Notes: generated from the sequence alone by a model not told the origin. 64,000 nucleotides of DNA from a virus (IMGVR_UViG_3300031951_000017:32001-96000); one strand, 5' to 3'. Counted from the stretch's first letter, positions 1 to 64,000 are shown. A program made the numbers and translations.

Positions 1-1815
1 AGCTTCAGCACTTGCCATAATCACCGCAATCACATTAACTAGTGTTGGTTCAAACCCTAGGCCCGTATCACTACTTTGTATTTTTTCTTCAAGTGCTTTG
101 TTTAACGCGTCATCAATTTCTTTTTTCTTCTCATCAACCTTCGCATTCAAACCTTTAATATAGGTATCGAAAGAATTATCTCCATCTATTTGGTAGGTGA
201 CAATACTAGTTGTTTTTACTCCGTATTTTTCTAATTCAATTGTAATATCTTTTTTTTGACCACTTTCACCAGGTTTTGGAGCTTCTTGTGATGCTTGGTC
301 TTGTTGTGATTGAGTACTAGTACCCCCACCTCCAGTTATGAGTCCTTGTACTTCACTCTTTAACTGATTGATACTTACAGAATTAAATTCAAGTTGTAAT
401 TTTGATATTGTTATTTGTGTTGGTTCTTTACTATATCTTTGTCTATATGTCTCAGGAAAATCAATATCACTATCGGTAACAATTCTCAAAAATTTTTCAT
501 AGTTAACCTGTTCTGCAGGATTGACAATTCTTGTAGATATAATCTTATTATTAACAATAACATTTCCAGGTAATAACCCAAACGTTGGGTTTTTCATCAT
601 TTGGTCTTGGAACTTTTTTAATACCGTATCTAAAGATTGTAATGATTCAAGTATTCCCCCACCTACCGCATAATTTGGTTTTAGTTTATATACTTTCAAT
701 CCTTTAGTTGTTACCCAAAACTCATTTTTTGTACAATACTTACCAAACCAACTATCTTCACCAGTGTAAGCCACTACTTCACCTTCATATTGTCTTAATA
801 TTTCTCTAAAATTTTTAACTTCTGTTTGTGAACTTAAATCTTGTTTACCAAATGATTCAAGAACATATCTTTCCATAAATTCTAACTTGTTCATTAATTG
901 TTTTACAGTTAGTTCAGGAAAAGTATTTGGTATTAAATTTTTAGCTTTGTATTCAGAATAAACTTCTTTAATTTTTTGTAGTCCTTTTGACTCATTTATT
1001 GTAATAACATCATTAGTTAATGGTGTTGCCCCTGCAGCAATTGTTGGACTAACTTGGTATTTTTTATTGTACATGTATGGTACCGCAAGTACGTTACCTA
1101 ACATTAAACTATTAAGGATGTTATATTTGAAGGCGGACATCCTTAAACTTATATTGTAATTACCTGTTGTGGTATCAAATCTTGCAGCAAAACTCGTTAG
1201 TGTTAATTGGTATTTAACCGCTTGACCTATATAACCTTTAATAGTTAAATAAAAAATAGGGTATGGAAGATTAAAAAATGCCGCGTATGGAGAATTCTCA
1301 CCTTTCTCAAATAAAGCCCTTCCTCGTATGTCAACTAACTCTATTTGAACTTCGGGTTGTCCAATATTTTGGTTTTCAACTATGATAGAAGTGATACCTA
1401 ATAAACCAGTATCAACATTATTAATTGTTTGTTGTTGGAAATAGTACTCTGTGGACTTGTCAGCTCCTGAAACTTTTTGTCCTTTTTCTGATGGTTGGTT
1501 TAACCCTTGTCCACTTCTACTATTTTCACCTGTAAACTCATCGTAAAACTCATTCTTTAGTAATGATTCTCCACCAGGTTTTAAAAAGTTAATTGAGGCT
1601 ATGTTAACAACTTCAGCTGTGGCACCTTGTGAACCACTTGCCAACCTTGTTCTAGGAAATAAATTACATTCTAAATTTGCAAAACAAACAAGATTCTCAG
1701 GTGGTAAAAATCTCTCACCAACTTTACCCTCACTATCAATTACTTTATTTGGGTCAACAAGAATGATGTTCTCATAATCAAATTCAACCAATACATTTTT
1801 GTTTTCACCTACCAT
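1..1815 (-). CDS. Large structural protein, probable baseplate hub component; runs off the left edge; not in ORF track
   Basis: ATG at 1815 gives MVGENKNVLVEFDYENIILVDPNK...; the same frame reads ...IAVIMASAEA at positions 30-1 (605 codons). Contains LLGITSI...LVDIRGRALFE...FFNLPYP. Lies right after the gp53/LysM-like wedge gene. Confidence 0.65.
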   Translation of the reverse strand, partial: MVGENKNVLVEFDYENIILVDPNKVIDSEGKVGERFLPPENLVCFANLECNLFPRTRLASGSQGATAEVVNIASINFLKPGGESLLKNEFYDEFTGENSRSGQGLNQPSEKGQKVSGADKSTEYYFQQQTINNVDTGLLGITSIIVENQNIGQPEVQIELVDIRGRALFEKGENSPYAAFFNLPYPIFYLTIKGYIGQAVKYQLTLTSFAARFDTTTGNYNISLRMSAFKYNILNSLMLGNVLAVPYMYNKKYQVSPTIAAGATPLTNDVITINESKGLQKIKEVYSEYKAKNLIPNTFPELTVKQLMNKLEFMERYVLESFGKQDLSSQTEVKNFREILRQYEGEVVAYTGEDSWFGKYCTKNEFWVTTKGLKVYKLKPNYAVGGGILESLQSLDTVLKKFQDQMMKNPTFGLLPGNVIVNNKIISTRIVNPAEQVNYEKFLRIVTDSDIDFPETYRQRYSKEPTQITISKLQLEFNSVSINQLKSEVQGLITGGGGTSTQSQQDQASQEAPKPGESGQKKDITIELEKYGVKTTSIVTYQIDGDNSFDTYIKGLNAKVDEKKKEIDDALNKALEEKIQSSDTGLGFEPTLVNVIAVIMASAEA

Positions 1816-2128
1816 AATAATAAAAATGAGTATCTAATAAAGTTTTATAGTCTTGTAATGAAGGTATTAAAGGAAATGGAATTGTCAATAAACCATTGTC
1901 AGGAATTCCACTTTCTAATCCACCATATTGTGGATTTGCTTGTAAAATTAACCAACCATATAAAGGTGAACCATAATATTCTTGTGAAATCTTATCTAAT
2001 CTAGAAACGTTTGATATATAAATGTATTTTTTGTCCGTAGATTTACCATTAAGTTTAATTCCAGGGACAACAGTCTGTTTTCCATTAATCAAAAATAAAC
2101 TATATCTATCGTAAGTACTTTCAGCCAT
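1805..2128 (-). CDS. Baseplate wedge protein, LysM-like (T4 gp53 / P2 gpX type)
   Basis: RLDKISQEYYGSPLYGWLILQANP motif; position after the tape measure and tube-initiator genes. Confidence 0.75.
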   Translation of the reverse strand: MAESTYDRYSLFLINGKQTVVPGIKLNGKSTDKKYIYISNVSRLDKISQEYYGSPLYGWLILQANPQYGGLESGIPDNGLLTIPFPLIPSLQDYKTLLDTHFYYYGR

Positions 2129-2130
2129 AA

Positions 2131-5100
2131 TTAATTGAATTTATGTTTACCATTAAAGGTCGATTTATCCTCGTTTGAGTTACCTGTCTTGTAAATATTT
2201 AATAATCTATCTTTCCAAGTCCCGTCAGCAGGAATAATAGCATAATTATACTTTCTATCAACATTTTTTATACTAGTATCTAATTTTAGATAAGTCTGTC
2301 CTTCAGCAGAATCACTCCAAGTTTTAATTTTTTGTTGAGCCTTTGTTATCTCAGTTAAATAAACTTTATAACTTTCGAACCTTACTTTTAATTCAATTTG
2401 AGCCGTAGTTCTATCGTTACTATCTTCAATATTTTCTGTTAGTTTTTTTGTTAAATCTGTAAGTTCGGCATCATTTCCTAAATATTTGGACATTATAACA
2501 ACAAATAAAGCATCTTGATTGGTTAAATCTAAAATAGCGAAATTAGTATCCGTTGTCTTATAATTAACATTACCTAATAGTCCTGTACCACTGATTGAGG
2601 TGTAAAAATTATTTAAATTATCAGTTATTGTTTTGTAATCGGCTTTTAATTTATCATCACTACCACCAATACCACTAATAGATAATAATTCTACTGATTG
2701 GTCACTTTTAATTTGACCATCATAACTTCCAGACACCAGGTCCATTTTTTCAAAAAATAAAACCATTGATTGTTGTTGTTCAATAGAACTTTGGATGTAT
2801 TTAGAAATATCTGTAGTAAAATCAATCTTATATGTGTTTAAAAAATTCACAAAATTTGAATTAATCTTTTTTCTGTCTTTTCTTTTAACAATGTTTTTAT
2901 ACACATCATTGTTTTGATACGATAAACTCTCATCTTCAACTGCGGTAATTAAACTACTTATCATACCATCAACTGATGTTTGTATACTATCCGTTTTACC
3001 TAATATTTGAAGTGGCATTTCGTCATTATAAGGTTGTACTTTACCTTTAGAGTATAATTGTTTTGATGTCGCGATTTTTAAAATTACATCGTTATATATT
3101 AAACTAGTATCAGTCAAATACGTAATAAATGCATTTACATAATTTTGAGCAGAATCAAATGTTTCATCAAATAACTTCTTATAATTAAGTGTTCCTCCGG
3201 TTGCATTACTACTTTCAACAACCCCTAAATATGTTCCTCCATTATTTTGAACCGCGTTTTGAACAGTTGTTGCCCCTGAAGATTCGTTTCTATCACTTAA
3301 TATTTTCTTAACTAAATCTTCGTCTAATTTCTTAAATGAATCATCGGTCCACTCCGCCCTCTCATCAAATATTTCAGTATTAGCGTAGTAGTTAAACGAT
3401 AACGCATTTTGTAATGTATCAATAGGTTCTTTTAATCCTGAACCACCAACAAATTTAAAAGTCATATTAATCTTAGCAATCATTGGTTGGAAACCGATTC
3501 CTTCGGGATTAAAATCAAATAAATTTTCATATGTAATTCCTATTGACTCAGGAATTATTCTAGTATTATAAAAGTCACCAATTCTTAAAATAAGCACTGG
3601 TGGTGCTCCAAATGCAGTATTAGTCGCTGATGAATATTTAGGTTTACCATCAGTACCAATTGTAGGTATTGTATCACCAGGTCTTGAACATTGATTAAGG
3701 AAAGTTAATCTTGAGTTCAAACCTTCGGGTGTCATTGAGTGGAAAGCAGGATGAAAATACTTCAATTTTTGTTTAATTGAATCATAAATCATCGGGTTTT
3801 CCTGTTGGATTGCGGTAAAGTAATCACATTCGGATAATAAATCTCTCAATATCTTTTTAGAAATTCCTTCTCTGATTTTTTGAGTTGTAGTTATTGTGGG
3901 TGGTACTACTGGTGGTGGTGGTACTAATGTTTCTTGTGGATTTGTTACCACAGTATCAGTTGTTGGGTTACCTTGTGGTGTATCACCACCTGGTTGACCC
4001 TCAACTTTAATTTCTTGTATTGCAACCCTTCTACACCACATAGCTTGATATGAATATATTTTATCATATCCAGTTACCCCAGTGTCAGCATCAGTACAAC
4101 TTTGTAAGGCTGTTGGTATGTTAGCTCCACTATCACTTTTAACTTTTGGTTGTGACTCAGTTTCTTCCTCCCCTTTACCATTTGGTTCAACAACTATCTT
4201 TCTTTCAGCAGCATCACTCATATATTTACCTAAAACAGTACTTTTTAAGTAATTTTCAACAGAAGAAATTCTTCTTTGTGATAAGTTAACATTATATCCT
4301 TGTGAAGCTGGAGCTGATGCACTACCTCTTAATTTCAGAATAATTTTAGTGACTTTTGGATTTTGTTCCATAAAATCAAATAATTCTTTAACAAAAGCGT
4401 CACTTTCAGTACGATTATATTCGACTACATTTTTAAATGTGAACTCAACTCGTTGTTTTGCTAATTGTTTTTCTTCTTGAGTTTGTGGTTTTATCGTTGA
4501 CTTATCTAAATATTCGGTCTCTCTTCCTAAATAATCTGTATAAGTACTTAACCAATTTACATCAGTTTTAGTAATTCTTGTATTTGGATTTGGTTGGTCA
4601 TTATGAAAATACCATCCTAAATTCACCCATTTAGATGCAAGTTCATTACCTGGATTTGTAGTATTAGTATTATTATTAGCACTTGAGTCATTATTACCAC
4701 CCAATTCACCCCCTTCACTATTTGTCACAACCACTCCAGCTTCTTGAGCCGCAGTAGCTATTTGGTCAGCATTTGCCGATGGATTGGTGATTATCTGTTG
4801 ATAAACAAATAAATCTCTTGTAGGTATTGTTGTAAATCTTCGTGCTAATTCATATAAGTCGTATTTAACACATCCAGCAAAAAATGAATCAACAATAGAA
4901 TTTACTTTTTCAGTGTTTGACTCGTTTTGTAAAATTTTATTAGTGATAGTATTCAAAACTGATGGATGGTCAACAACCATTTTCCAAGATAAACTACCAC
5001 CACGAGTTGTACTTCTATAGGTATATATTGGTTCTGGTCGACCCAAAACTTCAATACCATCAAATCTAGGTGATATTGTTTCACTGAATGTTAAATCATA

Positions 5101-7116
5101 TGGTGGAAACCACATTACTCTACCCCCATTTGGACCTCTTTCACATACAGGTAAATCGTCATATGTAAATCCTGGTCTATTTGATGTTCTCCAAGCTAAA
5201 TTTTCAATGGAAAACATATATTTTTTAACTTTGTTATCTTTAATATTAGTTGACCCAGGATTTTTTAAAGGTGCAATATTCAAATTGTATGAACTATCCA
5301 CAATAGAATACGTGAATTTTCTTCCAGCATTTGTAATACCATCTGTTTTTTGTAAATCAGCAAATGTGTAATATGGTGTATCTTTAGTGAAAACTCGACA
5401 ATATTCAACCCCACCACCGTGTTTATTAGTTGCCGCATCATAAGTATACGAAACAACTTTTGAACCTTTCGTCATTTCCTTATATCCATCGTGAAATACT
5501 TTTGATAATTGATTAATAGCATTACCAACGTGTGATAATCTTGCAGCACCTTCAGGAGTTGATTCTAATAATCTTTGTGTATTATCAAGGATACTATCAT
5601 TTCTGAAATCAATATTTGTGGAAACAGAACTTCCATCAAACTGACTACTAATTTGGTTAAATTCTGAGTCTTGTGTTGATGCTGCATCACCTCCAACAGT
5701 CGCTTTAAATCCAGCGTTATTATATTTTGTAGATGTCCAAGTAAATCCTCCAGTAATACCACCAGCATCTATCGTTGTTTTACCAGCTAATCCAAATTTA
5801 AAATTTTGGTCTTCTCCCTCATACAACTTACCCATAACATCGGGTCCAACAACAGGTGATTTTACTTGTTGCCCAACTGAATTAATAGGTAATTGACCCG
5901 GAGGTGAAAAAATGTCTGATGGGTCTGAGTTATTTGCCCCAATATAAAAATCAGATGGTGGTGCTTGTTCACCATCTAACAAATTTTCAATACCTTCCAA
6001 GATACCTCTACCGAGATTTCTTAACGCACCTCTGTCATATCTTGGTTTATATTTATTATAGTCAATACTATTGAATAGTAGTGACCTTTGACCAAAACTA
6101 GTGTTATTTAAAAATAACTGAGAAGGATTTGTATCATTTTTTAGTAATCCAAAAAACTTACCTATAGCAGTTTCTCTAGGGTCTTTACCACCACCAAATG
6201 CAGATGTTATTTGATTTAATGCCGTTGGTCTCCACTGAGCCATATCCTCATCAAAATAATCACCAGGGATAACTGAAGACGGATAATATGTTCCTGAAAG
6301 TCTAAGTAAAAAATCGGCACCTGCAACAACTGGATTAGCCGCAACTGTAATTCTATAATTTAAATCTATTAAAGGTCGTCGACCTGCCGCTACTTGTTGT
6401 GCAAAAACAGGGTCTTGTAAGGCTTCTGTTAAATTTTCTCTGCCCGATGTATTTCTTTCAATTTCTCTGTCAATCCTATATTGAAACGCGTCCCTTAAAA
6501 AAGTTGCTGACAACTGAGCTAACATACTATCTTGAGATACACTTCCATCTGAACCTTGTGGGTTATCACTTCCTAAAATATCATATGGAGAATAAGTAGA
6601 TGGTACAAAACTTATTGGGTTTGGATTCGCATAAAATGTGAACGTTGGGACAAATTGTATATTATTAATCGTCTCCAAAAATACCTCGTCAAAAGAGTAT
6701 TTGTTAAGGGATGGGATGTTTTGTTCTGCCGAAACTTGTGCAAAACTTGGCCAACCTTGTCCCACCAAACTTTGTTCAGGTAGTGAAGCGTCCATAACAG
6801 TATATTCACCCCCATTAGCATTTTGAACTAATGGTTGTGATTGTGTTATAGTAACCCCATATCCACCTTGTGGTCCGTATTCATTTAAAACATAAAGTCC
6901 GTGGAATTGGGGTGGTATAAGATTTGAGGGTGGGTCGTCAATAAGTCCGTTTGGTGAGTCAACTACCGAAAAATTATTTTGATTATATTCATAATTTTGT
7001 TCGGCAACAGGTGGTGTGAACGCACCAGCAATAGTATATGGTTGTAAATTCCTTACAACTAGACTATCTCTAAATGTTGACGTATTTAAAAACGATAATG
7101 GACTATCTATTGGCAT
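2131..7116 (-). CDS. 1661-aa baseplate/tube-initiator-like protein with an inserted OmpA-like peptidoglycan-binding domain
   Basis: FPPYDLTFSE..LGRPEPIYTY and PPVLILRIGDFYNT tube-initiator-like segments flank GSASAPASQGYNVNLSQRR...GKGE...CRRV (OmpA C-terminal-like). Confidence 0.6.
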   Translation of the reverse strand: MPIDSPLSFLNTSTFRDSLVVRNLQPYTIAGAFTPPVAEQNYEYNQNNFSVVDSPNGLIDDPPSNLIPPQFHGLYVLNEYGPQGGYGVTITQSQPLVQNANGGEYTVMDASLPEQSLVGQGWPSFAQVSAEQNIPSLNKYSFDEVFLETINNIQFVPTFTFYANPNPISFVPSTYSPYDILGSDNPQGSDGSVSQDSMLAQLSATFLRDAFQYRIDREIERNTSGRENLTEALQDPVFAQQVAAGRRPLIDLNYRITVAANPVVAGADFLLRLSGTYYPSSVIPGDYFDEDMAQWRPTALNQITSAFGGGKDPRETAIGKFFGLLKNDTNPSQLFLNNTSFGQRSLLFNSIDYNKYKPRYDRGALRNLGRGILEGIENLLDGEQAPPSDFYIGANNSDPSDIFSPPGQLPINSVGQQVKSPVVGPDVMGKLYEGEDQNFKFGLAGKTTIDAGGITGGFTWTSTKYNNAGFKATVGGDAASTQDSEFNQISSQFDGSSVSTNIDFRNDSILDNTQRLLESTPEGAARLSHVGNAINQLSKVFHDGYKEMTKGSKVVSYTYDAATNKHGGGVEYCRVFTKDTPYYTFADLQKTDGITNAGRKFTYSIVDSSYNLNIAPLKNPGSTNIKDNKVKKYMFSIENLAWRTSNRPGFTYDDLPVCERGPNGGRVMWFPPYDLTFSETISPRFDGIEVLGRPEPIYTYRSTTRGGSLSWKMVVDHPSVLNTITNKILQNESNTEKVNSIVDSFFAGCVKYDLYELARRFTTIPTRDLFVYQQIITNPSANADQIATAAQEAGVVVTNSEGGELGGNNDSSANNNTNTTNPGNELASKWVNLGWYFHNDQPNPNTRITKTDVNWLSTYTDYLGRETEYLDKSTIKPQTQEEKQLAKQRVEFTFKNVVEYNRTESDAFVKELFDFMEQNPKVTKIILKLRGSASAPASQGYNVNLSQRRISSVENYLKSTVLGKYMSDAAERKIVVEPNGKGEEETESQPKVKSDSGANIPTALQSCTDADTGVTGYDKIYSYQAMWCRRVAIQEIKVEGQPGGDTPQGNPTTDTVVTNPQETLVPPPPVVPPTITTTQKIREGISKKILRDLLSECDYFTAIQQENPMIYDSIKQKLKYFHPAFHSMTPEGLNSRLTFLNQCSRPGDTIPTIGTDGKPKYSSATNTAFGAPPVLILRIGDFYNTRIIPESIGITYENLFDFNPEGIGFQPMIAKINMTFKFVGGSGLKEPIDTLQNALSFNYYANTEIFDERAEWTDDSFKKLDEDLVKKILSDRNESSGATTVQNAVQNNGGTYLGVVESSNATGGTLNYKKLFDETFDSAQNYVNAFITYLTDTSLIYNDVILKIATSKQLYSKGKVQPYNDEMPLQILGKTDSIQTSVDGMISSLITAVEDESLSYQNNDVYKNIVKRKDRKKINSNFVNFLNTYKIDFTTDISKYIQSSIEQQQSMVLFFEKMDLVSGSYDGQIKSDQSVELLSISGIGGSDDKLKADYKTITDNLNNFYTSISGTGLLGNVNYKTTDTNFAILDLTNQDALFVVIMSKYLGNDAELTDLTKKLTENIEDSNDRTTAQIELKVRFESYKVYLTEITKAQQKIKTWSDSAEGQTYLKLDTSIKNVDRKYNYAIIPADGTWKDRLLNIYKTGNSNEDKSTFNGKHKFN

Positions 7117-7144
7117 ACATTAATAAATACATTTAATCTATTTT

Positions 7145-9118
7145 TTATCCAAAAGATTCTCTTTTGTAATAGTCCATTTGTTTAATAAATTGATTTTTAA
7201 ATTCGTTTGAATACACAATATTACTTAATGCGGTATTAAATTGTGTTGCATCTAATTTAATATTCATTTCGTGAGTATGTTTTACCTCCTCAGTTTTTGA
7301 GGTCGTTTGAGGGTTCGTATTAACCGCTATGTTTGGTGACGCTAATATTTTATCTTCAGGGTCAATCATTGTTGCAAATTTACCCTTAATATCTGAAACC
7401 ATAATTCCATCTTTATTTATAAGAGCATCTTGTACTTGAGTTACAGGTGGTGTTATTGTTTGAACCTCATTAGAGGTTGGGGAAACTTTGTTAATCATAT
7501 CCTGTACTACTGATGGTACTTCTATAGCCTTTTGTCCAGTGTGTGTTTGTTCATATTTTTGTCTAGCCTTTTCGTATTCTTCAGAAATATTAATTTGTGA
7601 TATTTTTTTAACAATTTCTTTAGAACCGTCTACCATATTATTTGCAACCTTACCTAACGCATCAGATAAGGATAAATCACCATTTTTTAAAGAAGTAGAT
7701 ACATCACTTAAAGACGATGTGACAGAATTAATACCCTCTCTTAATCCTTGAGTACTAATTTGTTGATTTATAGTATCTAAAACAGGTGTAAAAGCCCCTC
7801 CAATCATTTCTTTAATTCCAGTTAAAACATTACTAGTTGCTGCGGCTCTTATTGGTTTATCAGTCAATAATGCCGTGTTATTAGCAACCTCTTTCAACAA
7901 ACCATTAGCGTCAATTTGTAATTGTTCAATTGTTTTAGAAGCATTTTCTTGAGCCTTTTTTAACCCCGCCATGTCATCAATACCTCTACTTTTATCAACA
8001 GTTAAGCTATCAACAGCCTTTTTTACATTTTGACCTAATTTTTCATCATAAATTTCAACTTCAAATTTACCAGTTTGTTCGTTAAGTTGAGCCATATTAG
8101 CAATCAACTTTCGAGTATCATCAGAGGCAAATTCATCGGCAGTTGGGAACTTAATTTGACTCATTTTTTTACTTAATTCTGAAGACTCAATACCTAAATT
8201 TAGAAATTCATCGGTTGTCATATTAACTAATTTAGCAATTTCCCTTACCTCTCTCCCCGCACCTGGCATCATCTGGAATCTTCCTTGTTCTTTATTAAAC
8301 TCAACATATCTTTGGGAAAGTTCAATAAGATTTTTCTGTAGTTCTTCAGGGTCATTTTCCGCCATATTCATTAATGATATTGGGTCAAGTAATCCACTAA
8401 TTTGGACTCCCATCCTTTGCAATCCTGCGGCTAAATCCACTGCTTGTTGCGGGTCAAATAACTTCTCCGCAAGTTGTAAAGTGTTTGACATGTTATATTT
8501 CAACATCACAGCTTCAGCTGCCATTTTGGCCATACCTTGGACGCCATTATCAAAATTATATAGATTTAAAGTTTTAACATTTTTTTCGAGTTCATCGTAA
8601 ACAGCACCTGCGGACACCCCAATTGACAATGCGTTTTGTACTATCTTTTCACCTTGGGTTACTACCCCATTGGCACTATAACCTAATTTTGTAAAGGTGT
8701 CGTATGCTTTAGATGCTTGAGCAGTTGCATCCTCACCAATTCCTTTAGTAATATCACCTAATGCTAATAATTGACTATATTGTTGTTGTTGTAATAGGAA
8801 ATTAGTTTTTTCAATTCCTGTAATGTTACCCCTAAGTTTTTGTAAATCAACTAATGTAAATCCTAGTTTTTGTGCAGCGTCCGCGGCACCAAGTATATTT
8901 TCCCTAACTCTATCAGCATTTGCTGCCCCACCCCCTAATTCTTTGTTAAAAGTAATTGAAATTTCTTCAAATTTATCGAAAGTTTCAACAATTGTTTTAC
9001 TTATACCATCTAATTTAATACCTAAGGCATTAATAGCATCACTTAATGGTGTTATATTATCAAGTTTGTTTTGATTTAATTGACTACCTCCTGTATTATT
9101 ATCTGTAGATTGTAACAT
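7145..9118 (-). CDS. Tape measure protein
   Basis: Helical Ala/Gln/Leu-rich 657 aa; canonical position after tube and chaperone genes. Confidence 0.7.
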   Translation of the reverse strand: MLQSTDNNTGGSQLNQNKLDNITPLSDAINALGIKLDGISKTIVETFDKFEEISITFNKELGGGAANADRVRENILGAADAAQKLGFTLVDLQKLRGNITGIEKTNFLLQQQQYSQLLALGDITKGIGEDATAQASKAYDTFTKLGYSANGVVTQGEKIVQNALSIGVSAGAVYDELEKNVKTLNLYNFDNGVQGMAKMAAEAVMLKYNMSNTLQLAEKLFDPQQAVDLAAGLQRMGVQISGLLDPISLMNMAENDPEELQKNLIELSQRYVEFNKEQGRFQMMPGAGREVREIAKLVNMTTDEFLNLGIESSELSKKMSQIKFPTADEFASDDTRKLIANMAQLNEQTGKFEVEIYDEKLGQNVKKAVDSLTVDKSRGIDDMAGLKKAQENASKTIEQLQIDANGLLKEVANNTALLTDKPIRAAATSNVLTGIKEMIGGAFTPVLDTINQQISTQGLREGINSVTSSLSDVSTSLKNGDLSLSDALGKVANNMVDGSKEIVKKISQINISEEYEKARQKYEQTHTGQKAIEVPSVVQDMINKVSPTSNEVQTITPPVTQVQDALINKDGIMVSDIKGKFATMIDPEDKILASPNIAVNTNPQTTSKTEEVKHTHEMNIKLDATQFNTALSNIVYSNEFKNQFIKQMDYYKRESFG

Positions 9119-9145
9119 AGTTTTTTTTAAATAAATAGATTCAAA

Positions 9146-9307
9146 TTAATTTTCCTTTGGTTTACTATCCTCTATATATTTGTCAAGTAAAAATCTACGT
9201 GTACTTACTGGCATGGTCATAAAATCAGAATACGAAATTCTTAAAAACCTAGCTAAATAATAAAATTCTAAATTTTGATTTTGTCTATAATCAGAAGAAA
9301 GGGCGAA
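9146..9307 (-). CDS. Tail assembly chaperone C-terminal extension (gpT / T4 gp51-like), probably made by +1 frameshift; not in ORF track
   Basis: The +1 frame overlapping the end of 9291..10043 reads FALSSDYRQNQNLEFYYLARFLRISYSDFMTMPVSTRRFLLDKYIEDSKPKEN*. Confidence 0.7.
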   Translation of the reverse strand, partial: FALSSDYRQNQNLEFYYLARFLRISYSDFMTMPVSTRRFLLDKYIEDSKPKEN

Positions 9308-10043
9308 AAAACTCAACCCCAAAGAGAATATTAACAGAAATCTCTTTTCCTGACGGGGTAATAACTTGTCTTCTTAAATCCAATTTAGGTTCATTCTTAT
9401 CTATATAATTTTTAATATACTTTGAATCCATGATAGGCATAGATTCAATAAATTTAGATATTAATTCTCTGTCAGTTGAGCCGTCAACCGAGACAATCAT
9501 TTTATTTAATCTCAATGTTTGTTTTGGGGCGATTCTACCAGGAGGATAGGATTCAACCATTCGTTCAATTTCTTGAGTATCCCCTAAAGTGAGAGGTCTA
9601 ATTTTTACACTATTTCCTGATTTTGGTAGTGTGATTTGAAATGTACCGTCTTCATCAGGTTCAGCATCAACATCTGTAGAGTATAACTCTGTTAGATATA
9701 TTTCAGTTGAGAACTCTTTACTAGTATCGGGGTCAGTTGCGGTAATTTCATACGTTGGTCCGAAGGAAGTGTTTCTTAAAAAGATAAGAATCGCTTCTAC
9801 ATCACCATTTAATAATTCTTCAGGACGAATATCAGGTTCATATATTTTGTTTCTCAAAAGTGTCATAACAACACCTTCACGTAAAGTACCACCTGCCATC
9901 AAAATATTTTCATCTGACGCAGTTAAATAACCAATTTTTAATGTTTTCTTTTTATTCTTATAGAATTTACCTCTAGATGGTAGAGTTACCACGTCGTGAG
10001 GCAAGTTAAAATTCATTTGTCCATATTGAGCACTTTGGTCCAT
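9291..10043 (-). CDS. Tail assembly chaperone / baseplate hub assembly protein (T4 gp26-like)
   Basis: VTLPSRGKFY...YLTASDENIL, ends GVEFFRPFF; lies between tube and tape measure genes. Confidence 0.7.
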   Translation of the reverse strand: MDQSAQYGQMNFNLPHDVVTLPSRGKFYKNKKKTLKIGYLTASDENILMAGGTLREGVVMTLLRNKIYEPDIRPEELLNGDVEAILIFLRNTSFGPTYEITATDPDTSKEFSTEIYLTELYSTDVDAEPDEDGTFQITLPKSGNSVKIRPLTLGDTQEIERMVESYPPGRIAPKQTLRLNKMIVSVDGSTDRELISKFIESMPIMDSKYIKNYIDKNEPKLDLRRQVITPSGKEISVNILFGVEFFRPFF

Positions 10044-10082
10044 AGTCTTTTTTTAGATAAAATAAGTTTGAAATTTAAAAAA

Positions 10083-10196
10083 TCAATCTTTCTTATCTTT
10101 TTTGTTGTGTCTGTTTTCAAATTCTTCTTCTGTTTCAAACACTTTACCACATTGTGGACATACATACTCGGTATTACCTGAAAAAAAAAGTTCCAT
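10083..10196 (-). CDS. 37-aa zinc-finger-like microprotein; not in ORF track
   Basis: MELFFSGNTEYVCPQCGKVFETEEEFENRHNKKDKKD*; YxCxxCxxxF pattern. Confidence 0.5.
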   Translation of the reverse strand: MELFFSGNTEYVCPQCGKVFETEEEFENRHNKKDKKD

Positions 10197-10218
10197 ACAC
10201 ATAAGTATATGGAACTTT
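10181..10218 (-). terminator. Rho-independent terminator after the tail tube gene
   Basis: mRNA AAAGUUCCAUAUAC-UUAU-GUGUAUGGAACUUU, running into a 9-U tract. Confidence 0.8.
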
Positions 10219-10241
10219 AATATATAAATCAATGAAAAATT

Positions 10242-10730
10242 TTAGTATACTAAGATACAACGGTCGGGTCTAAGTGTTGCAGTAATTGAAGCAAGTGCGT
10301 CTGAGTTGTATGCCAAGTTATCAAAGTTTACGTTTGATAGGAATGTACCTTGGAGAATCCATTTTTCAACCACAACTCCTGTCGGGTCTAACAATTCTAA
10401 ATCAACGTCTTTTTTATAACCTGCAGCATAACCCATACGACCTGTAACAGATTCTGCATGTAAACGTACCCACTCCATAAGTGCTTGGGCTGCAGACGGT
10501 CCAATTGGGTCACGGAATTTAACATTAATAGTACCCCACGTAAATCTTCCTGCTACGTAAGTAGATGTGTTTAGAAATTGGATTTCAACAGGATTAATGG
10601 TAATTGCAGGTCTCGATGTCGATTCCACAAACCATTCGTTAATTCCTAATGAAGAAGGAAATCTCAATATAAATCTATTTTGTCTTTTGGGTTCGTAAGG
10701 AACCGGCATTTTCATCAGTAAATCTGCCAT
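10242..10730 (-). CDS. Tail tube protein (T4 gp19-like)
   Basis: YEPKRQNRF...YVAGRFTW..I...DPI...EW...YKKD..L..LDPTG.VVEKW. Confidence 0.9.
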   Translation of the reverse strand: MADLLMKMPVPYEPKRQNRFILRFPSSLGINEWFVESTSRPAITINPVEIQFLNTSTYVAGRFTWGTINVKFRDPIGPSAAQALMEWVRLHAESVTGRMGYAAGYKKDVDLELLDPTGVVVEKWILQGTFLSNVNFDNLAYNSDALASITATLRPDRCILVY

Positions 10731-10848
10731 TGTTTTAAGTTTTTAATTCGTTTTATTATCTATAAATAGTGTTGTTTATTTTTTTTTCTATTTACTTTCA
10801 TTTATTTTAGAAATATTCTTATAATAGAATTAGTACTAGTATAATATA

Positions 10849-11706
10849 TTAATTATCTTTTTTAACTTTTACTTTCTTACCAGTTTTAGTTGAATATATA
10901 TTTAAACTTTCTTCATCACCAAAGTGTTTCTTAATAGTTTCTATATTCTTTGGGTCATCGTCAGAAAATCCAATTTCAACTGATGGTAAAAAATAATTTT
11001 TAACTTTTTTCTTTAAAAAGGCTTTTTTCCCCAACTCCTCGGATAAATCTTTTACATAACGAATAAATTCGTTTAGAGCAGTTACTTTTAATTCTTCTGG
11101 AGAAGCTGCAGAACCTTGTCCATAAGTTACCGGGTAAAATTTACATAGGTCTAAGTATTCTTTGATGACTTCCATGTCTGTAAGGTCTTCAAAATCGGCT
11201 AAATCCCTATATTTTCTTAAATTTTTCAAACACTCGTTAAAATCTATCCCTCCCTTACTAGAGATTATTAAATTAAAACAAGATTCTTTGAGTGTATTTG
11301 GGTTGTGACCTCTAGCGGTAATGATTGCAAAAATGGAACCATTATTTATACACTCCACAAAATCATTCCATGAAGGTCCAGTTTCGGCCATAAGTGAATC
11401 GATTAAAAATTTATCGTCACCCTCAATTCCAAATTCTCTAAATGGGTCTTTTGCAAATCCAACGATTACATGACCCTCATACTTAAATTCTTCTTCCCCA
11501 ATTTTACTTCTATATTTAGCAAAATCGTGAGTAGACATTCCAACCTCTTCATTATCAGAATTAATTAGAATGATTTTTGTAGGCATATACATAAGATTGT
11601 CATCCCAATCAAATGCGTAGTATTTCATGTCAGGAGTACCTCCCTCCGAAATCTTTTCTGTAAGAAATCGGAGGGGTTGGGTACTGATTTTATTTTTTAT
11701 TTTCAT
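10849..11706 (-). CDS. HAD-superfamily phosphatase-like protein
   Basis: Motif I FDWDDNL, motif II ITARG, K (ELK), motif IV FSDDD. Confidence 0.7.
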   Translation of the reverse strand: MKIKNKISTQPLRFLTEKISEGGTPDMKYYAFDWDDNLMYMPTKIILINSDNEEVGMSTHDFAKYRSKIGEEEFKYEGHVIVGFAKDPFREFGIEGDDKFLIDSLMAETGPSWNDFVECINNGSIFAIITARGHNPNTLKESCFNLIISSKGGIDFNECLKNLRKYRDLADFEDLTDMEVIKEYLDLCKFYPVTYGQGSAASPEELKVTALNEFIRYVKDLSEELGKKAFLKKKVKNYFLPSVEIGFSDDDPKNIETIKKHFGDEESLNIYSTKTGKKVKVKKDN

Positions 11707-11708
11707 AA

Positions 11709-14700
11709 TTAGATATTATCAAATGATGCTCCTGTTGGTGTAATCAAGAATTCGATGTCGATGAATTCTAAAGATTTGGTTGGTTTTACATAGATTTTAC
11801 CAACTAACTGATTTCTGTCTAGGTCTTCAGCTGATGAAGAAACCGTTACACGGAAATCATACAAACCTCTATCTCTTCTAATCGAATCCAAGATTGGGTT
11901 GACTGCGTCTAAGAAATCTTGTCTAACCTTTTGGTCATTTTGTTCAAACAACAATCTTACTGAAACTGCAGAAATCAACTTACGTGCCTGTAATAACAAT
12001 CTTCTTACATTCAATCTGTCTAATGCAGACTCTCTGATTTGTAAGGTCTTGTTACCCCAAATTACTGTTCCAACATCCGAGAATGTTGCGATAGGATTAA
12101 TTCTACCTTTGTACAATGTATCTCTATCTTCTTGAGTTAATTTCTTACGTGCTTTGATTGCATTTACAAGACCACGTGTGTAACCCGCAGATGCAAACCA
12201 AGGGAATGAGATGTTATCAGTTAACGCTAAGTTTCTACAAACTTCCGCTGTTGGTGGGATGTAGATTTGAGTGTTGTTAACAGTATCACGAGTCAATACC
12301 CAAGGATAGTAAGTAGCGGTGTAGTTAGAATCGATACCTGCCTCTTCCAAACTATCTACAACATCTTGTGGGTAAAATAATTCGTCAATAGTGTAAGTAG
12401 GTGTAAACAAGTTACTATCTGGTGTTGTTAAGATGTAGATAGAATCCGCTCTATCAAACTCAACCATATCGATAGCTTCCTCAACAAGATTACTATTATT
12501 CACAAAATCAATACCTGGAGTTGCAAACACGTTAATATTTGTTGCTTCAGGGTTTTCAAAAGTTCTAATACCCATTAAGTATGCGTAGTAGTCAGTATTT
12601 GCCCAATCTTGAGTTCCGTCACCGACACTGATTAATTTGAATGAACCATTACCAGTTGCTGTTGGGAATCTTAGACTTGGACAAGCTCCCCATAGGAAAC
12701 CTCTTTGGCCAACTCTAAATATGTCTCCATTGGTACGATATTCTCTGTAGATGTCCCATCCGTCAAAACCACCTTGTACTAAGAAAGTAAACTTACGAGA
12801 GAATAATCTGTAGTAAGGACTACTTGGATTGGTTGGTTCTGAATTAAAGGATGCTGCTCCGACTTCAAATGCCGATTGACCAGATAATGTATAACCTGAA
12901 GGTATTGTTACAACAGTTGCCCCACTATCCATATGGAAACCTTTAGAAATGTAAGCCCATTCGTCACCACTAGTGTCGAAACAAGGGTCGATTGGTCCAC
13001 GTTTTCCTTTATACATATAGTAATCTAAATCATAACCTACTGTGTCAGAAACACCTAGATATGTTCTTCTTACGTTGTCACCACCTGCTGGTACGGCATC
13101 ATCACCACCTGCTGTTGTTCCAAAAGGAGGATTATAAATGATTTCACCAGGAGTAAAGTACTTTGTTTTAAATACTGGAGATGGAGTTACCGCACCTTCG
13201 TATAATCTGTTTTTAAATCCTTCAAAACCACAAGGTACCGCATCAATAGGTGCGTCAATATTGTAGTCAATCATGATAAATTTAGAATTTAACACAAACT
13301 CACCATCAGAAGAACCTACTTTTTTAGCAATGTAGTTATTCTGTCCTGGGTCCATACCACAATTAGTGAATTTCTCTAAAACAACTGGTGCGTCGTCAGT
13401 ATCATAGAAATCTCTAACAACTAAATCAAATGATTGATTTGAGAAAGACACGTTCAAAATTGAAACTTTGATTTGGTAGTTAGCCGAATTACCATCAGCA
13501 ATTGATATAACTCTGAAAAGTTTGTATACATCATTACCACGTAATTCTGAAACAACCCAAGGTGAAGTTGAGGATTGGTATTTTTCTAAGTACCAACCAA
13601 TTGAATTCAATTCAGTATATCCTTGTCTGTAACCAGGTAATGCGACTAGTTCAGAACTAATACCACGAATATAACCTTTATTATATGCGTCATTAAGTAA
13701 GAAACTATATTTCTCTTCAACCATTAATGGGGTTGCTAATCTAGGTTTAGTAAAGTTACCATAACCTAATACCTTCTCAATTGCTGTAGAATCTGTCGAA
13801 GACATTGAAACTTTGAAGTTAAAGTTCGCCCCGTCGATTGTAGAACCAGTAATTGCAAAAGGTGAGAAAGGATTTAAAGTTGCCGCAGAATATGAACCAC
13901 TAAAATCCAAACCAACATCAGATGTACCACTTACTTGGTAAGTAGGTCCGTTGTTAGTTGAGGTGTAGAAACTAAAACCTCTTGACCTTAAAGTTGCAAT
14001 CACCATATTATGATATTCTTCATAAGTTTGACCAGTCATCGGGAACAAATATCCGACAACATTTCCAGAATAACAAATATTTGGAATATTTGGTGTTGAA
14101 GTTGGTGTTGCGGTAGGTGTTGGTGTGACATCACAAGGGTTAAAAGTAGATGTTACAGTAACAGTTGGTTCTGGTGTTGTAGTTGTAGTTACAGGAAGTT
14201 CTTCTAAATTTTCAATGATGAAAAGATATGAAAAACCTGAATATCCATTATTTGTTGTTGGATTCCACAAAGCATAATACCAAGTATCATTATAAGGTGA
14301 GGTAAAACTACAATTGTATGAAGAGTTACCACTTGTTCCAAGATAGTTAGTAATGTTTGTGAAACCAATACCTGTATATGCGTCAAACACATCACCAGGT
14401 ATAATACCCCAAACACCTAGTGAATCACCACTTAATGTTGTATCTGCCAAAATTCCTTGTACAAAACCTTTCATATCGTCGAATAAACTAGAAGTTCCAC
14501 CATCAAACTGAGTGTAAACATTGTTTATTCTTGTTTGGATTTCACTAGGGAAATCCTCTAAAAATGCAAATTGTGTTAAATCAGCTGAACAACCAGAGAA
14601 ACCAACATTGATTTCTGTAGTTCCTGTTATAATACAATTTGTCTCACAAATTGCTGGGTCAACACTAAAATTAGGAGATGTTGTACAACTATAAGGATAA

Positions 14701-15065
14701 CCTACAGTTGTTGAGTCAACATTTGCAATTGTTTTAATTGACCAAGATGGTCCAGCATCATAACCAGACAAACCTAATACTCTTGTAACAAAAAGTTGAT
14801 TTGATTGTTGTAGGTATGCCTTAGCAATGTAAGACATCTCATACTTTGGGATTTGTGTGTTTACGAATTTTTCGGGTGTTGTTCCTCCAAAATAAGTTTG
14901 GAATTCATCATAGTTTGTAATAAAAATTGGTTCAAAAGCAGGTCCCTTAACTGCCTCACCAACTAGACCTAATGTTGTTACACCAACACTAGACGTTACA
15001 AAACTTAAATCTCGTTCAGATGTGTATACACCTGGAGAAACGAATACTTTGTTTGCTGTTGCCAT
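11709..15065 (-). CDS. Tail sheath protein with a large insertion
   Basis: VSPGVYTSERDLS N-terminus; WFASAGYTRG, RINPI, WGNKTL, LNVRRLL, IYVKPTKSLEFI C-terminal sheath motifs. Confidence 0.95.
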   Translation of the reverse strand: MATANKVFVSPGVYTSERDLSFVTSSVGVTTLGLVGEAVKGPAFEPIFITNYDEFQTYFGGTTPEKFVNTQIPKYEMSYIAKAYLQQSNQLFVTRVLGLSGYDAGPSWSIKTIANVDSTTVGYPYSCTTSPNFSVDPAICETNCIITGTTEINVGFSGCSADLTQFAFLEDFPSEIQTRINNVYTQFDGGTSSLFDDMKGFVQGILADTTLSGDSLGVWGIIPGDVFDAYTGIGFTNITNYLGTSGNSSYNCSFTSPYNDTWYYALWNPTTNNGYSGFSYLFIIENLEELPVTTTTTPEPTVTVTSTFNPCDVTPTPTATPTSTPNIPNICYSGNVVGYLFPMTGQTYEEYHNMVIATLRSRGFSFYTSTNNGPTYQVSGTSDVGLDFSGSYSAATLNPFSPFAITGSTIDGANFNFKVSMSSTDSTAIEKVLGYGNFTKPRLATPLMVEEKYSFLLNDAYNKGYIRGISSELVALPGYRQGYTELNSIGWYLEKYQSSTSPWVVSELRGNDVYKLFRVISIADGNSANYQIKVSILNVSFSNQSFDLVVRDFYDTDDAPVVLEKFTNCGMDPGQNNYIAKKVGSSDGEFVLNSKFIMIDYNIDAPIDAVPCGFEGFKNRLYEGAVTPSPVFKTKYFTPGEIIYNPPFGTTAGGDDAVPAGGDNVRRTYLGVSDTVGYDLDYYMYKGKRGPIDPCFDTSGDEWAYISKGFHMDSGATVVTIPSGYTLSGQSAFEVGAASFNSEPTNPSSPYYRLFSRKFTFLVQGGFDGWDIYREYRTNGDIFRVGQRGFLWGACPSLRFPTATGNGSFKLISVGDGTQDWANTDYYAYLMGIRTFENPEATNINVFATPGIDFVNNSNLVEEAIDMVEFDRADSIYILTTPDSNLFTPTYTIDELFYPQDVVDSLEEAGIDSNYTATYYPWVLTRDTVNNTQIYIPPTAEVCRNLALTDNISFPWFASAGYTRGLVNAIKARKKLTQEDRDTLYKGRINPIATFSDVGTVIWGNKTLQIRESALDRLNVRRLLLQARKLISAVSVRLLFEQNDQKVRQDFLDAVNPILDSIRRDRGLYDFRVTVSSSAEDLDRNQLVGKIYVKPTKSLEFIDIEFLITPTGASFDNI

Positions 15066-15159
15066 TATTTAATTTCTTTCTTAATTTTATTTCTCTATAA
15101 ATATTACCTTTTTTTTCAAAAAACTTTACTTTTTGGATGGTATTTATAAATTGGAAGAA

Positions 15160-15181
15160 TTTTTTCTACCTTTTTTCTACC
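15160..15181 (+). repeat. Perfect 11-bp tandem repeat TTTTTTCTACC x2, candidate operator
   Basis: 15160-15170 and 15171-15181, ending 1 nt before the ATG at 15183. Confidence 0.6.
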
Positions 15182-15182
15182 T

Positions 15183-15338
15183 ATGGAAAAGAAAATAAAA
15201 AACATAAAAATATCAGTTGAGTCACATTCATTACTAAAAAAGTATTGTGAAAAAAAAGGGTATAAAGTTTATAGGTTCTTAGAAGAACTAATACGGAAAG
15301 AATGTGAAGAAGAGAAAGATTTGTATGGTGAGAATTAA
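15183..15338 (+). CDS. 51-aa ribbon-helix-helix DNA-binding protein; not in ORF track
   Basis: MEKKIKNIKISVESHSLLKKYCEKKGYKVYRFLEELIRKECEEEKDLYGEN*; alternating beta-strand, helix, G turn, helix. Confidence 0.7.
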   Translation: MEKKIKNIKISVESHSLLKKYCEKKGYKVYRFLEELIRKECEEEKDLYGEN

Positions 15339-16375
15339 ATTAAGGTGTTTTGGAATTTAATAGTTGAAGTCAGAGTATCGTCTGTTCTGACAACATCAAA
15401 CCTAACACTATCACCCGAATTAATCTGTATAAAATTTACATTTGACCCGTAATATAGGTTGTTTATATAAACTTCATAACTTTCAATATTATCACTAGTC
15501 AATAATTTTAAATCCACACGTTCTGGAAATAAATCACCCAAAGAATTAACACCTAAAGGAAAATTAATATTTTCATAAAATCTATTAGGATTATAGGGCG
15601 GAGTTCTTTTTCCTCTTGTCTTACGGTCAGTTTGAAATTCAAATAATTGTAAAACTCTTGAAATACCAGGTTTAACTTTAAATTCATCCTCGTCAATCAA
15701 AAAACCTAACATAGTAAAATCATAAGATACTATGTAATACTTTCTTTTTTCAATTTCCATTACAGATTCGTCAGAAACATTATCCCATACTATTGGAATA
15801 TAATGTCCTTTCACTTTGGTATAGGCTTGTCTTGATGAAAAGTTCTCAAGAACCACTTTGTTTAATTGATTTACTTCACGGACTCGATTACATATAAATT
15901 TTAAAGTATATTTTATATCAATAGGAATTGGTTGTGGTATTTGATAAACATCAACACCACTTCTTTGTCCATCAAAAGTTGGGACGTAGGCGTAAAAAAA
16001 TTCTTTTCTTACTGGTATCGTATATTGTAATGATGGATTTGTACCATATTTCATATCATTTGACCTGATGACCGTAACAAAAGGAGGTGAAGCATTTTTA
16101 TCTAAGTCTTGGAATTTCCAAGTCTGTGTAAATTGAGCCCAATTTTGAGTGGTAACGATAATATCGACTACAGGTACAGATTTTCCATCAACACTAAAAC
16201 CTAACTTATTTTTAACAAAATCTAAAAACCCTCTATCTAAATCAGCATGTAACACAGACTTTGGTAGAAATGTACCATCTTGTTGGATTTCTTCCAACAT
16301 TTCTTGTCGTCTAGCTAACCCTACTTTATTTGGGATTAAATCAATATTTTTTTTAATTTGTTTAGAAAATCCCAT
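15335..16375 (-). CDS. Tail terminator / sheath stabiliser (T4 gp15-like)
   Basis: IPQPIPIDIKYTL..ICN...NQL pattern; lies between neck and sheath genes. Confidence 0.55.
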   Translation of the reverse strand: MGFSKQIKKNIDLIPNKVGLARRQEMLEEIQQDGTFLPKSVLHADLDRGFLDFVKNKLGFSVDGKSVPVVDIIVTTQNWAQFTQTWKFQDLDKNASPPFVTVIRSNDMKYGTNPSLQYTIPVRKEFFYAYVPTFDGQRSGVDVYQIPQPIPIDIKYTLKFICNRVREVNQLNKVVLENFSSRQAYTKVKGHYIPIVWDNVSDESVMEIEKRKYYIVSYDFTMLGFLIDEDEFKVKPGISRVLQLFEFQTDRKTRGKRTPPYNPNRFYENINFPLGVNSLGDLFPERVDLKLLTSDNIESYEVYINNLYYGSNVNFIQINSGDSVRFDVVRTDDTLTSTIKFQNTLI

Positions 16376-16376
16376 G

Positions 16377-16925
16377 TTATTTAGAAATGATTTCGTTTAT
16401 GACAAATAATTTGTTTTTCAAATTAATCATATCAACTTCTTTAGCGTTGAATACTGGTGTTTCTGTATCTTTGTAAACAAATGAATCATGTTTATACGGG
16501 TTATAGGTTACAACTCTCGTTGATGATTCCTCAGGTAAATTTTCACATGGGTATTCACAATAATCGATTAAATCTCCGATTACAAAAGCATGTACATTTT
16601 TTTGTTTGTCGACTCTAACTTTTTCTCTACCACCTTTTCTTACTCTAAACTCAACATCACCTAATTTAACATAATCAGCGTGAAGAACTACTTTAGTTTT
16701 ATATACTACAGAAAAAGTATGTAAATGAAGGTTATAATATACTTTTACTTTCTTACCTATAAAGTTTTCATCTGAATTATTATGACCACATTTATGACAA
16801 ATGTATGGGTCATTACCCCCCTCACTTAATTTCCAAGACCAACCACACTCTTCACACGTAACTTTATTAGTGTTAAGTTTTTCAGTTAATATACGTAATT
16901 GTTCTTCTGTTAATAAAATGTTCAT
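16377..16925 (-). CDS. Hypothetical phage protein with zinc ribbon
   Basis: ILLTEEQL leader, CEECGW..CHKCG, then a VKVYYNLH...KNVHAFV domain. Confidence 0.6.
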   Translation of the reverse strand: MNILLTEEQLRILTEKLNTNKVTCEECGWSWKLSEGGNDPYICHKCGHNNSDENFIGKKVKVYYNLHLHTFSVVYKTKVVLHADYVKLGDVEFRVRKGGREKVRVDKQKNVHAFVIGDLIDYCEYPCENLPEESSTRVVTYNPYKHDSFVYKDTETPVFNAKEVDMINLKNKLFVINEIISK

Positions 16926-17434
16926 AACCCTCTAAATTCATTATTTGTTACAGGTGCACATATTATTGTTCGATAATATGGTTTATATCCACCATAATTA
17001 TGTTTGTTATCGGATGTGACCCTACCATCATTGGATACTGTATAATATCTAACTCTATTTTCAGTTTCATAATAACCAATATAATCACCATACTCAATTT
17101 CGGTACCCATCAGTTCTAAATCCTTAATATAAACACTAAGTTGCATAGTACCAGGTTCGAGTTGTTCAATTTTTGAGTTACCCAAATATTTGTTTTCAGT
17201 CCCCAAAATTTTAACATAAGCTTTAAATTCAATTGGAGGGTGAAATTTAATTCCGTCTTCAACGGTTTCCCCATAAACATCATCTGTGTTAGTTCTATAT
17301 CTATCTACTTTATATAGAACACAGGTAAAATTCATATCACCATGAAGCCATTCTTGACCCATCTCTAATTCTAGGTTAAAGTCAGAATCACCAAAAAATT
17401 TACCTAATCTTGTTATTGGAACTTTGTTTGTCAT
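16922..17434 (-). CDS. Neck / head-closure protein (T4 gp14-like)
   Basis: DDVYGE..., IEYGDYIGY; position upstream of tail terminator and sheath. Confidence 0.55.
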   Translation of the reverse strand: MTNKVPITRLGKFFGDSDFNLELEMGQEWLHGDMNFTCVLYKVDRYRTNTDDVYGETVEDGIKFHPPIEFKAYVKILGTENKYLGNSKIEQLEPGTMQLSVYIKDLELMGTEIEYGDYIGYYETENRVRYYTVSNDGRVTSDNKHNYGGYKPYYRTIICAPVTNNEFRGL

Positions 17435-17445
17435 AATCTATATAC

Positions 17446-17476
17446 TTGATAAATATCTACTTTAAAGTTATCTTTA
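17446..17476 (+). promoter_or_regulatory. Host-RNAP-type promoter for the helicase
   Basis: TTGATA(17446)-N17-TATCTT(TA). Confidence 0.5.
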
Positions 17477-17483
17477 TACTTGA

Positions 17484-19256
17484 AAATATAATATTATAGA
17501 ATCTCCGATTAAAATATCTGAAATTGAAGCTTTAGAAATTCTCCAAAATTACTCTGGGGCTAATAACTACATTTTAAAATTAAAACAACAACAATCGGTC
17601 AATAAAAAATTTTACCCTACTAGGGCTCAAACCGATTATATTATTAATTATCACACTAAAGAACCAAAAGTCGCTAAAAGGTGGGTTGAAATTGATAACT
17701 ATTTTGCAAAAAAATTAGTTGAAGATAACCCTTTCATATCTGAACCTGAGAAAATTTATGTTGAAAAACTTTTGGTTGAGAAAGATAAATCATTCCACAT
17801 TTGGGGAAAAATTCATAGTGGGGATACGCTCCATGATTTTTGGGTTCCTAAAGCGGCAATAATTAAAGAACCAAAAAAAAATATTGTAAATGTAGATTAT
17901 TCCAAATATGATAATCGACCCCCACTTAGTCATCAAAAAGAAGCTATAGAAAAATTTTTAGCATACGATAAATTCATATTAGCCGATGATATGGGTCTCG
18001 GTAAGACAACCTCAACAATAATTGCGGCTTTGGAGAGTGGTGCTAATAAAATATTGATAGTTTGTCCCGCGTCTTTAAAATTGAATTGGGAAAGAGAAAT
18101 AAGGAATTACTCAGATAGACCTGTTTATATATGTGAAGGAAAAAAATATGAGGATGCGGATTTTGTGATTACAAACTATGATATTCTTAAAAATTTTCAT
18201 AGTGAAAGAGAAAAAGAAAATTCATTAATATTAAAATCAAAGTTTGATTTGGTAATTATTGATGAGGCTCACTACATTAGTAATACACAAGCTCAAAGGA
18301 CTAAATTAATTAATGATATTGTCTCAAACATAAGCAAAATATGGTTACTTACAGGTACTCCAATCACGTCTAGACCAATTAATTACTTCAATCTTTTACG
18401 TATGGTTGAAAATCCTGTTGCACAAAATTGGATGGCTTACGTTATCCGGTATTGTGAGGGATTCCAATTTAAGACAGGTAACCGAAAAGTTTGGAATGTA
18501 AACGGGGCGTCAAATTTAGAAGAATTACGTAATCGTATTTCTAAACAAGTTTTAAGACGATTAAAAACAGATGTTTTAGACCTTCCTGAAAAAATAATTT
18601 CACCTGTATATCTAAGATTACACTCTAGACAATATGAAGAATTTATGGGTGAATACTATGATTGGTATACTAATCGTGAGAATGAAAATAAATCAGTTGC
18701 TTTACAATTTTCTAAATTAACTAAGGTTAGACAAATAATTGCTGAAGAAAAAATTACTCATACCATTGAGGTTGCTGAAAATATTATTGAACAGGGTAAA
18801 AAAGTTATAATCTTTAGTAATTTTACAGAGCCGTTAAAGAAAATTTATGAACATTTTGGAAAAAAAGCGGTCTATCTAGATGGAACAACGACAAAACCAG
18901 CTAGACAAAAGGCCGTCGATGACTTCCAAGAGAATGACAAAGTGATGGTATTTTGTGGTAATATTAAAGCCGCAGGTGTTGGTTTAACATTAACTGCAGC
19001 TGAGGCTGTAATTATGAATGATTTATCATTCGTACCATCTGACCACTCACAAGCGGAAGATAGAGCTTATAGATATGGTCAGAAAAATTGTGTTTCAGTT
19101 TATTATCCAATCTTTGAAAACACAATTGAAGGTATTATTTATGATATTCTAAATCGTAAAAAAAATATCTTTGAAACTGTTATGGGTGACAATATTGATA
19201 AGACGGATATGGTGTTTGAAATTATGAATCAAATAAATTCTAATGAAAAAAGTTAA
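17484..19256 (+). CDS. SNF2/SWI2-family (HARP-like) helicase; true start probably about 90 codons upstream of the track's 17772
   Basis: LADDMGLGKT, DEAH, LTGTP, QAEDRAYRYGQ motifs; frame open from 17484. Confidence 0.9.
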   Translation, partial: KYNIIESPIKISEIEALEILQNYSGANNYILKLKQQQSVNKKFYPTRAQTDYIINYHTKEPKVAKRWVEIDNYFAKKLVEDNPFISEPEKIYVEKLLVEKDKSFHIWGKIHSGDTLHDFWVPKAAIIKEPKKNIVNVDYSKYDNRPPLSHQKEAIEKFLAYDKFILADDMGLGKTTSTIIAALESGANKILIVCPASLKLNWEREIRNYSDRPVYICEGKKYEDADFVITNYDILKNFHSEREKENSLILKSKFDLVIIDEAHYISNTQAQRTKLINDIVSNISKIWLLTGTPITSRPINYFNLLRMVENPVAQNWMAYVIRYCEGFQFKTGNRKVWNVNGASNLEELRNRISKQVLRRLKTDVLDLPEKIISPVYLRLHSRQYEEFMGEYYDWYTNRENENKSVALQFSKLTKVRQIIAEEKITHTIEVAENIIEQGKKVIIFSNFTEPLKKIYEHFGKKAVYLDGTTTKPARQKAVDDFQENDKVMVFCGNIKAAGVGLTLTAAEAVIMNDLSFVPSDHSQAEDRAYRYGQKNCVSVYYPIFENTIEGIIYDILNRKKNIFETVMGDNIDKTDMVFEIMNQINSNEKS

Positions 19257-19289
19257 AGTTTAGATTATTTATCGTATATTTGTGCCTTT

Positions 19290-20927
19290 ATGAAAAAGAT
19301 AGAAGAAAAAATTGATTTGATTGAATCTCAAATCAATGAAATCGAGTTAACCAAGAATAAAGATTTCTTGTTGACCGAAATGAAAAAAATTGGGATTGAA
19401 AAATTACCCTACTCCTACTCAGCCTTAAAATCATTCATTGATTCAGAAACAATGAATGTTCACTATAACAAACATTACAAAGGATACGTAGATAAATTAA
19501 ATGCTGCGTTAAGTAAGAAAAAATTTGGTGATATGGATTTGGAACAGATTGTTAAATCCATTAGTAAATTTAGTAAGGACGTTAGAAATAATGCAGGTGG
19601 TGCATACAATCACGCATTATTTTGGAAGATGTTATCACCAAAACCACAAAAACCTAAAAAATTGGTTTTAGCAAAAATTAACAAAGATTTTGGTGATATT
19701 TCTTCTTTTAAGAAAAAATTTAACCAAATTGCAAAGGAAAATTTTGGGTCAGGCTGGGTTTGGTTAATTGTTACCGATAAAAATAAATTAAAGGTCGTTA
19801 CTACACCAAATCAGGACAATCCACTAATGAATGATGCTGAAGACAAAGGGTATCCAATTTTAGGATTAGATTTGTGGGAACACGCATATTATTTGAAATA
19901 TAGAAATCAAAAAGATGACTATATTAAAAACTTTTGGTCAGTTGTAAATTGGGAATTTGTTGAAGAATTATATAAAATGAAAATGGAAACTAAACTTAAT
20001 GAATCTGTCATAACTCGGACATTGTTAGAACAAGAAGAAGATATCGTATTAAGTATTACCCCACAATATTGTAATGGTGGTGAGACTAACGTGATTTCAA
20101 AAATTATATTTGATACTAATCTAGAAAAAGACCAAAGGTCAAAAAGACAAGAGACTTGGAGGTCGATGATGTCAAATGGTATTCAAGAAATTTTAAAAAA
20201 TCACTTCCCAGAAAGATGGGAAAAACCTAGTCCTCTTCATAAACCAGGAGTCTATAGAGTACAGAATGGTATTAAAGTCAGGTCATTACTTAATAATTTG
20301 ACATCATCATATACAGCACTATGTGTTATTTATAAATTCATAAATGATTATCTCCGTCTCACTGACCAACCTCTTTTGGACTTTGATAGAGATAATTACG
20401 AAAAGACCACTTCAGAGGTGAAAAGATTTTTGTCAATTATTGATTCACTAAGAGGATATATCTTTAACCCAAGTACTGAAATTAATAAAAAAATTGGGAA
20501 TGCTCTTAAATTCTCTAGTTGTGAAGGTGACCAAAACGAAAAAGTTGCTTTACAAATTTTAATTGAGAATTATGGAGAGGGTTGTGCTAAACTAGAATCA
20601 GGTTTAGGGTTGACTAAAGATATGATTGGTGGGATTGATTGTATATTAAACACGGATGAAGGTGAAAAAACCGTACAAATTAAACCATTTAGAGCTCTAA
20701 AAGAAGAAAACTCTGAAATACATGTTTTAGGTGCCTCTTCAGTTAAGGACCATTCCGTTGACTTGTATATGTTCGTTGATAAGGACAACGGAGTCTTACA
20801 AATATTTAAGAACGAAGGTGTTAAGTTTGCACATAGAACATTTATATTCCCTAATACTTCACATATGGATAGTTTATCGGCTAAAAATCCTATTGAAAAA
20901 GTTAATTGTAGAATGTATCTTGTGTAA
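19290..20927 (+). CDS. sod: Fe/Mn superoxide dismutase (Mn-type signatures) fused to a C-terminal PD-(D/E)xK-like region
   Basis: LPYSYSAL, HYNKH, NNAGGAYNH, FGSGWVW, NQDNP, DLWEHAYY. Confidence 0.9.
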   Translation: MKKIEEKIDLIESQINEIELTKNKDFLLTEMKKIGIEKLPYSYSALKSFIDSETMNVHYNKHYKGYVDKLNAALSKKKFGDMDLEQIVKSISKFSKDVRNNAGGAYNHALFWKMLSPKPQKPKKLVLAKINKDFGDISSFKKKFNQIAKENFGSGWVWLIVTDKNKLKVVTTPNQDNPLMNDAEDKGYPILGLDLWEHAYYLKYRNQKDDYIKNFWSVVNWEFVEELYKMKMETKLNESVITRTLLEQEEDIVLSITPQYCNGGETNVISKIIFDTNLEKDQRSKRQETWRSMMSNGIQEILKNHFPERWEKPSPLHKPGVYRVQNGIKVRSLLNNLTSSYTALCVIYKFINDYLRLTDQPLLDFDRDNYEKTTSEVKRFLSIIDSLRGYIFNPSTEINKKIGNALKFSSCEGDQNEKVALQILIENYGEGCAKLESGLGLTKDMIGGIDCILNTDEGEKTVQIKPFRALKEENSEIHVLGASSVKDHSVDLYMFVDKDNGVLQIFKNEGVKFAHRTFIFPNTSHMDSLSAKNPIEKVNCRMYLV

Positions 20928-20963
20928 TTAATAAATCGGCTAATATTTATAAAATAAAAGCCG

Positions 20964-22085
20964 ATGTCTAAAATATCACAACCCGAAAGAAACAAGTTAT
21001 TTACAAAAGTAAGACACTTACTTGGTGCACCTTTAAGAGGTATTGAATTGGAAGATGAACAGATGGACACTCTGTTAGAATTTTCTATTGATGATTATTC
21101 ACAATATATACAAGATTGGTTAACTGAATCACAATGGTCATCATTGTATAATTTAAACTTGGATGAACAATCTTTGTCTAGAGCTTTTGTAACTAGAACT
21201 TTAGATTATGAAACAAGATACACTTATGCGTATTCAAAAATTGTTGGGTTACAAACTGGTGGTGATTGGGTTCTAAAGAAAGATTTTATAGAATTAAAAA
21301 AGAACCAACAAATTTATGAAATTCCTGCTGGTCGTGAACTTAATGAGTTACTTTGGTTCACACCATCAACACTGACAAATATTTTATTTGACCCTTGGTC
21401 TTTTGGTAGTATGGGTGGACCTGGTATTGGTGGACCAGGAGGATATGCACAATTAGGTTATAGTGGTTCATATTTCTTAATGCCAGCTTTTGACATGCTA
21501 TTAAGGATGCAAGAGATTAATATCCAAAGACGTATCATTGCTTCTGAAATGACTTATCGTGTTACTGCATTACCTGATGGTAAAAAAGCAATACATTTAA
21601 TGAATACTCCTGGTGGTAAGTTTGACTTTGGTAGTTCTAACTTCGTAAGTGGTAGAGTTTGGTATTGGTATTACGATGTGGGTCCCGCAGATAAAAATTC
21701 ATGTTTAAAAGCTAATCCCGATATTATTAGAACACCTAATGATGTCCCATATGAAGAACTTACATGGGACGATTTAAATAACCCATCAAGACAATGGGTT
21801 AGAAGATGGTTTGTTGCATATTGTAAAGAAACTTTAGCAAGAGTACGAGGAAAATACAGTGGAAACTTGAAAACTCCAGATTCTGAATTAACTTTAGATT
21901 ATACATCATTAGCGACTGAGGCTAAAGATGAAAAAACTAAACTTATTGATGAGTTGATTGGAACTGATGGAAGACTTACTAGATTAAAGCCTGAAAAGGT
22001 TATGGAGAGAGAAGCACAAATTGCCGAAAATCTTAACAAGTCTCTTAAATTCAGAGCAGCACCTCGTCAGATTTATGTAATTTAA
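20964..22085 (+). CDS. Neck / head-tail adaptor protein (T4 gp13-like)
   Basis: LGAPLRGIELEDEQ N-terminus; WVRRW..AYCKETLARVRGKY C-terminus. Confidence 0.7.
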   Translation: MSKISQPERNKLFTKVRHLLGAPLRGIELEDEQMDTLLEFSIDDYSQYIQDWLTESQWSSLYNLNLDEQSLSRAFVTRTLDYETRYTYAYSKIVGLQTGGDWVLKKDFIELKKNQQIYEIPAGRELNELLWFTPSTLTNILFDPWSFGSMGGPGIGGPGGYAQLGYSGSYFLMPAFDMLLRMQEINIQRRIIASEMTYRVTALPDGKKAIHLMNTPGGKFDFGSSNFVSGRVWYWYYDVGPADKNSCLKANPDIIRTPNDVPYEELTWDDLNNPSRQWVRRWFVAYCKETLARVRGKYSGNLKTPDSELTLDYTSLATEAKDEKTKLIDELIGTDGRLTRLKPEKVMEREAQIAENLNKSLKFRAAPRQIYVI

Positions 22086-22088
22086 TGT

Positions 22089-22424
22089 ATGTCAATTATT
22101 AAGACAAGACCTGTTGACCGGGTTATTAATGGTCAAATTATTACTGGTTCTGAGGTTACCTTAGTATCAGAAACGTATTATGTTTGTAATGGTGAAAGTG
22201 TGGTAATTGTTAAAAATACACCATTCACAAAAATAAAATTAAATTCACTTAAAAACGACAGAGTCACAATTAAGTGTCTGACAAAAGTTTTATTACTTCC
22301 AGATTTCGGTAAAATAGATGAGATTTTTGATGAAATGGAGTTAGAAAATGGTGCTAGTGTTGAGTTAATATTTGCAATTGGTAACTGGTATATCCTATCA
22401 TCAGATGGGTTGAAACAGTCTTAG
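22089..22424 (+). CDS. Hypothetical small beta-rich protein, probably structural
   Basis: 111-aa ORF 3 nt downstream of the neck gene. Confidence 0.55.
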   Translation: MSIIKTRPVDRVINGQIITGSEVTLVSETYYVCNGESVVIVKNTPFTKIKLNSLKNDRVTIKCLTKVLLLPDFGKIDEIFDEMELENGASVELIFAIGNWYILSSDGLKQS

Positions 22425-25216
22425 ACCATTTCTTCCCACCCTTCTTCAGCTAACTCATAGATATATTCAGGGTCAATTCCTCGTTTTTCCCAATATATTT
22501 TTTCTTGTTCGGTTATTGTTAATAAATCATCAATACTATCTTGGTCTTCGGGTTCAAATGGAACCCCATTTATTAATTTACATTGTTCCTTTGTAAAGAT
22601 ACCTCTTTTACTTGGGTCATCAACAATTAAGTTATTTCTAACTTCTTCACCAAATACAATCAACAATGGTTCAATACGTTTGTTAAACGTTACTATAGCT
22701 CTTGGTACATTGTATTCACCTAATAAACTTGGATTATTTTCTACTTCTGTTGGATTCAAACGATAACAATTAAGCTGAATGATTGAATCAATACTATCAT
22801 CGAGTATTTTACCAAATTCTTTTAGGTATTGTTCTTTGGTTTCATCTGACCAACCTTTTTTTGGTTTATTTACTTTCTGAACATCCCCATGAGAAGCCTT
22901 AACACCATTATTAACATAAAGAATAACCTCACCCAAACTAACGGCAATTTTATCTCTTATAGCCAATTCCATATGTGCCATTCTAGACATCTCATTACCA
23001 GCTTTAGTCTTTTCTTTTGAACGTTTACGATAATCATCCATAGACAACTTAACCTTTGCTCTTTGTGCGATTTTCATAAGTGGAATTTGTTTATTATAAA
23101 TATTTTCCAAGTATTCATAATACCACTCAACAAAATCTTGACCATTACCTTCTAACAACATTTTAATTCCTTTGTCCAAGAAATCTTCAATATATAAAGG
23201 TAGTTTCTTACTTTTGATGGAATTACCTGTAAGTTTAATCTTTCCGTTGTGTTCCATTGTTGCGTAGTTCTTACGAGCAATGTTCATACAGGATTTCCAA
23301 GTCCCATCACAATCAAGACCCATAGCACCTTTCATAAACATATCGTTAAACTCGGCAACATCCGCATCATAACCTTTATATTCCTTACCTTCTTTAACTA
23401 ACCAATTGTTACCCTTACCGATATACACTCTATCGTCCACACCACCTTCAGGTAACGAGAAGTTCATACCATCCGTATCACATACAAGAGGAGTATAACC
23501 TCGTTTCATAAAGAAACGTAACATCTGACGTAAGTATTGTCGTCCTGTACAAGTAATCTGTTCACCCATATACATATCACCCCAGTGGTATACTTGTGGT
23601 GCGGATAACGCTCCAAACATTGAGTTAATGAAAATCTTAATCGGTAATTGTTTGCGGTCATAAGATGTTGCTTGTTTTTTGTCAATATCCTGATATTCCT
23701 TAGCTAAGTTTTTATACTTGATACGGGTGTTACGGAAGTAATTTAACATTCCTTTCATCGCACCTGTAATATCGCAGGTTGGGAATACGTCATGAACCAA
23801 CTGAATGGAAGGATAAAGTGACGAGAAGTCAAGTTTCAATACATCGGTTGAAAAACCAACCTTTAGTAGTCGTGACAACCCTCCAACAAATTCTGTCTTT
23901 TCATTCTTAGCAGGGATTGCTAACTTATGTTTATAAGACCATGCTCTCATTTGAATTTCCCATAACGTAGCGGTTCCCATAGTTGAGACCCTTTCATATG
24001 TTGTTGGAACCAAAGACGCAAGTAGGAATGAACCCTGATTGAATTCTTCGTCAACTGTCAGAGTTTCTTCCAAGTCATCGTCAAGATATCTCTCAACCAA
24101 ATCATCACCTGTTGTTTTAATATATACGTTTGAATGTTTTGAACACGCTTCGTCAATTGTGGGGTCAATCCCCACTTTCTTATATTTACCATTTTGGATG
24201 TTCAACCAAAACGCTTCTTTCTTCGCGTAGAACGGACCGATATCTGTATGGTCAATGTATACACGGTCAGGTGCCTCAGCTTTAATATATTGAGTGATAT
24301 ACTTCAAACCTGCTGATTTAATAGATGAGTTAATTGCTTGAGCTCGTCTAACAGCATGTAATGTATCCACAACATTATAACCCCACATTGAAGTTTGGTT
24401 AAACCTTTCGACCTCGTTTGCCAACTTCAACATACTTTCAGATTGTTTGATTGGGTTCATTGGATTGAGGGTTTTTGCTATTTTCTTAATATCCAACTTT
24501 AACGCTTTGGCTCTTTCAAATATCCAAAACCAGTCAAAGTTGAATCCGTTGTAAGATGCGATAATACTTGGTTTGAGTTCATCTATTGTGTTGAAAAATT
24601 TGATAATACCTTCTCTTTCCTGTTCTTCAGTTGAGCACTCAATTACCTGACTAAAACCTTTATTGGTTTTCATCCCTATCATAAAAATACGACCATCCTT
24701 TGGTTCTAATGCGGTCGTCTCTAAGTCAAATACAAACCTCGTGATACTATTGTAATCGTCAAACCCCTTAAACAATCGTTTCTCTTTTGTGACTAAGAAT
24801 TGTTCAACAGGTGGTAAAATCAAAACTAAACTTTTAGTTTTTTCACCCCAAGGGTCAACACCCCCCTCTCTAAAAAATTGGATTAGTGAACGATATCCGT
24901 TTAATGATTTAACCATAAAAGTTAATCCTCTCTCTAGTCTATCATTACCATCAGTTCGTAATTTTTCAATGACAATTTTATGTTTTGTCATTGCTTCTTT
25001 TTGCAACGCCTTTGATGATTGATAAAAGTTTAGTCCACGTAAATCACCCACCCAGGCAAATGGGATGAATGTATCTTTTTTAATAAGTTTTCCATGAATT
25101 GGGTCTTCAATTATTTTCCAAATACAATCTTTGACGTAATCGTATTCTACTCCGATGATGTACTTTTCATCGTCATTTCCTTGTAGGAAATTCTCAATTT
25201 CTTCATTTGTTATCAT
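22421..25216 (-). CDS. polB: Family B DNA polymerase with 3'-5' exonuclease
   Basis: Exo FDLETT, YNGFNFD, YLDDD; pol DFSSLYPS, KIFINSMFG, CDTDG, KNY. Confidence 0.95.
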   Translation of the reverse strand: MITNEEIENFLQGNDDEKYIIGVEYDYVKDCIWKIIEDPIHGKLIKKDTFIPFAWVGDLRGLNFYQSSKALQKEAMTKHKIVIEKLRTDGNDRLERGLTFMVKSLNGYRSLIQFFREGGVDPWGEKTKSLVLILPPVEQFLVTKEKRLFKGFDDYNSITRFVFDLETTALEPKDGRIFMIGMKTNKGFSQVIECSTEEQEREGIIKFFNTIDELKPSIIASYNGFNFDWFWIFERAKALKLDIKKIAKTLNPMNPIKQSESMLKLANEVERFNQTSMWGYNVVDTLHAVRRAQAINSSIKSAGLKYITQYIKAEAPDRVYIDHTDIGPFYAKKEAFWLNIQNGKYKKVGIDPTIDEACSKHSNVYIKTTGDDLVERYLDDDLEETLTVDEEFNQGSFLLASLVPTTYERVSTMGTATLWEIQMRAWSYKHKLAIPAKNEKTEFVGGLSRLLKVGFSTDVLKLDFSSLYPSIQLVHDVFPTCDITGAMKGMLNYFRNTRIKYKNLAKEYQDIDKKQATSYDRKQLPIKIFINSMFGALSAPQVYHWGDMYMGEQITCTGRQYLRQMLRFFMKRGYTPLVCDTDGMNFSLPEGGVDDRVYIGKGNNWLVKEGKEYKGYDADVAEFNDMFMKGAMGLDCDGTWKSCMNIARKNYATMEHNGKIKLTGNSIKSKKLPLYIEDFLDKGIKMLLEGNGQDFVEWYYEYLENIYNKQIPLMKIAQRAKVKLSMDDYRKRSKEKTKAGNEMSRMAHMELAIRDKIAVSLGEVILYVNNGVKASHGDVQKVNKPKKGWSDETKEQYLKEFGKILDDSIDSIIQLNCYRLNPTEVENNPSLLGEYNVPRAIVTFNKRIEPLLIVFGEEVRNNLIVDDPSKRGIFTKEQCKLINGVPFEPEDQDSIDDLLTITEQEKIYWEKRGIDPEYIYELAEEGWEEMV

Positions 25217-25239
25217 AAATTAAAATTTGGTCTATTTGC

Positions 25240-25259
25240 TTCCGAATTATAGGTCGGAA
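25240..25259 (-). promoter_or_regulatory. Stem-loop in the DNA polymerase 5' leader
   Basis: mRNA UUCCGA-CCUAUAAU-UCGGAA, 23 nt before the ATG. Confidence 0.55.
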
Positions 25260-25272
25260 TTTACCTTACATG

Positions 25273-25303
25273 CAAATATAAACAAAAATATTAATTTATC
25301 AAA
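25273..25303 (-). promoter_or_regulatory. Bacteroidota-type primary-sigma promoter for DNA polymerase
   Basis: TTTG(25303-25300)-N19-TATATTTG(25280-25273) matches the -33/-7 consensus TTTG/TAnnTTTG. Confidence 0.7.
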
Positions 25304-25684
25304 TTAACAACAAGCTTTGTCGGAAATAAAACTATCTTGTACGTTAATATATAGTTTTTCTCGTATTGGGACTATTAGGTTACCTTGTTCATTTCTCAAT
25401 AAAAATTGACCTTCATACCTTCCAGGTTTATTTGTATCCTTTTCAGAGAATTTATAATAGATATAAAACTCTGTTGGGGTTGTTTCATTTAAGAAATTTT
25501 TAGATACAAATCCTCCTTGTTTGGATAGGAATTTAGGAATACCTGTTTCAGTATCAACCATAGAAAATAGAATAGTTGATGTCTCAATTAAATCCATAAA
25601 ATTATGATAGTCACTTCTTCCATCCTTAACTACTTGCATTTTAAGTAATGGAAGAGTCGCACCCTTTTTAATATAAAATTCCAT
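25304..25684 (-). CDS. BppU-like baseplate/fibre attachment protein; start probably at 25684 (MEFYIKK)
   Basis: FYIKKGATLP.L...YKF...DT...GRYEGQF; a TATTTAT motif precedes the ATG at 25684. Confidence 0.55.
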   Translation of the reverse strand: MEFYIKKGATLPLLKMQVVKDGRSDYHNFMDLIETSTILFSMVDTETGIPKFLSKQGGFVSKNFLNETTPTEFYIYYKFSEKDTNKPGRYEGQFLLRNEQGNLIVPIREKLYINVQDSFISDKACC

Positions 25685-25708
25685 AACAATAAATACTACG
25701 ATATTCAA

Positions 25709-27385
25709 TTAAGATTCTTTTCTTAATTCTTTGTCATAGTGGTCAAATCTATTGTGTTCAGTAGGTGTTGCTAATAAAATTCCAGCATTAATCAAATTTT
25801 CTTTGGTCATTTGGTAAACGTGAGACATCCAAGTTTGTTCGTGAGGGTGAGCCCATTTAGTATTTAAAAATACTTTACGACTACCTTCTTTGGTCATAAC
25901 CTGTGGCCAATTACAATAATAAACTTCCCCTGTTGCATATGGAACACCTTTATATGACATTATTTTATCATATTTTGTTTTGGGGGCGTTAGGGTCTAAT
26001 CCTTGTTGTGGTAACTTATCATTCTCAGGAAAATATTTTTGTCTAACATTCTGAGGTACGTTATACCAACTCCATTGTGTTGAATTGTCTCCGAAGAATT
26101 CCGTGAAATTCAATTTAAGAAAATCAAAACTATTTTCTTTGGTTATCAAAAGACTTTTTGTATAAAGTCTATCTATTTTTCTAACAAACCCATTCTTACA
26201 ATTTACATCGGGACCTGAATAGAAAAACATATCATCCTCAAAAAACATCATAAAATCGGAATCACTCTCATCAAAATGTTCCGCAATATATTGTCTACCA
26301 CCACATATTCCTAAATTTGTATGGGGTTTATAATGAGTAAAACCATATTCCTTACATAGATTATCATATTCCATATAAGTTTCAGAGTTTGTTGAATTAT
26401 TAATCAAATATTTTTTTGGAAGTTTTAGGAAGTCCTCGTCGTAGACCTCCATAGATTTAATTAATGTTTTAAATTGGTTTGGACTATTAAATGTTAAAAC
26501 ATATAAGGAACATTTTTTAATATTTAAATCAGTCTTAACTTGTGTTTTAGGGTCAAAAGTTTTTAAGTTTTCAAAAAATGGCCAAACTAATCCATTACCA
26601 GTAATTTCATAACGATGTATTTGATTTGGGTAATTGTGGGCAAGGATGGTGAATAAACACTCGTCCGCACCCATAAGACCTTCATTTATTGTTCTATAAA
26701 GTACATTATAATAATAATTGTTTATTTCATGTACTTGTTCTTTACTACCCCCAAAAAAACCACCTCGACACACATACTCAACAAAAGTAGTATTACAATA
26801 TTGAGCCATTTTTTTTCTTTCAAATCCGTGAATTTCATCATTTGCAGTGTATGGATAACTGATAAAAGTAAATTTATCTACAAATTGTGTATATTCTGGT
26901 AACCTATCAAAAACTTTATCTGTTGTAAAATAACCAGGATTAACAGTTGACGTTATCCCACCATCAATCCAATAAAAATATTCACTTCTAAATGGATTAA
27001 GTATAGCCGTATCATTAACCATAAACATTTTACACATCATCATAGGATTGTAAAATTCTAATCCCGCTTGTGGGGAATCTTTTAACCACCCTGCAAAATT
27101 AAACCATTCAGGATTTGTTCTAATTTTTTGTAATTCATTAAAAAATGGAAACCACGTTTTAAAATCCTCTAGCTCTTTGAAATAAACAACGGTGTTATGT
27201 CTCTTACGTATTTTCCAAACCTCAGACTCTAGTGACCTTGGAATCCAAATACATAGATTTGCATCAGTTTCTAGTAATTCAAAAAATTTTTGTTTATACG
27301 TATCAAAACTACGTTGTGCCCATCCATTTAAGTTTTCCCTACCTAAGTCCCACAATCCGGTGACAATTGTAACTTTACTATTCAT
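25709..27385 (-). CDS. Two-domain glycosyltransferase: HtrL/YibB(WlaTC)-like plus GT-A (GT2-like)
   Basis: TIVTGLWDLGR, NPF..EYFYWIDGG, GGFFGG, ADE; second domain LYVLTFN...NLGICGGR...FFEDD. Confidence 0.7.
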   Translation of the reverse strand: MNSKVTIVTGLWDLGRENLNGWAQRSFDTYKQKFFELLETDANLCIWIPRSLESEVWKIRKRHNTVVYFKELEDFKTWFPFFNELQKIRTNPEWFNFAGWLKDSPQAGLEFYNPMMMCKMFMVNDTAILNPFRSEYFYWIDGGITSTVNPGYFTTDKVFDRLPEYTQFVDKFTFISYPYTANDEIHGFERKKMAQYCNTTFVEYVCRGGFFGGSKEQVHEINNYYYNVLYRTINEGLMGADECLFTILAHNYPNQIHRYEITGNGLVWPFFENLKTFDPKTQVKTDLNIKKCSLYVLTFNSPNQFKTLIKSMEVYDEDFLKLPKKYLINNSTNSETYMEYDNLCKEYGFTHYKPHTNLGICGGRQYIAEHFDESDSDFMMFFEDDMFFYSGPDVNCKNGFVRKIDRLYTKSLLITKENSFDFLKLNFTEFFGDNSTQWSWYNVPQNVRQKYFPENDKLPQQGLDPNAPKTKYDKIMSYKGVPYATGEVYYCNWPQVMTKEGSRKVFLNTKWAHPHEQTWMSHVYQMTKENLINAGILLATPTEHNRFDHYDKELRKES

Positions 27386-27392
27386 AATTAAA

Positions 27393-28433
27393 TTATTTTG
27401 TATTTCCTAAATTTAAATAAAAACCCTCAAAAGACGATACAACATAAGTTTTTTCTGGGTCAATATTTGTTTTAAAATAAGTTCTCCATTTTTTTGGTAG
27501 TTCTTTTGCAATATCTGTTTTAAAGAACTGGTCATAATCAACAAATCCGTTATTTGATAAGTTTAATTTTTTATAATTATTTTTTTTAAGTTGTTCCTCT
27601 ACAATGTTTGTAACATCTATTGTAATTTTTTCTTGGCTATGAAGACTGCGTCCTTCATCCCGTTGTTCATTAAAATATCCATATTCAGAACTAACCAACT
27701 CAATTTTTAAGTTTGATAAATCAGTTCCATCGTAAAAATATTTTGGTATTATTGAGTAGTGTGAGTCATAACAAAAATGAAAAAATTCATAGTATTTTGT
27801 GTCGTTTTTAAATTTATTAGACTCCATTAACCATGCTTCACACTGCCACCTAGAACCTCCCCAAAAATTCATAAAAGGGATGTTATTTCTAATATAGTAT
27901 GCATTTACCCACCAAAAATTTCCCCAATACCAAAAATTGTGACAATGTACACCAACAATGTTGTAAGTGTTTAATTTTTCAAGACATATTTTCCATTTTT
28001 CAATTAAAAAATATTCAAGCATCTCAACCCAAGAATTTTCTGATTCAATTTTAAGTTCATCAATTTCAAAGTTTACAAAATTTTTGAACTTATTAAATAC
28101 TCCTTTAGTGTGGAAATAAAGAATTTTGGCGTCCTCATATTTAAAAGATAGTTCATACACTTGATTAAGTGCTAATACACCTTCTCCATAATTTTTGAAC
28201 CCATGAATAAAATTTATTTTTTCATATTTAATTTTAAGAGTTTCAACAATATTAGAGTATTCTTTTTTTTCGTCCGTTAAATATATGAAAATATCGTCAG
28301 CTTTCTCATATAACCCAAACAATTCTAATTTTCTTAATTGCTCCTCAAGTTTGAGTTGCCAATCATTAACCATGTAACAATGAGCAACAACAAAAATTTT
28401 AGAGTTGTCTATCATTTTTTTATTTTTTAACAA
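27393..28433 (-). CDS. Putative glycosyltransferase (HTKG...GNFWW family)
   Basis: ILYFHTKGV, WVEMLEYF, YWGNFWW, RWQCEAWL; glycosyltransferase cluster context. Confidence 0.5.
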   Translation of the reverse strand: MLKNKKMIDNSKIFVVAHCYMVNDWQLKLEEQLRKLELFGLYEKADDIFIYLTDEKKEYSNIVETLKIKYEKINFIHGFKNYGEGVLALNQVYELSFKYEDAKILYFHTKGVFNKFKNFVNFEIDELKIESENSWVEMLEYFLIEKWKICLEKLNTYNIVGVHCHNFWYWGNFWWVNAYYIRNNIPFMNFWGGSRWQCEAWLMESNKFKNDTKYYEFFHFCYDSHYSIIPKYFYDGTDLSNLKIELVSSEYGYFNEQRDEGRSLHSQEKITIDVTNIVEEQLKKNNYKKLNLSNNGFVDYDQFFKTDIAKELPKKWRTYFKTNIDPEKTYVVSSFEGFYLNLGNTK

Positions 28434-30849
28434 TTATTGCAGTAATACTCCAATTAGGCCTTACTTTAACTATTTCACAACTTTTTATATTTTCTTCTAG
28501 ATATTTTGTTTCAGATTCTGTTAAATAATCAGAAAAAATTCTACCTGTTTTTTGAAACTCTTCTAACATTTGTAAGGTCGTAGTTTTTTTAGGGTCTCCC
28601 CAATTACACCAAGCTTTTTCAGGCATCAGGGCTTCAATACTAGTATGTAAATCTTCCATCACAAATATACCTCCACTTTTAATTGATTTAAATAAAGTTG
28701 CTAAAGTTATTTGTTGGTCGTACATCCTATGACTCCCGTCATCTAGTATTACATCAATGTCAGTATTTTCTTCTGAAAACTTTATTAGTTCTTCTTTTTT
28801 AGACTGGTCCAAAAGTTTTATACTAATCCTTTCAAAGTTATTAAATTGTCTAATTGATTCTGGGTTATTATCTAAACCCAAAATTTCAGAATTAACAAAG
28901 TAATCGGACCAAACTTTTAATGAATTCCCGTCTAAAACACCAATCTCTACAAATTTTTTAATTTGGTCTTTTATTGGTGAAAAAGTTTTTTCATAAATCT
29001 TACTAAAGTAGTCATGTTCGTGGTGTTTATCCGTGGGATAAATTTCCGCTAATTGTGTTAACATAAATTTTGATGTATCTATTTTTATATTGAATTTATT
29101 TCGATAAATAACGTCGATAGTTCTGTATGGGGTATTACCATATGAGAATGCATGGAATATAAATTTATTCTCATTGTAATCTCTAGAATTTAAATCACCA
29201 TTAGGGATGATTTTAAATTTAGTTCTATCGTCTAATCTTTCGCGTACATATTTTAAACAGGTTTGGTCATGCCAAAGTGCGTTTTTATAATGTGGATATT
29301 CTTCACAAACATCCCACCAATCACGCATAAATTTTTTAACAAAATCTGAATTTTTAACTAAGAATACTCCAGCATTAACGATTGAGGGTCCAAAATCTTC
29401 GGTCATCAATACCTCAAAATTACCATGAATAAATTCCTCAATACGTCGATAATTGTTACAGAAAATCGCATCAATATCTAAAAATAAAACATAATCTAAA
29501 TTAGGATTTTTTTCTAACATTTCTAAAACTAGTTTAGGTTTATACCAAGTTGCGGCACGTCCCTCTAGTTTAGTTCTTATTTTTTCAGTATTTTTTTCTA
29601 CAAAATAATAATAATGATTTTCTTCACAATATTTCTCATTAATAGCTTCAGTATACCTACCATATAATACGTTATCAGTATAAAATTGACAAACACCAAT
29701 TTTTAAATTGGTGTCTGCACATATTGTCGTACTTTGTTTTTTAGGGGTTTTATCTAAGACTAACCATTTTTTACCTTTAAAATCAAACATCTCACTTATT
29801 TCGTTAAGGTCTATCCCATCGACTTCGGTAGTTTCTAAATTTAAATTATTAAAATTATTTTGAACCTCCCCGTCAAATTGGACAATTAACCTACCACCTT
29901 CCTGAACTGAATTAATGTACTCATCAATTAATTTGGGGTTAGTGTTTTTAAAAATGTCAACATTTGGAATAACTAATGTGTGAATAGAGTTTTTCCCAAA
30001 AGGACAAAATCCTCTGAAATCATAACTACTCCTCACTTGTCTTCCATAGAACTCCCAATTGTATTTATCTTTATTGTAGGCGTACCACATAGCGGTATAT
30101 TCCCCATCACCATACCAAGTTTTTACAGGGGTGTGATTCCAAAAATTAACATCCGAGTCAATAATTACTTTTCGCTTCATCGGAATATTTTGGTAATAGT
30201 AGTCCAATACATCCTCAACAAAATATTGTCTTTTACCATTCGTATAATGAATAGTAAAAAATTTTTCACCTAGAATATATTGAGTACAAAGTAAATTTGT
30301 CGTTTTAACAACAAAATCTCCATTGTTAATGAATTCAAACAAAGCTTTATCTTCTATAGTTTGGTTTGTTAAATTTTCATGATTCACTAACCCACTACAT
30401 ACTCTTTTTGATAAGAATAGACCAGCACCACCACCTGAATTATTACGTAATACATCAGCATTACCTAATTCTTCTAAAACATTATCTAAAACATAATGAT
30501 TCACATAAGACCCATCGTCAATTCTAAAAATATAATCAAATTCCTCATTTTTCAACACCCATCCTATTGCTTCTTTTAATCTTTCAAACATAAATGATTT
30601 AGTCTGCCCTTGGATTGGTGGATTATGGTCGTAAGTCTCAGGTGAAACACAATGTAATATCTTGTCTACTGGGTTGTATGTAAGTTTATCATTACCTCCA
30701 TCAAAAAAAATAACTTTGTGACCTAATGACTCAACTTTAGGTACCCATGTCTCTAAACAAGACATTTTTCTTGTTAATGAAGCGTCAGATATTTTAATAT
30801 GATTACCATCATATTTTTTACTAGTAAATGCTAAAAAAACTATTTTCAT
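28420..30849 (-). CDS. Fusion: GT31-like + GT34-like glycosyltransferases + SAM-dependent sugar O-methyltransferase
   Basis: ETW..YIFRIDDGSYV..GGGAGLFLS (GT31-like); WYKP..FLDIDA..NAGVFLVKN..HDQ (GT34-like); TDK.H.Y..EIGVLDG..DDGSH..GGIFVMEDL (methyltransferase). Confidence 0.75.
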   Translation of the reverse strand: MKIVFLAFTSKKYDGNHIKISDASLTRKMSCLETWVPKVESLGHKVIFFDGGNDKLTYNPVDKILHCVSPETYDHNPPIQGQTKSFMFERLKEAIGWVLKNEEFDYIFRIDDGSYVNHYVLDNVLEELGNADVLRNNSGGGAGLFLSKRVCSGLVNHENLTNQTIEDKALFEFINNGDFVVKTTNLLCTQYILGEKFFTIHYTNGKRQYFVEDVLDYYYQNIPMKRKVIIDSDVNFWNHTPVKTWYGDGEYTAMWYAYNKDKYNWEFYGRQVRSSYDFRGFCPFGKNSIHTLVIPNVDIFKNTNPKLIDEYINSVQEGGRLIVQFDGEVQNNFNNLNLETTEVDGIDLNEISEMFDFKGKKWLVLDKTPKKQSTTICADTNLKIGVCQFYTDNVLYGRYTEAINEKYCEENHYYYFVEKNTEKIRTKLEGRAATWYKPKLVLEMLEKNPNLDYVLFLDIDAIFCNNYRRIEEFIHGNFEVLMTEDFGPSIVNAGVFLVKNSDFVKKFMRDWWDVCEEYPHYKNALWHDQTCLKYVRERLDDRTKFKIIPNGDLNSRDYNENKFIFHAFSYGNTPYRTIDVIYRNKFNIKIDTSKFMLTQLAEIYPTDKHHEHDYFSKIYEKTFSPIKDQIKKFVEIGVLDGNSLKVWSDYFVNSEILGLDNNPESIRQFNNFERISIKLLDQSKKEELIKFSEENTDIDVILDDGSHRMYDQQITLATLFKSIKSGGIFVMEDLHTSIEALMPEKAWCNWGDPKKTTTLQMLEEFQKTGRIFSDYLTESETKYLEENIKSCEIVKVRPNWSITAIIVKK

Positions 30850-30854
30850 AAAAA

Positions 30855-32105
30855 TTATAAATTCCCAGTGATTCGGTTACACCATCCTTTAGATTTAGAG
30901 TAAGGCCAAACAACCCAATATTTTGGTTGTTCTGCAGTTTGGAAGTCTCTCCACAATTTACAATACCCGTCAGGGTCACGCATTAGGTTATTAATTTCAT
31001 TAATGTCTGCGTCTTTTCTGTATAAAGTATTATCTTTTTCATCGTGGAAAGCAACAACCCAAAATTCATAATCTTTTTCAGGTACCTGTGAAAACCCTAA
31101 ATCAATACAATGTTTGAAAATTCTTGCAAAACTATCTTCCCATTCCTGTTCAGTACTAAACGTATTTGGATTTGGTGGATATTTTTTATCTAGTGTCCAT
31201 TGTTGAACAGCTCGTTTACCAAAATGTAATCCTGCATATTTTTCATAGTCTCTTAAAGTTCTTTCAGTACCAAAACCAAAAACACCAAATTCTTCAGGAT
31301 TATATTTTTCACCATCCATCGAGAATAATTTACGATTTTTTAAATGGCACTTGTTATTTCTTTCTACCCACTTTTTATCGTCGTCCCATTGTTTTGTTCT
31401 ACCTTTACGGGTATACTCATGCCAAATAACAACTTTATGAGGGTGAAATAAATCATATCCGTGTGTATATGCTCTTGCCGCAATTGAAATTTCTTCTCCG
31501 TGAAAATAGTATTCAGGGTCGTGTTGAACTTCTTTTGAGAACTGTCCTACTGTAAAACAAAAATGTGCGGAATAAAATCTCGCAGGGATTGGCTCGGTCA
31601 TTTTTTTCCATCCAGGGATTGTCTCGGGTAAAAAGAAAACCGCACCTTCAGGAATAAATCTATCAAAAGCCATTCTCCAAGGCTCTTTAATTCTTGCGGC
31701 AGGGTCATTATCAGGGTCAAAAGACGATACATAACCCGTTAATAAAGGTTTCTTATGTCCTTTCTCTTGGAGTTGTGTAATCATTCCAATTAAGGTCTCG
31801 TCCCAGTCCTTATCAAATCTCATATGAGAATCAACCTGAAGAGTATATTCTTCATTCTTATAGACTTGTTGTATAAGATTTCTAGCCCAACAAGCACCTT
31901 GTGATTCGTTATAAGGGATATCAATAATTCTAAAACGTTTATCTTTTTTATATTTTGTAAGGTCATCAAATCCATCATTTGGGTTGAATTGTCTAGCAAT
32001 ACCAAATCTTAAATTTTTTGGATTTTTTGCATTTTCAATGGCTGACTCTATGGTTGGGATTAATTGTGGGTCTCTATAAGACGCAATTTGGATAAAAATT
32101 TTCAT
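30855..32105 (-). CDS. GT60-like polypeptide/hydroxyproline alpha-GlcNAc transferase
   Basis: IFIQIASYRDP, GACWAR, LQVDSHMRF..WD (DxH), FYSAHF.F, DP..YFHGEEI..AARAYTHGYD..HP....WH.Y. Confidence 0.8.
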   Translation of the reverse strand: MKIFIQIASYRDPQLIPTIESAIENAKNPKNLRFGIARQFNPNDGFDDLTKYKKDKRFRIIDIPYNESQGACWARNLIQQVYKNEEYTLQVDSHMRFDKDWDETLIGMITQLQEKGHKKPLLTGYVSSFDPDNDPAARIKEPWRMAFDRFIPEGAVFFLPETIPGWKKMTEPIPARFYSAHFCFTVGQFSKEVQHDPEYYFHGEEISIAARAYTHGYDLFHPHKVVIWHEYTRKGRTKQWDDDKKWVERNNKCHLKNRKLFSMDGEKYNPEEFGVFGFGTERTLRDYEKYAGLHFGKRAVQQWTLDKKYPPNPNTFSTEQEWEDSFARIFKHCIDLGFSQVPEKDYEFWVVAFHDEKDNTLYRKDADINEINNLMRDPDGYCKLWRDFQTAEQPKYWVVWPYSKSKGWCNRITGNL

Positions 32106-32149
32106 AAAATTATTCTTTTATGAATAAAATTAAAAACTAATTGTTAAAA

Positions 32150-32650
32150 TTAAAGACATTTTGGACATTCTTCTGAAATTGTTCCACTCACAATTTGATA
32201 CTGATTTTCAGTCACTAAGAATGTGGAATAACCTGGTAAATTTTGATTTAAAACTGATTCTATATACATACAACAACCATCTATTGTAAGTATCATTGGT
32301 GGGGTTATTTCTTGGTAAGTTATAAAATTAAAGTAATACCCTCCACTACTATTATTTAAGAAATTTTCACACAATTGTGGGTCACAGACCTCACAACTCT
32401 TTGCTACGGTAAAATAGTTGAATGTTGGTGGCTCCGTTGTTGTTGTGGTTGTTTCAGGTATAATTAATTGACAATTTTGACCTTGGTTTATAAAGTACAA
32501 ATCGTAGGTTCCTTCGTAATTTTCAACGTCAAATGTGTAAGGAATTATATGCGAACCTAAATCAATAGAACCACCACTTAAAGGATAAAATGTAATGTTT
32601 GCAACATCTCCTGAAAAAATTTGACTCTTTAATGTTATAACTGTTCCCAT
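32150..32650 (-). CDS. Putative virion protein: shared N-terminal module, Thr run, Cys-rich domain
   Basis: FSGDVANITFYPLSGG module; PETTTTTTEPPT. Confidence 0.6.
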   Translation of the reverse strand: MGTVITLKSQIFSGDVANITFYPLSGGSIDLGSHIIPYTFDVENYEGTYDLYFINQGQNCQLIIPETTTTTTEPPTFNYFTVAKSCEVCDPQLCENFLNNSSGGYYFNFITYQEITPPMILTIDGCCMYIESVLNQNLPGYSTFLVTENQYQIVSGTISEECPKCL

Positions 32651-32663
32651 TTTACTTTATAAA

Positions 32664-33983
32664 TTATTTACTAATTATTACACCTGTTGCAATATAATTA
32701 GACCCATCTCTTATTGTTATATTCCCACTATCCAAAACTTGAGGGGACCTACTAGCGGTTTCATCGTATATCAATATTCCATCCTCGTCTAATTGTGACG
32801 TGACACTTTCACCTGTGACCATATTTACTATAATTCTAACCACATCTTTATCCGTAACCATAAATGAACCACTACGACTAACATTCGTATTAACAACTTC
32901 TAACCCATTTTTTAATATTCTATAAGTATTTAACTCGGAACCTCCAGCGTCGTCAAATGACCAATTAAAATTATCTGTGGGTGGTAATGTTTCCATTGTT
33001 GCCGTAGGTGTAGGAGTTAATTCAGGTAATGTTGATGATGGTGTCAAAGTTGGAGTTTCTGTTAAGGTAGGCGTATTGGTAGGTGTTAAAGTTGGTGTAC
33101 TAGTTGGAGTTTCAGTTAAAGTAGGTGTGTTTGTTGGCGTCTCCGTTAATGTTGGTGTGTTAGTAGGTGTACTAGTTGGGGTTTCAGTTAAAGTAGGGGT
33201 ATTTGTTGGAGTATTAGTAGGTGTACTAGTTGGGGTTAGTGTGGGGGTCTCAGTTAATGTCTGAGTCAAAGTAGGTGTATTGGTTGGAGTTGAGGAATTT
33301 GTTAAAGTTAGTGTAGGTGTCGGTGGTGGGGTAAAGATGGTGTCGGCAGTAAAATTAAAACCTATCTCAATATTCTGAGGTGAGAATTGTAAATTTGTAA
33401 ATTCTGAAGTATCATTTAAATTATAATAATCGTAATCGACTACAATAAGTGTACTTCCTGATAAATCGCCAGCTTGTATTGTAACTCCCGAACTAATAAT
33501 TAGACTATCACCAGATAATGTGCCTAACACATGTTGGAATGATACTGATAAATCAAAATCTAGTGGTTCAGTTGTTACTAGGGTATATTCGGCATTTACA
33601 GACCCAGGGCTAATAGTTGAGGTAAAGATTACTTCAGTATTCTGAGGTACAAAATTTAAGTCATAACTTATATCGCAAATATTAAGTATTGTTGTGGTAG
33701 TTGTAGTAATTGGTTCAAAAGTAGTTGTGGTTGTTACAGGAATAAAAGTGGTTGTTGTAGTTGTTGATGGTAAGACATTAATAATACAGGTTTTATAAAA
33801 TCTAATATAGTAAAAAGTATATTTACCATAAACCGATAAATTAGGTTCAATATCGTCACCATAAAAGGTAAAGGGGACTACTTGTTCACCCAAATCATAA
33901 ACAGACCCGTTTAAAGACTCAAACGTAACTTGTGCAGTTTGTCCACTATAGTTTGTATCGAAAAATTCAACGTATTGTGACAT
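32664..33983 (-). CDS. Mucin-like Thr/Pro-rich putative virion protein
   Basis: Three poly-Thr runs, a beta domain, about 110 aa of TPT(L/N/S)/TETP repeats, C-terminal beta domain. Confidence 0.7.
   Translation of the reverse strand: MSQYVEFFDTNYSGQTAQVTFESLNGSVYDLGEQVVPFTFYGDDIEPNLSVYGKYTFYYIRFYKTCIINVLPSTTTTTTFIPVTTTTTFEPITTTTTTILNICDISYDLNFVPQNTEVIFTSTISPGSVNAEYTLVTTEPLDFDLSVSFQHVLGTLSGDSLIISSGVTIQAGDLSGSTLIVVDYDYYNLNDTSEFTNLQFSPQNIEIGFNFTADTIFTPPPTPTLTLTNSSTPTNTPTLTQTLTETPTLTPTSTPTNTPTNTPTLTETPTSTPTNTPTLTETPTNTPTLTETPTSTPTLTPTNTPTLTETPTLTPSSTLPELTPTPTATMETLPPTDNFNWSFDDAGGSELNTYRILKNGLEVVNTNVSRSGSFMVTDKDVVRIIVNMVTGESVTSQLDEDGILIYDETASRSPQVLDSGNITIRDGSNYIATGVIISK
32984..33332 (-). repeat. 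Coding low-complexity repeat (TPTLTETPTNTPTS)
   Basis: Degenerate 12/18-bp periodic DNA encoding Thr/Pro repeats. Confidence 0.85.
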
Positions 33984-33985
33984 AG

Positions 33986-34855
33986 TTAAAAATTATTTTC
34001 TGTGGCCAAACAAATTTCACCATTCATTTTTATTAATCTCTCCATATCTGTAAATGAGATATAGGCATTACCTTGTAATCCCCATCCCCTTCCCCAACTA
34101 TTCTTTATTCTAAATAGTCTTTTTCTAGTATCAATTCCATTAATAACATAGGCGTGTCCACCAACAATAGGTCCTCCAATACGAATATTACCATTTCTAT
34201 CAGGATAAAACATATTTCTATACCAATATGTCCCAGCAACTACGGGCCCAACATTTAATACGGTGTTAATTAGTGTGTTAATGTCAAATGCCCAATAGTA
34301 GTTTTTAATTCGGTTTGTTTGTTGTAAATACTTGGCACCAGCCCTAACAGATGTACCATCATAATTTTCTCCAGGCCACTCGTCAATCTTTTGAGACTCC
34401 TTATAAATTAATGTTGGGTGTACAATAGGTGGAGTACCTCCGTGTTTTACGGGACCATCCTCAATCCAATGTGCCCAAGAATATCCAACACATTGTGGTG
34501 TAATTCCTTGGTTTCCCCACCATTCATTTTGTTCCCAGTACCTAGATATGATTGGACTCTTATTAATTGTTATTTTATCTTTAATTAAGTAATTCTTATC
34601 TCTATTATCAATTGATATTCCCCTACCTAAACCAAACACTAACTCTGTAAGTCCTGATGGTGAAACAAAAACCTCACAACTTTGACTTTGAGCTGTAAAA
34701 TTAAGGTTATATGTTCCTTCGTAGTAATCCGTAACATAAACATAGGGGATTATTTGTGAACCAATATCAATACTACCACCCGTTAATGGGTAGAATGTGA
34801 TATTAGCAACATCACCTGAAAAATTATCACTTTTTAAAATTACTACTGACGGCAT
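33986..34855 (-). CDS. Papain-like (C1) cysteine peptidase with the shared N-terminal module
   Basis: NQGITPQCVGYS (Gln/Cys), GGHA (His), KNSWGRGWG (Asn). Confidence 0.85.
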   Translation of the reverse strand: MPSVVILKSDNFSGDVANITFYPLTGGSIDIGSQIIPYVYVTDYYEGTYNLNFTAQSQSCEVFVSPSGLTELVFGLGRGISIDNRDKNYLIKDKITINKSPIISRYWEQNEWWGNQGITPQCVGYSWAHWIEDGPVKHGGTPPIVHPTLIYKESQKIDEWPGENYDGTSVRAGAKYLQQTNRIKNYYWAFDINTLINTVLNVGPVVAGTYWYRNMFYPDRNGNIRIGGPIVGGHAYVINGIDTRKRLFRIKNSWGRGWGLQGNAYISFTDMERLIKMNGEICLATENNF

Positions 34856-34882
34856 TTAAAAATAAATATCCAAATAAATGAT

Positions 34883-35512
34883 TTATACCCTTTGGAAATA
34901 CTTATATATTCTTTGACTTAATCTAATTCTTGGGTCATTTTCATTTCTACCTAGGGTTTTGTAGGGGAGGATAAACCCAAAACTTAAAAACACTCTTCGT
35001 GATTTAAATTCATTAGTCCAATGTTTGTAAAGAGATGCTTCAAAACAATATAAATCGGTTTCAGATATATTAAGTACGTCTTCTCCGATGAAAATTTGAT
35101 AGTCTTCGGATAAGACACTAATATTACATTTATAATTAATATATCCGTCTATTGATGCATCATAATGGGGGGTTATCTTACCACCTGAGTCCATATCAAC
35201 AACTTGTAAAAATATATTGTCTGCTGGGATTTCTAAAGTTTCAGATAATCTGCCAATAATGGACTCAATAAAATCAGGAACTTTAATTTTTAAAACCTGA
35301 CTGACAGACTGAAAGTTTGTGATATAGTTTGTGTAACTATTATTTGAAATATCTATAATAGTAGATTTACCATTTAAATCTTTTGTGATTTCAGATAAGT
35401 GGTGATTTGGATTACCTTTATCCGATTCTAATGAATTTACCCATTCTAAAATTTTTATAACTTCTTCTTTAGTTATAAAATTTCGTATCACCTTATGATT
35501 TTCAATCCCCAT
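34883..35512 (-). CDS. 2OG-Fe(II) dioxygenase, prolyl-hydroxylase-like
   Basis: IRNFITKEE N-terminus; GGKITPHYD (HxD), YKHW (His), RRVFLS (Arg). Confidence 0.7.
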   Translation of the reverse strand: MGIENHKVIRNFITKEEVIKILEWVNSLESDKGNPNHHLSEITKDLNGKSTIIDISNNSYTNYITNFQSVSQVLKIKVPDFIESIIGRLSETLEIPADNIFLQVVDMDSGGKITPHYDASIDGYINYKCNISVLSEDYQIFIGEDVLNISETDLYCFEASLYKHWTNEFKSRRVFLSFGFILPYKTLGRNENDPRIRLSQRIYKYFQRV

Positions 35513-35736
35513 TTGTTAAGAAATTCTTTTGGTCCAATTTCTAACTCCATTATAGATAAATTTTTTTTATTGTAAATCTTCATCATTTGTTCTTCAGACC
35601 CAGCCATTGTACAATACCAATGAGTCGCGGGTTCTTCTCCTGTTGGTGAACAAGGTATTTTCATTACATTTTTATTTATCCAAGCTTCTCTAACTTGTTC
35701 TACCTTATCGTTGTCTGTTAAAATGTTAATTCTCAT
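35488..35736 (-). CDS. Hypothetical protein
   Basis: 82-aa ORF in the operon. Confidence 0.55.
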   Translation of the reverse strand: MRINILTDNDKVEQVREAWINKNVMKIPCSPTGEEPATHWYCTMAGSEEQMMKIYNKKNLSIMELEIGPKEFLNKWGLKIIR

Positions 35737-35765
35737 AATATTATTTAATTGTTTTAAATTAATTA

Positions 35766-36416
35766 TTAGTCCTTTATGATTATTTCAATTGGTGTGTAAA
35801 ATAATGAATCTAAAGCATTAGTTAAATCAGTCACTCCTTTATTACTTAACACAATAAAACTATCAGGATTATTAATATTCCCTAATGAAACAAAAGAAAT
35901 TATAAATTCGTCAATAGATTCTATATATTTTGATTGTGTGTTTACAATTGTATTATTTCTTGGGAATGTGTCTACAGATATTGGGTTAGTCCCCCCAGTA
36001 TAGTAGCTTCCAGGAGAAACCTTCCCCCAATTAATTTCAAATCCCAAACTATTTTCTAACACTGAAACACAAAGATTACCTGACGAAGTAATTTCTGAGT
36101 AATCTCCCCAATAACTTGGGGTCTCCCCCGTGGCAATAAATACACATCCAGTTTGATTTATTACACCACTTTGAACATAGGCAATATTACTAAAATCGTC
36201 ATTTGAAACATAGTCTGTAATTGTATAAGTTTCACCTATGATAAATTTTCCATATAACTGACTTGTGTCATTTGCAACTAAAATAGGTGTTTGAGTTAGT
36301 AATGCTCTATAAGTTCTATTATTTGTAATCCCTGTTACAGTTATATTACCATTAATTGTAAGGTCACCAACTATAGTCTGACCTGATAAATTATCTATTA
36401 TGTATTTTGTTGCCAT
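35766..36416 (-). CDS. Putative tail-fibre-associated protein
   Basis: GDLTINGNITVTG, YRALLTQ; follows the beta-helix fibre gene. Confidence 0.5.
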   Translation of the reverse strand: MATKYIIDNLSGQTIVGDLTINGNITVTGITNNRTYRALLTQTPILVANDTSQLYGKFIIGETYTITDYVSNDDFSNIAYVQSGVINQTGCVFIATGETPSYWGDYSEITSSGNLCVSVLENSLGFEINWGKVSPGSYYTGGTNPISVDTFPRNNTIVNTQSKYIESIDEFIISFVSLGNINNPDSFIVLSNKGVTDLTNALDSLFYTPIEIIIKD

Positions 36417-36418
36417 TT

Positions 36419-38620
36419 TTATTCTGTTATGTTTGTTATATTTAGGACATCATTTGAGTCGTAGTATGATAATCTTTGTCCGCCACCTGCCCTTGTAAAG
36501 ATTTCGCAATTATAAAATCCGTAGACGTGAGTTGATTCTGAAAAATCAATAGATATTACACTATTACATATTCTATTCATTTGGAAATAATCTACAACAA
36601 TGTTATTAGTAAAATTATCTCCAATAGTATTATCATAAAAATATTCTCCGATGTTATTATCATAGAAATTATTACCAATCACATTTCCTCTATATGAACC
36701 TCCGCCAAAACCAAAACCATCTAGAACTTCGTTACTATAAAAATTAGTACCTATTGTGTTATATGAAAATGAACCATAACAATTATTAAATTCAAAATAA
36801 TCTCCGATATTGTTACTGATTGTTTGTCCACTCATATTATTCACGAAGAAACTATAACCAACATTATTATAACCAAATTCGGCAAATGTTTGGTTTGCTT
36901 TAAAATTTGTTTTAATATGATTACTCCAAAAATCCCCCTGAATGTTATTACCCTTGAATTCATTCATAATTTGATTGTTTTCAAAGGTAAGATTTAAATT
37001 GTCTGAATCTCCGATTGTGTTACCTTCAAACCCATTTAATATTGAGTTTTTATATATGTTTGAATATATATTATTATTATAAAAATCATTTAAAATATTG
37101 TTACTTTGGAAGTTATATCTAATTGTATTAGTTGCACAATCACTTCCAATACTATTCCCTACAAAATTGTATGACCCTATATTTGTACTAATACCAATCG
37201 TATTACCCCCAAAAACTTGACCGATATTATTTTCATAAAATTGGTTATATACAGTATTATTATTATAACCATTACCAATCAAATTACGATAATAGTTTGA
37301 ATAGCTTTTATTGTTGTTATAACCATTGCCGATGTCGTTATTATAAAAGTCATTATAGATTTTATTATTTGCAAATTGGTTACCTATTTCATTATTTTGA
37401 AAATCTCCATTAGTCCAAGTGTTATCTTCAAAGTTATTCCCAATATTGTTTCTATAAAAAGAACCACCAATTAAGACATTATAGTTAAAATCACTACCAA
37501 TTCTGTTATTATTAAAATTCGCAGTTATATAATTATTATTGAAGTTTTCCCCGATGATGTTTCCATCAAAATCATCATTTGTTGAGTTGTTATAAAAACT
37601 ATCACCTATTTGATTATTGTCACAATCGTCATTAAATGTGTTATTATATGACCTATTTCCTATTGTGTTGTTTGTGAATGAACCACTAATAAAAACGTTG
37701 TTTGCTAAAAGAAAATCTCCTGAGCCAAGCTCAATATATATATTTGAGTGGTTACCAATATAATTGTTAACTGCGGTTGTCTCATTAAATGTAGTATATT
37801 CGAAAACCTCATTCACCCTTATATTAGGTTGATAGTAACTCATAACACCATCATCATAGGCCGTGTAATATGATGAATTACTAGTCTCATTTATTGTAAC
37901 ACCTGAAATAGTTGCCAAAGAATTACTATTAACTAATATGACTTCAAAAATTCGAGGGTTTAGATTACCTATCGCAACAAACGAACCTGTTGAAAAATTT
38001 GAACTAAATGTTGTTCCTGTATTACCGTATAATACTCCTGTGTTCCCTGTTATACCACTTATTCCAACGAGTCCACTAAGTGGTTCAGATTCATAATACG
38101 AATATCCAATATACCTTTTAAATAATATATTTCTGTGGTCATAATCAGTTCTATTACTAAAATTATCAATTCTTTCAGTGATTCTACCTTTCGCGGGACT
38201 ATTGCTAATTTCAGTTATGTTCCAAGAAATGTCGTATGTTATTTTATCTTTAGGGTGTAGTGTTGAGTGTACTGTCGGTGAGAATCCTGTTATTGAAGTT
38301 GCTAATAATAAAATTGGTTCGGTGTCACCTGTCATATAGTTATCCGAAAATATAGGACTACGAAGATTATCGTAGTTTGGTTGGTCATAACAAGTTTGGA
38401 AATCTGTCATTAAGTAAAATTGACCAGGTGTTAACGTCCCTCCGGTGTATAAAGAATACAACTCATTATAAGTGATTTCAGTGTAAGTTGTTATACCAGA
38501 AAATAAACTTTCTTTTGTTATTTTATATGTTTCAGTTTGAGCTGAATTATTTAATATAAGCCAAGTATTATCTGTTGACCCTGTAAATTCTGGTAATTGC
38601 GAAATTTTTATATTAGCCAT
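36419..38620 (-). CDS. Tail fibre/spike with Asn-rich parallel beta-helix
   Basis: N-terminal KISQLP; many NxIGNxFxxN repeats. Confidence 0.7.
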   Translation of the reverse strand: MANIKISQLPEFTGSTDNTWLILNNSAQTETYKITKESLFSGITTYTEITYNELYSLYTGGTLTPGQFYLMTDFQTCYDQPNYDNLRSPIFSDNYMTGDTEPILLLATSITGFSPTVHSTLHPKDKITYDISWNITEISNSPAKGRITERIDNFSNRTDYDHRNILFKRYIGYSYYESEPLSGLVGISGITGNTGVLYGNTGTTFSSNFSTGSFVAIGNLNPRIFEVILVNSNSLATISGVTINETSNSSYYTAYDDGVMSYYQPNIRVNEVFEYTTFNETTAVNNYIGNHSNIYIELGSGDFLLANNVFISGSFTNNTIGNRSYNNTFNDDCDNNQIGDSFYNNSTNDDFDGNIIGENFNNNYITANFNNNRIGSDFNYNVLIGGSFYRNNIGNNFEDNTWTNGDFQNNEIGNQFANNKIYNDFYNNDIGNGYNNNKSYSNYYRNLIGNGYNNNTVYNQFYENNIGQVFGGNTIGISTNIGSYNFVGNSIGSDCATNTIRYNFQSNNILNDFYNNNIYSNIYKNSILNGFEGNTIGDSDNLNLTFENNQIMNEFKGNNIQGDFWSNHIKTNFKANQTFAEFGYNNVGYSFFVNNMSGQTISNNIGDYFEFNNCYGSFSYNTIGTNFYSNEVLDGFGFGGGSYRGNVIGNNFYDNNIGEYFYDNTIGDNFTNNIVVDYFQMNRICNSVISIDFSESTHVYGFYNCEIFTRAGGGQRLSYYDSNDVLNITNITE

Positions 38621-38657
38621 TTTTAATTTTATCTATAAATACTTTTATTTTTTTCAT

Positions 38658-41600
38658 TTAACAAGGTCCTGTGAATGTTAATGGGAATTGACAATCAAAC
38701 GCAACCCCACCACCTGCACCTGTAAATACATAAGTATATGTGCCATCCGATGAAACAATTCCTACAAAACTAGTTGACCCATTATTATCTGTTATAGTAT
38801 CATTTACTTGTATTTGTAAAGTTTCTGAAGTTTGTGTTAGTACAAGTTGATTTGTATTAATAGTTGTACCGCCATTCCATAAGGTTGGAATCACAATATT
38901 ACGTTGACAATTTGGTGTTAAAGTTAGTGTTGGTGTTGGGGATGGTGTTGGAGTTGGTGAACTTGGTGGTGCTGATGGCCAAGATTTAACGTTTGTCAGT
39001 AAAACCTGTATTTTTGCGGTCTGTGATGATGATACCGTTTCAAACCAAGAAGCCCCATTGTTTGTTGTTGCCCACCCAAAGGTGTCAGGAACCGCATTCG
39101 GGTAAGCTGGTGACAAGAAGTTTAAAACTGGGTATAAGTTAGTAGATGCTGGCGCCGCTTCAACACCGCTAGGTCTTTTTCTAACGTAGAACATAGTCAT
39201 ACCACCAATTACATTTGGTGAATTTCCCATATAAGTCGGAGTACCAGTGTGATATGTCGTCGTATATCCAAGTTGGACTTGACCATTTTGATTCCAAGAC
39301 TCTGCAACAAATCCTACAACGTAATAACCTGTAGGTATCGTGAGAGGGGTACTAGCGTCGATTGTTCCAAAAGTCGTAGTATCATATCCAGTTGCAACTG
39401 CTCTTGTGTTTACTTGTTCGTCAGTATTACCAATTTTAACCACACCATCAACATTACCAAAAATATCATTATATTCTTGTTGCGTAATAATTACCCAATC
39501 ATTATCTGTTGCATTTTGATAACTTACTAAACTTGTTGTTAATTGGTCTTCTAACGCATCATAATTTGGGTCGACTACATACGATGGGGCTAAATTAGCT
39601 CCAGAATCTAAAAATACTGATACTGTTGTTGATTGTTCATTTGATAAAAAAGATGCACCATACACATTCCACCCTGTAAACATATAACCTGGTGATGGTA
39701 CTGCCTGTATATTATATGAGACATTCTTTTCAACACTAACTTCAGTTTGTTCAGTATAAGTTACACCATCAAATATTATTGATAAACCACCACTTAATGG
39801 TTGGATGTACAACGTTAGGGGTACTAATGGTACTACTGAAGTTGTTGGTGTCATAGTCTGTGTTGGTGTTGGTGTGGATGTAGGTGTTGAGGACTGGGTG
39901 AGTGTCGGTGTTAATGTTGGAGTAGATGTGGGTGTAGGTGTTGGTGTTGGTGTGGATGTGAGTGTAGGTGTTGGTGTTTGACTAGATGTAAGTGTGGGTG
40001 TAGGTGTTGGTAAACAAAGGTCTAATTCTGTGATTATATAACTACCATTTTCTGCAATAATAAAATCATCGTTTTCAGTTAGAAGATATTGATTACAAGG
40101 GTTAAGATTAAAGATTGTTTCCGAAGATAGTGAGATTACTAAATCAACCCAATATGGTGACCATTTAACATCAACAAATTCTGACGTATCATTCAATATA
40201 TTATAATCCTCTTGACGTATTACAATAGTTTCACCACTTAATAAACCTTTTGGTACCACAACACCTGATTCAATATTTATACTATCTCCACTAATAGTCC
40301 CTAAAATATGTGTGAATGTAACCGACAAATCAAAATCTAAAGTGTTACTTAATTGTAGAGAATACACTGCTTCAATTGAACCTGGATATAGATTAGCAAT
40401 TAATATTACCTCAGCATCTAATGGTATATTATAAAGTTCATAGTTTACATCGCAAGGTATAATTGTAGTTGTTGTTGTAGTTACAGGTATCGTAGTTGTT
40501 GTTGTAGTTACAGGTATCGTGGTGGTTGTGGTTGTAATTTCATAAACTATTGCTGACAAATCACACTCAGGGACAATAACCTCACAATCGGGACAATCCC
40601 AATCAAACAAATTATACCTACCCTTATTTAATTTAAAATTATGTTTAACTTCGTCAGACGTTAAAGGTTTTACATAGTAATTAAATTGTGATATACCCCC
40701 ATCAAACGTACCTGCAAAGTATTTTTCTAATACTATATTTGTCGATAGTCCTGATAATGTAGTTCCACTTAAAACTGAATCAGGGAATAATTCAGGGTCT
40801 TGTTGGTATTGATAACCTAAATACGATGATGTTGTTGTCGTTGTTGAGTAATCTATTGTTGTAGTCGTGGTAACATCACCTGAAATTGGACATTCAATAA
40901 ATGTTAAATTTTCTCTCAGTCCTTGTGTACCACCACCCCAAGATATGTTAAACGGAACCCCTATTTGTTTTTCCCTCTCAACGTTCAAAGCTCTAGGTAT
41001 GACCTCTTCAAAATTTTCAAATGTGTGAAATTTACGTCCATTTACGTAGATTTTTAATCTACCTAATCTATAATCTTTTTCTTTTAACCACTTATCATTT
41101 AATTCAACAACCTCTCTACCATACGGAGTTTCAATTGTTGTTACATTATATGTTGTAGTTGTTGATGTGTATGTTGTGGTATAATAGTGAGTATATGGTG
41201 GTTGAATTAATGTGACAGATTGATTGTAAGTGGATGCGGTATAAACAAAATTAGTAATGTCCCCTAATCCGCCATACCAATACAAATGACATTCGTCCAT
41301 TGCACGATATCTCTCAAATACAACATCGACTTGTACCCAATGTTCAAATTTAATATAGTCAGTATTTTCACAAAAATAATGTATTCCTTTTGGTGTACAA
41401 TACTCTTGGACCGTACAACCTGATGTATAAGTTTTTGTTCCTGTACATGCATCTACGGCACATTCATCGGTTAACCTTAAAACCCTAACACATATTTTTG
41501 GATTACCCGGGTCACCACTAAATTTAACCACAAAATTGTTTGAACATGAGTCTCCACTTGGGTTAAGTTCAGGTGCAGTTATTTCTACCGAACTACATGG

Positions 41601-42530
41601 TGTAGTTTCAGTCACATATCTTAATGGTGGGTATACTGGACCACAATGTGAAAAAGTATTACCTGTATCTGAACATCCACAAGTACTTAAACAATCTAAT
41701 TTTTCAGTAACACGAGTATAAGCTGAAAATCCTGATGGTGAACCTGAAGCATAATGATAAAATTTATTCTCAGCCCTTGCTCCCATATAGAAGAACATAC
41801 CTGAATTTTCAGGGTAAACGTCATTTAAAGTTGTATCGCCAGTAGGTACAAAATAATCATCCCATATTCTAGGTCTTAATAATAATTCAGCACTCCATCC
41901 GTGATTTGGTCTTTCAGGTAACGTTTCATAATCGTACCCATATAACTTATAGAACCCTTGATAAAATCCTCCGTATAATTCATGGTAAACCCCTACATCA
42001 GTTTGTTTGGAAACAATCGAATAGTTGTCATTTTTTTCAATACCTGAAAATCTAATATTTGGTGGTTGGGTATATCCTGTTACTTGGAAAAATTTAGTTC
42101 TTCTGTCAAAAGATAACCTATCGAATTTTGTAAAATCGTTAATCCCTTGGGTTATGAATGCTGTCTCACCAGTCATTTCTTTTACAAGACCATTATCAAT
42201 ACCTGTAAGACCTATGTCACATAAACTTGTAAACCCTGAATAACAAGACAAATCTAGATTATCTGGATTATAGTAGTTTGACGAAACTAAAATATTAAAC
42301 GGATTATATGTGTTATATTCTAAAACGTATAATTCCGAATTGTCGGGATTATTTAAATCAATCTTAATTGGTAAGACGTTCCCGTCCTCATTACCTATAA
42401 TATAAGGTGAGAAAATAACTTCTTCTTTATAGTCCCTTTCATCTGACGTTAAACAGAAATCCATTATTTCAGATTTGTTTAACAAATACCATTTTGGGAA
42501 ATTATATTGGTTGATATTTTGGTACGCCAT
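38658..42530 (-). CDS. 1290-aa virion protein: LamG-like region, poly-Thr and TP mucin-like stalks, Ig-like domains
   Basis: LKIYVNG...FDGGISQFNYYVKPLTSDEV (LamG-like); TTTTTIPV repeats; PTPTPT tracts; YNIQAVPSPGYMFTGW. Confidence 0.7.
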   Translation of the reverse strand: MAYQNINQYNFPKWYLLNKSEIMDFCLTSDERDYKEEVIFSPYIIGNEDGNVLPIKIDLNNPDNSELYVLEYNTYNPFNILVSSNYYNPDNLDLSCYSGFTSLCDIGLTGIDNGLVKEMTGETAFITQGINDFTKFDRLSFDRRTKFFQVTGYTQPPNIRFSGIEKNDNYSIVSKQTDVGVYHELYGGFYQGFYKLYGYDYETLPERPNHGWSAELLLRPRIWDDYFVPTGDTTLNDVYPENSGMFFYMGARAENKFYHYASGSPSGFSAYTRVTEKLDCLSTCGCSDTGNTFSHCGPVYPPLRYVTETTPCSSVEITAPELNPSGDSCSNNFVVKFSGDPGNPKICVRVLRLTDECAVDACTGTKTYTSGCTVQEYCTPKGIHYFCENTDYIKFEHWVQVDVVFERYRAMDECHLYWYGGLGDITNFVYTASTYNQSVTLIQPPYTHYYTTTYTSTTTTYNVTTIETPYGREVVELNDKWLKEKDYRLGRLKIYVNGRKFHTFENFEEVIPRALNVEREKQIGVPFNISWGGGTQGLRENLTFIECPISGDVTTTTTIDYSTTTTTSSYLGYQYQQDPELFPDSVLSGTTLSGLSTNIVLEKYFAGTFDGGISQFNYYVKPLTSDEVKHNFKLNKGRYNLFDWDCPDCEVIVPECDLSAIVYEITTTTTTIPVTTTTTTIPVTTTTTTIIPCDVNYELYNIPLDAEVILIANLYPGSIEAVYSLQLSNTLDFDLSVTFTHILGTISGDSINIESGVVVPKGLLSGETIVIRQEDYNILNDTSEFVDVKWSPYWVDLVISLSSETIFNLNPCNQYLLTENDDFIIAENGSYIITELDLCLPTPTPTLTSSQTPTPTLTSTPTPTPTPTSTPTLTPTLTQSSTPTSTPTPTQTMTPTTSVVPLVPLTLYIQPLSGGLSIIFDGVTYTEQTEVSVEKNVSYNIQAVPSPGYMFTGWNVYGASFLSNEQSTTVSVFLDSGANLAPSYVVDPNYDALEDQLTTSLVSYQNATDNDWVIITQQEYNDIFGNVDGVVKIGNTDEQVNTRAVATGYDTTTFGTIDASTPLTIPTGYYVVGFVAESWNQNGQVQLGYTTTYHTGTPTYMGNSPNVIGGMTMFYVRKRPSGVEAAPASTNLYPVLNFLSPAYPNAVPDTFGWATTNNGASWFETVSSSQTAKIQVLLTNVKSWPSAPPSSPTPTPSPTPTLTLTPNCQRNIVIPTLWNGGTTINTNQLVLTQTSETLQIQVNDTITDNNGSTSFVGIVSSDGTYTYVFTGAGGGVAFDCQFPLTFTGPC
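40465..40518 (-). repeat. Perfect 27-bp tandem duplication encoding IPVTTTTTT
   Basis: gtagttgttgttgtagttacaggtatc x2. Confidence 0.9.
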
Positions 42531-42540
42531 AATTCTTATG

Positions 42541-42567
42541 ATAAATACTTTGGATTGAAGTATTTAT
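42541..42567. promoter_or_regulatory. Back-to-back TATTTAT elements forming an inverted repeat between divergent genes
   Basis: ATAAATACTT-tggattg-AAGTATTTAT. Confidence 0.65.
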
Positions 42568-42588
42568 TAGTAAAAACAAACTATCAAA

Positions 42589-43449
42589 ATGGAGTTAAAT
42601 AAAGAATATTTTCAAAACCCTTACTATTTTTTCCTAAAAACTAGGAAGGATAGTGGTTCATTATACTATTCAATATCAAATACTTTATCTGAATCGAGAA
42701 AAAAAGACGAAAGATTTGATTTTGATTTAAAGGATATGGATAAAGTTAGAAAGATTGTAATGAAGATTATAAAGGATAAGAAAATAAAAACTATTCCTGA
42801 ATTAAAGAAGGTTTTAACCAAATCTGTAACTAAAAAAGATGATGGTGAAATTTCAGAATTTGTTGATGAGACAGGAGCTATGAAATCTTCTAGAATACCA
42901 AATATTAACCATACCTTATCACCAAACCGTACTATGGACCAAACCATTCTTAATAGAATGACAAACAACCCAGTTACTAGAGGTTATAGAAGATATTATG
43001 GAGAAAACGAATCTAAAAAAGGTAACATAGTTAATGAAACTGATTTTTCTGACGCTTTTGGTTATGAGGAAACTAAAGAAATGGATGGACCTGAAACTTT
43101 TAACTATTTTGTTAATGATTTGGAGATGGACCCAATTGAAGCGATGGAGAGAACAAAACAATTTGGTAAGGACCCTAGCGGTGAAAAAACTAAAAAGGCA
43201 CCGAAAAGGATTAGAAATCAAAAAGGGTTCATTGACAGGATGACTTTAGCAGAAAAAACATTAGAAGAAAACGCCGTCAAAATGATTGAGGATATTTTAA
43301 TGAATTCAAAAACTAAGGATTATGAAGTGACTGAAAGGGAGTCACCTATCAAAAATATATTAAAGAAAAACGTGCTAGCTTTGAAAAATATGGCCGAGAA
43401 AAATGGTTTAAGTGTTAATGAATTAATTAAAATGTTTAAAAGTGAATAG
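42589..43449 (+). CDS. Hypothetical protein (possible internal head protein)
   Basis: 286-aa ORF with several I/L/V-x-E motifs (LSE, ISE, VNE, LAE, LEE). Confidence 0.6.
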   Translation: MELNKEYFQNPYYFFLKTRKDSGSLYYSISNTLSESRKKDERFDFDLKDMDKVRKIVMKIIKDKKIKTIPELKKVLTKSVTKKDDGEISEFVDETGAMKSSRIPNINHTLSPNRTMDQTILNRMTNNPVTRGYRRYYGENESKKGNIVNETDFSDAFGYEETKEMDGPETFNYFVNDLEMDPIEAMERTKQFGKDPSGEKTKKAPKRIRNQKGFIDRMTLAEKTLEENAVKMIEDILMNSKTKDYEVTERESPIKNILKKNVLALKNMAEKNGLSVNELIKMFKSE

Positions 43450-43912
43450 TAAGTTATACGGAAATATGGTCGATTTACCTAATGATGTTAAAAACGTCCT
43501 TAAATCTGCATTGACCAAACATTCCCAAACTTCAAACAATAATCAAGAAGGTATTACTAGAAATCGAGGTCTTTTAAACAAAGGTAAAGCATCCTACCAA
43601 CAACTAAAAAGAATTAAAAATTGGTTTGATAATTATAACGGACCAAAAGATGCGAAAGAATATGAGTTAAATGGTGGTGATAAAATGAAAGAATGGGTAG
43701 ATGGTATATTAAAACAGATGAGAAATGGTGTACTAACTAGTACTCAAATGAGAAAAGAATATCTTCCCGATAAAACTAAAAACTCAGAATTTAATGTGGA
43801 TTTGAAAAACGACAATCGACCTTCACAATCACATGGAAATTCTTTAGCCAAATATAATATTGATTTAACAGAAAGCCTAAAAAGGATAAATGAAATAATG
43901 TCAAAAATTTAA
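43442..43912 (+). CDS. Hypothetical phage protein
   Basis: GTG start; SYQQLKRIKNWFD..LNGG; ends LTESLKRINEIM. Confidence 0.6.
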   Translation: MNSKLYGNMVDLPNDVKNVLKSALTKHSQTSNNNQEGITRNRGLLNKGKASYQQLKRIKNWFDNYNGPKDAKEYELNGGDKMKEWVDGILKQMRNGVLTSTQMRKEYLPDKTKNSEFNVDLKNDNRPSQSHGNSLAKYNIDLTESLKRINEIMSKI

Positions 43913-43916
43913 AATT

Positions 43917-44216
43917 ATGCCACAACCAATTATACCACAAGACTATACCCAACCACTAAATGAATTGGGTCAAATTGGAGCATCTCAAAGAACCGCTCTA
44001 ATCACTGTGAACACATTAAAACCACAGGCAAATGAATATTCAAGTACCAATCCTGATGCGTTGGCAGATGGTGACAATATGGGTAGAGGTACTGGTTTCT
44101 TCTTAGATGTTTACAATCAGGCCGCAGGTACAATTACCGACATCACAGAAAGAAATTCAGAAATAGTTATTAATGAATACAAACCAAATAACCCATATAC
44201 CACACCAACTCTATAA
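43917..44216 (+). CDS. Hypothetical protein
   Basis: 99-aa ORF in the operon. Confidence 0.6.
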   Translation: MPQPIIPQDYTQPLNELGQIGASQRTALITVNTLKPQANEYSSTNPDALADGDNMGRGTGFFLDVYNQAAGTITDITERNSEIVINEYKPNNPYTTPTL

Positions 44217-44629
44217 TGAAATTAACTGACACATTAAAATCTTTAATTGTCGAGGAAGTTGCCTTAGACCAGGTTATTAGTGCGGTTAAAAATAGAAAAA
44301 AAATAATCATTTATTATGATGGTGATGAACCAGGTGGTAAGGGTTTAAGGGAAATAGAACCTGTCTGTATAGGTAGAACTAAGGGTAAGAAAAATTTAGT
44401 AGTTCGAGCATGGGATTCTGAAGGAGCCTCACATAGAGGGTTTTTAGGTACAAGACCTATGCCAGGTTGGAGGCTATTCAAACTTAATAAAATAATAACT
44501 TTTAAGGAAACGGGTGAAACTTTTGATGAACCTAAACCTAATTTTAATTTTAATGGTGACAAAAGTTTAGAAGATATTATTATTATAGCAAAATTCGACA
44601 ATAATCCCGGGGAACAAAATTTAGCTTAA
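44216..44629 (+). CDS. Stand-alone WYL-domain protein
   Basis: IIIYY....REIEPVCIG....VVRAW....WRLFKLNKI. Confidence 0.75.
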   Translation: MKLTDTLKSLIVEEVALDQVISAVKNRKKIIIYYDGDEPGGKGLREIEPVCIGRTKGKKNLVVRAWDSEGASHRGFLGTRPMPGWRLFKLNKIITFKETGETFDEPKPNFNFNGDKSLEDIIIIAKFDNNPGEQNLA

Positions 44630-44630
44630 T

Positions 44631-45203
44631 ATGAGTAAAGATTTAATGGAAAAACTAATGATTTCTAAAGCAATTATGCAGAAATCAGATTCAATAAAAA
44701 GAGGTAATGTGAGTGAATCTTCATTGGACACCACAAGGACAATAAATGCACCTCAATTAGAGTCATTTCAACCAGTTAGTGGTAACTATAATATCCCACA
44801 AGAATTTATACAGGAGTCTCAAGTATCAAAAATGCCACAAGTGGCTACAAAAGATAGAATTGTTAATTCAAAATTACCTGATGAAATTAAACGATTAATG
44901 ATTGAGAATCCTATTGAAGCACCCACATCAATGTATGGTGGGTCAGTTATTAGTGAAGAGTTGGTTGAGAAAGCTTCAAAATTAATGGGTACACAACGAC
45001 CTGAACAAAAAAAAGTGGTATCAGAATCTACTAGTCCTAGTAATTTAAGAGAAATGTTACGTGAGGTTGTTGAGGAAGTTTTAAGAGAGAATGGTGTGAT
45101 TGCCGAGTCCAGTCAAAAAGCTAATGAAACAATCTCCTTCAAAGTCGGGGAACATATTTTTGAGGGTAGAGTTACAAAAATTAAAAAAATCAGAAAACAA
45201 TAA
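44631..45203 (+). CDS. Hypothetical protein
   Basis: 190-aa ORF, SKLPDEIK motif. Confidence 0.6.
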   Translation: MSKDLMEKLMISKAIMQKSDSIKRGNVSESSLDTTRTINAPQLESFQPVSGNYNIPQEFIQESQVSKMPQVATKDRIVNSKLPDEIKRLMIENPIEAPTSMYGGSVISEELVEKASKLMGTQRPEQKKVVSESTSPSNLREMLREVVEEVLRENGVIAESSQKANETISFKVGEHIFEGRVTKIKKIRKQ

Positions 45204-45209
45204 TCTGTA

Positions 45210-45238
45210 TTGATAGTCTGACTTTCTGTTGTTATACT
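45210..45238 (+). promoter_or_regulatory. Host-RNAP-type promoter for the second glycosyltransferase cluster
   Basis: TTGATA-N17-TATACT. Confidence 0.6.
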
Positions 45239-45254
45239 TCTAAAAAAAGTAAAA

Positions 45255-46475
45255 ATGACAGAAAAGATTAATGTTTTAGTAGCCCCATCAGACAAAACAG
45301 GAGTAGGTAAATTCCGCTCTGTAGACCCTCACATCGCATTACAACGACTTTATCCTGAAGATTTTCATGTTGATATTGTTTACGATTTTAATTTTGCGGA
45401 TATCAATTTTTGGAAAAAGTATCAGATAGTACATTTCCATCGTAGTATTGGTCACGATTTTGACCAAGCGGTCAATCTAATTAAAATGCTTAAAAGTTTA
45501 GGTATTATAATGGTTATGGATTTAGATGATTATTGGTTACCAACTAAAGAACATCCACTTCATTCTTTGATTTTACAAAACAAAATGAATGAAAAAATAG
45601 TTAATAATCTAAAAGTTGCTGACTATGTGATAACTACAACTGAAATGTTTGCTAATGAAATTAGAAAAATTAACAAAAATGTTGTTGTTATACCAAATTC
45701 TATAGACCCTAGTGAACCACAATTTCAATATGAAAAAACTGAAAGTGATTTATTACGTATTGGTTGGTTAGGAGGTTCTTCACATCTACATGATTTAATG
45801 TTGTTAGATGGTACATTTAATAAATTACGTTCAGATAGAAACAAGTTTCAAACATATTTGGCAGGATTTGACACTAGGGGTACAGTCACAGAAATTAATC
45901 GTGATAATGGACAACAAACACAACGTCCAATTAAACCTCATGAGACTGTTTGGTATCAGTATGAAAAAATAATGACTGACAATTATCATGGACTAGACAC
46001 AAATTATGTAAATTTTCTAATGAAATTTAAGGAAGAACCATATCCCAATATGGACAATCAACAATACGTTAGAGTTTGGACTAGACCTGTTAATGCATAC
46101 GCCGCTAACTATAAAAGATTTGATGTTTCGTTGGCACCAATTAAAAATCATATCTTTAATAGAGTTAAATCACAATTAAAGGTTATTGAGGCGGGATTTC
46201 ATAAAAAAGCATTGATTGCGTCAAATGTGGGTCCGTACACAATCGATTTGAAACATTGTTTAGATAAAGGTAATTTTGTATCGGGTGCTAATGCTTTTTT
46301 AGTTGATGAGAATAAGAACCATTCAGACTGGTCAAAATACATTAAAAAATTAATCGATAATCCAAACTTGGTTACCGATTTGGGAGAATCTTTGTATGAA
46401 ACAGTTAAAGATACTTACCATATTGATACAACAACTAAATTTAGAAGTGAATTTTATAAATCTTTAGTAAAATGA
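45255..46475 (+). CDS. GT-B (GT4-like) glycosyltransferase
   Basis: DLDDYW, VIPNSID, IGWLGGSSH..D, DVSLAP..FN..KSQLKVIEAG..ASNV.PY. Confidence 0.85.
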   Translation: MTEKINVLVAPSDKTGVGKFRSVDPHIALQRLYPEDFHVDIVYDFNFADINFWKKYQIVHFHRSIGHDFDQAVNLIKMLKSLGIIMVMDLDDYWLPTKEHPLHSLILQNKMNEKIVNNLKVADYVITTTEMFANEIRKINKNVVVIPNSIDPSEPQFQYEKTESDLLRIGWLGGSSHLHDLMLLDGTFNKLRSDRNKFQTYLAGFDTRGTVTEINRDNGQQTQRPIKPHETVWYQYEKIMTDNYHGLDTNYVNFLMKFKEEPYPNMDNQQYVRVWTRPVNAYAANYKRFDVSLAPIKNHIFNRVKSQLKVIEAGFHKKALIASNVGPYTIDLKHCLDKGNFVSGANAFLVDENKNHSDWSKYIKKLIDNPNLVTDLGESLYETVKDTYHIDTTTKFRSEFYKSLVK

Positions 46476-47170
46476 TAAACACACCTTTAGACCACATCTT
46501 ATTTATTGATATTGAAACTGTGGGAATCACTAGTACATATGAACAATTCTGTGTTGATTACCCTGAGCTTTGTTTCCAATATAAAAACTACTATGATTGG
46601 TTTCAAAAACGATTTGTGGAAGACTCTCATTTAGACTTAGGTGAAATGTTTAATAAACGTTCAGCTTTAGTTCCAGAGTTTGCAAAAATAATTTGTGTTT
46701 CAGTAGCGTTTGTTGACCCAAAAGGAGAGTTAAGAAAACAAACTTTTTTTAATTCAGATGAGAAGGTGTTACTTAAAGAAGTTAATAGTCTATTAGATAA
46801 GGTTAATAAATTAAATTTTATACTTTGTGGACATAATCTAAAGAACTTTGATATCCCAATGTTAGCAAAACGTATGATTATCAACGGAATACGTCCATCA
46901 CAGATGTTACCGACACACGACACAAAACCTTGGGAGATTAAAGCGATTGATACTAAGGAATTTTGGCAGTATGGTCAGTTTGGAGCGATTTCTTCCTTAG
47001 AATTAATGTGTGTTAGTATGGGTGTACCATCATCTAAAACTATGGAAGTAACAGGGGACTCAATTCACAAAACTTACTGGTTTGATGAGAAATACGACCA
47101 AATAAAAGAGTATTGTGAAAAAGATGTTGAGTGTTTAGTTGAAGTAATAAAAAAAATTAAAAGTCTATAA
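46472..47170 (+). CDS. DnaQ/PolB-like 3'-5' exonuclease
   Basis: FIDIETV, PEFAKIICVS, GHNLKNFDIP, YCEKDV. Confidence 0.85.
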   Translation: MINTPLDHILFIDIETVGITSTYEQFCVDYPELCFQYKNYYDWFQKRFVEDSHLDLGEMFNKRSALVPEFAKIICVSVAFVDPKGELRKQTFFNSDEKVLLKEVNSLLDKVNKLNFILCGHNLKNFDIPMLAKRMIINGIRPSQMLPTHDTKPWEIKAIDTKEFWQYGQFGAISSLELMCVSMGVPSSKTMEVTGDSIHKTYWFDEKYDQIKEYCEKDVECLVEVIKKIKSL

Positions 47171-47171
47171 T

Positions 47172-47762
47172 ATGAGTGAAAAAAATTTTAACATTAATGA
47201 TTATAAGTTTCTTTTTGAGAAGGATGGTGACGACGGTAATTATAAAAAGATTTTAGATTCATTTTCAGATAGAATCAGTAATATCCAAGACAAATTTGAT
47301 GTTAGTGGATTCACCCCAAAAAAAATATTAGAGTATAAAGTACTAAGTCCGTATGCTACTCATCCTTCTTATGTATATCCTACGGACTCAGGATTTGATT
47401 TATACTCTACCGAATCTCTGATAATTCCACCATTAGGAAGAGCTTTAGTTCCCACAGGTTTGTCATTTGACCTACCTGATGGAACCGAACTTCAAATTAG
47501 AAGTAAAAGTGGGTTGGCCATCAATAAAGGTATAATGGTTTTAAATTCACCAGGAACTGTTGATTGTGGTTACACAGGTGAAGTTAAGATTATCCTATTT
47601 AATTGTTCGTCTGAAGCTGTTGAAATTGAGAGAGGGATGAAAATCGCTCAAGCGGTATATGTTAATTGTATGAATGGTAAGTGGGTTGAGTTGGAGGAAG
47701 TTGATGAAATTAAAGGGAAAGATAGAAACGATAATGGTTTTGGTAGTACAGGTTTAAAATAA
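47172..47762 (+). CDS. dut: Trimeric dUTPase
   Basis: SGFDL, RSKSGLA, GTVDCGYTGE, KIAQ, R..NGFGSTG. Confidence 0.95.
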   Translation: MSEKNFNINDYKFLFEKDGDDGNYKKILDSFSDRISNIQDKFDVSGFTPKKILEYKVLSPYATHPSYVYPTDSGFDLYSTESLIIPPLGRALVPTGLSFDLPDGTELQIRSKSGLAINKGIMVLNSPGTVDCGYTGEVKIILFNCSSEAVEIERGMKIAQAVYVNCMNGKWVELEEVDEIKGKDRNDNGFGSTGLK

Positions 47763-47780
47763 AAATATAAAATATTAGTC

Positions 47781-48434
47781 ATGTATTTAAAACAACCCTA
47801 TAAAATTTTTTATGATACAAAAAAGTATCCTTTCAAAGAAATTGTAAAAGAAATATTAGAAATTAACAATTCTGAATTTGATTTATCCGAACTTCATAAA
47901 ATCGAGAAGTATGATTTATTAGTTCGTGAAAAAGACCAATCAACTAAATGGCATAAAAAGTATTACGAAAAGTTTGAATCTAAATTTAAACCTGTTTATC
48001 TAGAACTAGTCACAGAACTAAAAGAAAGATATGGGTATTCTTCAATAGTATACCAACAAATCCCAACATTTAGAGTTCAATTAGGTGATGGTAATTTAGG
48101 TGTTGGTGAATGGCATAAAGATAAAACATATAATCATGGCAGTGATGAACTTAATTTTTGGATGCCGTTTGTAGACACTAATGACCTAAATTGTGTATGG
48201 TTTGAGTCTGAGGAAGATAAAGGTGATTTTAGACCATATAATGTAAATTATGGGGAAATTTTAGTTTTTGATGGTGCAAACTTAAATCATGGGAATCAAA
48301 AAAACGATAGTGATTTCACTAGAGTTTCAGTTGATTTTAGATTAGTTGACCCAAATAAATTCAAACCAAACCAAGAAGGGTCGATTAATATGAAAACTAA
48401 ATTTGACATCGGCGGATATTTTGAAAAACTATAA
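47781..48434 (+). CDS. 2OG-Fe(II) dioxygenase (StrG/PhyH-like)
   Basis: YQQIPTFRV, WHKD, NFWMPF, HGN..N, TRVSVDFR. Confidence 0.7.
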   Translation: MYLKQPYKIFYDTKKYPFKEIVKEILEINNSEFDLSELHKIEKYDLLVREKDQSTKWHKKYYEKFESKFKPVYLELVTELKERYGYSSIVYQQIPTFRVQLGDGNLGVGEWHKDKTYNHGSDELNFWMPFVDTNDLNCVWFESEEDKGDFRPYNVNYGEILVFDGANLNHGNQKNDSDFTRVSVDFRLVDPNKFKPNQEGSINMKTKFDIGGYFEKL

Positions 48435-48436
48435 AT

Positions 48437-49948
48437 ATGATAACAATAATTTACTCAACTCATAAGGATGAGAACTACAATTCCAAGTTTAAATCTCATC
48501 TAATAAAGAGTGTTGGACTAAAAAATGTTCAGATACTAGAATACGTAAACCATAACGAATTTCCTTTATCAATTGTATATAATAAAGGAATTTCTGAAGC
48601 CAAATATGACATTATTGTTTGTTGTCATAATGATATTAAACTTGAAAGTGGTTGGGGTAAAAAACTTCTAAAAGACTTTTCTAAAAATCCTGAATTTGGG
48701 ATTATAGGTAAAGCTGGGTCTTGTTATTTTCCAAGTTCAGGTGTGTACTGGGAAAAAATGAATCAAACGATGGTTGGTCAGGTATATCACGAACCAAAGG
48801 GACAAAAAAAATGGTTAAGTAAGTACTCAAATAAATTTGAATTTTTAATGCCCGTTGTAACAATTGATGGTTTATTTATATCTTTCAATAGGAATAAAAT
48901 TAAACATCTTTTTGATGAAAGTATTCCAGGTTTTCATTTTTACGACCATGCTTTTTGTCTACCTAACTATTTAGATAATGTTAAAATAGGTGTAACAACA
49001 TCTTTTGATATTACCCATGAATCCGTGGGTATGGTAGGTGATGATTTTCATGTAACTAAATTAATATTTTTAAAGAAATACGGAGTTCATTTACCACAAG
49101 ATTTAAAACCAAATGAGTTTGTTTGTGAAAAAACCACACCAAAAAAAATTAAAACAAATGATAAAGTTGCAATAATCATACCGACAAAAGGATTAACTAG
49201 CATGCTATTTCAATGTTTAGACTCTTTTTATGAACATTGTCACTCAGATAATTTTCACATTTTTATTGGTGACACAGGGTCAACACCAAAAGAGTTAGAC
49301 GAAATTGAATCCTACATTAACAATAAAAATAATATAACATTAATTAAATACGATTGGTATCAGTACTCAAAAACAAATAACACGATAGTTAAAGATAACA
49401 TTAGTAATGAGTATACATATCTGTTATTTTGTAATAACGATATAAAGATAATGAACGATGTTATTTACAAAATGTCTGAGGTTTTTAGAACTAATACTAA
49501 AACTGGAACTGTTGGATGTAGATTATATTTTGAGGACAATACGTTACAACATAATTCAATGATTATTTACCACAGAAAGGATATGAACCTGTTCATCCCA
49601 ACGCATGAATTTTTTGGCAGTTACTACCGTAGTACAACTGGAAAAAAGAATTGTTTGGGTAATACTGCGGCTTTGATGATGATTAAAAAGAAAACATTTG
49701 ATTTATTAGGTGGTTTTGATGAGAACTATTTGTATCACTTTGAGGATGTAGATTTGAATCTAAAATGTAAAATGATAGGTTTGACAAATATTTTTGAAGG
49801 TACTGCGGTAGCTTATCATTATGAATCAATGTCTAAGAAAGTTGAGGGTAAGAGGGAGGATTTAGAAAAGAAAGACACATTTTTATTAAATAAAAAAATA
49901 AATGAGAATTTAAAATTATTACAAAATGACATTTTAGTCTTACAATAA
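48437..49948 (+). CDS. Double GT-A glycosyltransferase (StrF-like GT2_5 plus GT2)
   Basis: YNKGI...CCHNDI, IDGLF, FHFYD; then IIIPTK, FCNNDI, GGFDE..FEDVDL. Confidence 0.85.
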   Translation: MITIIYSTHKDENYNSKFKSHLIKSVGLKNVQILEYVNHNEFPLSIVYNKGISEAKYDIIVCCHNDIKLESGWGKKLLKDFSKNPEFGIIGKAGSCYFPSSGVYWEKMNQTMVGQVYHEPKGQKKWLSKYSNKFEFLMPVVTIDGLFISFNRNKIKHLFDESIPGFHFYDHAFCLPNYLDNVKIGVTTSFDITHESVGMVGDDFHVTKLIFLKKYGVHLPQDLKPNEFVCEKTTPKKIKTNDKVAIIIPTKGLTSMLFQCLDSFYEHCHSDNFHIFIGDTGSTPKELDEIESYINNKNNITLIKYDWYQYSKTNNTIVKDNISNEYTYLLFCNNDIKIMNDVIYKMSEVFRTNTKTGTVGCRLYFEDNTLQHNSMIIYHRKDMNLFIPTHEFFGSYYRSTTGKKNCLGNTAALMMIKKKTFDLLGGFDENYLYHFEDVDLNLKCKMIGLTNIFEGTAVAYHYESMSKKVEGKREDLEKKDTFLLNKKINENLKLLQNDILVLQ

Positions 49949-49993
49949 TAATTTTTTATATACAAAAAATTTAATAAACATATATTTTAAAAT

Positions 49994-50734
49994 ATGAGTA
50001 AAAAAATAGGTACTTTTATTTTTGTACACGACCAAGAAATTGTCCTAGACTTTATTAATTGTGAAAAATTTCAAGTCTTTGAAAATCTTACATTTGTATT
50101 TGTTGGTAATAAAGACACTTCAAAAATTGAAAATATTAGTAATGTTGTGATTTGTAAAAACCTCGTATATAATATTGAGGAATATCCTAAACTTACTTCG
50201 TATACTGGGTGGTATGCCATATGGAAAAATGAATTATATAAAGAATATGACTACTTAAATTTATTTGAGTATGACGTAAATATTTTAGAAAATTTTAATG
50301 AATCTCAGTCAGAAGTATTAGAATCAGGGTTGGTTGGGTATATACCATTATCAATTAATAATTCATCATACATAAGAGTTAAAAAATGGAGTGAGGAAAT
50401 AATCCTCTCAATTAAAGAAAAATACGATACGGATATTTACAAACTTGTAGATAATTTAGATAAAAATTTCAATTGTTCTATAACATCCAACCATACATTT
50501 AGTAAAATTAATTTTGAAAATTATATGTTGTGGGTTGAGCCCCTAGTTGAGGACATAAAAGATTTAGAGATGGCAGGACACCAAATTGAAAGGTCAATAA
50601 GTTTTTTCTATTTAGTTAACAACATCGAATTTAAAATTCTTCCTTATGTTTTAAAACATTTTCAATTCGATAGTCATAAAACACAAGGTATTAGTCAAGA
50701 AAAATTTAACACAAATTACAAAAAATTATTATGA
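49994..50734 (+). CDS. Putative glycosyltransferase
   Basis: FEYD, GHQIER; cluster context. Confidence 0.45.
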   Translation: MSKKIGTFIFVHDQEIVLDFINCEKFQVFENLTFVFVGNKDTSKIENISNVVICKNLVYNIEEYPKLTSYTGWYAIWKNELYKEYDYLNLFEYDVNILENFNESQSEVLESGLVGYIPLSINNSSYIRVKKWSEEIILSIKEKYDTDIYKLVDNLDKNFNCSITSNHTFSKINFENYMLWVEPLVEDIKDLEMAGHQIERSISFFYLVNNIEFKILPYVLKHFQFDSHKTQGISQEKFNTNYKKLL

Positions 50735-51423
50735 TTAAATTTGATGATATAAAAGTAATTACGTTTGCAAAAGGTAATTTTTTGAATTCGCAGACTATTC
50801 TTTCGGAACATCTTAATAAATTAGGTATTAGTAATCAAATAAATCTTTCTGATAAAGATTTACCTGAGGATTTTAAACAAAAACACAAACTTTTTTTTAA
50901 CGAAATACGTGGCTATGGTTATTGGATTTGGAAACCATTTATTATTTTAAATGAAATTTTTAAATTATCTAATAATGAGATTTTGGTGTACATAGACTCT
51001 ACTGATTTACCCAAACTACCTTTTTTTGAGTTTTTACAAACACATTTTATAACTGAAGATATTTTACTTACAAATCGTGGTTACAAAAATGGAGAGTGGA
51101 CTAAAAGAGATTGTTTCATTAGTATGAATTGTGATAGTGAAAAATATCATAATGCGATACAATTAGAGGCCGGATTAATGGCGTTTAAAAAAAATGATTT
51201 ATGTATTAATCTCCTATCAGAATGGTTTGAATTTATGCAAAACAAACAAATAGTTGACGATAGTCCAAATACTTTAGGATTTCCAAATCTTACAAATTTT
51301 AAAGAACATAGACATGACCAAAGTATATTAACAAATCTAAGTATTAGTAAAAATATAAAAAACTTCAACATTGGGAGTGAATATGTAAATTTTAATTTTA
51401 ATCAACCAAGAATATATATATGA
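50731..51423 (+). CDS. Putative GT-A glycosyltransferase
   Basis: RGYGYWIWKP, YIDS, EHRHDQS. Confidence 0.65.
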   Translation: MIKFDDIKVITFAKGNFLNSQTILSEHLNKLGISNQINLSDKDLPEDFKQKHKLFFNEIRGYGYWIWKPFIILNEIFKLSNNEILVYIDSTDLPKLPFFEFLQTHFITEDILLTNRGYKNGEWTKRDCFISMNCDSEKYHNAIQLEAGLMAFKKNDLCINLLSEWFEFMQNKQIVDDSPNTLGFPNLTNFKEHRHDQSILTNLSISKNIKNFNIGSEYVNFNFNQPRIYI

Positions 51424-52067
51424 AAAACTTATTATCAAATATAAACCCTCAGACAATAATCGAGGATGAGTTCATTAAAAATCTACTTAATTTTGAAGAT
51501 GTCTTTAAAGAAATACTAAGTGTATGTAACAATAAATTTAGTTTTGGTACTGGTAGTTACTTGTTTGACGGTACAAAATACGAGTATTGTGATAAAATGT
51601 TTCAAAAACAAGTTCTACTTTATGAAAAAGTCAAAAATATTAATAGTGTATGTGAAATAGGTACTTACATGGGACATTCACTATTAATAATGCTGATATC
51701 TAATCCTAGACTAAGGATTACGTCTATTGACATTGATGATACCTTTAGTTTACCTGCCATTAAATTATTAGAAAAAAAATTTAATACAAATATAAATTTT
51801 ATAAAAGGAAGTAGTTTAGACGTACTCCCCAATCTCCAAGAAAAATTTGACTTATTTCATATTGATGGGACACACAAATTAGATTTTGTAACAAAAGAAT
51901 TTGAAATGTGTAAGAATCTTACTTCATCAGATGAAATTAATGTTATATTTGATGATTATGACACAATATCTGAAATGAAAAATCTTATTCTTAAAAAACA
52001 TACTATTTTAGAACAGGTAGTCCCAAATTGTAATTGGAGAAATTCTTATTTAAAAATAAAATTATAA
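51420..52067 (+). CDS. Class I SAM methyltransferase (Methyltransf_24-like)
   Basis: EIGTYMGHS, SIDI, FDLFHIDGTH, IFDDY. Confidence 0.85.
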   Translation: MKNLLSNINPQTIIEDEFIKNLLNFEDVFKEILSVCNNKFSFGTGSYLFDGTKYEYCDKMFQKQVLLYEKVKNINSVCEIGTYMGHSLLIMLISNPRLRITSIDIDDTFSLPAIKLLEKKFNTNINFIKGSSLDVLPNLQEKFDLFHIDGTHKLDFVTKEFEMCKNLTSSDEINVIFDDYDTISEMKNLILKKHTILEQVVPNCNWRNSYLKIKL

Positions 52068-52077
52068 AGATAAAATT

Positions 52078-52695
52078 ATGAAAACAGAATTATGTGAAAT
52101 AATGACTAGACATGGTAGTGATAAAGGACATGGGGTGCATAACTACACTATTTTTTATTATGAATTATTTAAAGACATCAAAGATAAAAAAATGAATATT
52201 TTTGAGCTAGGTTTAGGTACAAATAACACAGATATTCCATCTAATATGGGTAGTTCTGGAAAACCTGGAGCTTCTTTGAGGGGGTGGAAAGAATTTTTTA
52301 CAAACTCAATGGTTTATGGGGCGGATGTTGATAAAAGAATATTATTTAATGAGGATAGAATAATTACGTTTTATTGCGACCAAAAAAATCCATTAGAAAT
52401 AAAAAATATGTGGGAAAGTGAGATACTTAATAACTTATCATTTGATATTATTATTGAGGATGGTTTACACGAATTTGATGCTAATTTAATTTTTTTAGAA
52501 AATTCACTTCATAAATTAACAAATGATGGTGTTTATATATGTGAAGATTTAAAACCAAATACAATTGAGTTATTTGAAAAAGAAATACCACTTTTAGAAA
52601 AAAAATACCCTGATTGTAAATTTGAATTGAAAAAATTAGAAAATTCCCTGAATGTATATAACGACAATAATATATTAGTTATTAAAAAATTTTAA
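52078..52695 (+). CDS. SAM-dependent sugar O-methyltransferase-like protein
   Basis: GSDKG..HNY, FELGLG, GASLRGWKEFF, YGADVD, FDIIIEDGLH, GVYICEDL. Confidence 0.8.
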   Translation: MKTELCEIMTRHGSDKGHGVHNYTIFYYELFKDIKDKKMNIFELGLGTNNTDIPSNMGSSGKPGASLRGWKEFFTNSMVYGADVDKRILFNEDRIITFYCDQKNPLEIKNMWESEILNNLSFDIIIEDGLHEFDANLIFLENSLHKLTNDGVYICEDLKPNTIELFEKEIPLLEKKYPDCKFELKKLENSLNVYNDNNILVIKKF

Positions 52696-52703
52696 TACAA
52701 AAA

Positions 52704-53441
52704 ATGACAAGAAAAAAAACAACACCTACTAAAGAATCACCACTTATGATATCTGAAAGTACTTCAAAACTCTCTAAGAAAGACCAAATTAGGTCAATTA
52801 TTAAGAGAAGTAAAAATAAATTCCTTACTGATAGTCAAAAGGAATATTATGATAAATTATATAATAACCAAATTACAATTTGTTCAGGTCCTGCAGGTGT
52901 TGGTAAAAGCTACATTGCAATGAAGGCAGCAGTTGACTTAATCCACGACAGTGATAATTCATTTGAAAAGATTATTATTGTTAGACCTGCGGTTGAAGCC
53001 GAGGAGAAGTTAGGTTCATTACCTGGTAACTTGGAAGAAAAATTAGACCCGTATATCTTCCCATCTTATTACTTACTTAACAAAATTATCGGAAAAGAAG
53101 CTAGAGAAAAACTGAAACAAATTGAAGTTATTGAAGTATTTGCTTTAGCGTATATGAGAGGTATGAATATTGACAACTCAATATTGATATTTGAAGAGGC
53201 TCAAAACTCATCTCCAAGTCAAATGAAACTTCTATTGACAAGAATTGGGTTTAATAGTAAATTTTTTATATCTGGAGATATTGAACAAACTGACAGATAT
53301 AAAGATAAAAGACACTCAGGATTATTTGACGCAATTGAAAAATTTAGTGATGTTCCTGACATTGGGGTTCACAAATTTGGAGATGAAGACGTTGTTAGAA
53401 ATCCTTTAATTTCTAAAATATTAAAAAAATACGACACATGA
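52704..53441 (+). CDS. phoH: PhoH-family ATPase
   Basis: GPAGVGKS, RPAVE..EKLGSLPG, YMRG, EEAQN, LLTRIG, GDIEQTD, VVRNP. Confidence 0.95.
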   Translation: MTRKKTTPTKESPLMISESTSKLSKKDQIRSIIKRSKNKFLTDSQKEYYDKLYNNQITICSGPAGVGKSYIAMKAAVDLIHDSDNSFEKIIIVRPAVEAEEKLGSLPGNLEEKLDPYIFPSYYLLNKIIGKEAREKLKQIEVIEVFALAYMRGMNIDNSILIFEEAQNSSPSQMKLLLTRIGFNSKFFISGDIEQTDRYKDKRHSGLFDAIEKFSDVPDIGVHKFGDEDVVRNPLISKILKKYDT

Positions 53442-54091
53442 AGATTGGGTTTAATTTTGTAGGTATAAGTTACGAAAAGGATAAAAGAGATTGGAGGATT
53501 GAAAAAGAGGCTTTTAAAAAACAAGTTATCGATTGTTGGGACAACTCTAATAATAAAATTATTAAATTAACAACTTATAAACAATACTCAACACACAATA
53601 ATAACTTAAATGAGTCGGCTCGTTGGTATAACCCTACAATAGATGAATTGTTAGATTTTTTTAAACCTAAAGACTTATTACTTTTAAATGTTGAAAATTC
53701 TAGTCAAATAAAAACATTTTTACAATCATTACTATTGTGGGAATTTGAGGATGTTGATTTTATTGTTTGTAGTAGATTTGATATTAAGTATAACGTTCCT
53801 GTTAATAATAATGTCGACTTAAATAAAATCAATTTTTTATTTAGAGAAGGTAAGTGGTGGACTGAACGTAGGTATATATGTGACAATTTTTTTATAATAC
53901 CTAAGAAATTTTTAGAGTCATTTACTAAAGCAATGCACTTACATCTCAAAAAAAACTCTTGGGATTGTATAAACATACACCCGATTTATAATTATTTATT
54001 GTTTTTTTTAGATGAAAACAATTTTCATTTCATGTATAATGATATGAATTCTTATAGTCATCATAATCCATATTATACTTTACTAAGATAA
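53438..54091 (+). CDS. Hypothetical protein, possibly glycosyltransferase-like
   Basis: DFIVCSRFD, CDNFF; cluster context. Confidence 0.45.
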   Translation: MKIGFNFVGISYEKDKRDWRIEKEAFKKQVIDCWDNSNNKIIKLTTYKQYSTHNNNLNESARWYNPTIDELLDFFKPKDLLLLNVENSSQIKTFLQSLLLWEFEDVDFIVCSRFDIKYNVPVNNNVDLNKINFLFREGKWWTERRYICDNFFIIPKKFLESFTKAMHLHLKKNSWDCINIHPIYNYLLFFLDENNFHFMYNDMNSYSHHNPYYTLLR

Positions 54092-54696
54092 TGAGAATAG
54101 GAATAGAGGTTAATGGTGTACTAAGAGACACCATTTCTAAATTAGAACAAGTTTATCAAAAATACTTTATTGATAAGTGGGAAGGGTTTGATGAAACCCC
54201 TGATTTTGACTATGGTATGAATTTACCAGTAACTAGTTTAAATTTAAAAGAGCATTTTAAATTTAAAGATGATGAGGAATTCTTTTCATTTTTATATGAA
54301 GAAAACTCAATGGAAATATTTGGACACGCGGGTTCAACCGAGACTTTCACATTCAATGACTTTAATAGCATTTATTTAGAATTACGTAACAAAAATGATG
54401 TCGTAATTATATCGGATGAGATTGGGAAGTCGAAACCAGCAACATTATTCTTCTTGTCAAAATTTGGATGTTTAACTGAAGAAGTTAAATTTTATTCAAA
54501 TTCCACAATAAATTCGATGTGGGATAGAATAGACATTTTACTTACTGCAAATCCTGACTTATTATTAAACTATCCTAAAGATAAAAGAGTTATTAAATTC
54601 AATACACCATACAATGAACATATTGAATTTGGCGAATCTATTGACACTTTAAAGGATTTTTTAGATAAACTTAAAATTAAAGAATTAAATGATTAA
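54091..54696 (+). CDS. 5'(3')-nucleotidase-like HAD fold with degenerate catalytic motif
   Basis: MRIGIEVNGVLRD (DxDG replaced by ExNG), FNTPYN. Confidence 0.6.
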   Translation: MRIGIEVNGVLRDTISKLEQVYQKYFIDKWEGFDETPDFDYGMNLPVTSLNLKEHFKFKDDEEFFSFLYEENSMEIFGHAGSTETFTFNDFNSIYLELRNKNDVVIISDEIGKSKPATLFFLSKFGCLTEEVKFYSNSTINSMWDRIDILLTANPDLLLNYPKDKRVIKFNTPYNEHIEFGESIDTLKDFLDKLKIKELND

Positions 54697-54952
54697 AATT
54701 TTAAATGAAAATTATTACTTCGACTTAGATGTTTTGGACGCCTGTGTTCAAATGCCTAAAATAGAATCTTATTCCGGTGAAAATCACATCAATATCGTAA
54801 AATACGAAATGATTAAATTAATGGTTGAGGTCGTTATGGATTCGCAGGAGGAAGTCGATGAGAAACTAGGACCTAGGGCTGAAGGGATATCAATACCTTT
54901 TAAATTAGCATTTAACACCCTTTTAAATAAAAAAATAATAAATAAATACTAA
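54689..54952 (+). CDS. Hypothetical protein
   Basis: 87-aa ORF in the operon. Confidence 0.6.
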   Translation: MIKILNENYYFDLDVLDACVQMPKIESYSGENHINIVKYEMIKLMVEVVMDSQEEVDEKLGPRAEGISIPFKLAFNTLLNKKIINKY

Positions 54953-54953
54953 A

Positions 54954-56018
54954 ATGGACGAATTACAATTAAAAAAATTAGAAGAATCTATTAAAAATCT
55001 CGAAGAAAAAACATCGAGAATCTATTTGATGGTACAAGATACCAAAGGTAACCCTAAAGCCTCAGTAAGGTACATGTATCAAATGGGTATGGCTCTTAAA
55101 AACGGAGGGTTTAACATCATTATTCTTCATGAAAAAAATGACTATATTGGTGTTGGTGAGTGGTTAGGTGAGGAATATATGTCACTACCTCATAAATCTA
55201 TCGAATCAAAGAACTTGGAGGTTGCACCTGAGGACTTCATCATTATCCCAGAGATTTATGCATTTGTTATGGAACAAGTCGTTAAATTACCTTGTGCTAA
55301 AATAGTTCTATGTCAGGCATACGACCATATGTTAGAGACATTGAAACCTGGTATGAGTTGGCCACAATACGGATTTTACAAGTGTATCACAACTAGTGAG
55401 TTTCAAAAAGAGTATATTAGTAGTGTGATGAGAAATGTTTCATTCGATATAATTGAACCTTACATTTCTAATACTTTCACTAAAAATACAACACCGCCAA
55501 ATCCGATTATTGCAGTTCACACCCGTGACCAAAGAAAGACGATGAACATTATTAAATCTTTTTATTTGAAATTCCCACAATATCGTTGGGTGACGTTTAG
55601 AGATTTAAGAGGCGTTTCTGAACAAACATTTTCAGAATACTTGAGAGAATCATTTCTTTCAGTTTGGGTAGATGAGACAAGTGGTTATGGTACATTCCCA
55701 TTAGAGTCTATGAAATCTAACGTATTGTGCTTAGGGAAAACACCTAATTTAGTACCTACTTGGATGAATGAAAATAATGGTATTTGGATTACTAACGAAA
55801 ACTTGATAATTGACTATATCGCTGATTTGTTACAAAATTGGTTGGAGGATAATATTAGTCCTGAGATTTATGAAAAAATGGACGAGACAATTAACTCACT
55901 ACCAACTGAAGAAAGTTTCAATACACAAGTAATAGCTACATTTAGTGAATACTTTGTTAACCGAATTTCAGGATTTAAGTCACAATTAGATAAAATGAAA
56001 ACACAAGAACAAGAATAA
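54954..56018 (+). CDS. GT-B fold glycosyltransferase-like protein
   Basis: DFIIIPE, KIVLCQ, SGYGTFPLESM. Confidence 0.7.
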   Translation: MDELQLKKLEESIKNLEEKTSRIYLMVQDTKGNPKASVRYMYQMGMALKNGGFNIIILHEKNDYIGVGEWLGEEYMSLPHKSIESKNLEVAPEDFIIIPEIYAFVMEQVVKLPCAKIVLCQAYDHMLETLKPGMSWPQYGFYKCITTSEFQKEYISSVMRNVSFDIIEPYISNTFTKNTTPPNPIIAVHTRDQRKTMNIIKSFYLKFPQYRWVTFRDLRGVSEQTFSEYLRESFLSVWVDETSGYGTFPLESMKSNVLCLGKTPNLVPTWMNENNGIWITNENLIIDYIADLLQNWLEDNISPEIYEKMDETINSLPTEESFNTQVIATFSEYFVNRISGFKSQLDKMKTQEQE

Positions 56019-56019
56019 T

Positions 56020-56868
56020 ATGGAAAACAATGAAGAAGTAAAAATTGATGCCGAATACATTAAGGTTGAGGGTCAAATGGATTTAACGGTAGTATTACCA
56101 ATTAAAACTATATCAGCTAAAAGATTTGATGAATTATTTGATGCTGCGATTAAATCTGTAAGAAATCAATTAGTTTCTTGTAGTGAATTAATTATAGTTC
56201 ATACCGATGAAACACCCCTTGTTGAATTTTTAAAGTCTTATGACTTTTTAAATTTAAATGTACGATTATTGGAATGGGTAAATGAACCTAATTTTGCCGA
56301 ACAAGTTAATTATGGTGTTAATAAAGCGGAAACTAAGTGGATTTCAATTCTAGAATTCGATGATGAATATTCATCCATTTGGTTCAAAAACGCTAAAAAA
56401 TATTCTGAAATTTACACCGATGTGGATATTTTCTTACCAATTGTTGTGGATATTGACGATAAAGGTGTGTTTGCTGGATTTACAAACGAAGCAACATTTG
56501 CAGCAAATTTCTCACAAGAAATTGGAATTTTAACAAATGATACCTTACAACAATATCAAAACTTCCAAAGTTCAGGTATGGTCTTTAAAAAGTCTTTGTT
56601 TGAAAAATTTGGTGGTGTTAAAAGTAACATTAAATTAACATTTATTTATGAAATGTTTTTAAGATATACACATAATTCTGTGAAAATTATGACTATCCCT
56701 AGAATAGGTTACAAACACGCTAATATGAGAGAAGGTTCAATTTTTTGGCAACATAAGTTTGGTACAGAAAAACTTTCAGAAAATGAAGTTAGATTTTGGA
56801 TTCAAACTGCAAAACAAGAGTACTTCTTCACAGAGGAGAGAGCTATAAATTATGAACAGGTTAATTAA
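56020..56868 (+). CDS. GT2-family glycosyltransferase
   Basis: TVVLP..AIKSV.NQ..ELIIV, NYGV..A..WISILEFDDEY. Confidence 0.8.
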   Translation: MENNEEVKIDAEYIKVEGQMDLTVVLPIKTISAKRFDELFDAAIKSVRNQLVSCSELIIVHTDETPLVEFLKSYDFLNLNVRLLEWVNEPNFAEQVNYGVNKAETKWISILEFDDEYSSIWFKNAKKYSEIYTDVDIFLPIVVDIDDKGVFAGFTNEATFAANFSQEIGILTNDTLQQYQNFQSSGMVFKKSLFEKFGGVKSNIKLTFIYEMFLRYTHNSVKIMTIPRIGYKHANMREGSIFWQHKFGTEKLSENEVRFWIQTAKQEYFFTEERAINYEQVN

Positions 56869-57623
56869 TGACACAATCCGCAACAACTTTAGTTAGCGGT
56901 AATCAAAAGGCAGATAACGATAAAAAAGTAAAAAAAGTTAAGTCAGATAATTACTTTGATGTTAGAGAGGAATCTGCAGTAAGGATGTTTTTATTAACTG
57001 ATTGTGTAATTGAAAGAAATCAAATATACAATCAGTTTTTAAGAGCTCCGTTAGATAAGATGATATCTTCAATTATAAGAAGATATAAACTATACCGAAA
57101 AGACATGGATTTTGTCGAAATTCACGCAGATACCCATTCTTTTTTGATGACAAAAATTGATAAGTTTAGACCTTCTGAAAATAAGAAAGCTTACTCTTAC
57201 TTTGGTACTATATGTAAAAATTACCTTATGGGTCAAATTATTAAAGACCAGAAGGAGATGAATAGGAAAATATCTTATGAGGACATTTCTTCCGATTTAG
57301 AAGAAAGTAATAGTTTTTCATATAGGATTGATGAGGAAGAAATTGAAACTGACGTATTATTATTAAAATTTGTAACTCAACTCCGCGAATATATAGAAAC
57401 AGAACCATTAACTGAGAACGAAATCAAATTAGGTGACGCCCTAGTTGATTTGTTTGAGAATCATAATTTAATTTTTTCATCCGCGGATAATAATAAATTT
57501 AATAAAAATGTAATTTTATTATCTTTAAGGGAAATGACCAACTTATCTACTAAGGAAATTAGAATATCTCTGAAAAAATTTAAAAAACTTTACGTAGGTA
57601 TAGTTAACGAAGTTTATAAATAA
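56868..57623 (+). CDS. Phage sigma factor (T4 gp55-like late sigma)
   Basis: IDKFRP....KAYSYFGTICKNYL resembles the sigma region 2 'FAYFT.I' motif of gp55-type factors. Confidence 0.65.
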   Translation: MTQSATTLVSGNQKADNDKKVKKVKSDNYFDVREESAVRMFLLTDCVIERNQIYNQFLRAPLDKMISSIIRRYKLYRKDMDFVEIHADTHSFLMTKIDKFRPSENKKAYSYFGTICKNYLMGQIIKDQKEMNRKISYEDISSDLEESNSFSYRIDEEEIETDVLLLKFVTQLREYIETEPLTENEIKLGDALVDLFENHNLIFSSADNNKFNKNVILLSLREMTNLSTKEIRISLKKFKKLYVGIVNEVYK

Positions 57624-57643
57624 AAAAAAATATATTTATAAAT

Positions 57644-58009
57644 ATGAGTAGACCAAAGAAAAAAGAGATTAATCTAACCAAAGAATCGATGTTATCATTG
57701 ATGCAGGAGATTTATAACGAATTAGTTGAACAAAGAAATACCGCAATCAGGATTCAAAATAAAATGCTGTCAATGATGAAGGAACCTGAAGATATGACAG
57801 TTATTGGACCTGTAATTGAAAAACAACAAAAAATTGTTAATGATTGTGTTGAAAAAAAATTACAATTATCTAAATTACAATCAACAATGTGGGAAAAAAC
57901 ACAAAATAGTGAGATAGAACTTACATTGAACGATTTAGATGAAGGTCTTATAAGTTCTCTAATCGATAGAGAAATTGAGGATGATAAAAACTATAAATTA
58001 AATAAGTAA
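57644..58009 (+). CDS. Hypothetical coiled-coil protein
   Basis: 121-aa ORF preceded by TATTTAT. Confidence 0.6.
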   Translation: MSRPKKKEINLTKESMLSLMQEIYNELVEQRNTAIRIQNKMLSMMKEPEDMTVIGPVIEKQQKIVNDCVEKKLQLSKLQSTMWEKTQNSEIELTLNDLDEGLISSLIDREIEDDKNYKLNK

Positions 58010-59949
58010 TGCCATTACCTTCAGATAAATTTGATAGTGCCGCAGGTAAAATTGATGGATTCAAAACCTATAAAGAAGTTTCAGCTGGAATCAAGGAACT
58101 CAAAGAAAAAGGTAGTAACTTTGAAGCAGCAGCAAAGGATAAAGCTCAGGGTATATCGTCAAAAGCTCAAGGTCTAACATCACAAGCAGAGTCCACGATA
58201 GCTTCTGCTAAAGATAAGGCAAAACAATTCCAACAACAGGCAACTACACAACTTGACCAACTATTACAATTAATTTCACTTAATACCGGAAATAGTTCAA
58301 GTACTGTTAATGCTTTGAAGGGTATATTTAACAAGGTTATTATTGCAACTTATAAACGAATCCCTGAGATTTTATTACAGGAAGCAATTAATGCAGTTGG
58401 GTGTTCCCAACAACAAGAATTTCAGCCTCAAGTTTTATATATTAAAGTCCCTTCCATTGATTTATTAAACATTCTTTTTTTATCACCAGATGAGCCACCC
58501 GGTAGATTTTGTTATGAAAAAGCACAGCCTCAAAATGGACAAGCTCCATTTGCCATGAATAAACTTCTTAATCAAATATTAAATCAAGAAAATGTACCCT
58601 TTCCTGGTTACATTGGTTTTTCAGGTAAAGAGTTGTTTGATATTGAATACGTAACTGTTGATGACCAAGGAAACTTTGGTGACTTTTATAAAGTAACGTT
58701 GAAAAATCGTTTATCCTTAAATGGTCAGGTACAAAACAAAGTTGGGGATTTTATTGTTGACTACTACAAGTCAATTAAAATTTTTGACGTGGCGTCAGTT
58801 TACCAATTAGTGATGGATTTAATTATGAATTCTTTTTCAATATCCGCTAATATAGGGACAAAACAGGTAGAATTAAAAAGTAAATTTGAGATTATATTAC
58901 AAAGAATTTTAGGTTTGTGTTTTGATAATACAAATGAAATTGACATTGCTGGTACATCAAAAGTATCTGAAACTGACGCAATTGACGAGTCATTTTTTCA
59001 ATTCACAGATATAGACCTCCGTAATATTGAAACCAAATTAAGTAATATTAGTCAAGGGGTAATTGAGTTTGAGAGTTGTGAAAATGTTAAACTTCCTGTA
59101 GATACTGAATTAATTAATTCACAACTTGATTTATTATTTGATGCGGATAATTTAGAAGACCAAATTGAGATTGCTAATAATTTAACCGACGTTATTGCTG
59201 ATAAATGGAAAAATCTATTAACAATACCCTATCTAGATTTTAAATTAAGTTTAGATTTATCTTTTATCAAAGAGTTACCAAAAGCGTTATGTACTGCAAT
59301 ATTATCACCAAAGGTATTATTACCAATTATGATAATGATTAAGGCACTTCAACAACAACTAGAAGCTGTTGACATTGAGGATTTTTTAAAGAAATTTAAA
59401 AAATTTATTATCAATTTTATGTCTAAATTAGGTGCAATATTTTTAGAAGAGTTATTTAAAGTCCTTAAAAAAGAAATAAGAAAACTTATCGCTTCAATAA
59501 TCTCTGACATTCAAGATGAAAGAGTTCAAAAGGCATATTTAATTATTTCCCAACTAGTTGAGGTAATTGAGATTGTTGTGTCTTTAATTAAAGATTATAG
59601 AAGTTGTAAATCTTTAATTGATGAAATATTAGCATTACTGAGATTAGCTGGTAATTTAGTAGGAAACCAATTACCATTCCCATTAGCGTTTGGTGCTCAA
59701 CTAAGGAGTGGTACTTCAGGGATACGTTCATTTATAAATACTATTGAGGAGATGCAGAAACTAGGAATACCTACAGGACCAATGCCCGACGGGTCACCAA
59801 ATTTAGGTATAATTTCAATGTTTTCACAATTACAAGGTCAAGAAAAAGAATCGGCCCAAAACTCTAAAACCACAACCGCATTACCAGCATTAACAGTATT
59901 ACCAGTAATGGTAACACAACCTGACCAAGCTGACGGATTAATACAATAG
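58009..59949 (+). CDS. Hypothetical large protein, probably structural
   Basis: 646-aa ORF upstream of the spike-like gene. Confidence 0.55.
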   Translation: MPLPSDKFDSAAGKIDGFKTYKEVSAGIKELKEKGSNFEAAAKDKAQGISSKAQGLTSQAESTIASAKDKAKQFQQQATTQLDQLLQLISLNTGNSSSTVNALKGIFNKVIIATYKRIPEILLQEAINAVGCSQQQEFQPQVLYIKVPSIDLLNILFLSPDEPPGRFCYEKAQPQNGQAPFAMNKLLNQILNQENVPFPGYIGFSGKELFDIEYVTVDDQGNFGDFYKVTLKNRLSLNGQVQNKVGDFIVDYYKSIKIFDVASVYQLVMDLIMNSFSISANIGTKQVELKSKFEIILQRILGLCFDNTNEIDIAGTSKVSETDAIDESFFQFTDIDLRNIETKLSNISQGVIEFESCENVKLPVDTELINSQLDLLFDADNLEDQIEIANNLTDVIADKWKNLLTIPYLDFKLSLDLSFIKELPKALCTAILSPKVLLPIMIMIKALQQQLEAVDIEDFLKKFKKFIINFMSKLGAIFLEELFKVLKKEIRKLIASIISDIQDERVQKAYLIISQLVEVIEIVVSLIKDYRSCKSLIDEILALLRLAGNLVGNQLPFPLAFGAQLRSGTSGIRSFINTIEEMQKLGIPTGPMPDGSPNLGIISMFSQLQGQEKESAQNSKTTTALPALTVLPVMVTQPDQADGLIQ

Positions 59950-59951
59950 TT

Positions 59952-60164
59952 ATGTCATCAGATATTAGAAAAAAAATATTAGAAGTTTCTCAAAATTGTT
60001 CAGAAAGAACAAATAAAGAACTTATTGAGTCTATGGATTTTTTAAAACAGGATTTTGAACAAACTAAGAGTAATATCATACATCTTACAAAACATTTAGA
60101 TGGGATAGAATCCGTTTATAACAAAATATTAACAGAATACGAAAAACGAATAAATGGTAGATAA
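59952..60164 (+). CDS. Hypothetical protein
   Basis: 70-aa helical ORF. Confidence 0.55.
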   Translation: MSSDIRKKILEVSQNCSERTNKELIESMDFLKQDFEQTKSNIIHLTKHLDGIESVYNKILTEYEKRINGR

Positions 60165-61698
60165 ACTTAAAGATAGTAAAATAATTTTTCCTGGTGAGGT
60201 CATTAGTAACCAAGACCCGTTATTTTTAGGTAGAATTAGAGCTAAAGATAAAACTAAAAATTTTTTAGATATCGTTGGTGCTAATCAAATAATATATTTG
60301 AATGAAACTAAAACTGACCTCGCTAAAGAATATTGGTGGGATAAGGAAAAAGACCCTTTTGTTTTTAACTCATTATTACCGATTGAATTGGGTACACGAC
60401 CCAAGGAAGGTGAGTACATTAACATTATATATATGAACAAGGATGTTAATTACCAAGACCAATATTATATCCAACCACCCCCTTCACAAATAACAAATAT
60501 TGGTAGGGACGTATACGAAAGTGCAGTTGGTAATACCGGACAAGGTTCACAAAATAAATCAGGTCCCGCATTAAAAGACACCTCAAATAAAACAGCTCCT
60601 GAGTCCTTTGGGGTGTTCCCAGAACCTAATGACACGGCAATTCTAGGTAGGAGTACATCTGATTTAATTATTCGTGATGATATTGAATCGGGTCACTCCT
60701 CAATTATGTTACGTTCTGGAAAATGTGAAACTTTAAAATCTAACACAAAACCTCTTCCCTATGATAAAAGAGCATTTATACAATTATCAGATTTTTCAAC
60801 AACTATAAATCCACCTGATAGTTTTTCATTTAATAATGTTTCTGAGGATGAACAACTTATTCGTTATTTAATTGAGTGGAATGTTCTTAATTTAGAAAAC
60901 CAATTTGATAGTTTTATATTTAATTTAACAATATATGAGTTAGCACCTAAAGATATTTTTACAACATCTAATTTTAATGAAAATACCCCATTAGGTTCAA
61001 ATGCAAAACTTTTTAAGACTTATACTTTTTATAATAAAACAAAAAATGATGTTGTAAAAATTACAAATAAATTATTAAAAGGTTTCAAAGACGGGACATG
61101 GAATTTACCTGATAGTCCTAAAGGAACTATTACTAATCAGTTTCCATTTGCATTTAGAGCTAATCCATTAACTTATAAATGGTTTGATGACCCAACCACA
61201 CCACAATTTGCTAATTTAAATTTAGTATATCCTAGAATAAGAATTTCACCTGCAAGTATTTTATCAGGATTTGGATTACAAGCTAATCCTGAACAGGAAG
61301 GACCACCGACAAAATCAACGCCATCTACATCTAAAATTAATACTAGTAACGCTAATAGAAATACCTTTGGTGTACAGGGTGCAAATAAGTTATTCTTATT
61401 ATCTCACAATTCATCTATAAGTGACAAAGGTGTAATTGATTTATCTAATTCAATTTATGGATTATCTCAACAACAAATAATGTCTGAGGTATATCCAAAA
61501 ACTGAACCAATGGTTAGGGGTGAACAATTAATGAAATTACTAGATTTAATGGTTAAATTTATGATTGCTCACGTACATCCTTTCCACGGAGTCCCACCAG
61601 TACCGACTGCATCGGACGGTACAACATCGGCACAGATACTTACAGAATTACAAAATGCACCTAATAATATTCTAAATCAAAATATCCGAATTAATTGA
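60154..61698 (+). CDS. Baseplate central spike (T4 gp5 / gpV-like)
   Basis: N-terminal OB-fold GEVISNQDPLFLGRIRA..LLP....PKEGE; C-terminal EPMVRGEQL...HVHP (HxH apex). Confidence 0.7.
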   Translation: MVDKLKDSKIIFPGEVISNQDPLFLGRIRAKDKTKNFLDIVGANQIIYLNETKTDLAKEYWWDKEKDPFVFNSLLPIELGTRPKEGEYINIIYMNKDVNYQDQYYIQPPPSQITNIGRDVYESAVGNTGQGSQNKSGPALKDTSNKTAPESFGVFPEPNDTAILGRSTSDLIIRDDIESGHSSIMLRSGKCETLKSNTKPLPYDKRAFIQLSDFSTTINPPDSFSFNNVSEDEQLIRYLIEWNVLNLENQFDSFIFNLTIYELAPKDIFTTSNFNENTPLGSNAKLFKTYTFYNKTKNDVVKITNKLLKGFKDGTWNLPDSPKGTITNQFPFAFRANPLTYKWFDDPTTPQFANLNLVYPRIRISPASILSGFGLQANPEQEGPPTKSTPSTSKINTSNANRNTFGVQGANKLFLLSHNSSISDKGVIDLSNSIYGLSQQQIMSEVYPKTEPMVRGEQLMKLLDLMVKFMIAHVHPFHGVPPVPTASDGTTSAQILTELQNAPNNILNQNIRIN

Positions 61699-61718
61699 TA
61701 TTTATCTAAAAAAGATAA

Positions 61719-63281
61719 ATGTCAATTCACAGGTCATATTTTTCAAAGAATAATACAATAATTTATAATTCTTTAATCAACACAGGTCAAAATCCTGTTG
61801 TTGATTTATTTTTTGGGTCGTCAAATGGTACGGTCTCTAGTCCTGGTTTTTCTAGATTAATTTTTGATTTAGATTTAAATACTCTATATGAGAAGTACAA
61901 TAATGGGACTTTAGGAAATAATTGTTGTAATGTGGTAACTACGACCACAACTAATTCAACTATTACCACTACAACTACCACGTCACCATTTTGTGTACCA
62001 AATATGAAACACGTATTAATGATGACCAATACTATAAAATTTGATGATTCATTAATCAACACATATAATTCTGATGATAGGTTACGTGCAACATCATTTG
62101 ATTTAGTTCTGTTTAGAATACCAAAAACCAATGATGGATTTCCACAATATTGGGATGAGGGTGTTGGGTATGACTATTATAATACTAATAAAACATTGAT
62201 TAAGGACAATGGTTATATTAACTTAACTGACCCAGAACAAGATAAACAAGTATCTGATAGACCTTCAAATTGGTACCAAGGAACGACATTAGAATTTTGG
62301 GGAACTCCTGGTATATATGATAACAAAAACTCAGGGACAACTAACTATTCAGGTCTTACAATAATTGCAAAACAACATTTTGAATTTGGTAATGAGGACA
62401 TCAATTTTGATATGACAGATGAAATTAATGGAATATTAACTGGTCAAATAACTGGTGTCACGGGATGGGGAATTGCGTTCTTACCTGACTTTGAGAACAT
62501 TACGGGACTAACATCTAATTATTCGGTTTCTTTTTTCTCAAGACATACTCAAACATTCTATGAACCATTTTTATTAACAACATATGATGATATAATCCAA
62601 GATGATAGAAATCTCTTTGTTGAGTTTCAAAATAATAAATTATACCTTTATGTTAATATTGGTGGTAAAATGCAGAATTTAGACACCGCACCAACTGTTT
62701 CTATATTTGACTCAAATGGTGACCCACTTACAGGAATGACAGATTTACCTTCTTGTCAGAGGACTTTAGGTGTTTATGAAGTATCTCTTCCCGAATTTGT
62801 TGGTTATTTTACACCTTGTACATTTACCGATAAATGGTCAAATGTATACTATAATGGTATAAAACTACCTGGCATTGAAAATGAATTTATTTTACAACCA
62901 TTTAATAAAAAATTCAAGATAGGCTCATTGTCAGTTGACCCACAAATCTATGGATTTGATTTTTACGGAATTAAACAAGATGAGAAAATATTAAATACTG
63001 ATATTAGGAAGGTGGGTGTTGTAATTAAAAAAGCTTATACTACTAATACACTTTTACCTTACGTTGACGCAAGTTATCGAATATATGTTAGAGAAGGTAC
63101 CACTGAGGTTCAGGTACAAGATTGGACAACAATTAATAGGACCCCAAATGAGTATTATTTTATATTTGACACTAGAGATAAAATACCAAATGAATATTAC
63201 ATTGATATTAAAGTAGAATCTAGTGGTCAAATAGATACTTATAAAAAACAGATTAAATTCCAAATAGTAAACAAAAAATGA
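61719..63281 (+). CDS. Structural protein with poly-Thr insert
   Basis: SRLIFD, WDEGVGYD, FFSRHTQTFYEP; VVTTTTTNSTITTTTTTSP. Confidence 0.6.
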   Translation: MSIHRSYFSKNNTIIYNSLINTGQNPVVDLFFGSSNGTVSSPGFSRLIFDLDLNTLYEKYNNGTLGNNCCNVVTTTTTNSTITTTTTTSPFCVPNMKHVLMMTNTIKFDDSLINTYNSDDRLRATSFDLVLFRIPKTNDGFPQYWDEGVGYDYYNTNKTLIKDNGYINLTDPEQDKQVSDRPSNWYQGTTLEFWGTPGIYDNKNSGTTNYSGLTIIAKQHFEFGNEDINFDMTDEINGILTGQITGVTGWGIAFLPDFENITGLTSNYSVSFFSRHTQTFYEPFLLTTYDDIIQDDRNLFVEFQNNKLYLYVNIGGKMQNLDTAPTVSIFDSNGDPLTGMTDLPSCQRTLGVYEVSLPEFVGYFTPCTFTDKWSNVYYNGIKLPGIENEFILQPFNKKFKIGSLSVDPQIYGFDFYGIKQDEKILNTDIRKVGVVIKKAYTTNTLLPYVDASYRIYVREGTTEVQVQDWTTINRTPNEYYFIFDTRDKIPNEYYIDIKVESSGQIDTYKKQIKFQIVNKK

Positions 63282-63889
63282 GAAAGATAAGACTAACTGA
63301 AAGTCAATTAATAAAGATTATTAAAAATGTCATAAATGAAGGAATAGATACTCCTAATTTCATTAATGACATTTTAGAAAAAATAGGTGATGTTGGTTAT
63401 AAAGGATTAACCGAAATCGAACAAACAATGATTGATTCATTTTCAAATGATATGTTTGATAAAGATAACATAATATTTTTAATTAATAAAAAAATAGCTA
63501 AGGGGGGGTTAAAATCTTTATCCGAAATTGAACTTTCATTCTATGAGGACAACTCACCAATTACTGACGAAGACGATGGAGGTCAAGATTATGTTGGTGT
63601 TTGGGATTATGAAAACCCACAAAGTGATTTAAATGGTATGCAATTTAGGTATCGTTCATCATATGATGAGGACGATGGTTTAATACATGAAGGTGAGCTA
63701 ATTGTTGGTGATTATAGTTTTTTTGGGAATGTTTATTGTGATATTGAGGGGAACTATGACACTTGTAGTTTTGAAACGGATGATGATGAACTTTTATTTG
63801 AAGTATTTAAGGGTAGTGAAAAAGAAGTTAGAAGATTTTTTGAACAGGTCTGTGACGATTTAAAAGGAAATTTTAATGAAATGTTATGA
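63278..63889 (+). CDS. Hypothetical acidic protein with an IRLTESQL leader and a duplicated helical motif
   Basis: MRKIRLTESQL..VINE; ILEKIGDVGYKGLTEIE and INKKIAKGGLKSLSEIE. Confidence 0.6.
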   Translation: MRKIRLTESQLIKIIKNVINEGIDTPNFINDILEKIGDVGYKGLTEIEQTMIDSFSNDMFDKDNIIFLINKKIAKGGLKSLSEIELSFYEDNSPITDEDDGGQDYVGVWDYENPQSDLNGMQFRYRSSYDEDDGLIHEGELIVGDYSFFGNVYCDIEGNYDTCSFETDDDELLFEVFKGSEKEVRRFFEQVCDDLKGNFNEML

Positions 63890-64000
63890 GAAATATAGAA
63901 CACAAAATAACTAGATTACTAAGAGAAGAAACTGAAAGATATATGTTTTTCAGTAATTTAGAACAAATGAGAAGACAATGCGATTTATTGTTAGATTTAG
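63886..64000 (+). CDS. Partial hypothetical protein; runs off the right edge
   Basis: ATGA overlap with the previous stop; MRNIEHKITRLLREETERYMFFSNLEQMRRQCDLLLDL... Confidence 0.6.
   Translation, partial: MRNIEHKITRLLREETERYMFFSNLEQMRRQCDLLLDL

Follow-up and report, generated by a model that had tools for sequence, protein, structure and literature searches.

The island described here lies in a window of 64,000 nucleotides (IMGVR_UViG_3300031951_000017:32001-96000) taken from a 164-kb record, a genome fragment of estimated 56% completeness (CheckV) from a large aquatic bacteriophage whose genome is of the lytic myovirus type. A sequence-only reading had pointed to a block of co-oriented genes as a candidate mucin-type O-glycosylation pathway beside its own acceptors, and all open reading frames of the block were found where that reading had placed them, on the minus strand. 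The island sits between fibre-like genes and PolB and is co-oriented with the adjoining DNA polymerase gene. The features are as follows (window positions).

38658..42530 (-): modular protein, 1290 aa, containing six runs of poly-Thr and three linkers of TP repeats; first gene of the block; candidate acceptor
36419..38620 (-): Asn-rich, fibre-like repeat protein, 733 aa, with NNxIGxxF-type repeats; context gene
34883..35512 (-): protein of 209 aa with a 2OG-Fe(II) oxygenase fold
33986..34855 (-): protein of 289 aa, N-terminal domain (~65 aa) plus papain-like peptidase
32664..33983 (-): protein of 439 aa with a Thr content of 22%; it has three poly-Thr runs as well as a long TPTxTxTP array; candidate acceptor
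32150..32650 (-): protein of 166 aa, shared N-domain plus T6 run, directly upstream of the GT60 gene; candidate acceptor
30855..32105 (-): soluble glycosyltransferase of family GT60 (PF11397); candidate initiating polypeptide glycosyltransferase
28420..30849 (-): fusion of 809 aa, GT31-fold, GT34 and TylF-like sugar O-methyltransferase domains; variable part of the island
27393..28433 (-): island gene for a 346-aa protein, with a paralogue elsewhere in the genome
25709..27385 (-): protein of 558 aa with two domains, the N-terminal one HtrL/YibB-like and the second one GT-A-like (FFEDDM); it marks the conserved far end of the island
25304..25708 (-): small domain of ~126 aa just past the island
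14088..14189 (-): Thr/Pro insert (T5 ... TPTPTATPTSTPN) in the tail sheath gene, residues 293-326
45255..52067 (+): second sugar-gene set on the opposite strand, conserved in relatives, which includes the next three genes
45255..46475 (+): GT4-like gene
48437..49948 (+): double GT2 gene
51420..52067 (+): O-methyltransferase gene

Enzymes of the island

The enzyme encoded at 30855-32105, previously called GT60-like, is a clear member of PF11397 (named "GlcNAc" in Pfam, where it models CAZy GT60), with 245.3 bits (E = 1.6e-72; cut-off 21 bits) over profile positions 95-350 of 352, and it also matches phrog_24687 (1e-168). In an alignment that extends from this phage to Xanthomonas jumbo phage XacN1, D92-S93-H94 (a DxH-type GT-A metal-binding motif, GT27/GT60-like) and the downstream histidines H221/H223 (HPH motif) are invariant. 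The enzyme is 72-79% identical across 80 IMG/VR loci and 55-58% identical to genes of Cytophagales; at least 494 IMG/VR stretches encode a relative, and metagenomes hold more than 7000 homologues at 75-98% identity. Characterised GT60 enzymes use polypeptides as acceptors, namely Thr-rich mucin repeats in the case of OGNT from T. cruzi and the hydroxyproline of Skp1 in the case of Gnt1 from Dictyostelium; we know of no bacterial or phage member of PF11397 with a demonstrated acceptor. The phage enzyme shares with these protist enzymes the Pfam family and the DxH-type motif, and with Gnt1 also the solubility, but differs from them in being phage-encoded, in a conserved C-terminal extension of ~120 aa and in its partners, namely an HtrL-like enzyme and hypervariable modifiers.

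This HtrL-like partner (25709-27385) matches HtrL_YibB (PF09612) with 2.6e-16 and 60.5 bits (cut-off 24.1). Against TIGR02192, the equivalog model for YibB from E. coli, it scores 60, and because this is far below the cut-off of 265 it is a member of the HtrL/YibB family and not an orthologue. Its identity to genes of Cytophagales is 48-51%. It had been counted with 27393-28433 as one of two further GT-like genes, and here the earlier assignment divides: the 346-aa protein, for which no match in Pfam, PHROG or NCBIfam was found, is the one family call of the block that did not hold. A language-model comparison brought up DUF8361 clusters as look-alikes, at no more than 0.90, and with its positional counterpart in one relative (L001) the protein shares 34% identity.

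The 809-aa protein is the predicted GT31-GT34-methyltransferase fusion, GT31 by fold and the other two domains by sequence. For the model of residues 1-380 (pLDDT 88) the top Foldseek matches in the PDB are all GT31 enzymes (E 5e-7 to 6e-5; TM by target 0.46-0.59), comprising B3GNT2, B3GalT5/6, CHSY3/CHPF (chondroitin synthase), GfsA, C1GalT1 and Manic Fringe. No GT31 family in Pfam (Galactosyl_T, Fringe) is matched at E <= 0.1, and a sequence profile built from 27 homologues retrieved no relative in the PDB. The same domain also occurs as stand-alone proteins of ~369 aa. The middle domain (~390-540) matches PF05637 with 49.8 bits (residues 406-535; cut-off 23), DUF273 with 38.6 bits (cut-off 30) and the structure of domain 1 of A64R, a capsid-protein glycosyltransferase of PBCV-1 (2p6w, E = 0.0037). 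Residues 596-787 form a TylF/MycF-like O-methyltransferase (8ia9 at 7.3e-18; 3ssm at 3.3e-10), and in L001 the GT34 and methyltransferase part is a separate gene of 442 aa. The motifs RIDDGSYV and GGGAG in the fusion protein look GT31-like by eye only.

Thr/Pro tracts and their genomic settings

Thr runs of at least four residues or TP repeats are present in 12 of the 163 open reading frames of the 164-kb record. About 20 Thr runs were seen, whereas composition predicts ~0.07 for T5, so that the Thr/Pro-rich character ascribed to the proteins of the block is real and far above chance; the Thr codons are mixed inside the runs, which are therefore not DNA slippage repeats. The 1290-aa protein has no Pfam family and no hydrophobic segment; in many related loci the block likewise begins with a homologue of its N-terminal part, usually a Thr/Pro-rich one. 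Part of the 1290-aa protein is paralogous to the middle domain of the 439-aa protein, and the N-terminal domain of ~65 aa is common to the 439-aa, 166-aa and 289-aa proteins. The last of these matches a peptidase family (phrog_16701, 2.5e-57) and, weakly, Peptidase_C1 (0.0021), and in relatives its module is fused to Thr/Pro linkers. For the Asn-rich protein, homologues of which lie close to the island in some relatives, searches of Pfam and PHROG gave no family.

The recognisable virion proteins among the tract carriers are the sheath and the portal only. The sheath gene (11709-15065, minus strand; phrog_23, 8.9e-61) carries its insert where the sheath of a relative (L003) has three poly-Thr runs. 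The three neighbouring Thr/Pro proteins may likewise be located in the virion, as the stalks that had been envisaged. Thr/Pro linkers are frequent in fibre-like modular proteins, and linkers and island could adjoin simply through the shared edge of a structural module. None of the enzymes or Thr/Pro proteins of the block has a hydrophobic segment reaching KD19 1.6, and enzymes and acceptors would therefore share the cytoplasm.

Among 71 distinct related loci the GT60 gene is followed downstream by an HtrL-like gene in 61, and this bracket encloses a hypervariable set of 1-8 glycan genes: the 213 middle genes of these 61 loci fall into 83 families. The toolkit includes GT10, GT11, GT25, GT34, GT2, GT7, PLOD-GT and Glf as well as fucosyl-, galactosyl-, carbamoyl-, sulfo- and sugar O-methyltransferases. 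A Thr/Pro-rich open reading frame stands immediately upstream of GT60 in 41 of 66 loci, occupies at least one of the three upstream positions in 54 of 66, and follows the HtrL gene in 27 of 55, as compared with 0/213 island enzymes, 9/235 open reading frames of the replication module and 12/163 genome-wide. Thr/Pro-rich frames flank the island in most of the 71 loci. The conserved bracket with its hypervariable middle and flanking Thr/Pro genes is a new observation. The small domain just past the island, for which family searches found none, has a homologue downstream in 45 of 55 loci; 23 of these 45 are Thr/Pro-rich, and in relatives the domain is frequently lengthened by poly-Thr/TP tracts and extra domains.

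Since the 71 loci belong to one lineage, they are not independent; the truly independent settings in which GT60 and TP-repeat genes adjoin number about four. Outside the lineage, the GT60...HtrL pair is close to TP-repeat proteins in XacN1 and Xoo-sp13, in Jiulongibacter and in Paraherbaspirillum. This pairing lends comparative support to the earlier idea that the enzymes act on the neighbouring Thr/Pro proteins, which are predicted acceptors. In the 4.5-Mb genome of Jiulongibacter, for example, all five (TP)3-coding matches lie in one gene, between two PF11397 genes, and in Paraherbaspirillum a VgrG bearing a (TP)n tail is encoded 2.5 kb away from two GT60 paralogues. XacN1, a distant phage with a host of another phylum, has the same GT60 (ORF334, 49% identity) and HtrL-like enzyme (ORF330, 42% over the full length) and many TP-linker proteins, but a carbamoyltransferase and two unknowns as middle genes instead of the GT31-GT34-methyltransferase fusion. 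Its GT60, carbamoyltransferase and HtrL genes lie few genes from that of a 3313-aa TP-linker protein, which comes after baseplate wedge genes.

The virions of XacN1 gave at least two Schiff-positive (PAS) protein bands in gels, and the virion glycoproteins were credited to phage glycosyltransferases, including a GT homologue (Yoshikawa et al., 2018; PMC5852040). The claim that such a pathway had not been described in a phage therefore has to be narrowed: virion glycosylation by a phage glycosyltransferase had been proposed in 2018, whereas the GT60 family, the cassette, the HtrL partner and the acceptor tracts were not identified there (PMC5852040).

What the island might do

From sequence, the block probably serves the cytoplasmic O-glycosylation of Thr/Pro linkers in proteins of the phage particle. 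The soluble GT60 enzyme would put the first sugar, by family analogy a HexNAc, on Thr and possibly Ser of poly-Thr/TP-repeat linkers, and would do so in the cytoplasm while the particle proteins are being synthesized. Candidate acceptors are the modular proteins encoded nearby, the insert of the sheath and the tail of the portal; their Thr runs and Pro-containing tracts we take to resemble the mucin repeats of T. cruzi. Strain-variable genes, here the GT31-GT34-O-methyltransferase fusion and the 346-aa protein, would extend and decorate the chain, and the conserved HtrL-like two-domain enzyme would close the island. The fixed order of initiation, extension, branching and methyl-capping put forward earlier would be one way of arranging these steps. 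The glycan could protect the linkers from proteases, give a strain-specific surface or serve in adhesion.

It is unlikely that the acceptor lies elsewhere, in cytoplasmic proteins of the host, at other sites of phage proteins or in a small molecule, with the tracts as plain flexible linkers. Such a reading would fit the 25 of 66 loci in which no Thr/Pro-rich frame is directly upstream, and also the poly-Thr runs of XacN1, which are not enriched (5 vs 19 in the control), so that this form of tract is not tied to GT60. Against it stand the adjacency statistics, the bacterial cases and the (TP)3-coding runs, which are strongly enriched in three cultured GT60 phages (29, 26 and 19; controls 0-1) and absent from three GT60-free large phages.

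Quite unlikely, too, is a remodelling of host envelope glycans (LPS/LOS core, capsule or another glycolipid of the cytoplasmic face) for receptor masking or superinfection block, to which the Thr/Pro genes would be unrelated. Genes of the HtrL/YibB family are located in LPS/LOS core loci; the synthesis of LOS and O-antigen typically involves GT25, GT10, GT11 and GT2; surface-polysaccharide loci have a hypervariable gene content; and the copy in Jiulongibacter adjoins genes for UDP-glucose dehydrogenase and an epimerase/dehydratase. The island is, however, without flippase, polymerase, lipid-carrier transferase or membrane segment, the family of its lead enzyme glycosylates polypeptides in characterised members, and TP-repeat genes adjoin GT60 in four unrelated settings, including the sole such gene of a 4.5-Mb genome. 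The glycoprotein staining of XacN1 virion proteins argues in the same direction (PMC5852040).

The gene at 34883-35512 raises the question of hydroxyproline. Its product, which has no Pfam match, is modelled (pLDDT 82) with the double-stranded beta-helix fold of 2OG-Fe(II) oxygenases and has invariant H116, D118, H164 and R172/173 (HxD...H triad plus basic 2OG-binding residue), in agreement with its earlier placement among the 2OG-Fe(II) enzymes. It might hydroxylate Pro in TP repeats that the GT60 and/or the GT31 domain then glycosylates, as in Skp1 or plant HRGPs; hydroxyproline is indeed the acceptor of Gnt1 and of plant Hyp-galactosyltransferases (GT31), the gene sits amid fibre-like and Thr/Pro genes, and the fold is close to that of algal, chlorovirus, Pseudomonas and Dictyostelium prolyl hydroxylases (Z ~13; 13.3 for PHD2 and Cr-P4H, 13.2 for PBCV-1 vCPH). 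Nucleic-acid demethylases of the AlkB type nevertheless score equally or slightly higher (Z 14.3 for ALKBH7, 12.6-13.1 for AlkB), which amounts to a structural tie (Foldseek, VIA). Of 80 loci only 2 have a member of this family within 10 kb of GT60, and a search with a positive control found none in XacN1 or in G001, a complete relative; moreover, the pure poly-Thr runs have no Pro. Judged by these sequence comparisons the oxygenase is not an obligate partner of the island, its proposed membership of the pathway was not upheld, and Hyp-linked glycosylation is improbable. A pathway without obligatory prolyl hydroxylase would set the phage apart from the Skp1 system of Dictyostelium.

Hypermodification of phage DNA via hydroxymethylated bases is highly improbable: it would explain why PolB is the island's neighbour in this phage and its relatives and why the DNA polymerase gene is also close by in XacN1, and phage DNA glycosyltransferases of GT-A fold exist (bioRxiv 10.1101/2023.12.21.572611), but these are JGT/TarP-like and stand beside a C5-methyltransferase plus 5mYOX or beside ThyS homologues (same source), neighbours not found here; the record (a ~56% complete fragment) has no TET/JBP (PF12851) or thymidylate-synthase-like (PF00303) match, the thymidylate synthases of relatives are true ThyA (equivalog cut-off passed) and not hydroxymethylases, and fucosyl-, sulfo- and carbamoyltransferases and Glf fit an elaborate glycan.

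Relation to known systems

To our knowledge, some actinophages are the only phages for which phage-encoded glycosylation of the particle is established, and for XacN1 there are hints of it. If cytoplasmic glycosylation of Thr/Pro linkers is what the island does, an abundant aquatic phage group decorates its tails and fibres with diverse glycans of its own making, using an enzyme family that is familiar otherwise from the glycosylation of mucins and Skp1 in protists. Bacterial and viral PF11397 enzymes would then have their first acceptor, and the finding would bear on phage resistance to proteases and grazers, adhesion to surfaces or hosts and strain differences. XacN1, a cultured phage that already shows glycoprotein-positive bands, opens the idea to direct testing.

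Organization and families recall bacterial O-antigen and LOS outer-core loci, with which the island shares conserved flanks, hypervariable glycosyltransferases and modifiers, and the GT25, GT10/11, GT2 and HtrL families. It differs from them in lacking the lipid-carrier initiating enzyme, flippase, polymerase and ligase, in the solubility of its proteins and in its location, flanked by fibre-like genes and PolB in the genome of a myovirus of lytic type. Tentatively, the cosmopolitan aquatic lineage and the XacN1 group may thus have an O-antigen-like island that gives each strain a glycan serotype on Thr/Pro linkers, and would then carry fucosylated, methylated, carbamoylated or sulfated glycans on tail, fibre and portal linkers. 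If so, the pairing of GT60 with TP repeats on a T6SS VgrG spike and with a TP-repeat protein of a bacterium would turn the island into one case of a general prokaryotic system for mucin-type O-glycosylation in the cytoplasm, which might share common descent with the eukaryotic GT60/GT27 initiators.

Mycobacteriophage glycosyltransferases O-glycosylate capsid and tail proteins of their own virions (Freeman et al., 2023, Cell Host Microbe 31:1216; as presented in PMC12619734). As far as that account goes, the likeness lies in phage-encoded glycosyltransferases with the phage's own virion proteins as targets, here predicted ones; the glycans of actinophages are at the C-termini of capsid and tail-tube subunits (PMC12619734), whereas the candidate sites here are internal poly-Thr/TP linkers, and the lead enzyme is a GT60 in a hypervariable island.

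A64R (A064R) of PBCV-1 is, like the phage fusion, a virus-encoded, cytoplasmic, multi-domain GT-GT-methyltransferase protein; a sugar O-methyl cap is plausible. The domain families are partly other, with GT31 and GT34 in the phage fusion, and the glycans of PBCV-1 are N-linked and on the major capsid protein of a eukaryotic virus.

Enzymes encoded in the island

The open reading frames on which the sequence-only reading was built are all present on the minus strand, running from 42530 to 25709 and then on into the polymerase gene. The genes that matter here are:

38658-42530 (−), 1290-aa protein with Thr/Pro tracts
34883-35512 (−), 2OG-Fe(II) oxygenase
32664-33983 (−), 439-aa protein with Thr/Pro tracts
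30855-32105 (−), GT60 gene
28420-30849 (−), 809-aa putative glycosyltransferase-methyltransferase fusion
27393-28433 (−), ORF between the fusion and the HtrL-like gene
25709-27385 (−), HtrL-like gene
22421-25216, family-B DNA polymerase (PolB)
11709-15065, tail sheath
10242-10730, tail tube
9291-10043, baseplate hub

The window, bases 32001-96000 out of a 163,928-bp IMG/VR record (GC 31%; completeness 56% as estimated by CheckV), belongs to a contractile-tailed phage, whose T4-type portal is encoded elsewhere in the record, apart from the sheath, tube and hub genes. A 20-kb megablast query had no match among cultured phages, PolB shares 23% identity with those of Salinibacter phages, and the sheath about 30-37% with those of Mel-JY01 and an uncultured huge phage; in these sequence comparisons every cultured phage is distant.

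The ORF at 30855-32105, which had been called GT60-like, matches PF11397, the Pfam model of CAZy family GT60, with an E value of 1.6e-72 and phrog_24687 at 1e-168; as judged from its sequence, it is an unambiguous PF11397 member. The fusion of GT31, GT34 and methyltransferase parts proposed for the 809-aa ORF was likewise recovered by Pfam, sequence and fold comparison. Its GT34/DUF273 core scores above the Pfam cut-offs and weakly matches A64R, a chlorovirus capsid glycosyltransferase, and it is accompanied by a TylF/MycF-type sugar O-methyltransferase part (7e-18). The N-terminal 380 residues gave no sequence-model matches, and a profile of this domain against the PDB was also empty; the putative GT31 assignment came from fold search alone, in which the leading Foldseek matches of the predicted model (pLDDT 88) were GT31 enzymes only. 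The PDB searched by sequence with the GT60 and the HtrL-like protein returned nothing. Two further glycosyltransferase-like genes had been proposed, of which one stands: the first half of 25709-27385 resembles HtrL/YibB and the second carries a GT-A-like FFEDDM motif, and 27393-28433 matched no family and had only language-model matches at 0.90.

No segment of any enzyme or Thr/Pro protein encoded in the block is hydrophobic enough to pass the usual membrane threshold, so that enzymes and candidate acceptors would meet in the cytoplasm. Such a location fits a soluble GT60 of the Gnt1 type.

The 2OG-Fe(II) identity of 34883-35512 is borne out by its fold (pLDDT 82) and an invariant HxD...H...R, with no Pfam match. 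In structure comparison, AlkB-type demethylases (Z up to 14.3) and prolyl hydroxylases (Z about 13.3) tied, and neither Foldseek nor VIA set the prolyl hydroxylases above the AlkB enzymes. Its proposed membership in the pathway was not supported: only 2 of 80 loci have a family member within 10 kb of GT60, and a profile search that recovers the copy of the window's record found none in a complete 322-kb relative or in the cultured Xanthomonas jumbo phage XacN1. The oxygenase is therefore not obligatory to the system, which argues for a Thr-linked rather than a hydroxyproline-linked sugar as the general rule.

Variation of the island among relatives

Homologues of the GT60 abound in metagenomes (more than 7000 with 75-98% identity), and no fewer than 494 IMG/VR stretches carry a gene for a relative. 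The 80 loci analysed have 71 distinct gene-length signatures and all come from one lineage, so they are not independent. GT60 identity is 72-79% throughout; where loci were compared, PolB (about 71%), the sheath (61%) and the HtrL-like gene (52-56%) are less conserved. Between GT60 and a downstream HtrL-like gene, 61 loci have 1-8 genes, whose 213 products cluster at 30% identity into 83 families. Tallied by Pfam with one representative per family, these comprise glycosyltransferases (the fucosyltransferase families GT10 and GT11, GT25, GT34, GT2, GT7 and a PLOD-type enzyme), several FkbM and rhamnosyl-O-methyltransferase-type methyltransferases, and UDP-galactopyranose mutase, carbamoyltransferase, sulfotransferase and HAD phosphatases. 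What emerges is a glycan island whose two ends are conserved and whose middle is hypervariable, a layout that recalls O-antigen and LOS outer-core loci. The fusion is one variant of this middle: its GT34-methyltransferase part is a separate gene in the related 252-kb phage contig L001, and its GT31-like part is also found alone. L001 further encodes, beside a gp13-like neck gene, a 544-aa protein with Fe/Mn superoxide dismutase domains according to precomputed Pfam matches (L001:20771-21251); in a related 186-kb phage contig a TnpB/IS605 OrfB-type gene with a Cas12f-like TNB domain adjoins the polymerase gene (L003:20538-21251).

Thr/Pro tracts and their carriers

Thr/Pro-rich proteins, here those with TP repeats or runs of at least four Thr, are indeed encoded by the record as had been noted. 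About 20 Thr runs were observed in the whole record against about 0.07 T5 runs expected from composition, and the Thr codons inside them are mixed. Peptides such as TTTTTTIPV and TPTLTETPTNTPT would model the candidate acceptor tracts. At least two certain virion proteins have tracts: the sheath, where residues 293-326 form an insert, and the portal, at its C-terminus. The tracts lie between recognisable domains and hence act as inter-domain linkers; in the 439-aa and 1290-aa proteins, for instance, poly-Thr and TP arrays stand on either side of a middle domain that is paralogous between the two. In related phages Thr/Pro-rich ORFs flank the island in most loci, and the rates in the enzyme and replication controls are low.

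Occurrence of Thr/Pro-rich ORFs
Directly upstream of GT60, same strand: 41/66 loci
Among the three ORFs upstream of GT60: 54/66 loci
Just past the HtrL gene: 27/55 loci
Island enzymes: 0/213
Replication-module ORFs: 9/235
All ORFs of the window's record: 12/163

What follows the HtrL gene is usually homologous to 25304-25708, which directly after the island encodes a small conserved domain (about 126 aa) for which no family was found. In many relatives it grows to as much as 783 aa through added poly-Thr/TP tracts and other domains. Since the relatives begin to align at residue 9, the listed TTG start probably lies about 8 codons too far upstream. The consecutive ORFs 33986-34855, 32664-33983 and 32150-32650 have a common N-terminal domain of about 65 aa, and one of them continues as a papain-like peptidase. 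In relatives the peptidase module forms part of long Thr/Pro-linker proteins and may therefore be a particle-borne protease. The 733-aa product of 36419-38620 has dozens of Asn-rich NNxIGxxF-type repeats, matches no known family and is probably a beta-helical fibre.

Poly-Thr as a universal acceptor signature was dropped, XacN1 having 5 poly-Thr codon runs versus 19 in the control, and TP runs were tested in its place. In XacN1 a GT60 gene (49% identity) is accompanied by a carbamoyltransferase gene, two further ORFs and an HtrL-like gene of full length (42%); a few genes away, after baseplate wedge genes, ORF325 (3313 aa) carries TP linkers. The (TP)3-coding pattern occurs 29 times in XacN1, 26 in Xoo-sp13 and 19 in CM1 (0-1 in the reversed control), and not at all in three large phages without GT60. 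By tblastn, GT60 was found in only 4 of 50,697 phage records.

The association is also seen in bacteria. For example, all five (TP)3-pattern matches in the 4.5-Mb genome of Jiulongibacter sediminis (Bacteroidota) lie inside one 262-aa TP-repeat gene, situated between an operon of GT60, carbamoyltransferase and FkbM-HtrL fusion genes and a second PF11397 gene (L097:5945-13148). The N-terminus of this protein is twin-arginine-like, and upstream are genes for UDP-glucose dehydrogenase and an epimerase. In Paraherbaspirillum soli, two tandem GT60 (PF11397) paralogues lie 2.5 kb from a T6SS VgrG with an extended (TP)n stretch at its C-terminus (L099:11900-14389), a hint that T6SS spikes may also be glycosylated. 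Among 401 sampled genomes of Bacteroidota, which may not be the host phylum, only the seed genome encodes PF11397, and none of 14 control genomes does. This makes recent acquisition from a typical host genome unlikely and marks PF11397 as mainly a phage gene rather than a routine host gene.

The probable acceptor of the glycan

We favour, with moderate confidence, protein glycosylation as the function of the island. Purified XacN1 virions show at least two Schiff-positive bands, which the authors suggested to be made by ORF328 and ORF334 (PMC5852040); ORF334 is the GT60 homologue. Remodelling of host LPS/LOS has some family-level support from the HtrL, GT25 and GT10/11 families, but no lipid-carrier, flippase or membrane component was found in the island, and the adjacency of TP genes is left unexplained. 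Conceivably, the enzymes act on some other acceptor. Glycosylation of DNA is a weak alternative: TET/JBP and hydroxymethylase were not found in the fragmentary record, relatives encode true thymidylate synthases, and the known phage DNA glycosyltransferases are of other types in other neighbourhoods. The thymidylate synthases of two relatives (404-411 aa; L092:90-1304 and L093:68-1303) have a ThyA domain split by insertions and still pass the ThyA equivalog cut-off.

Protein glycosylation by the island is proposed to work like the GT60-initiated mucin-type glycosylation of protists, to whose family the lead enzyme belongs by sequence. Virion glycosylation in actinophages and capsid glycosylation in chloroviruses are similar as phenomena; the window's system differs from both in its enzyme set, in the conserved GT60...HtrL bracket enclosing a hypervariable middle, and in having internal Thr/Pro linkers as candidate sites. 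The impression that such a pathway had not been described in a phage holds in part: in the literature searched, no relevant description of a phage GT60 or PF11397 protein came up, but the XacN1 paper foresaw virion glycoproteins made by ORF334, its family not being recognised (PMC5852040). Four core glycosyltransferase groups have been reported in one lineage of Bacteroidota phages (the 'moraphage' paper, PMC12619734).

Another conserved group of sugar genes (45255-52067, plus strand) encodes a GT4-like enzyme, a 503-aa double GT2 and an O-methyltransferase, and has dUTPase, exonuclease and PhoH genes as neighbours.
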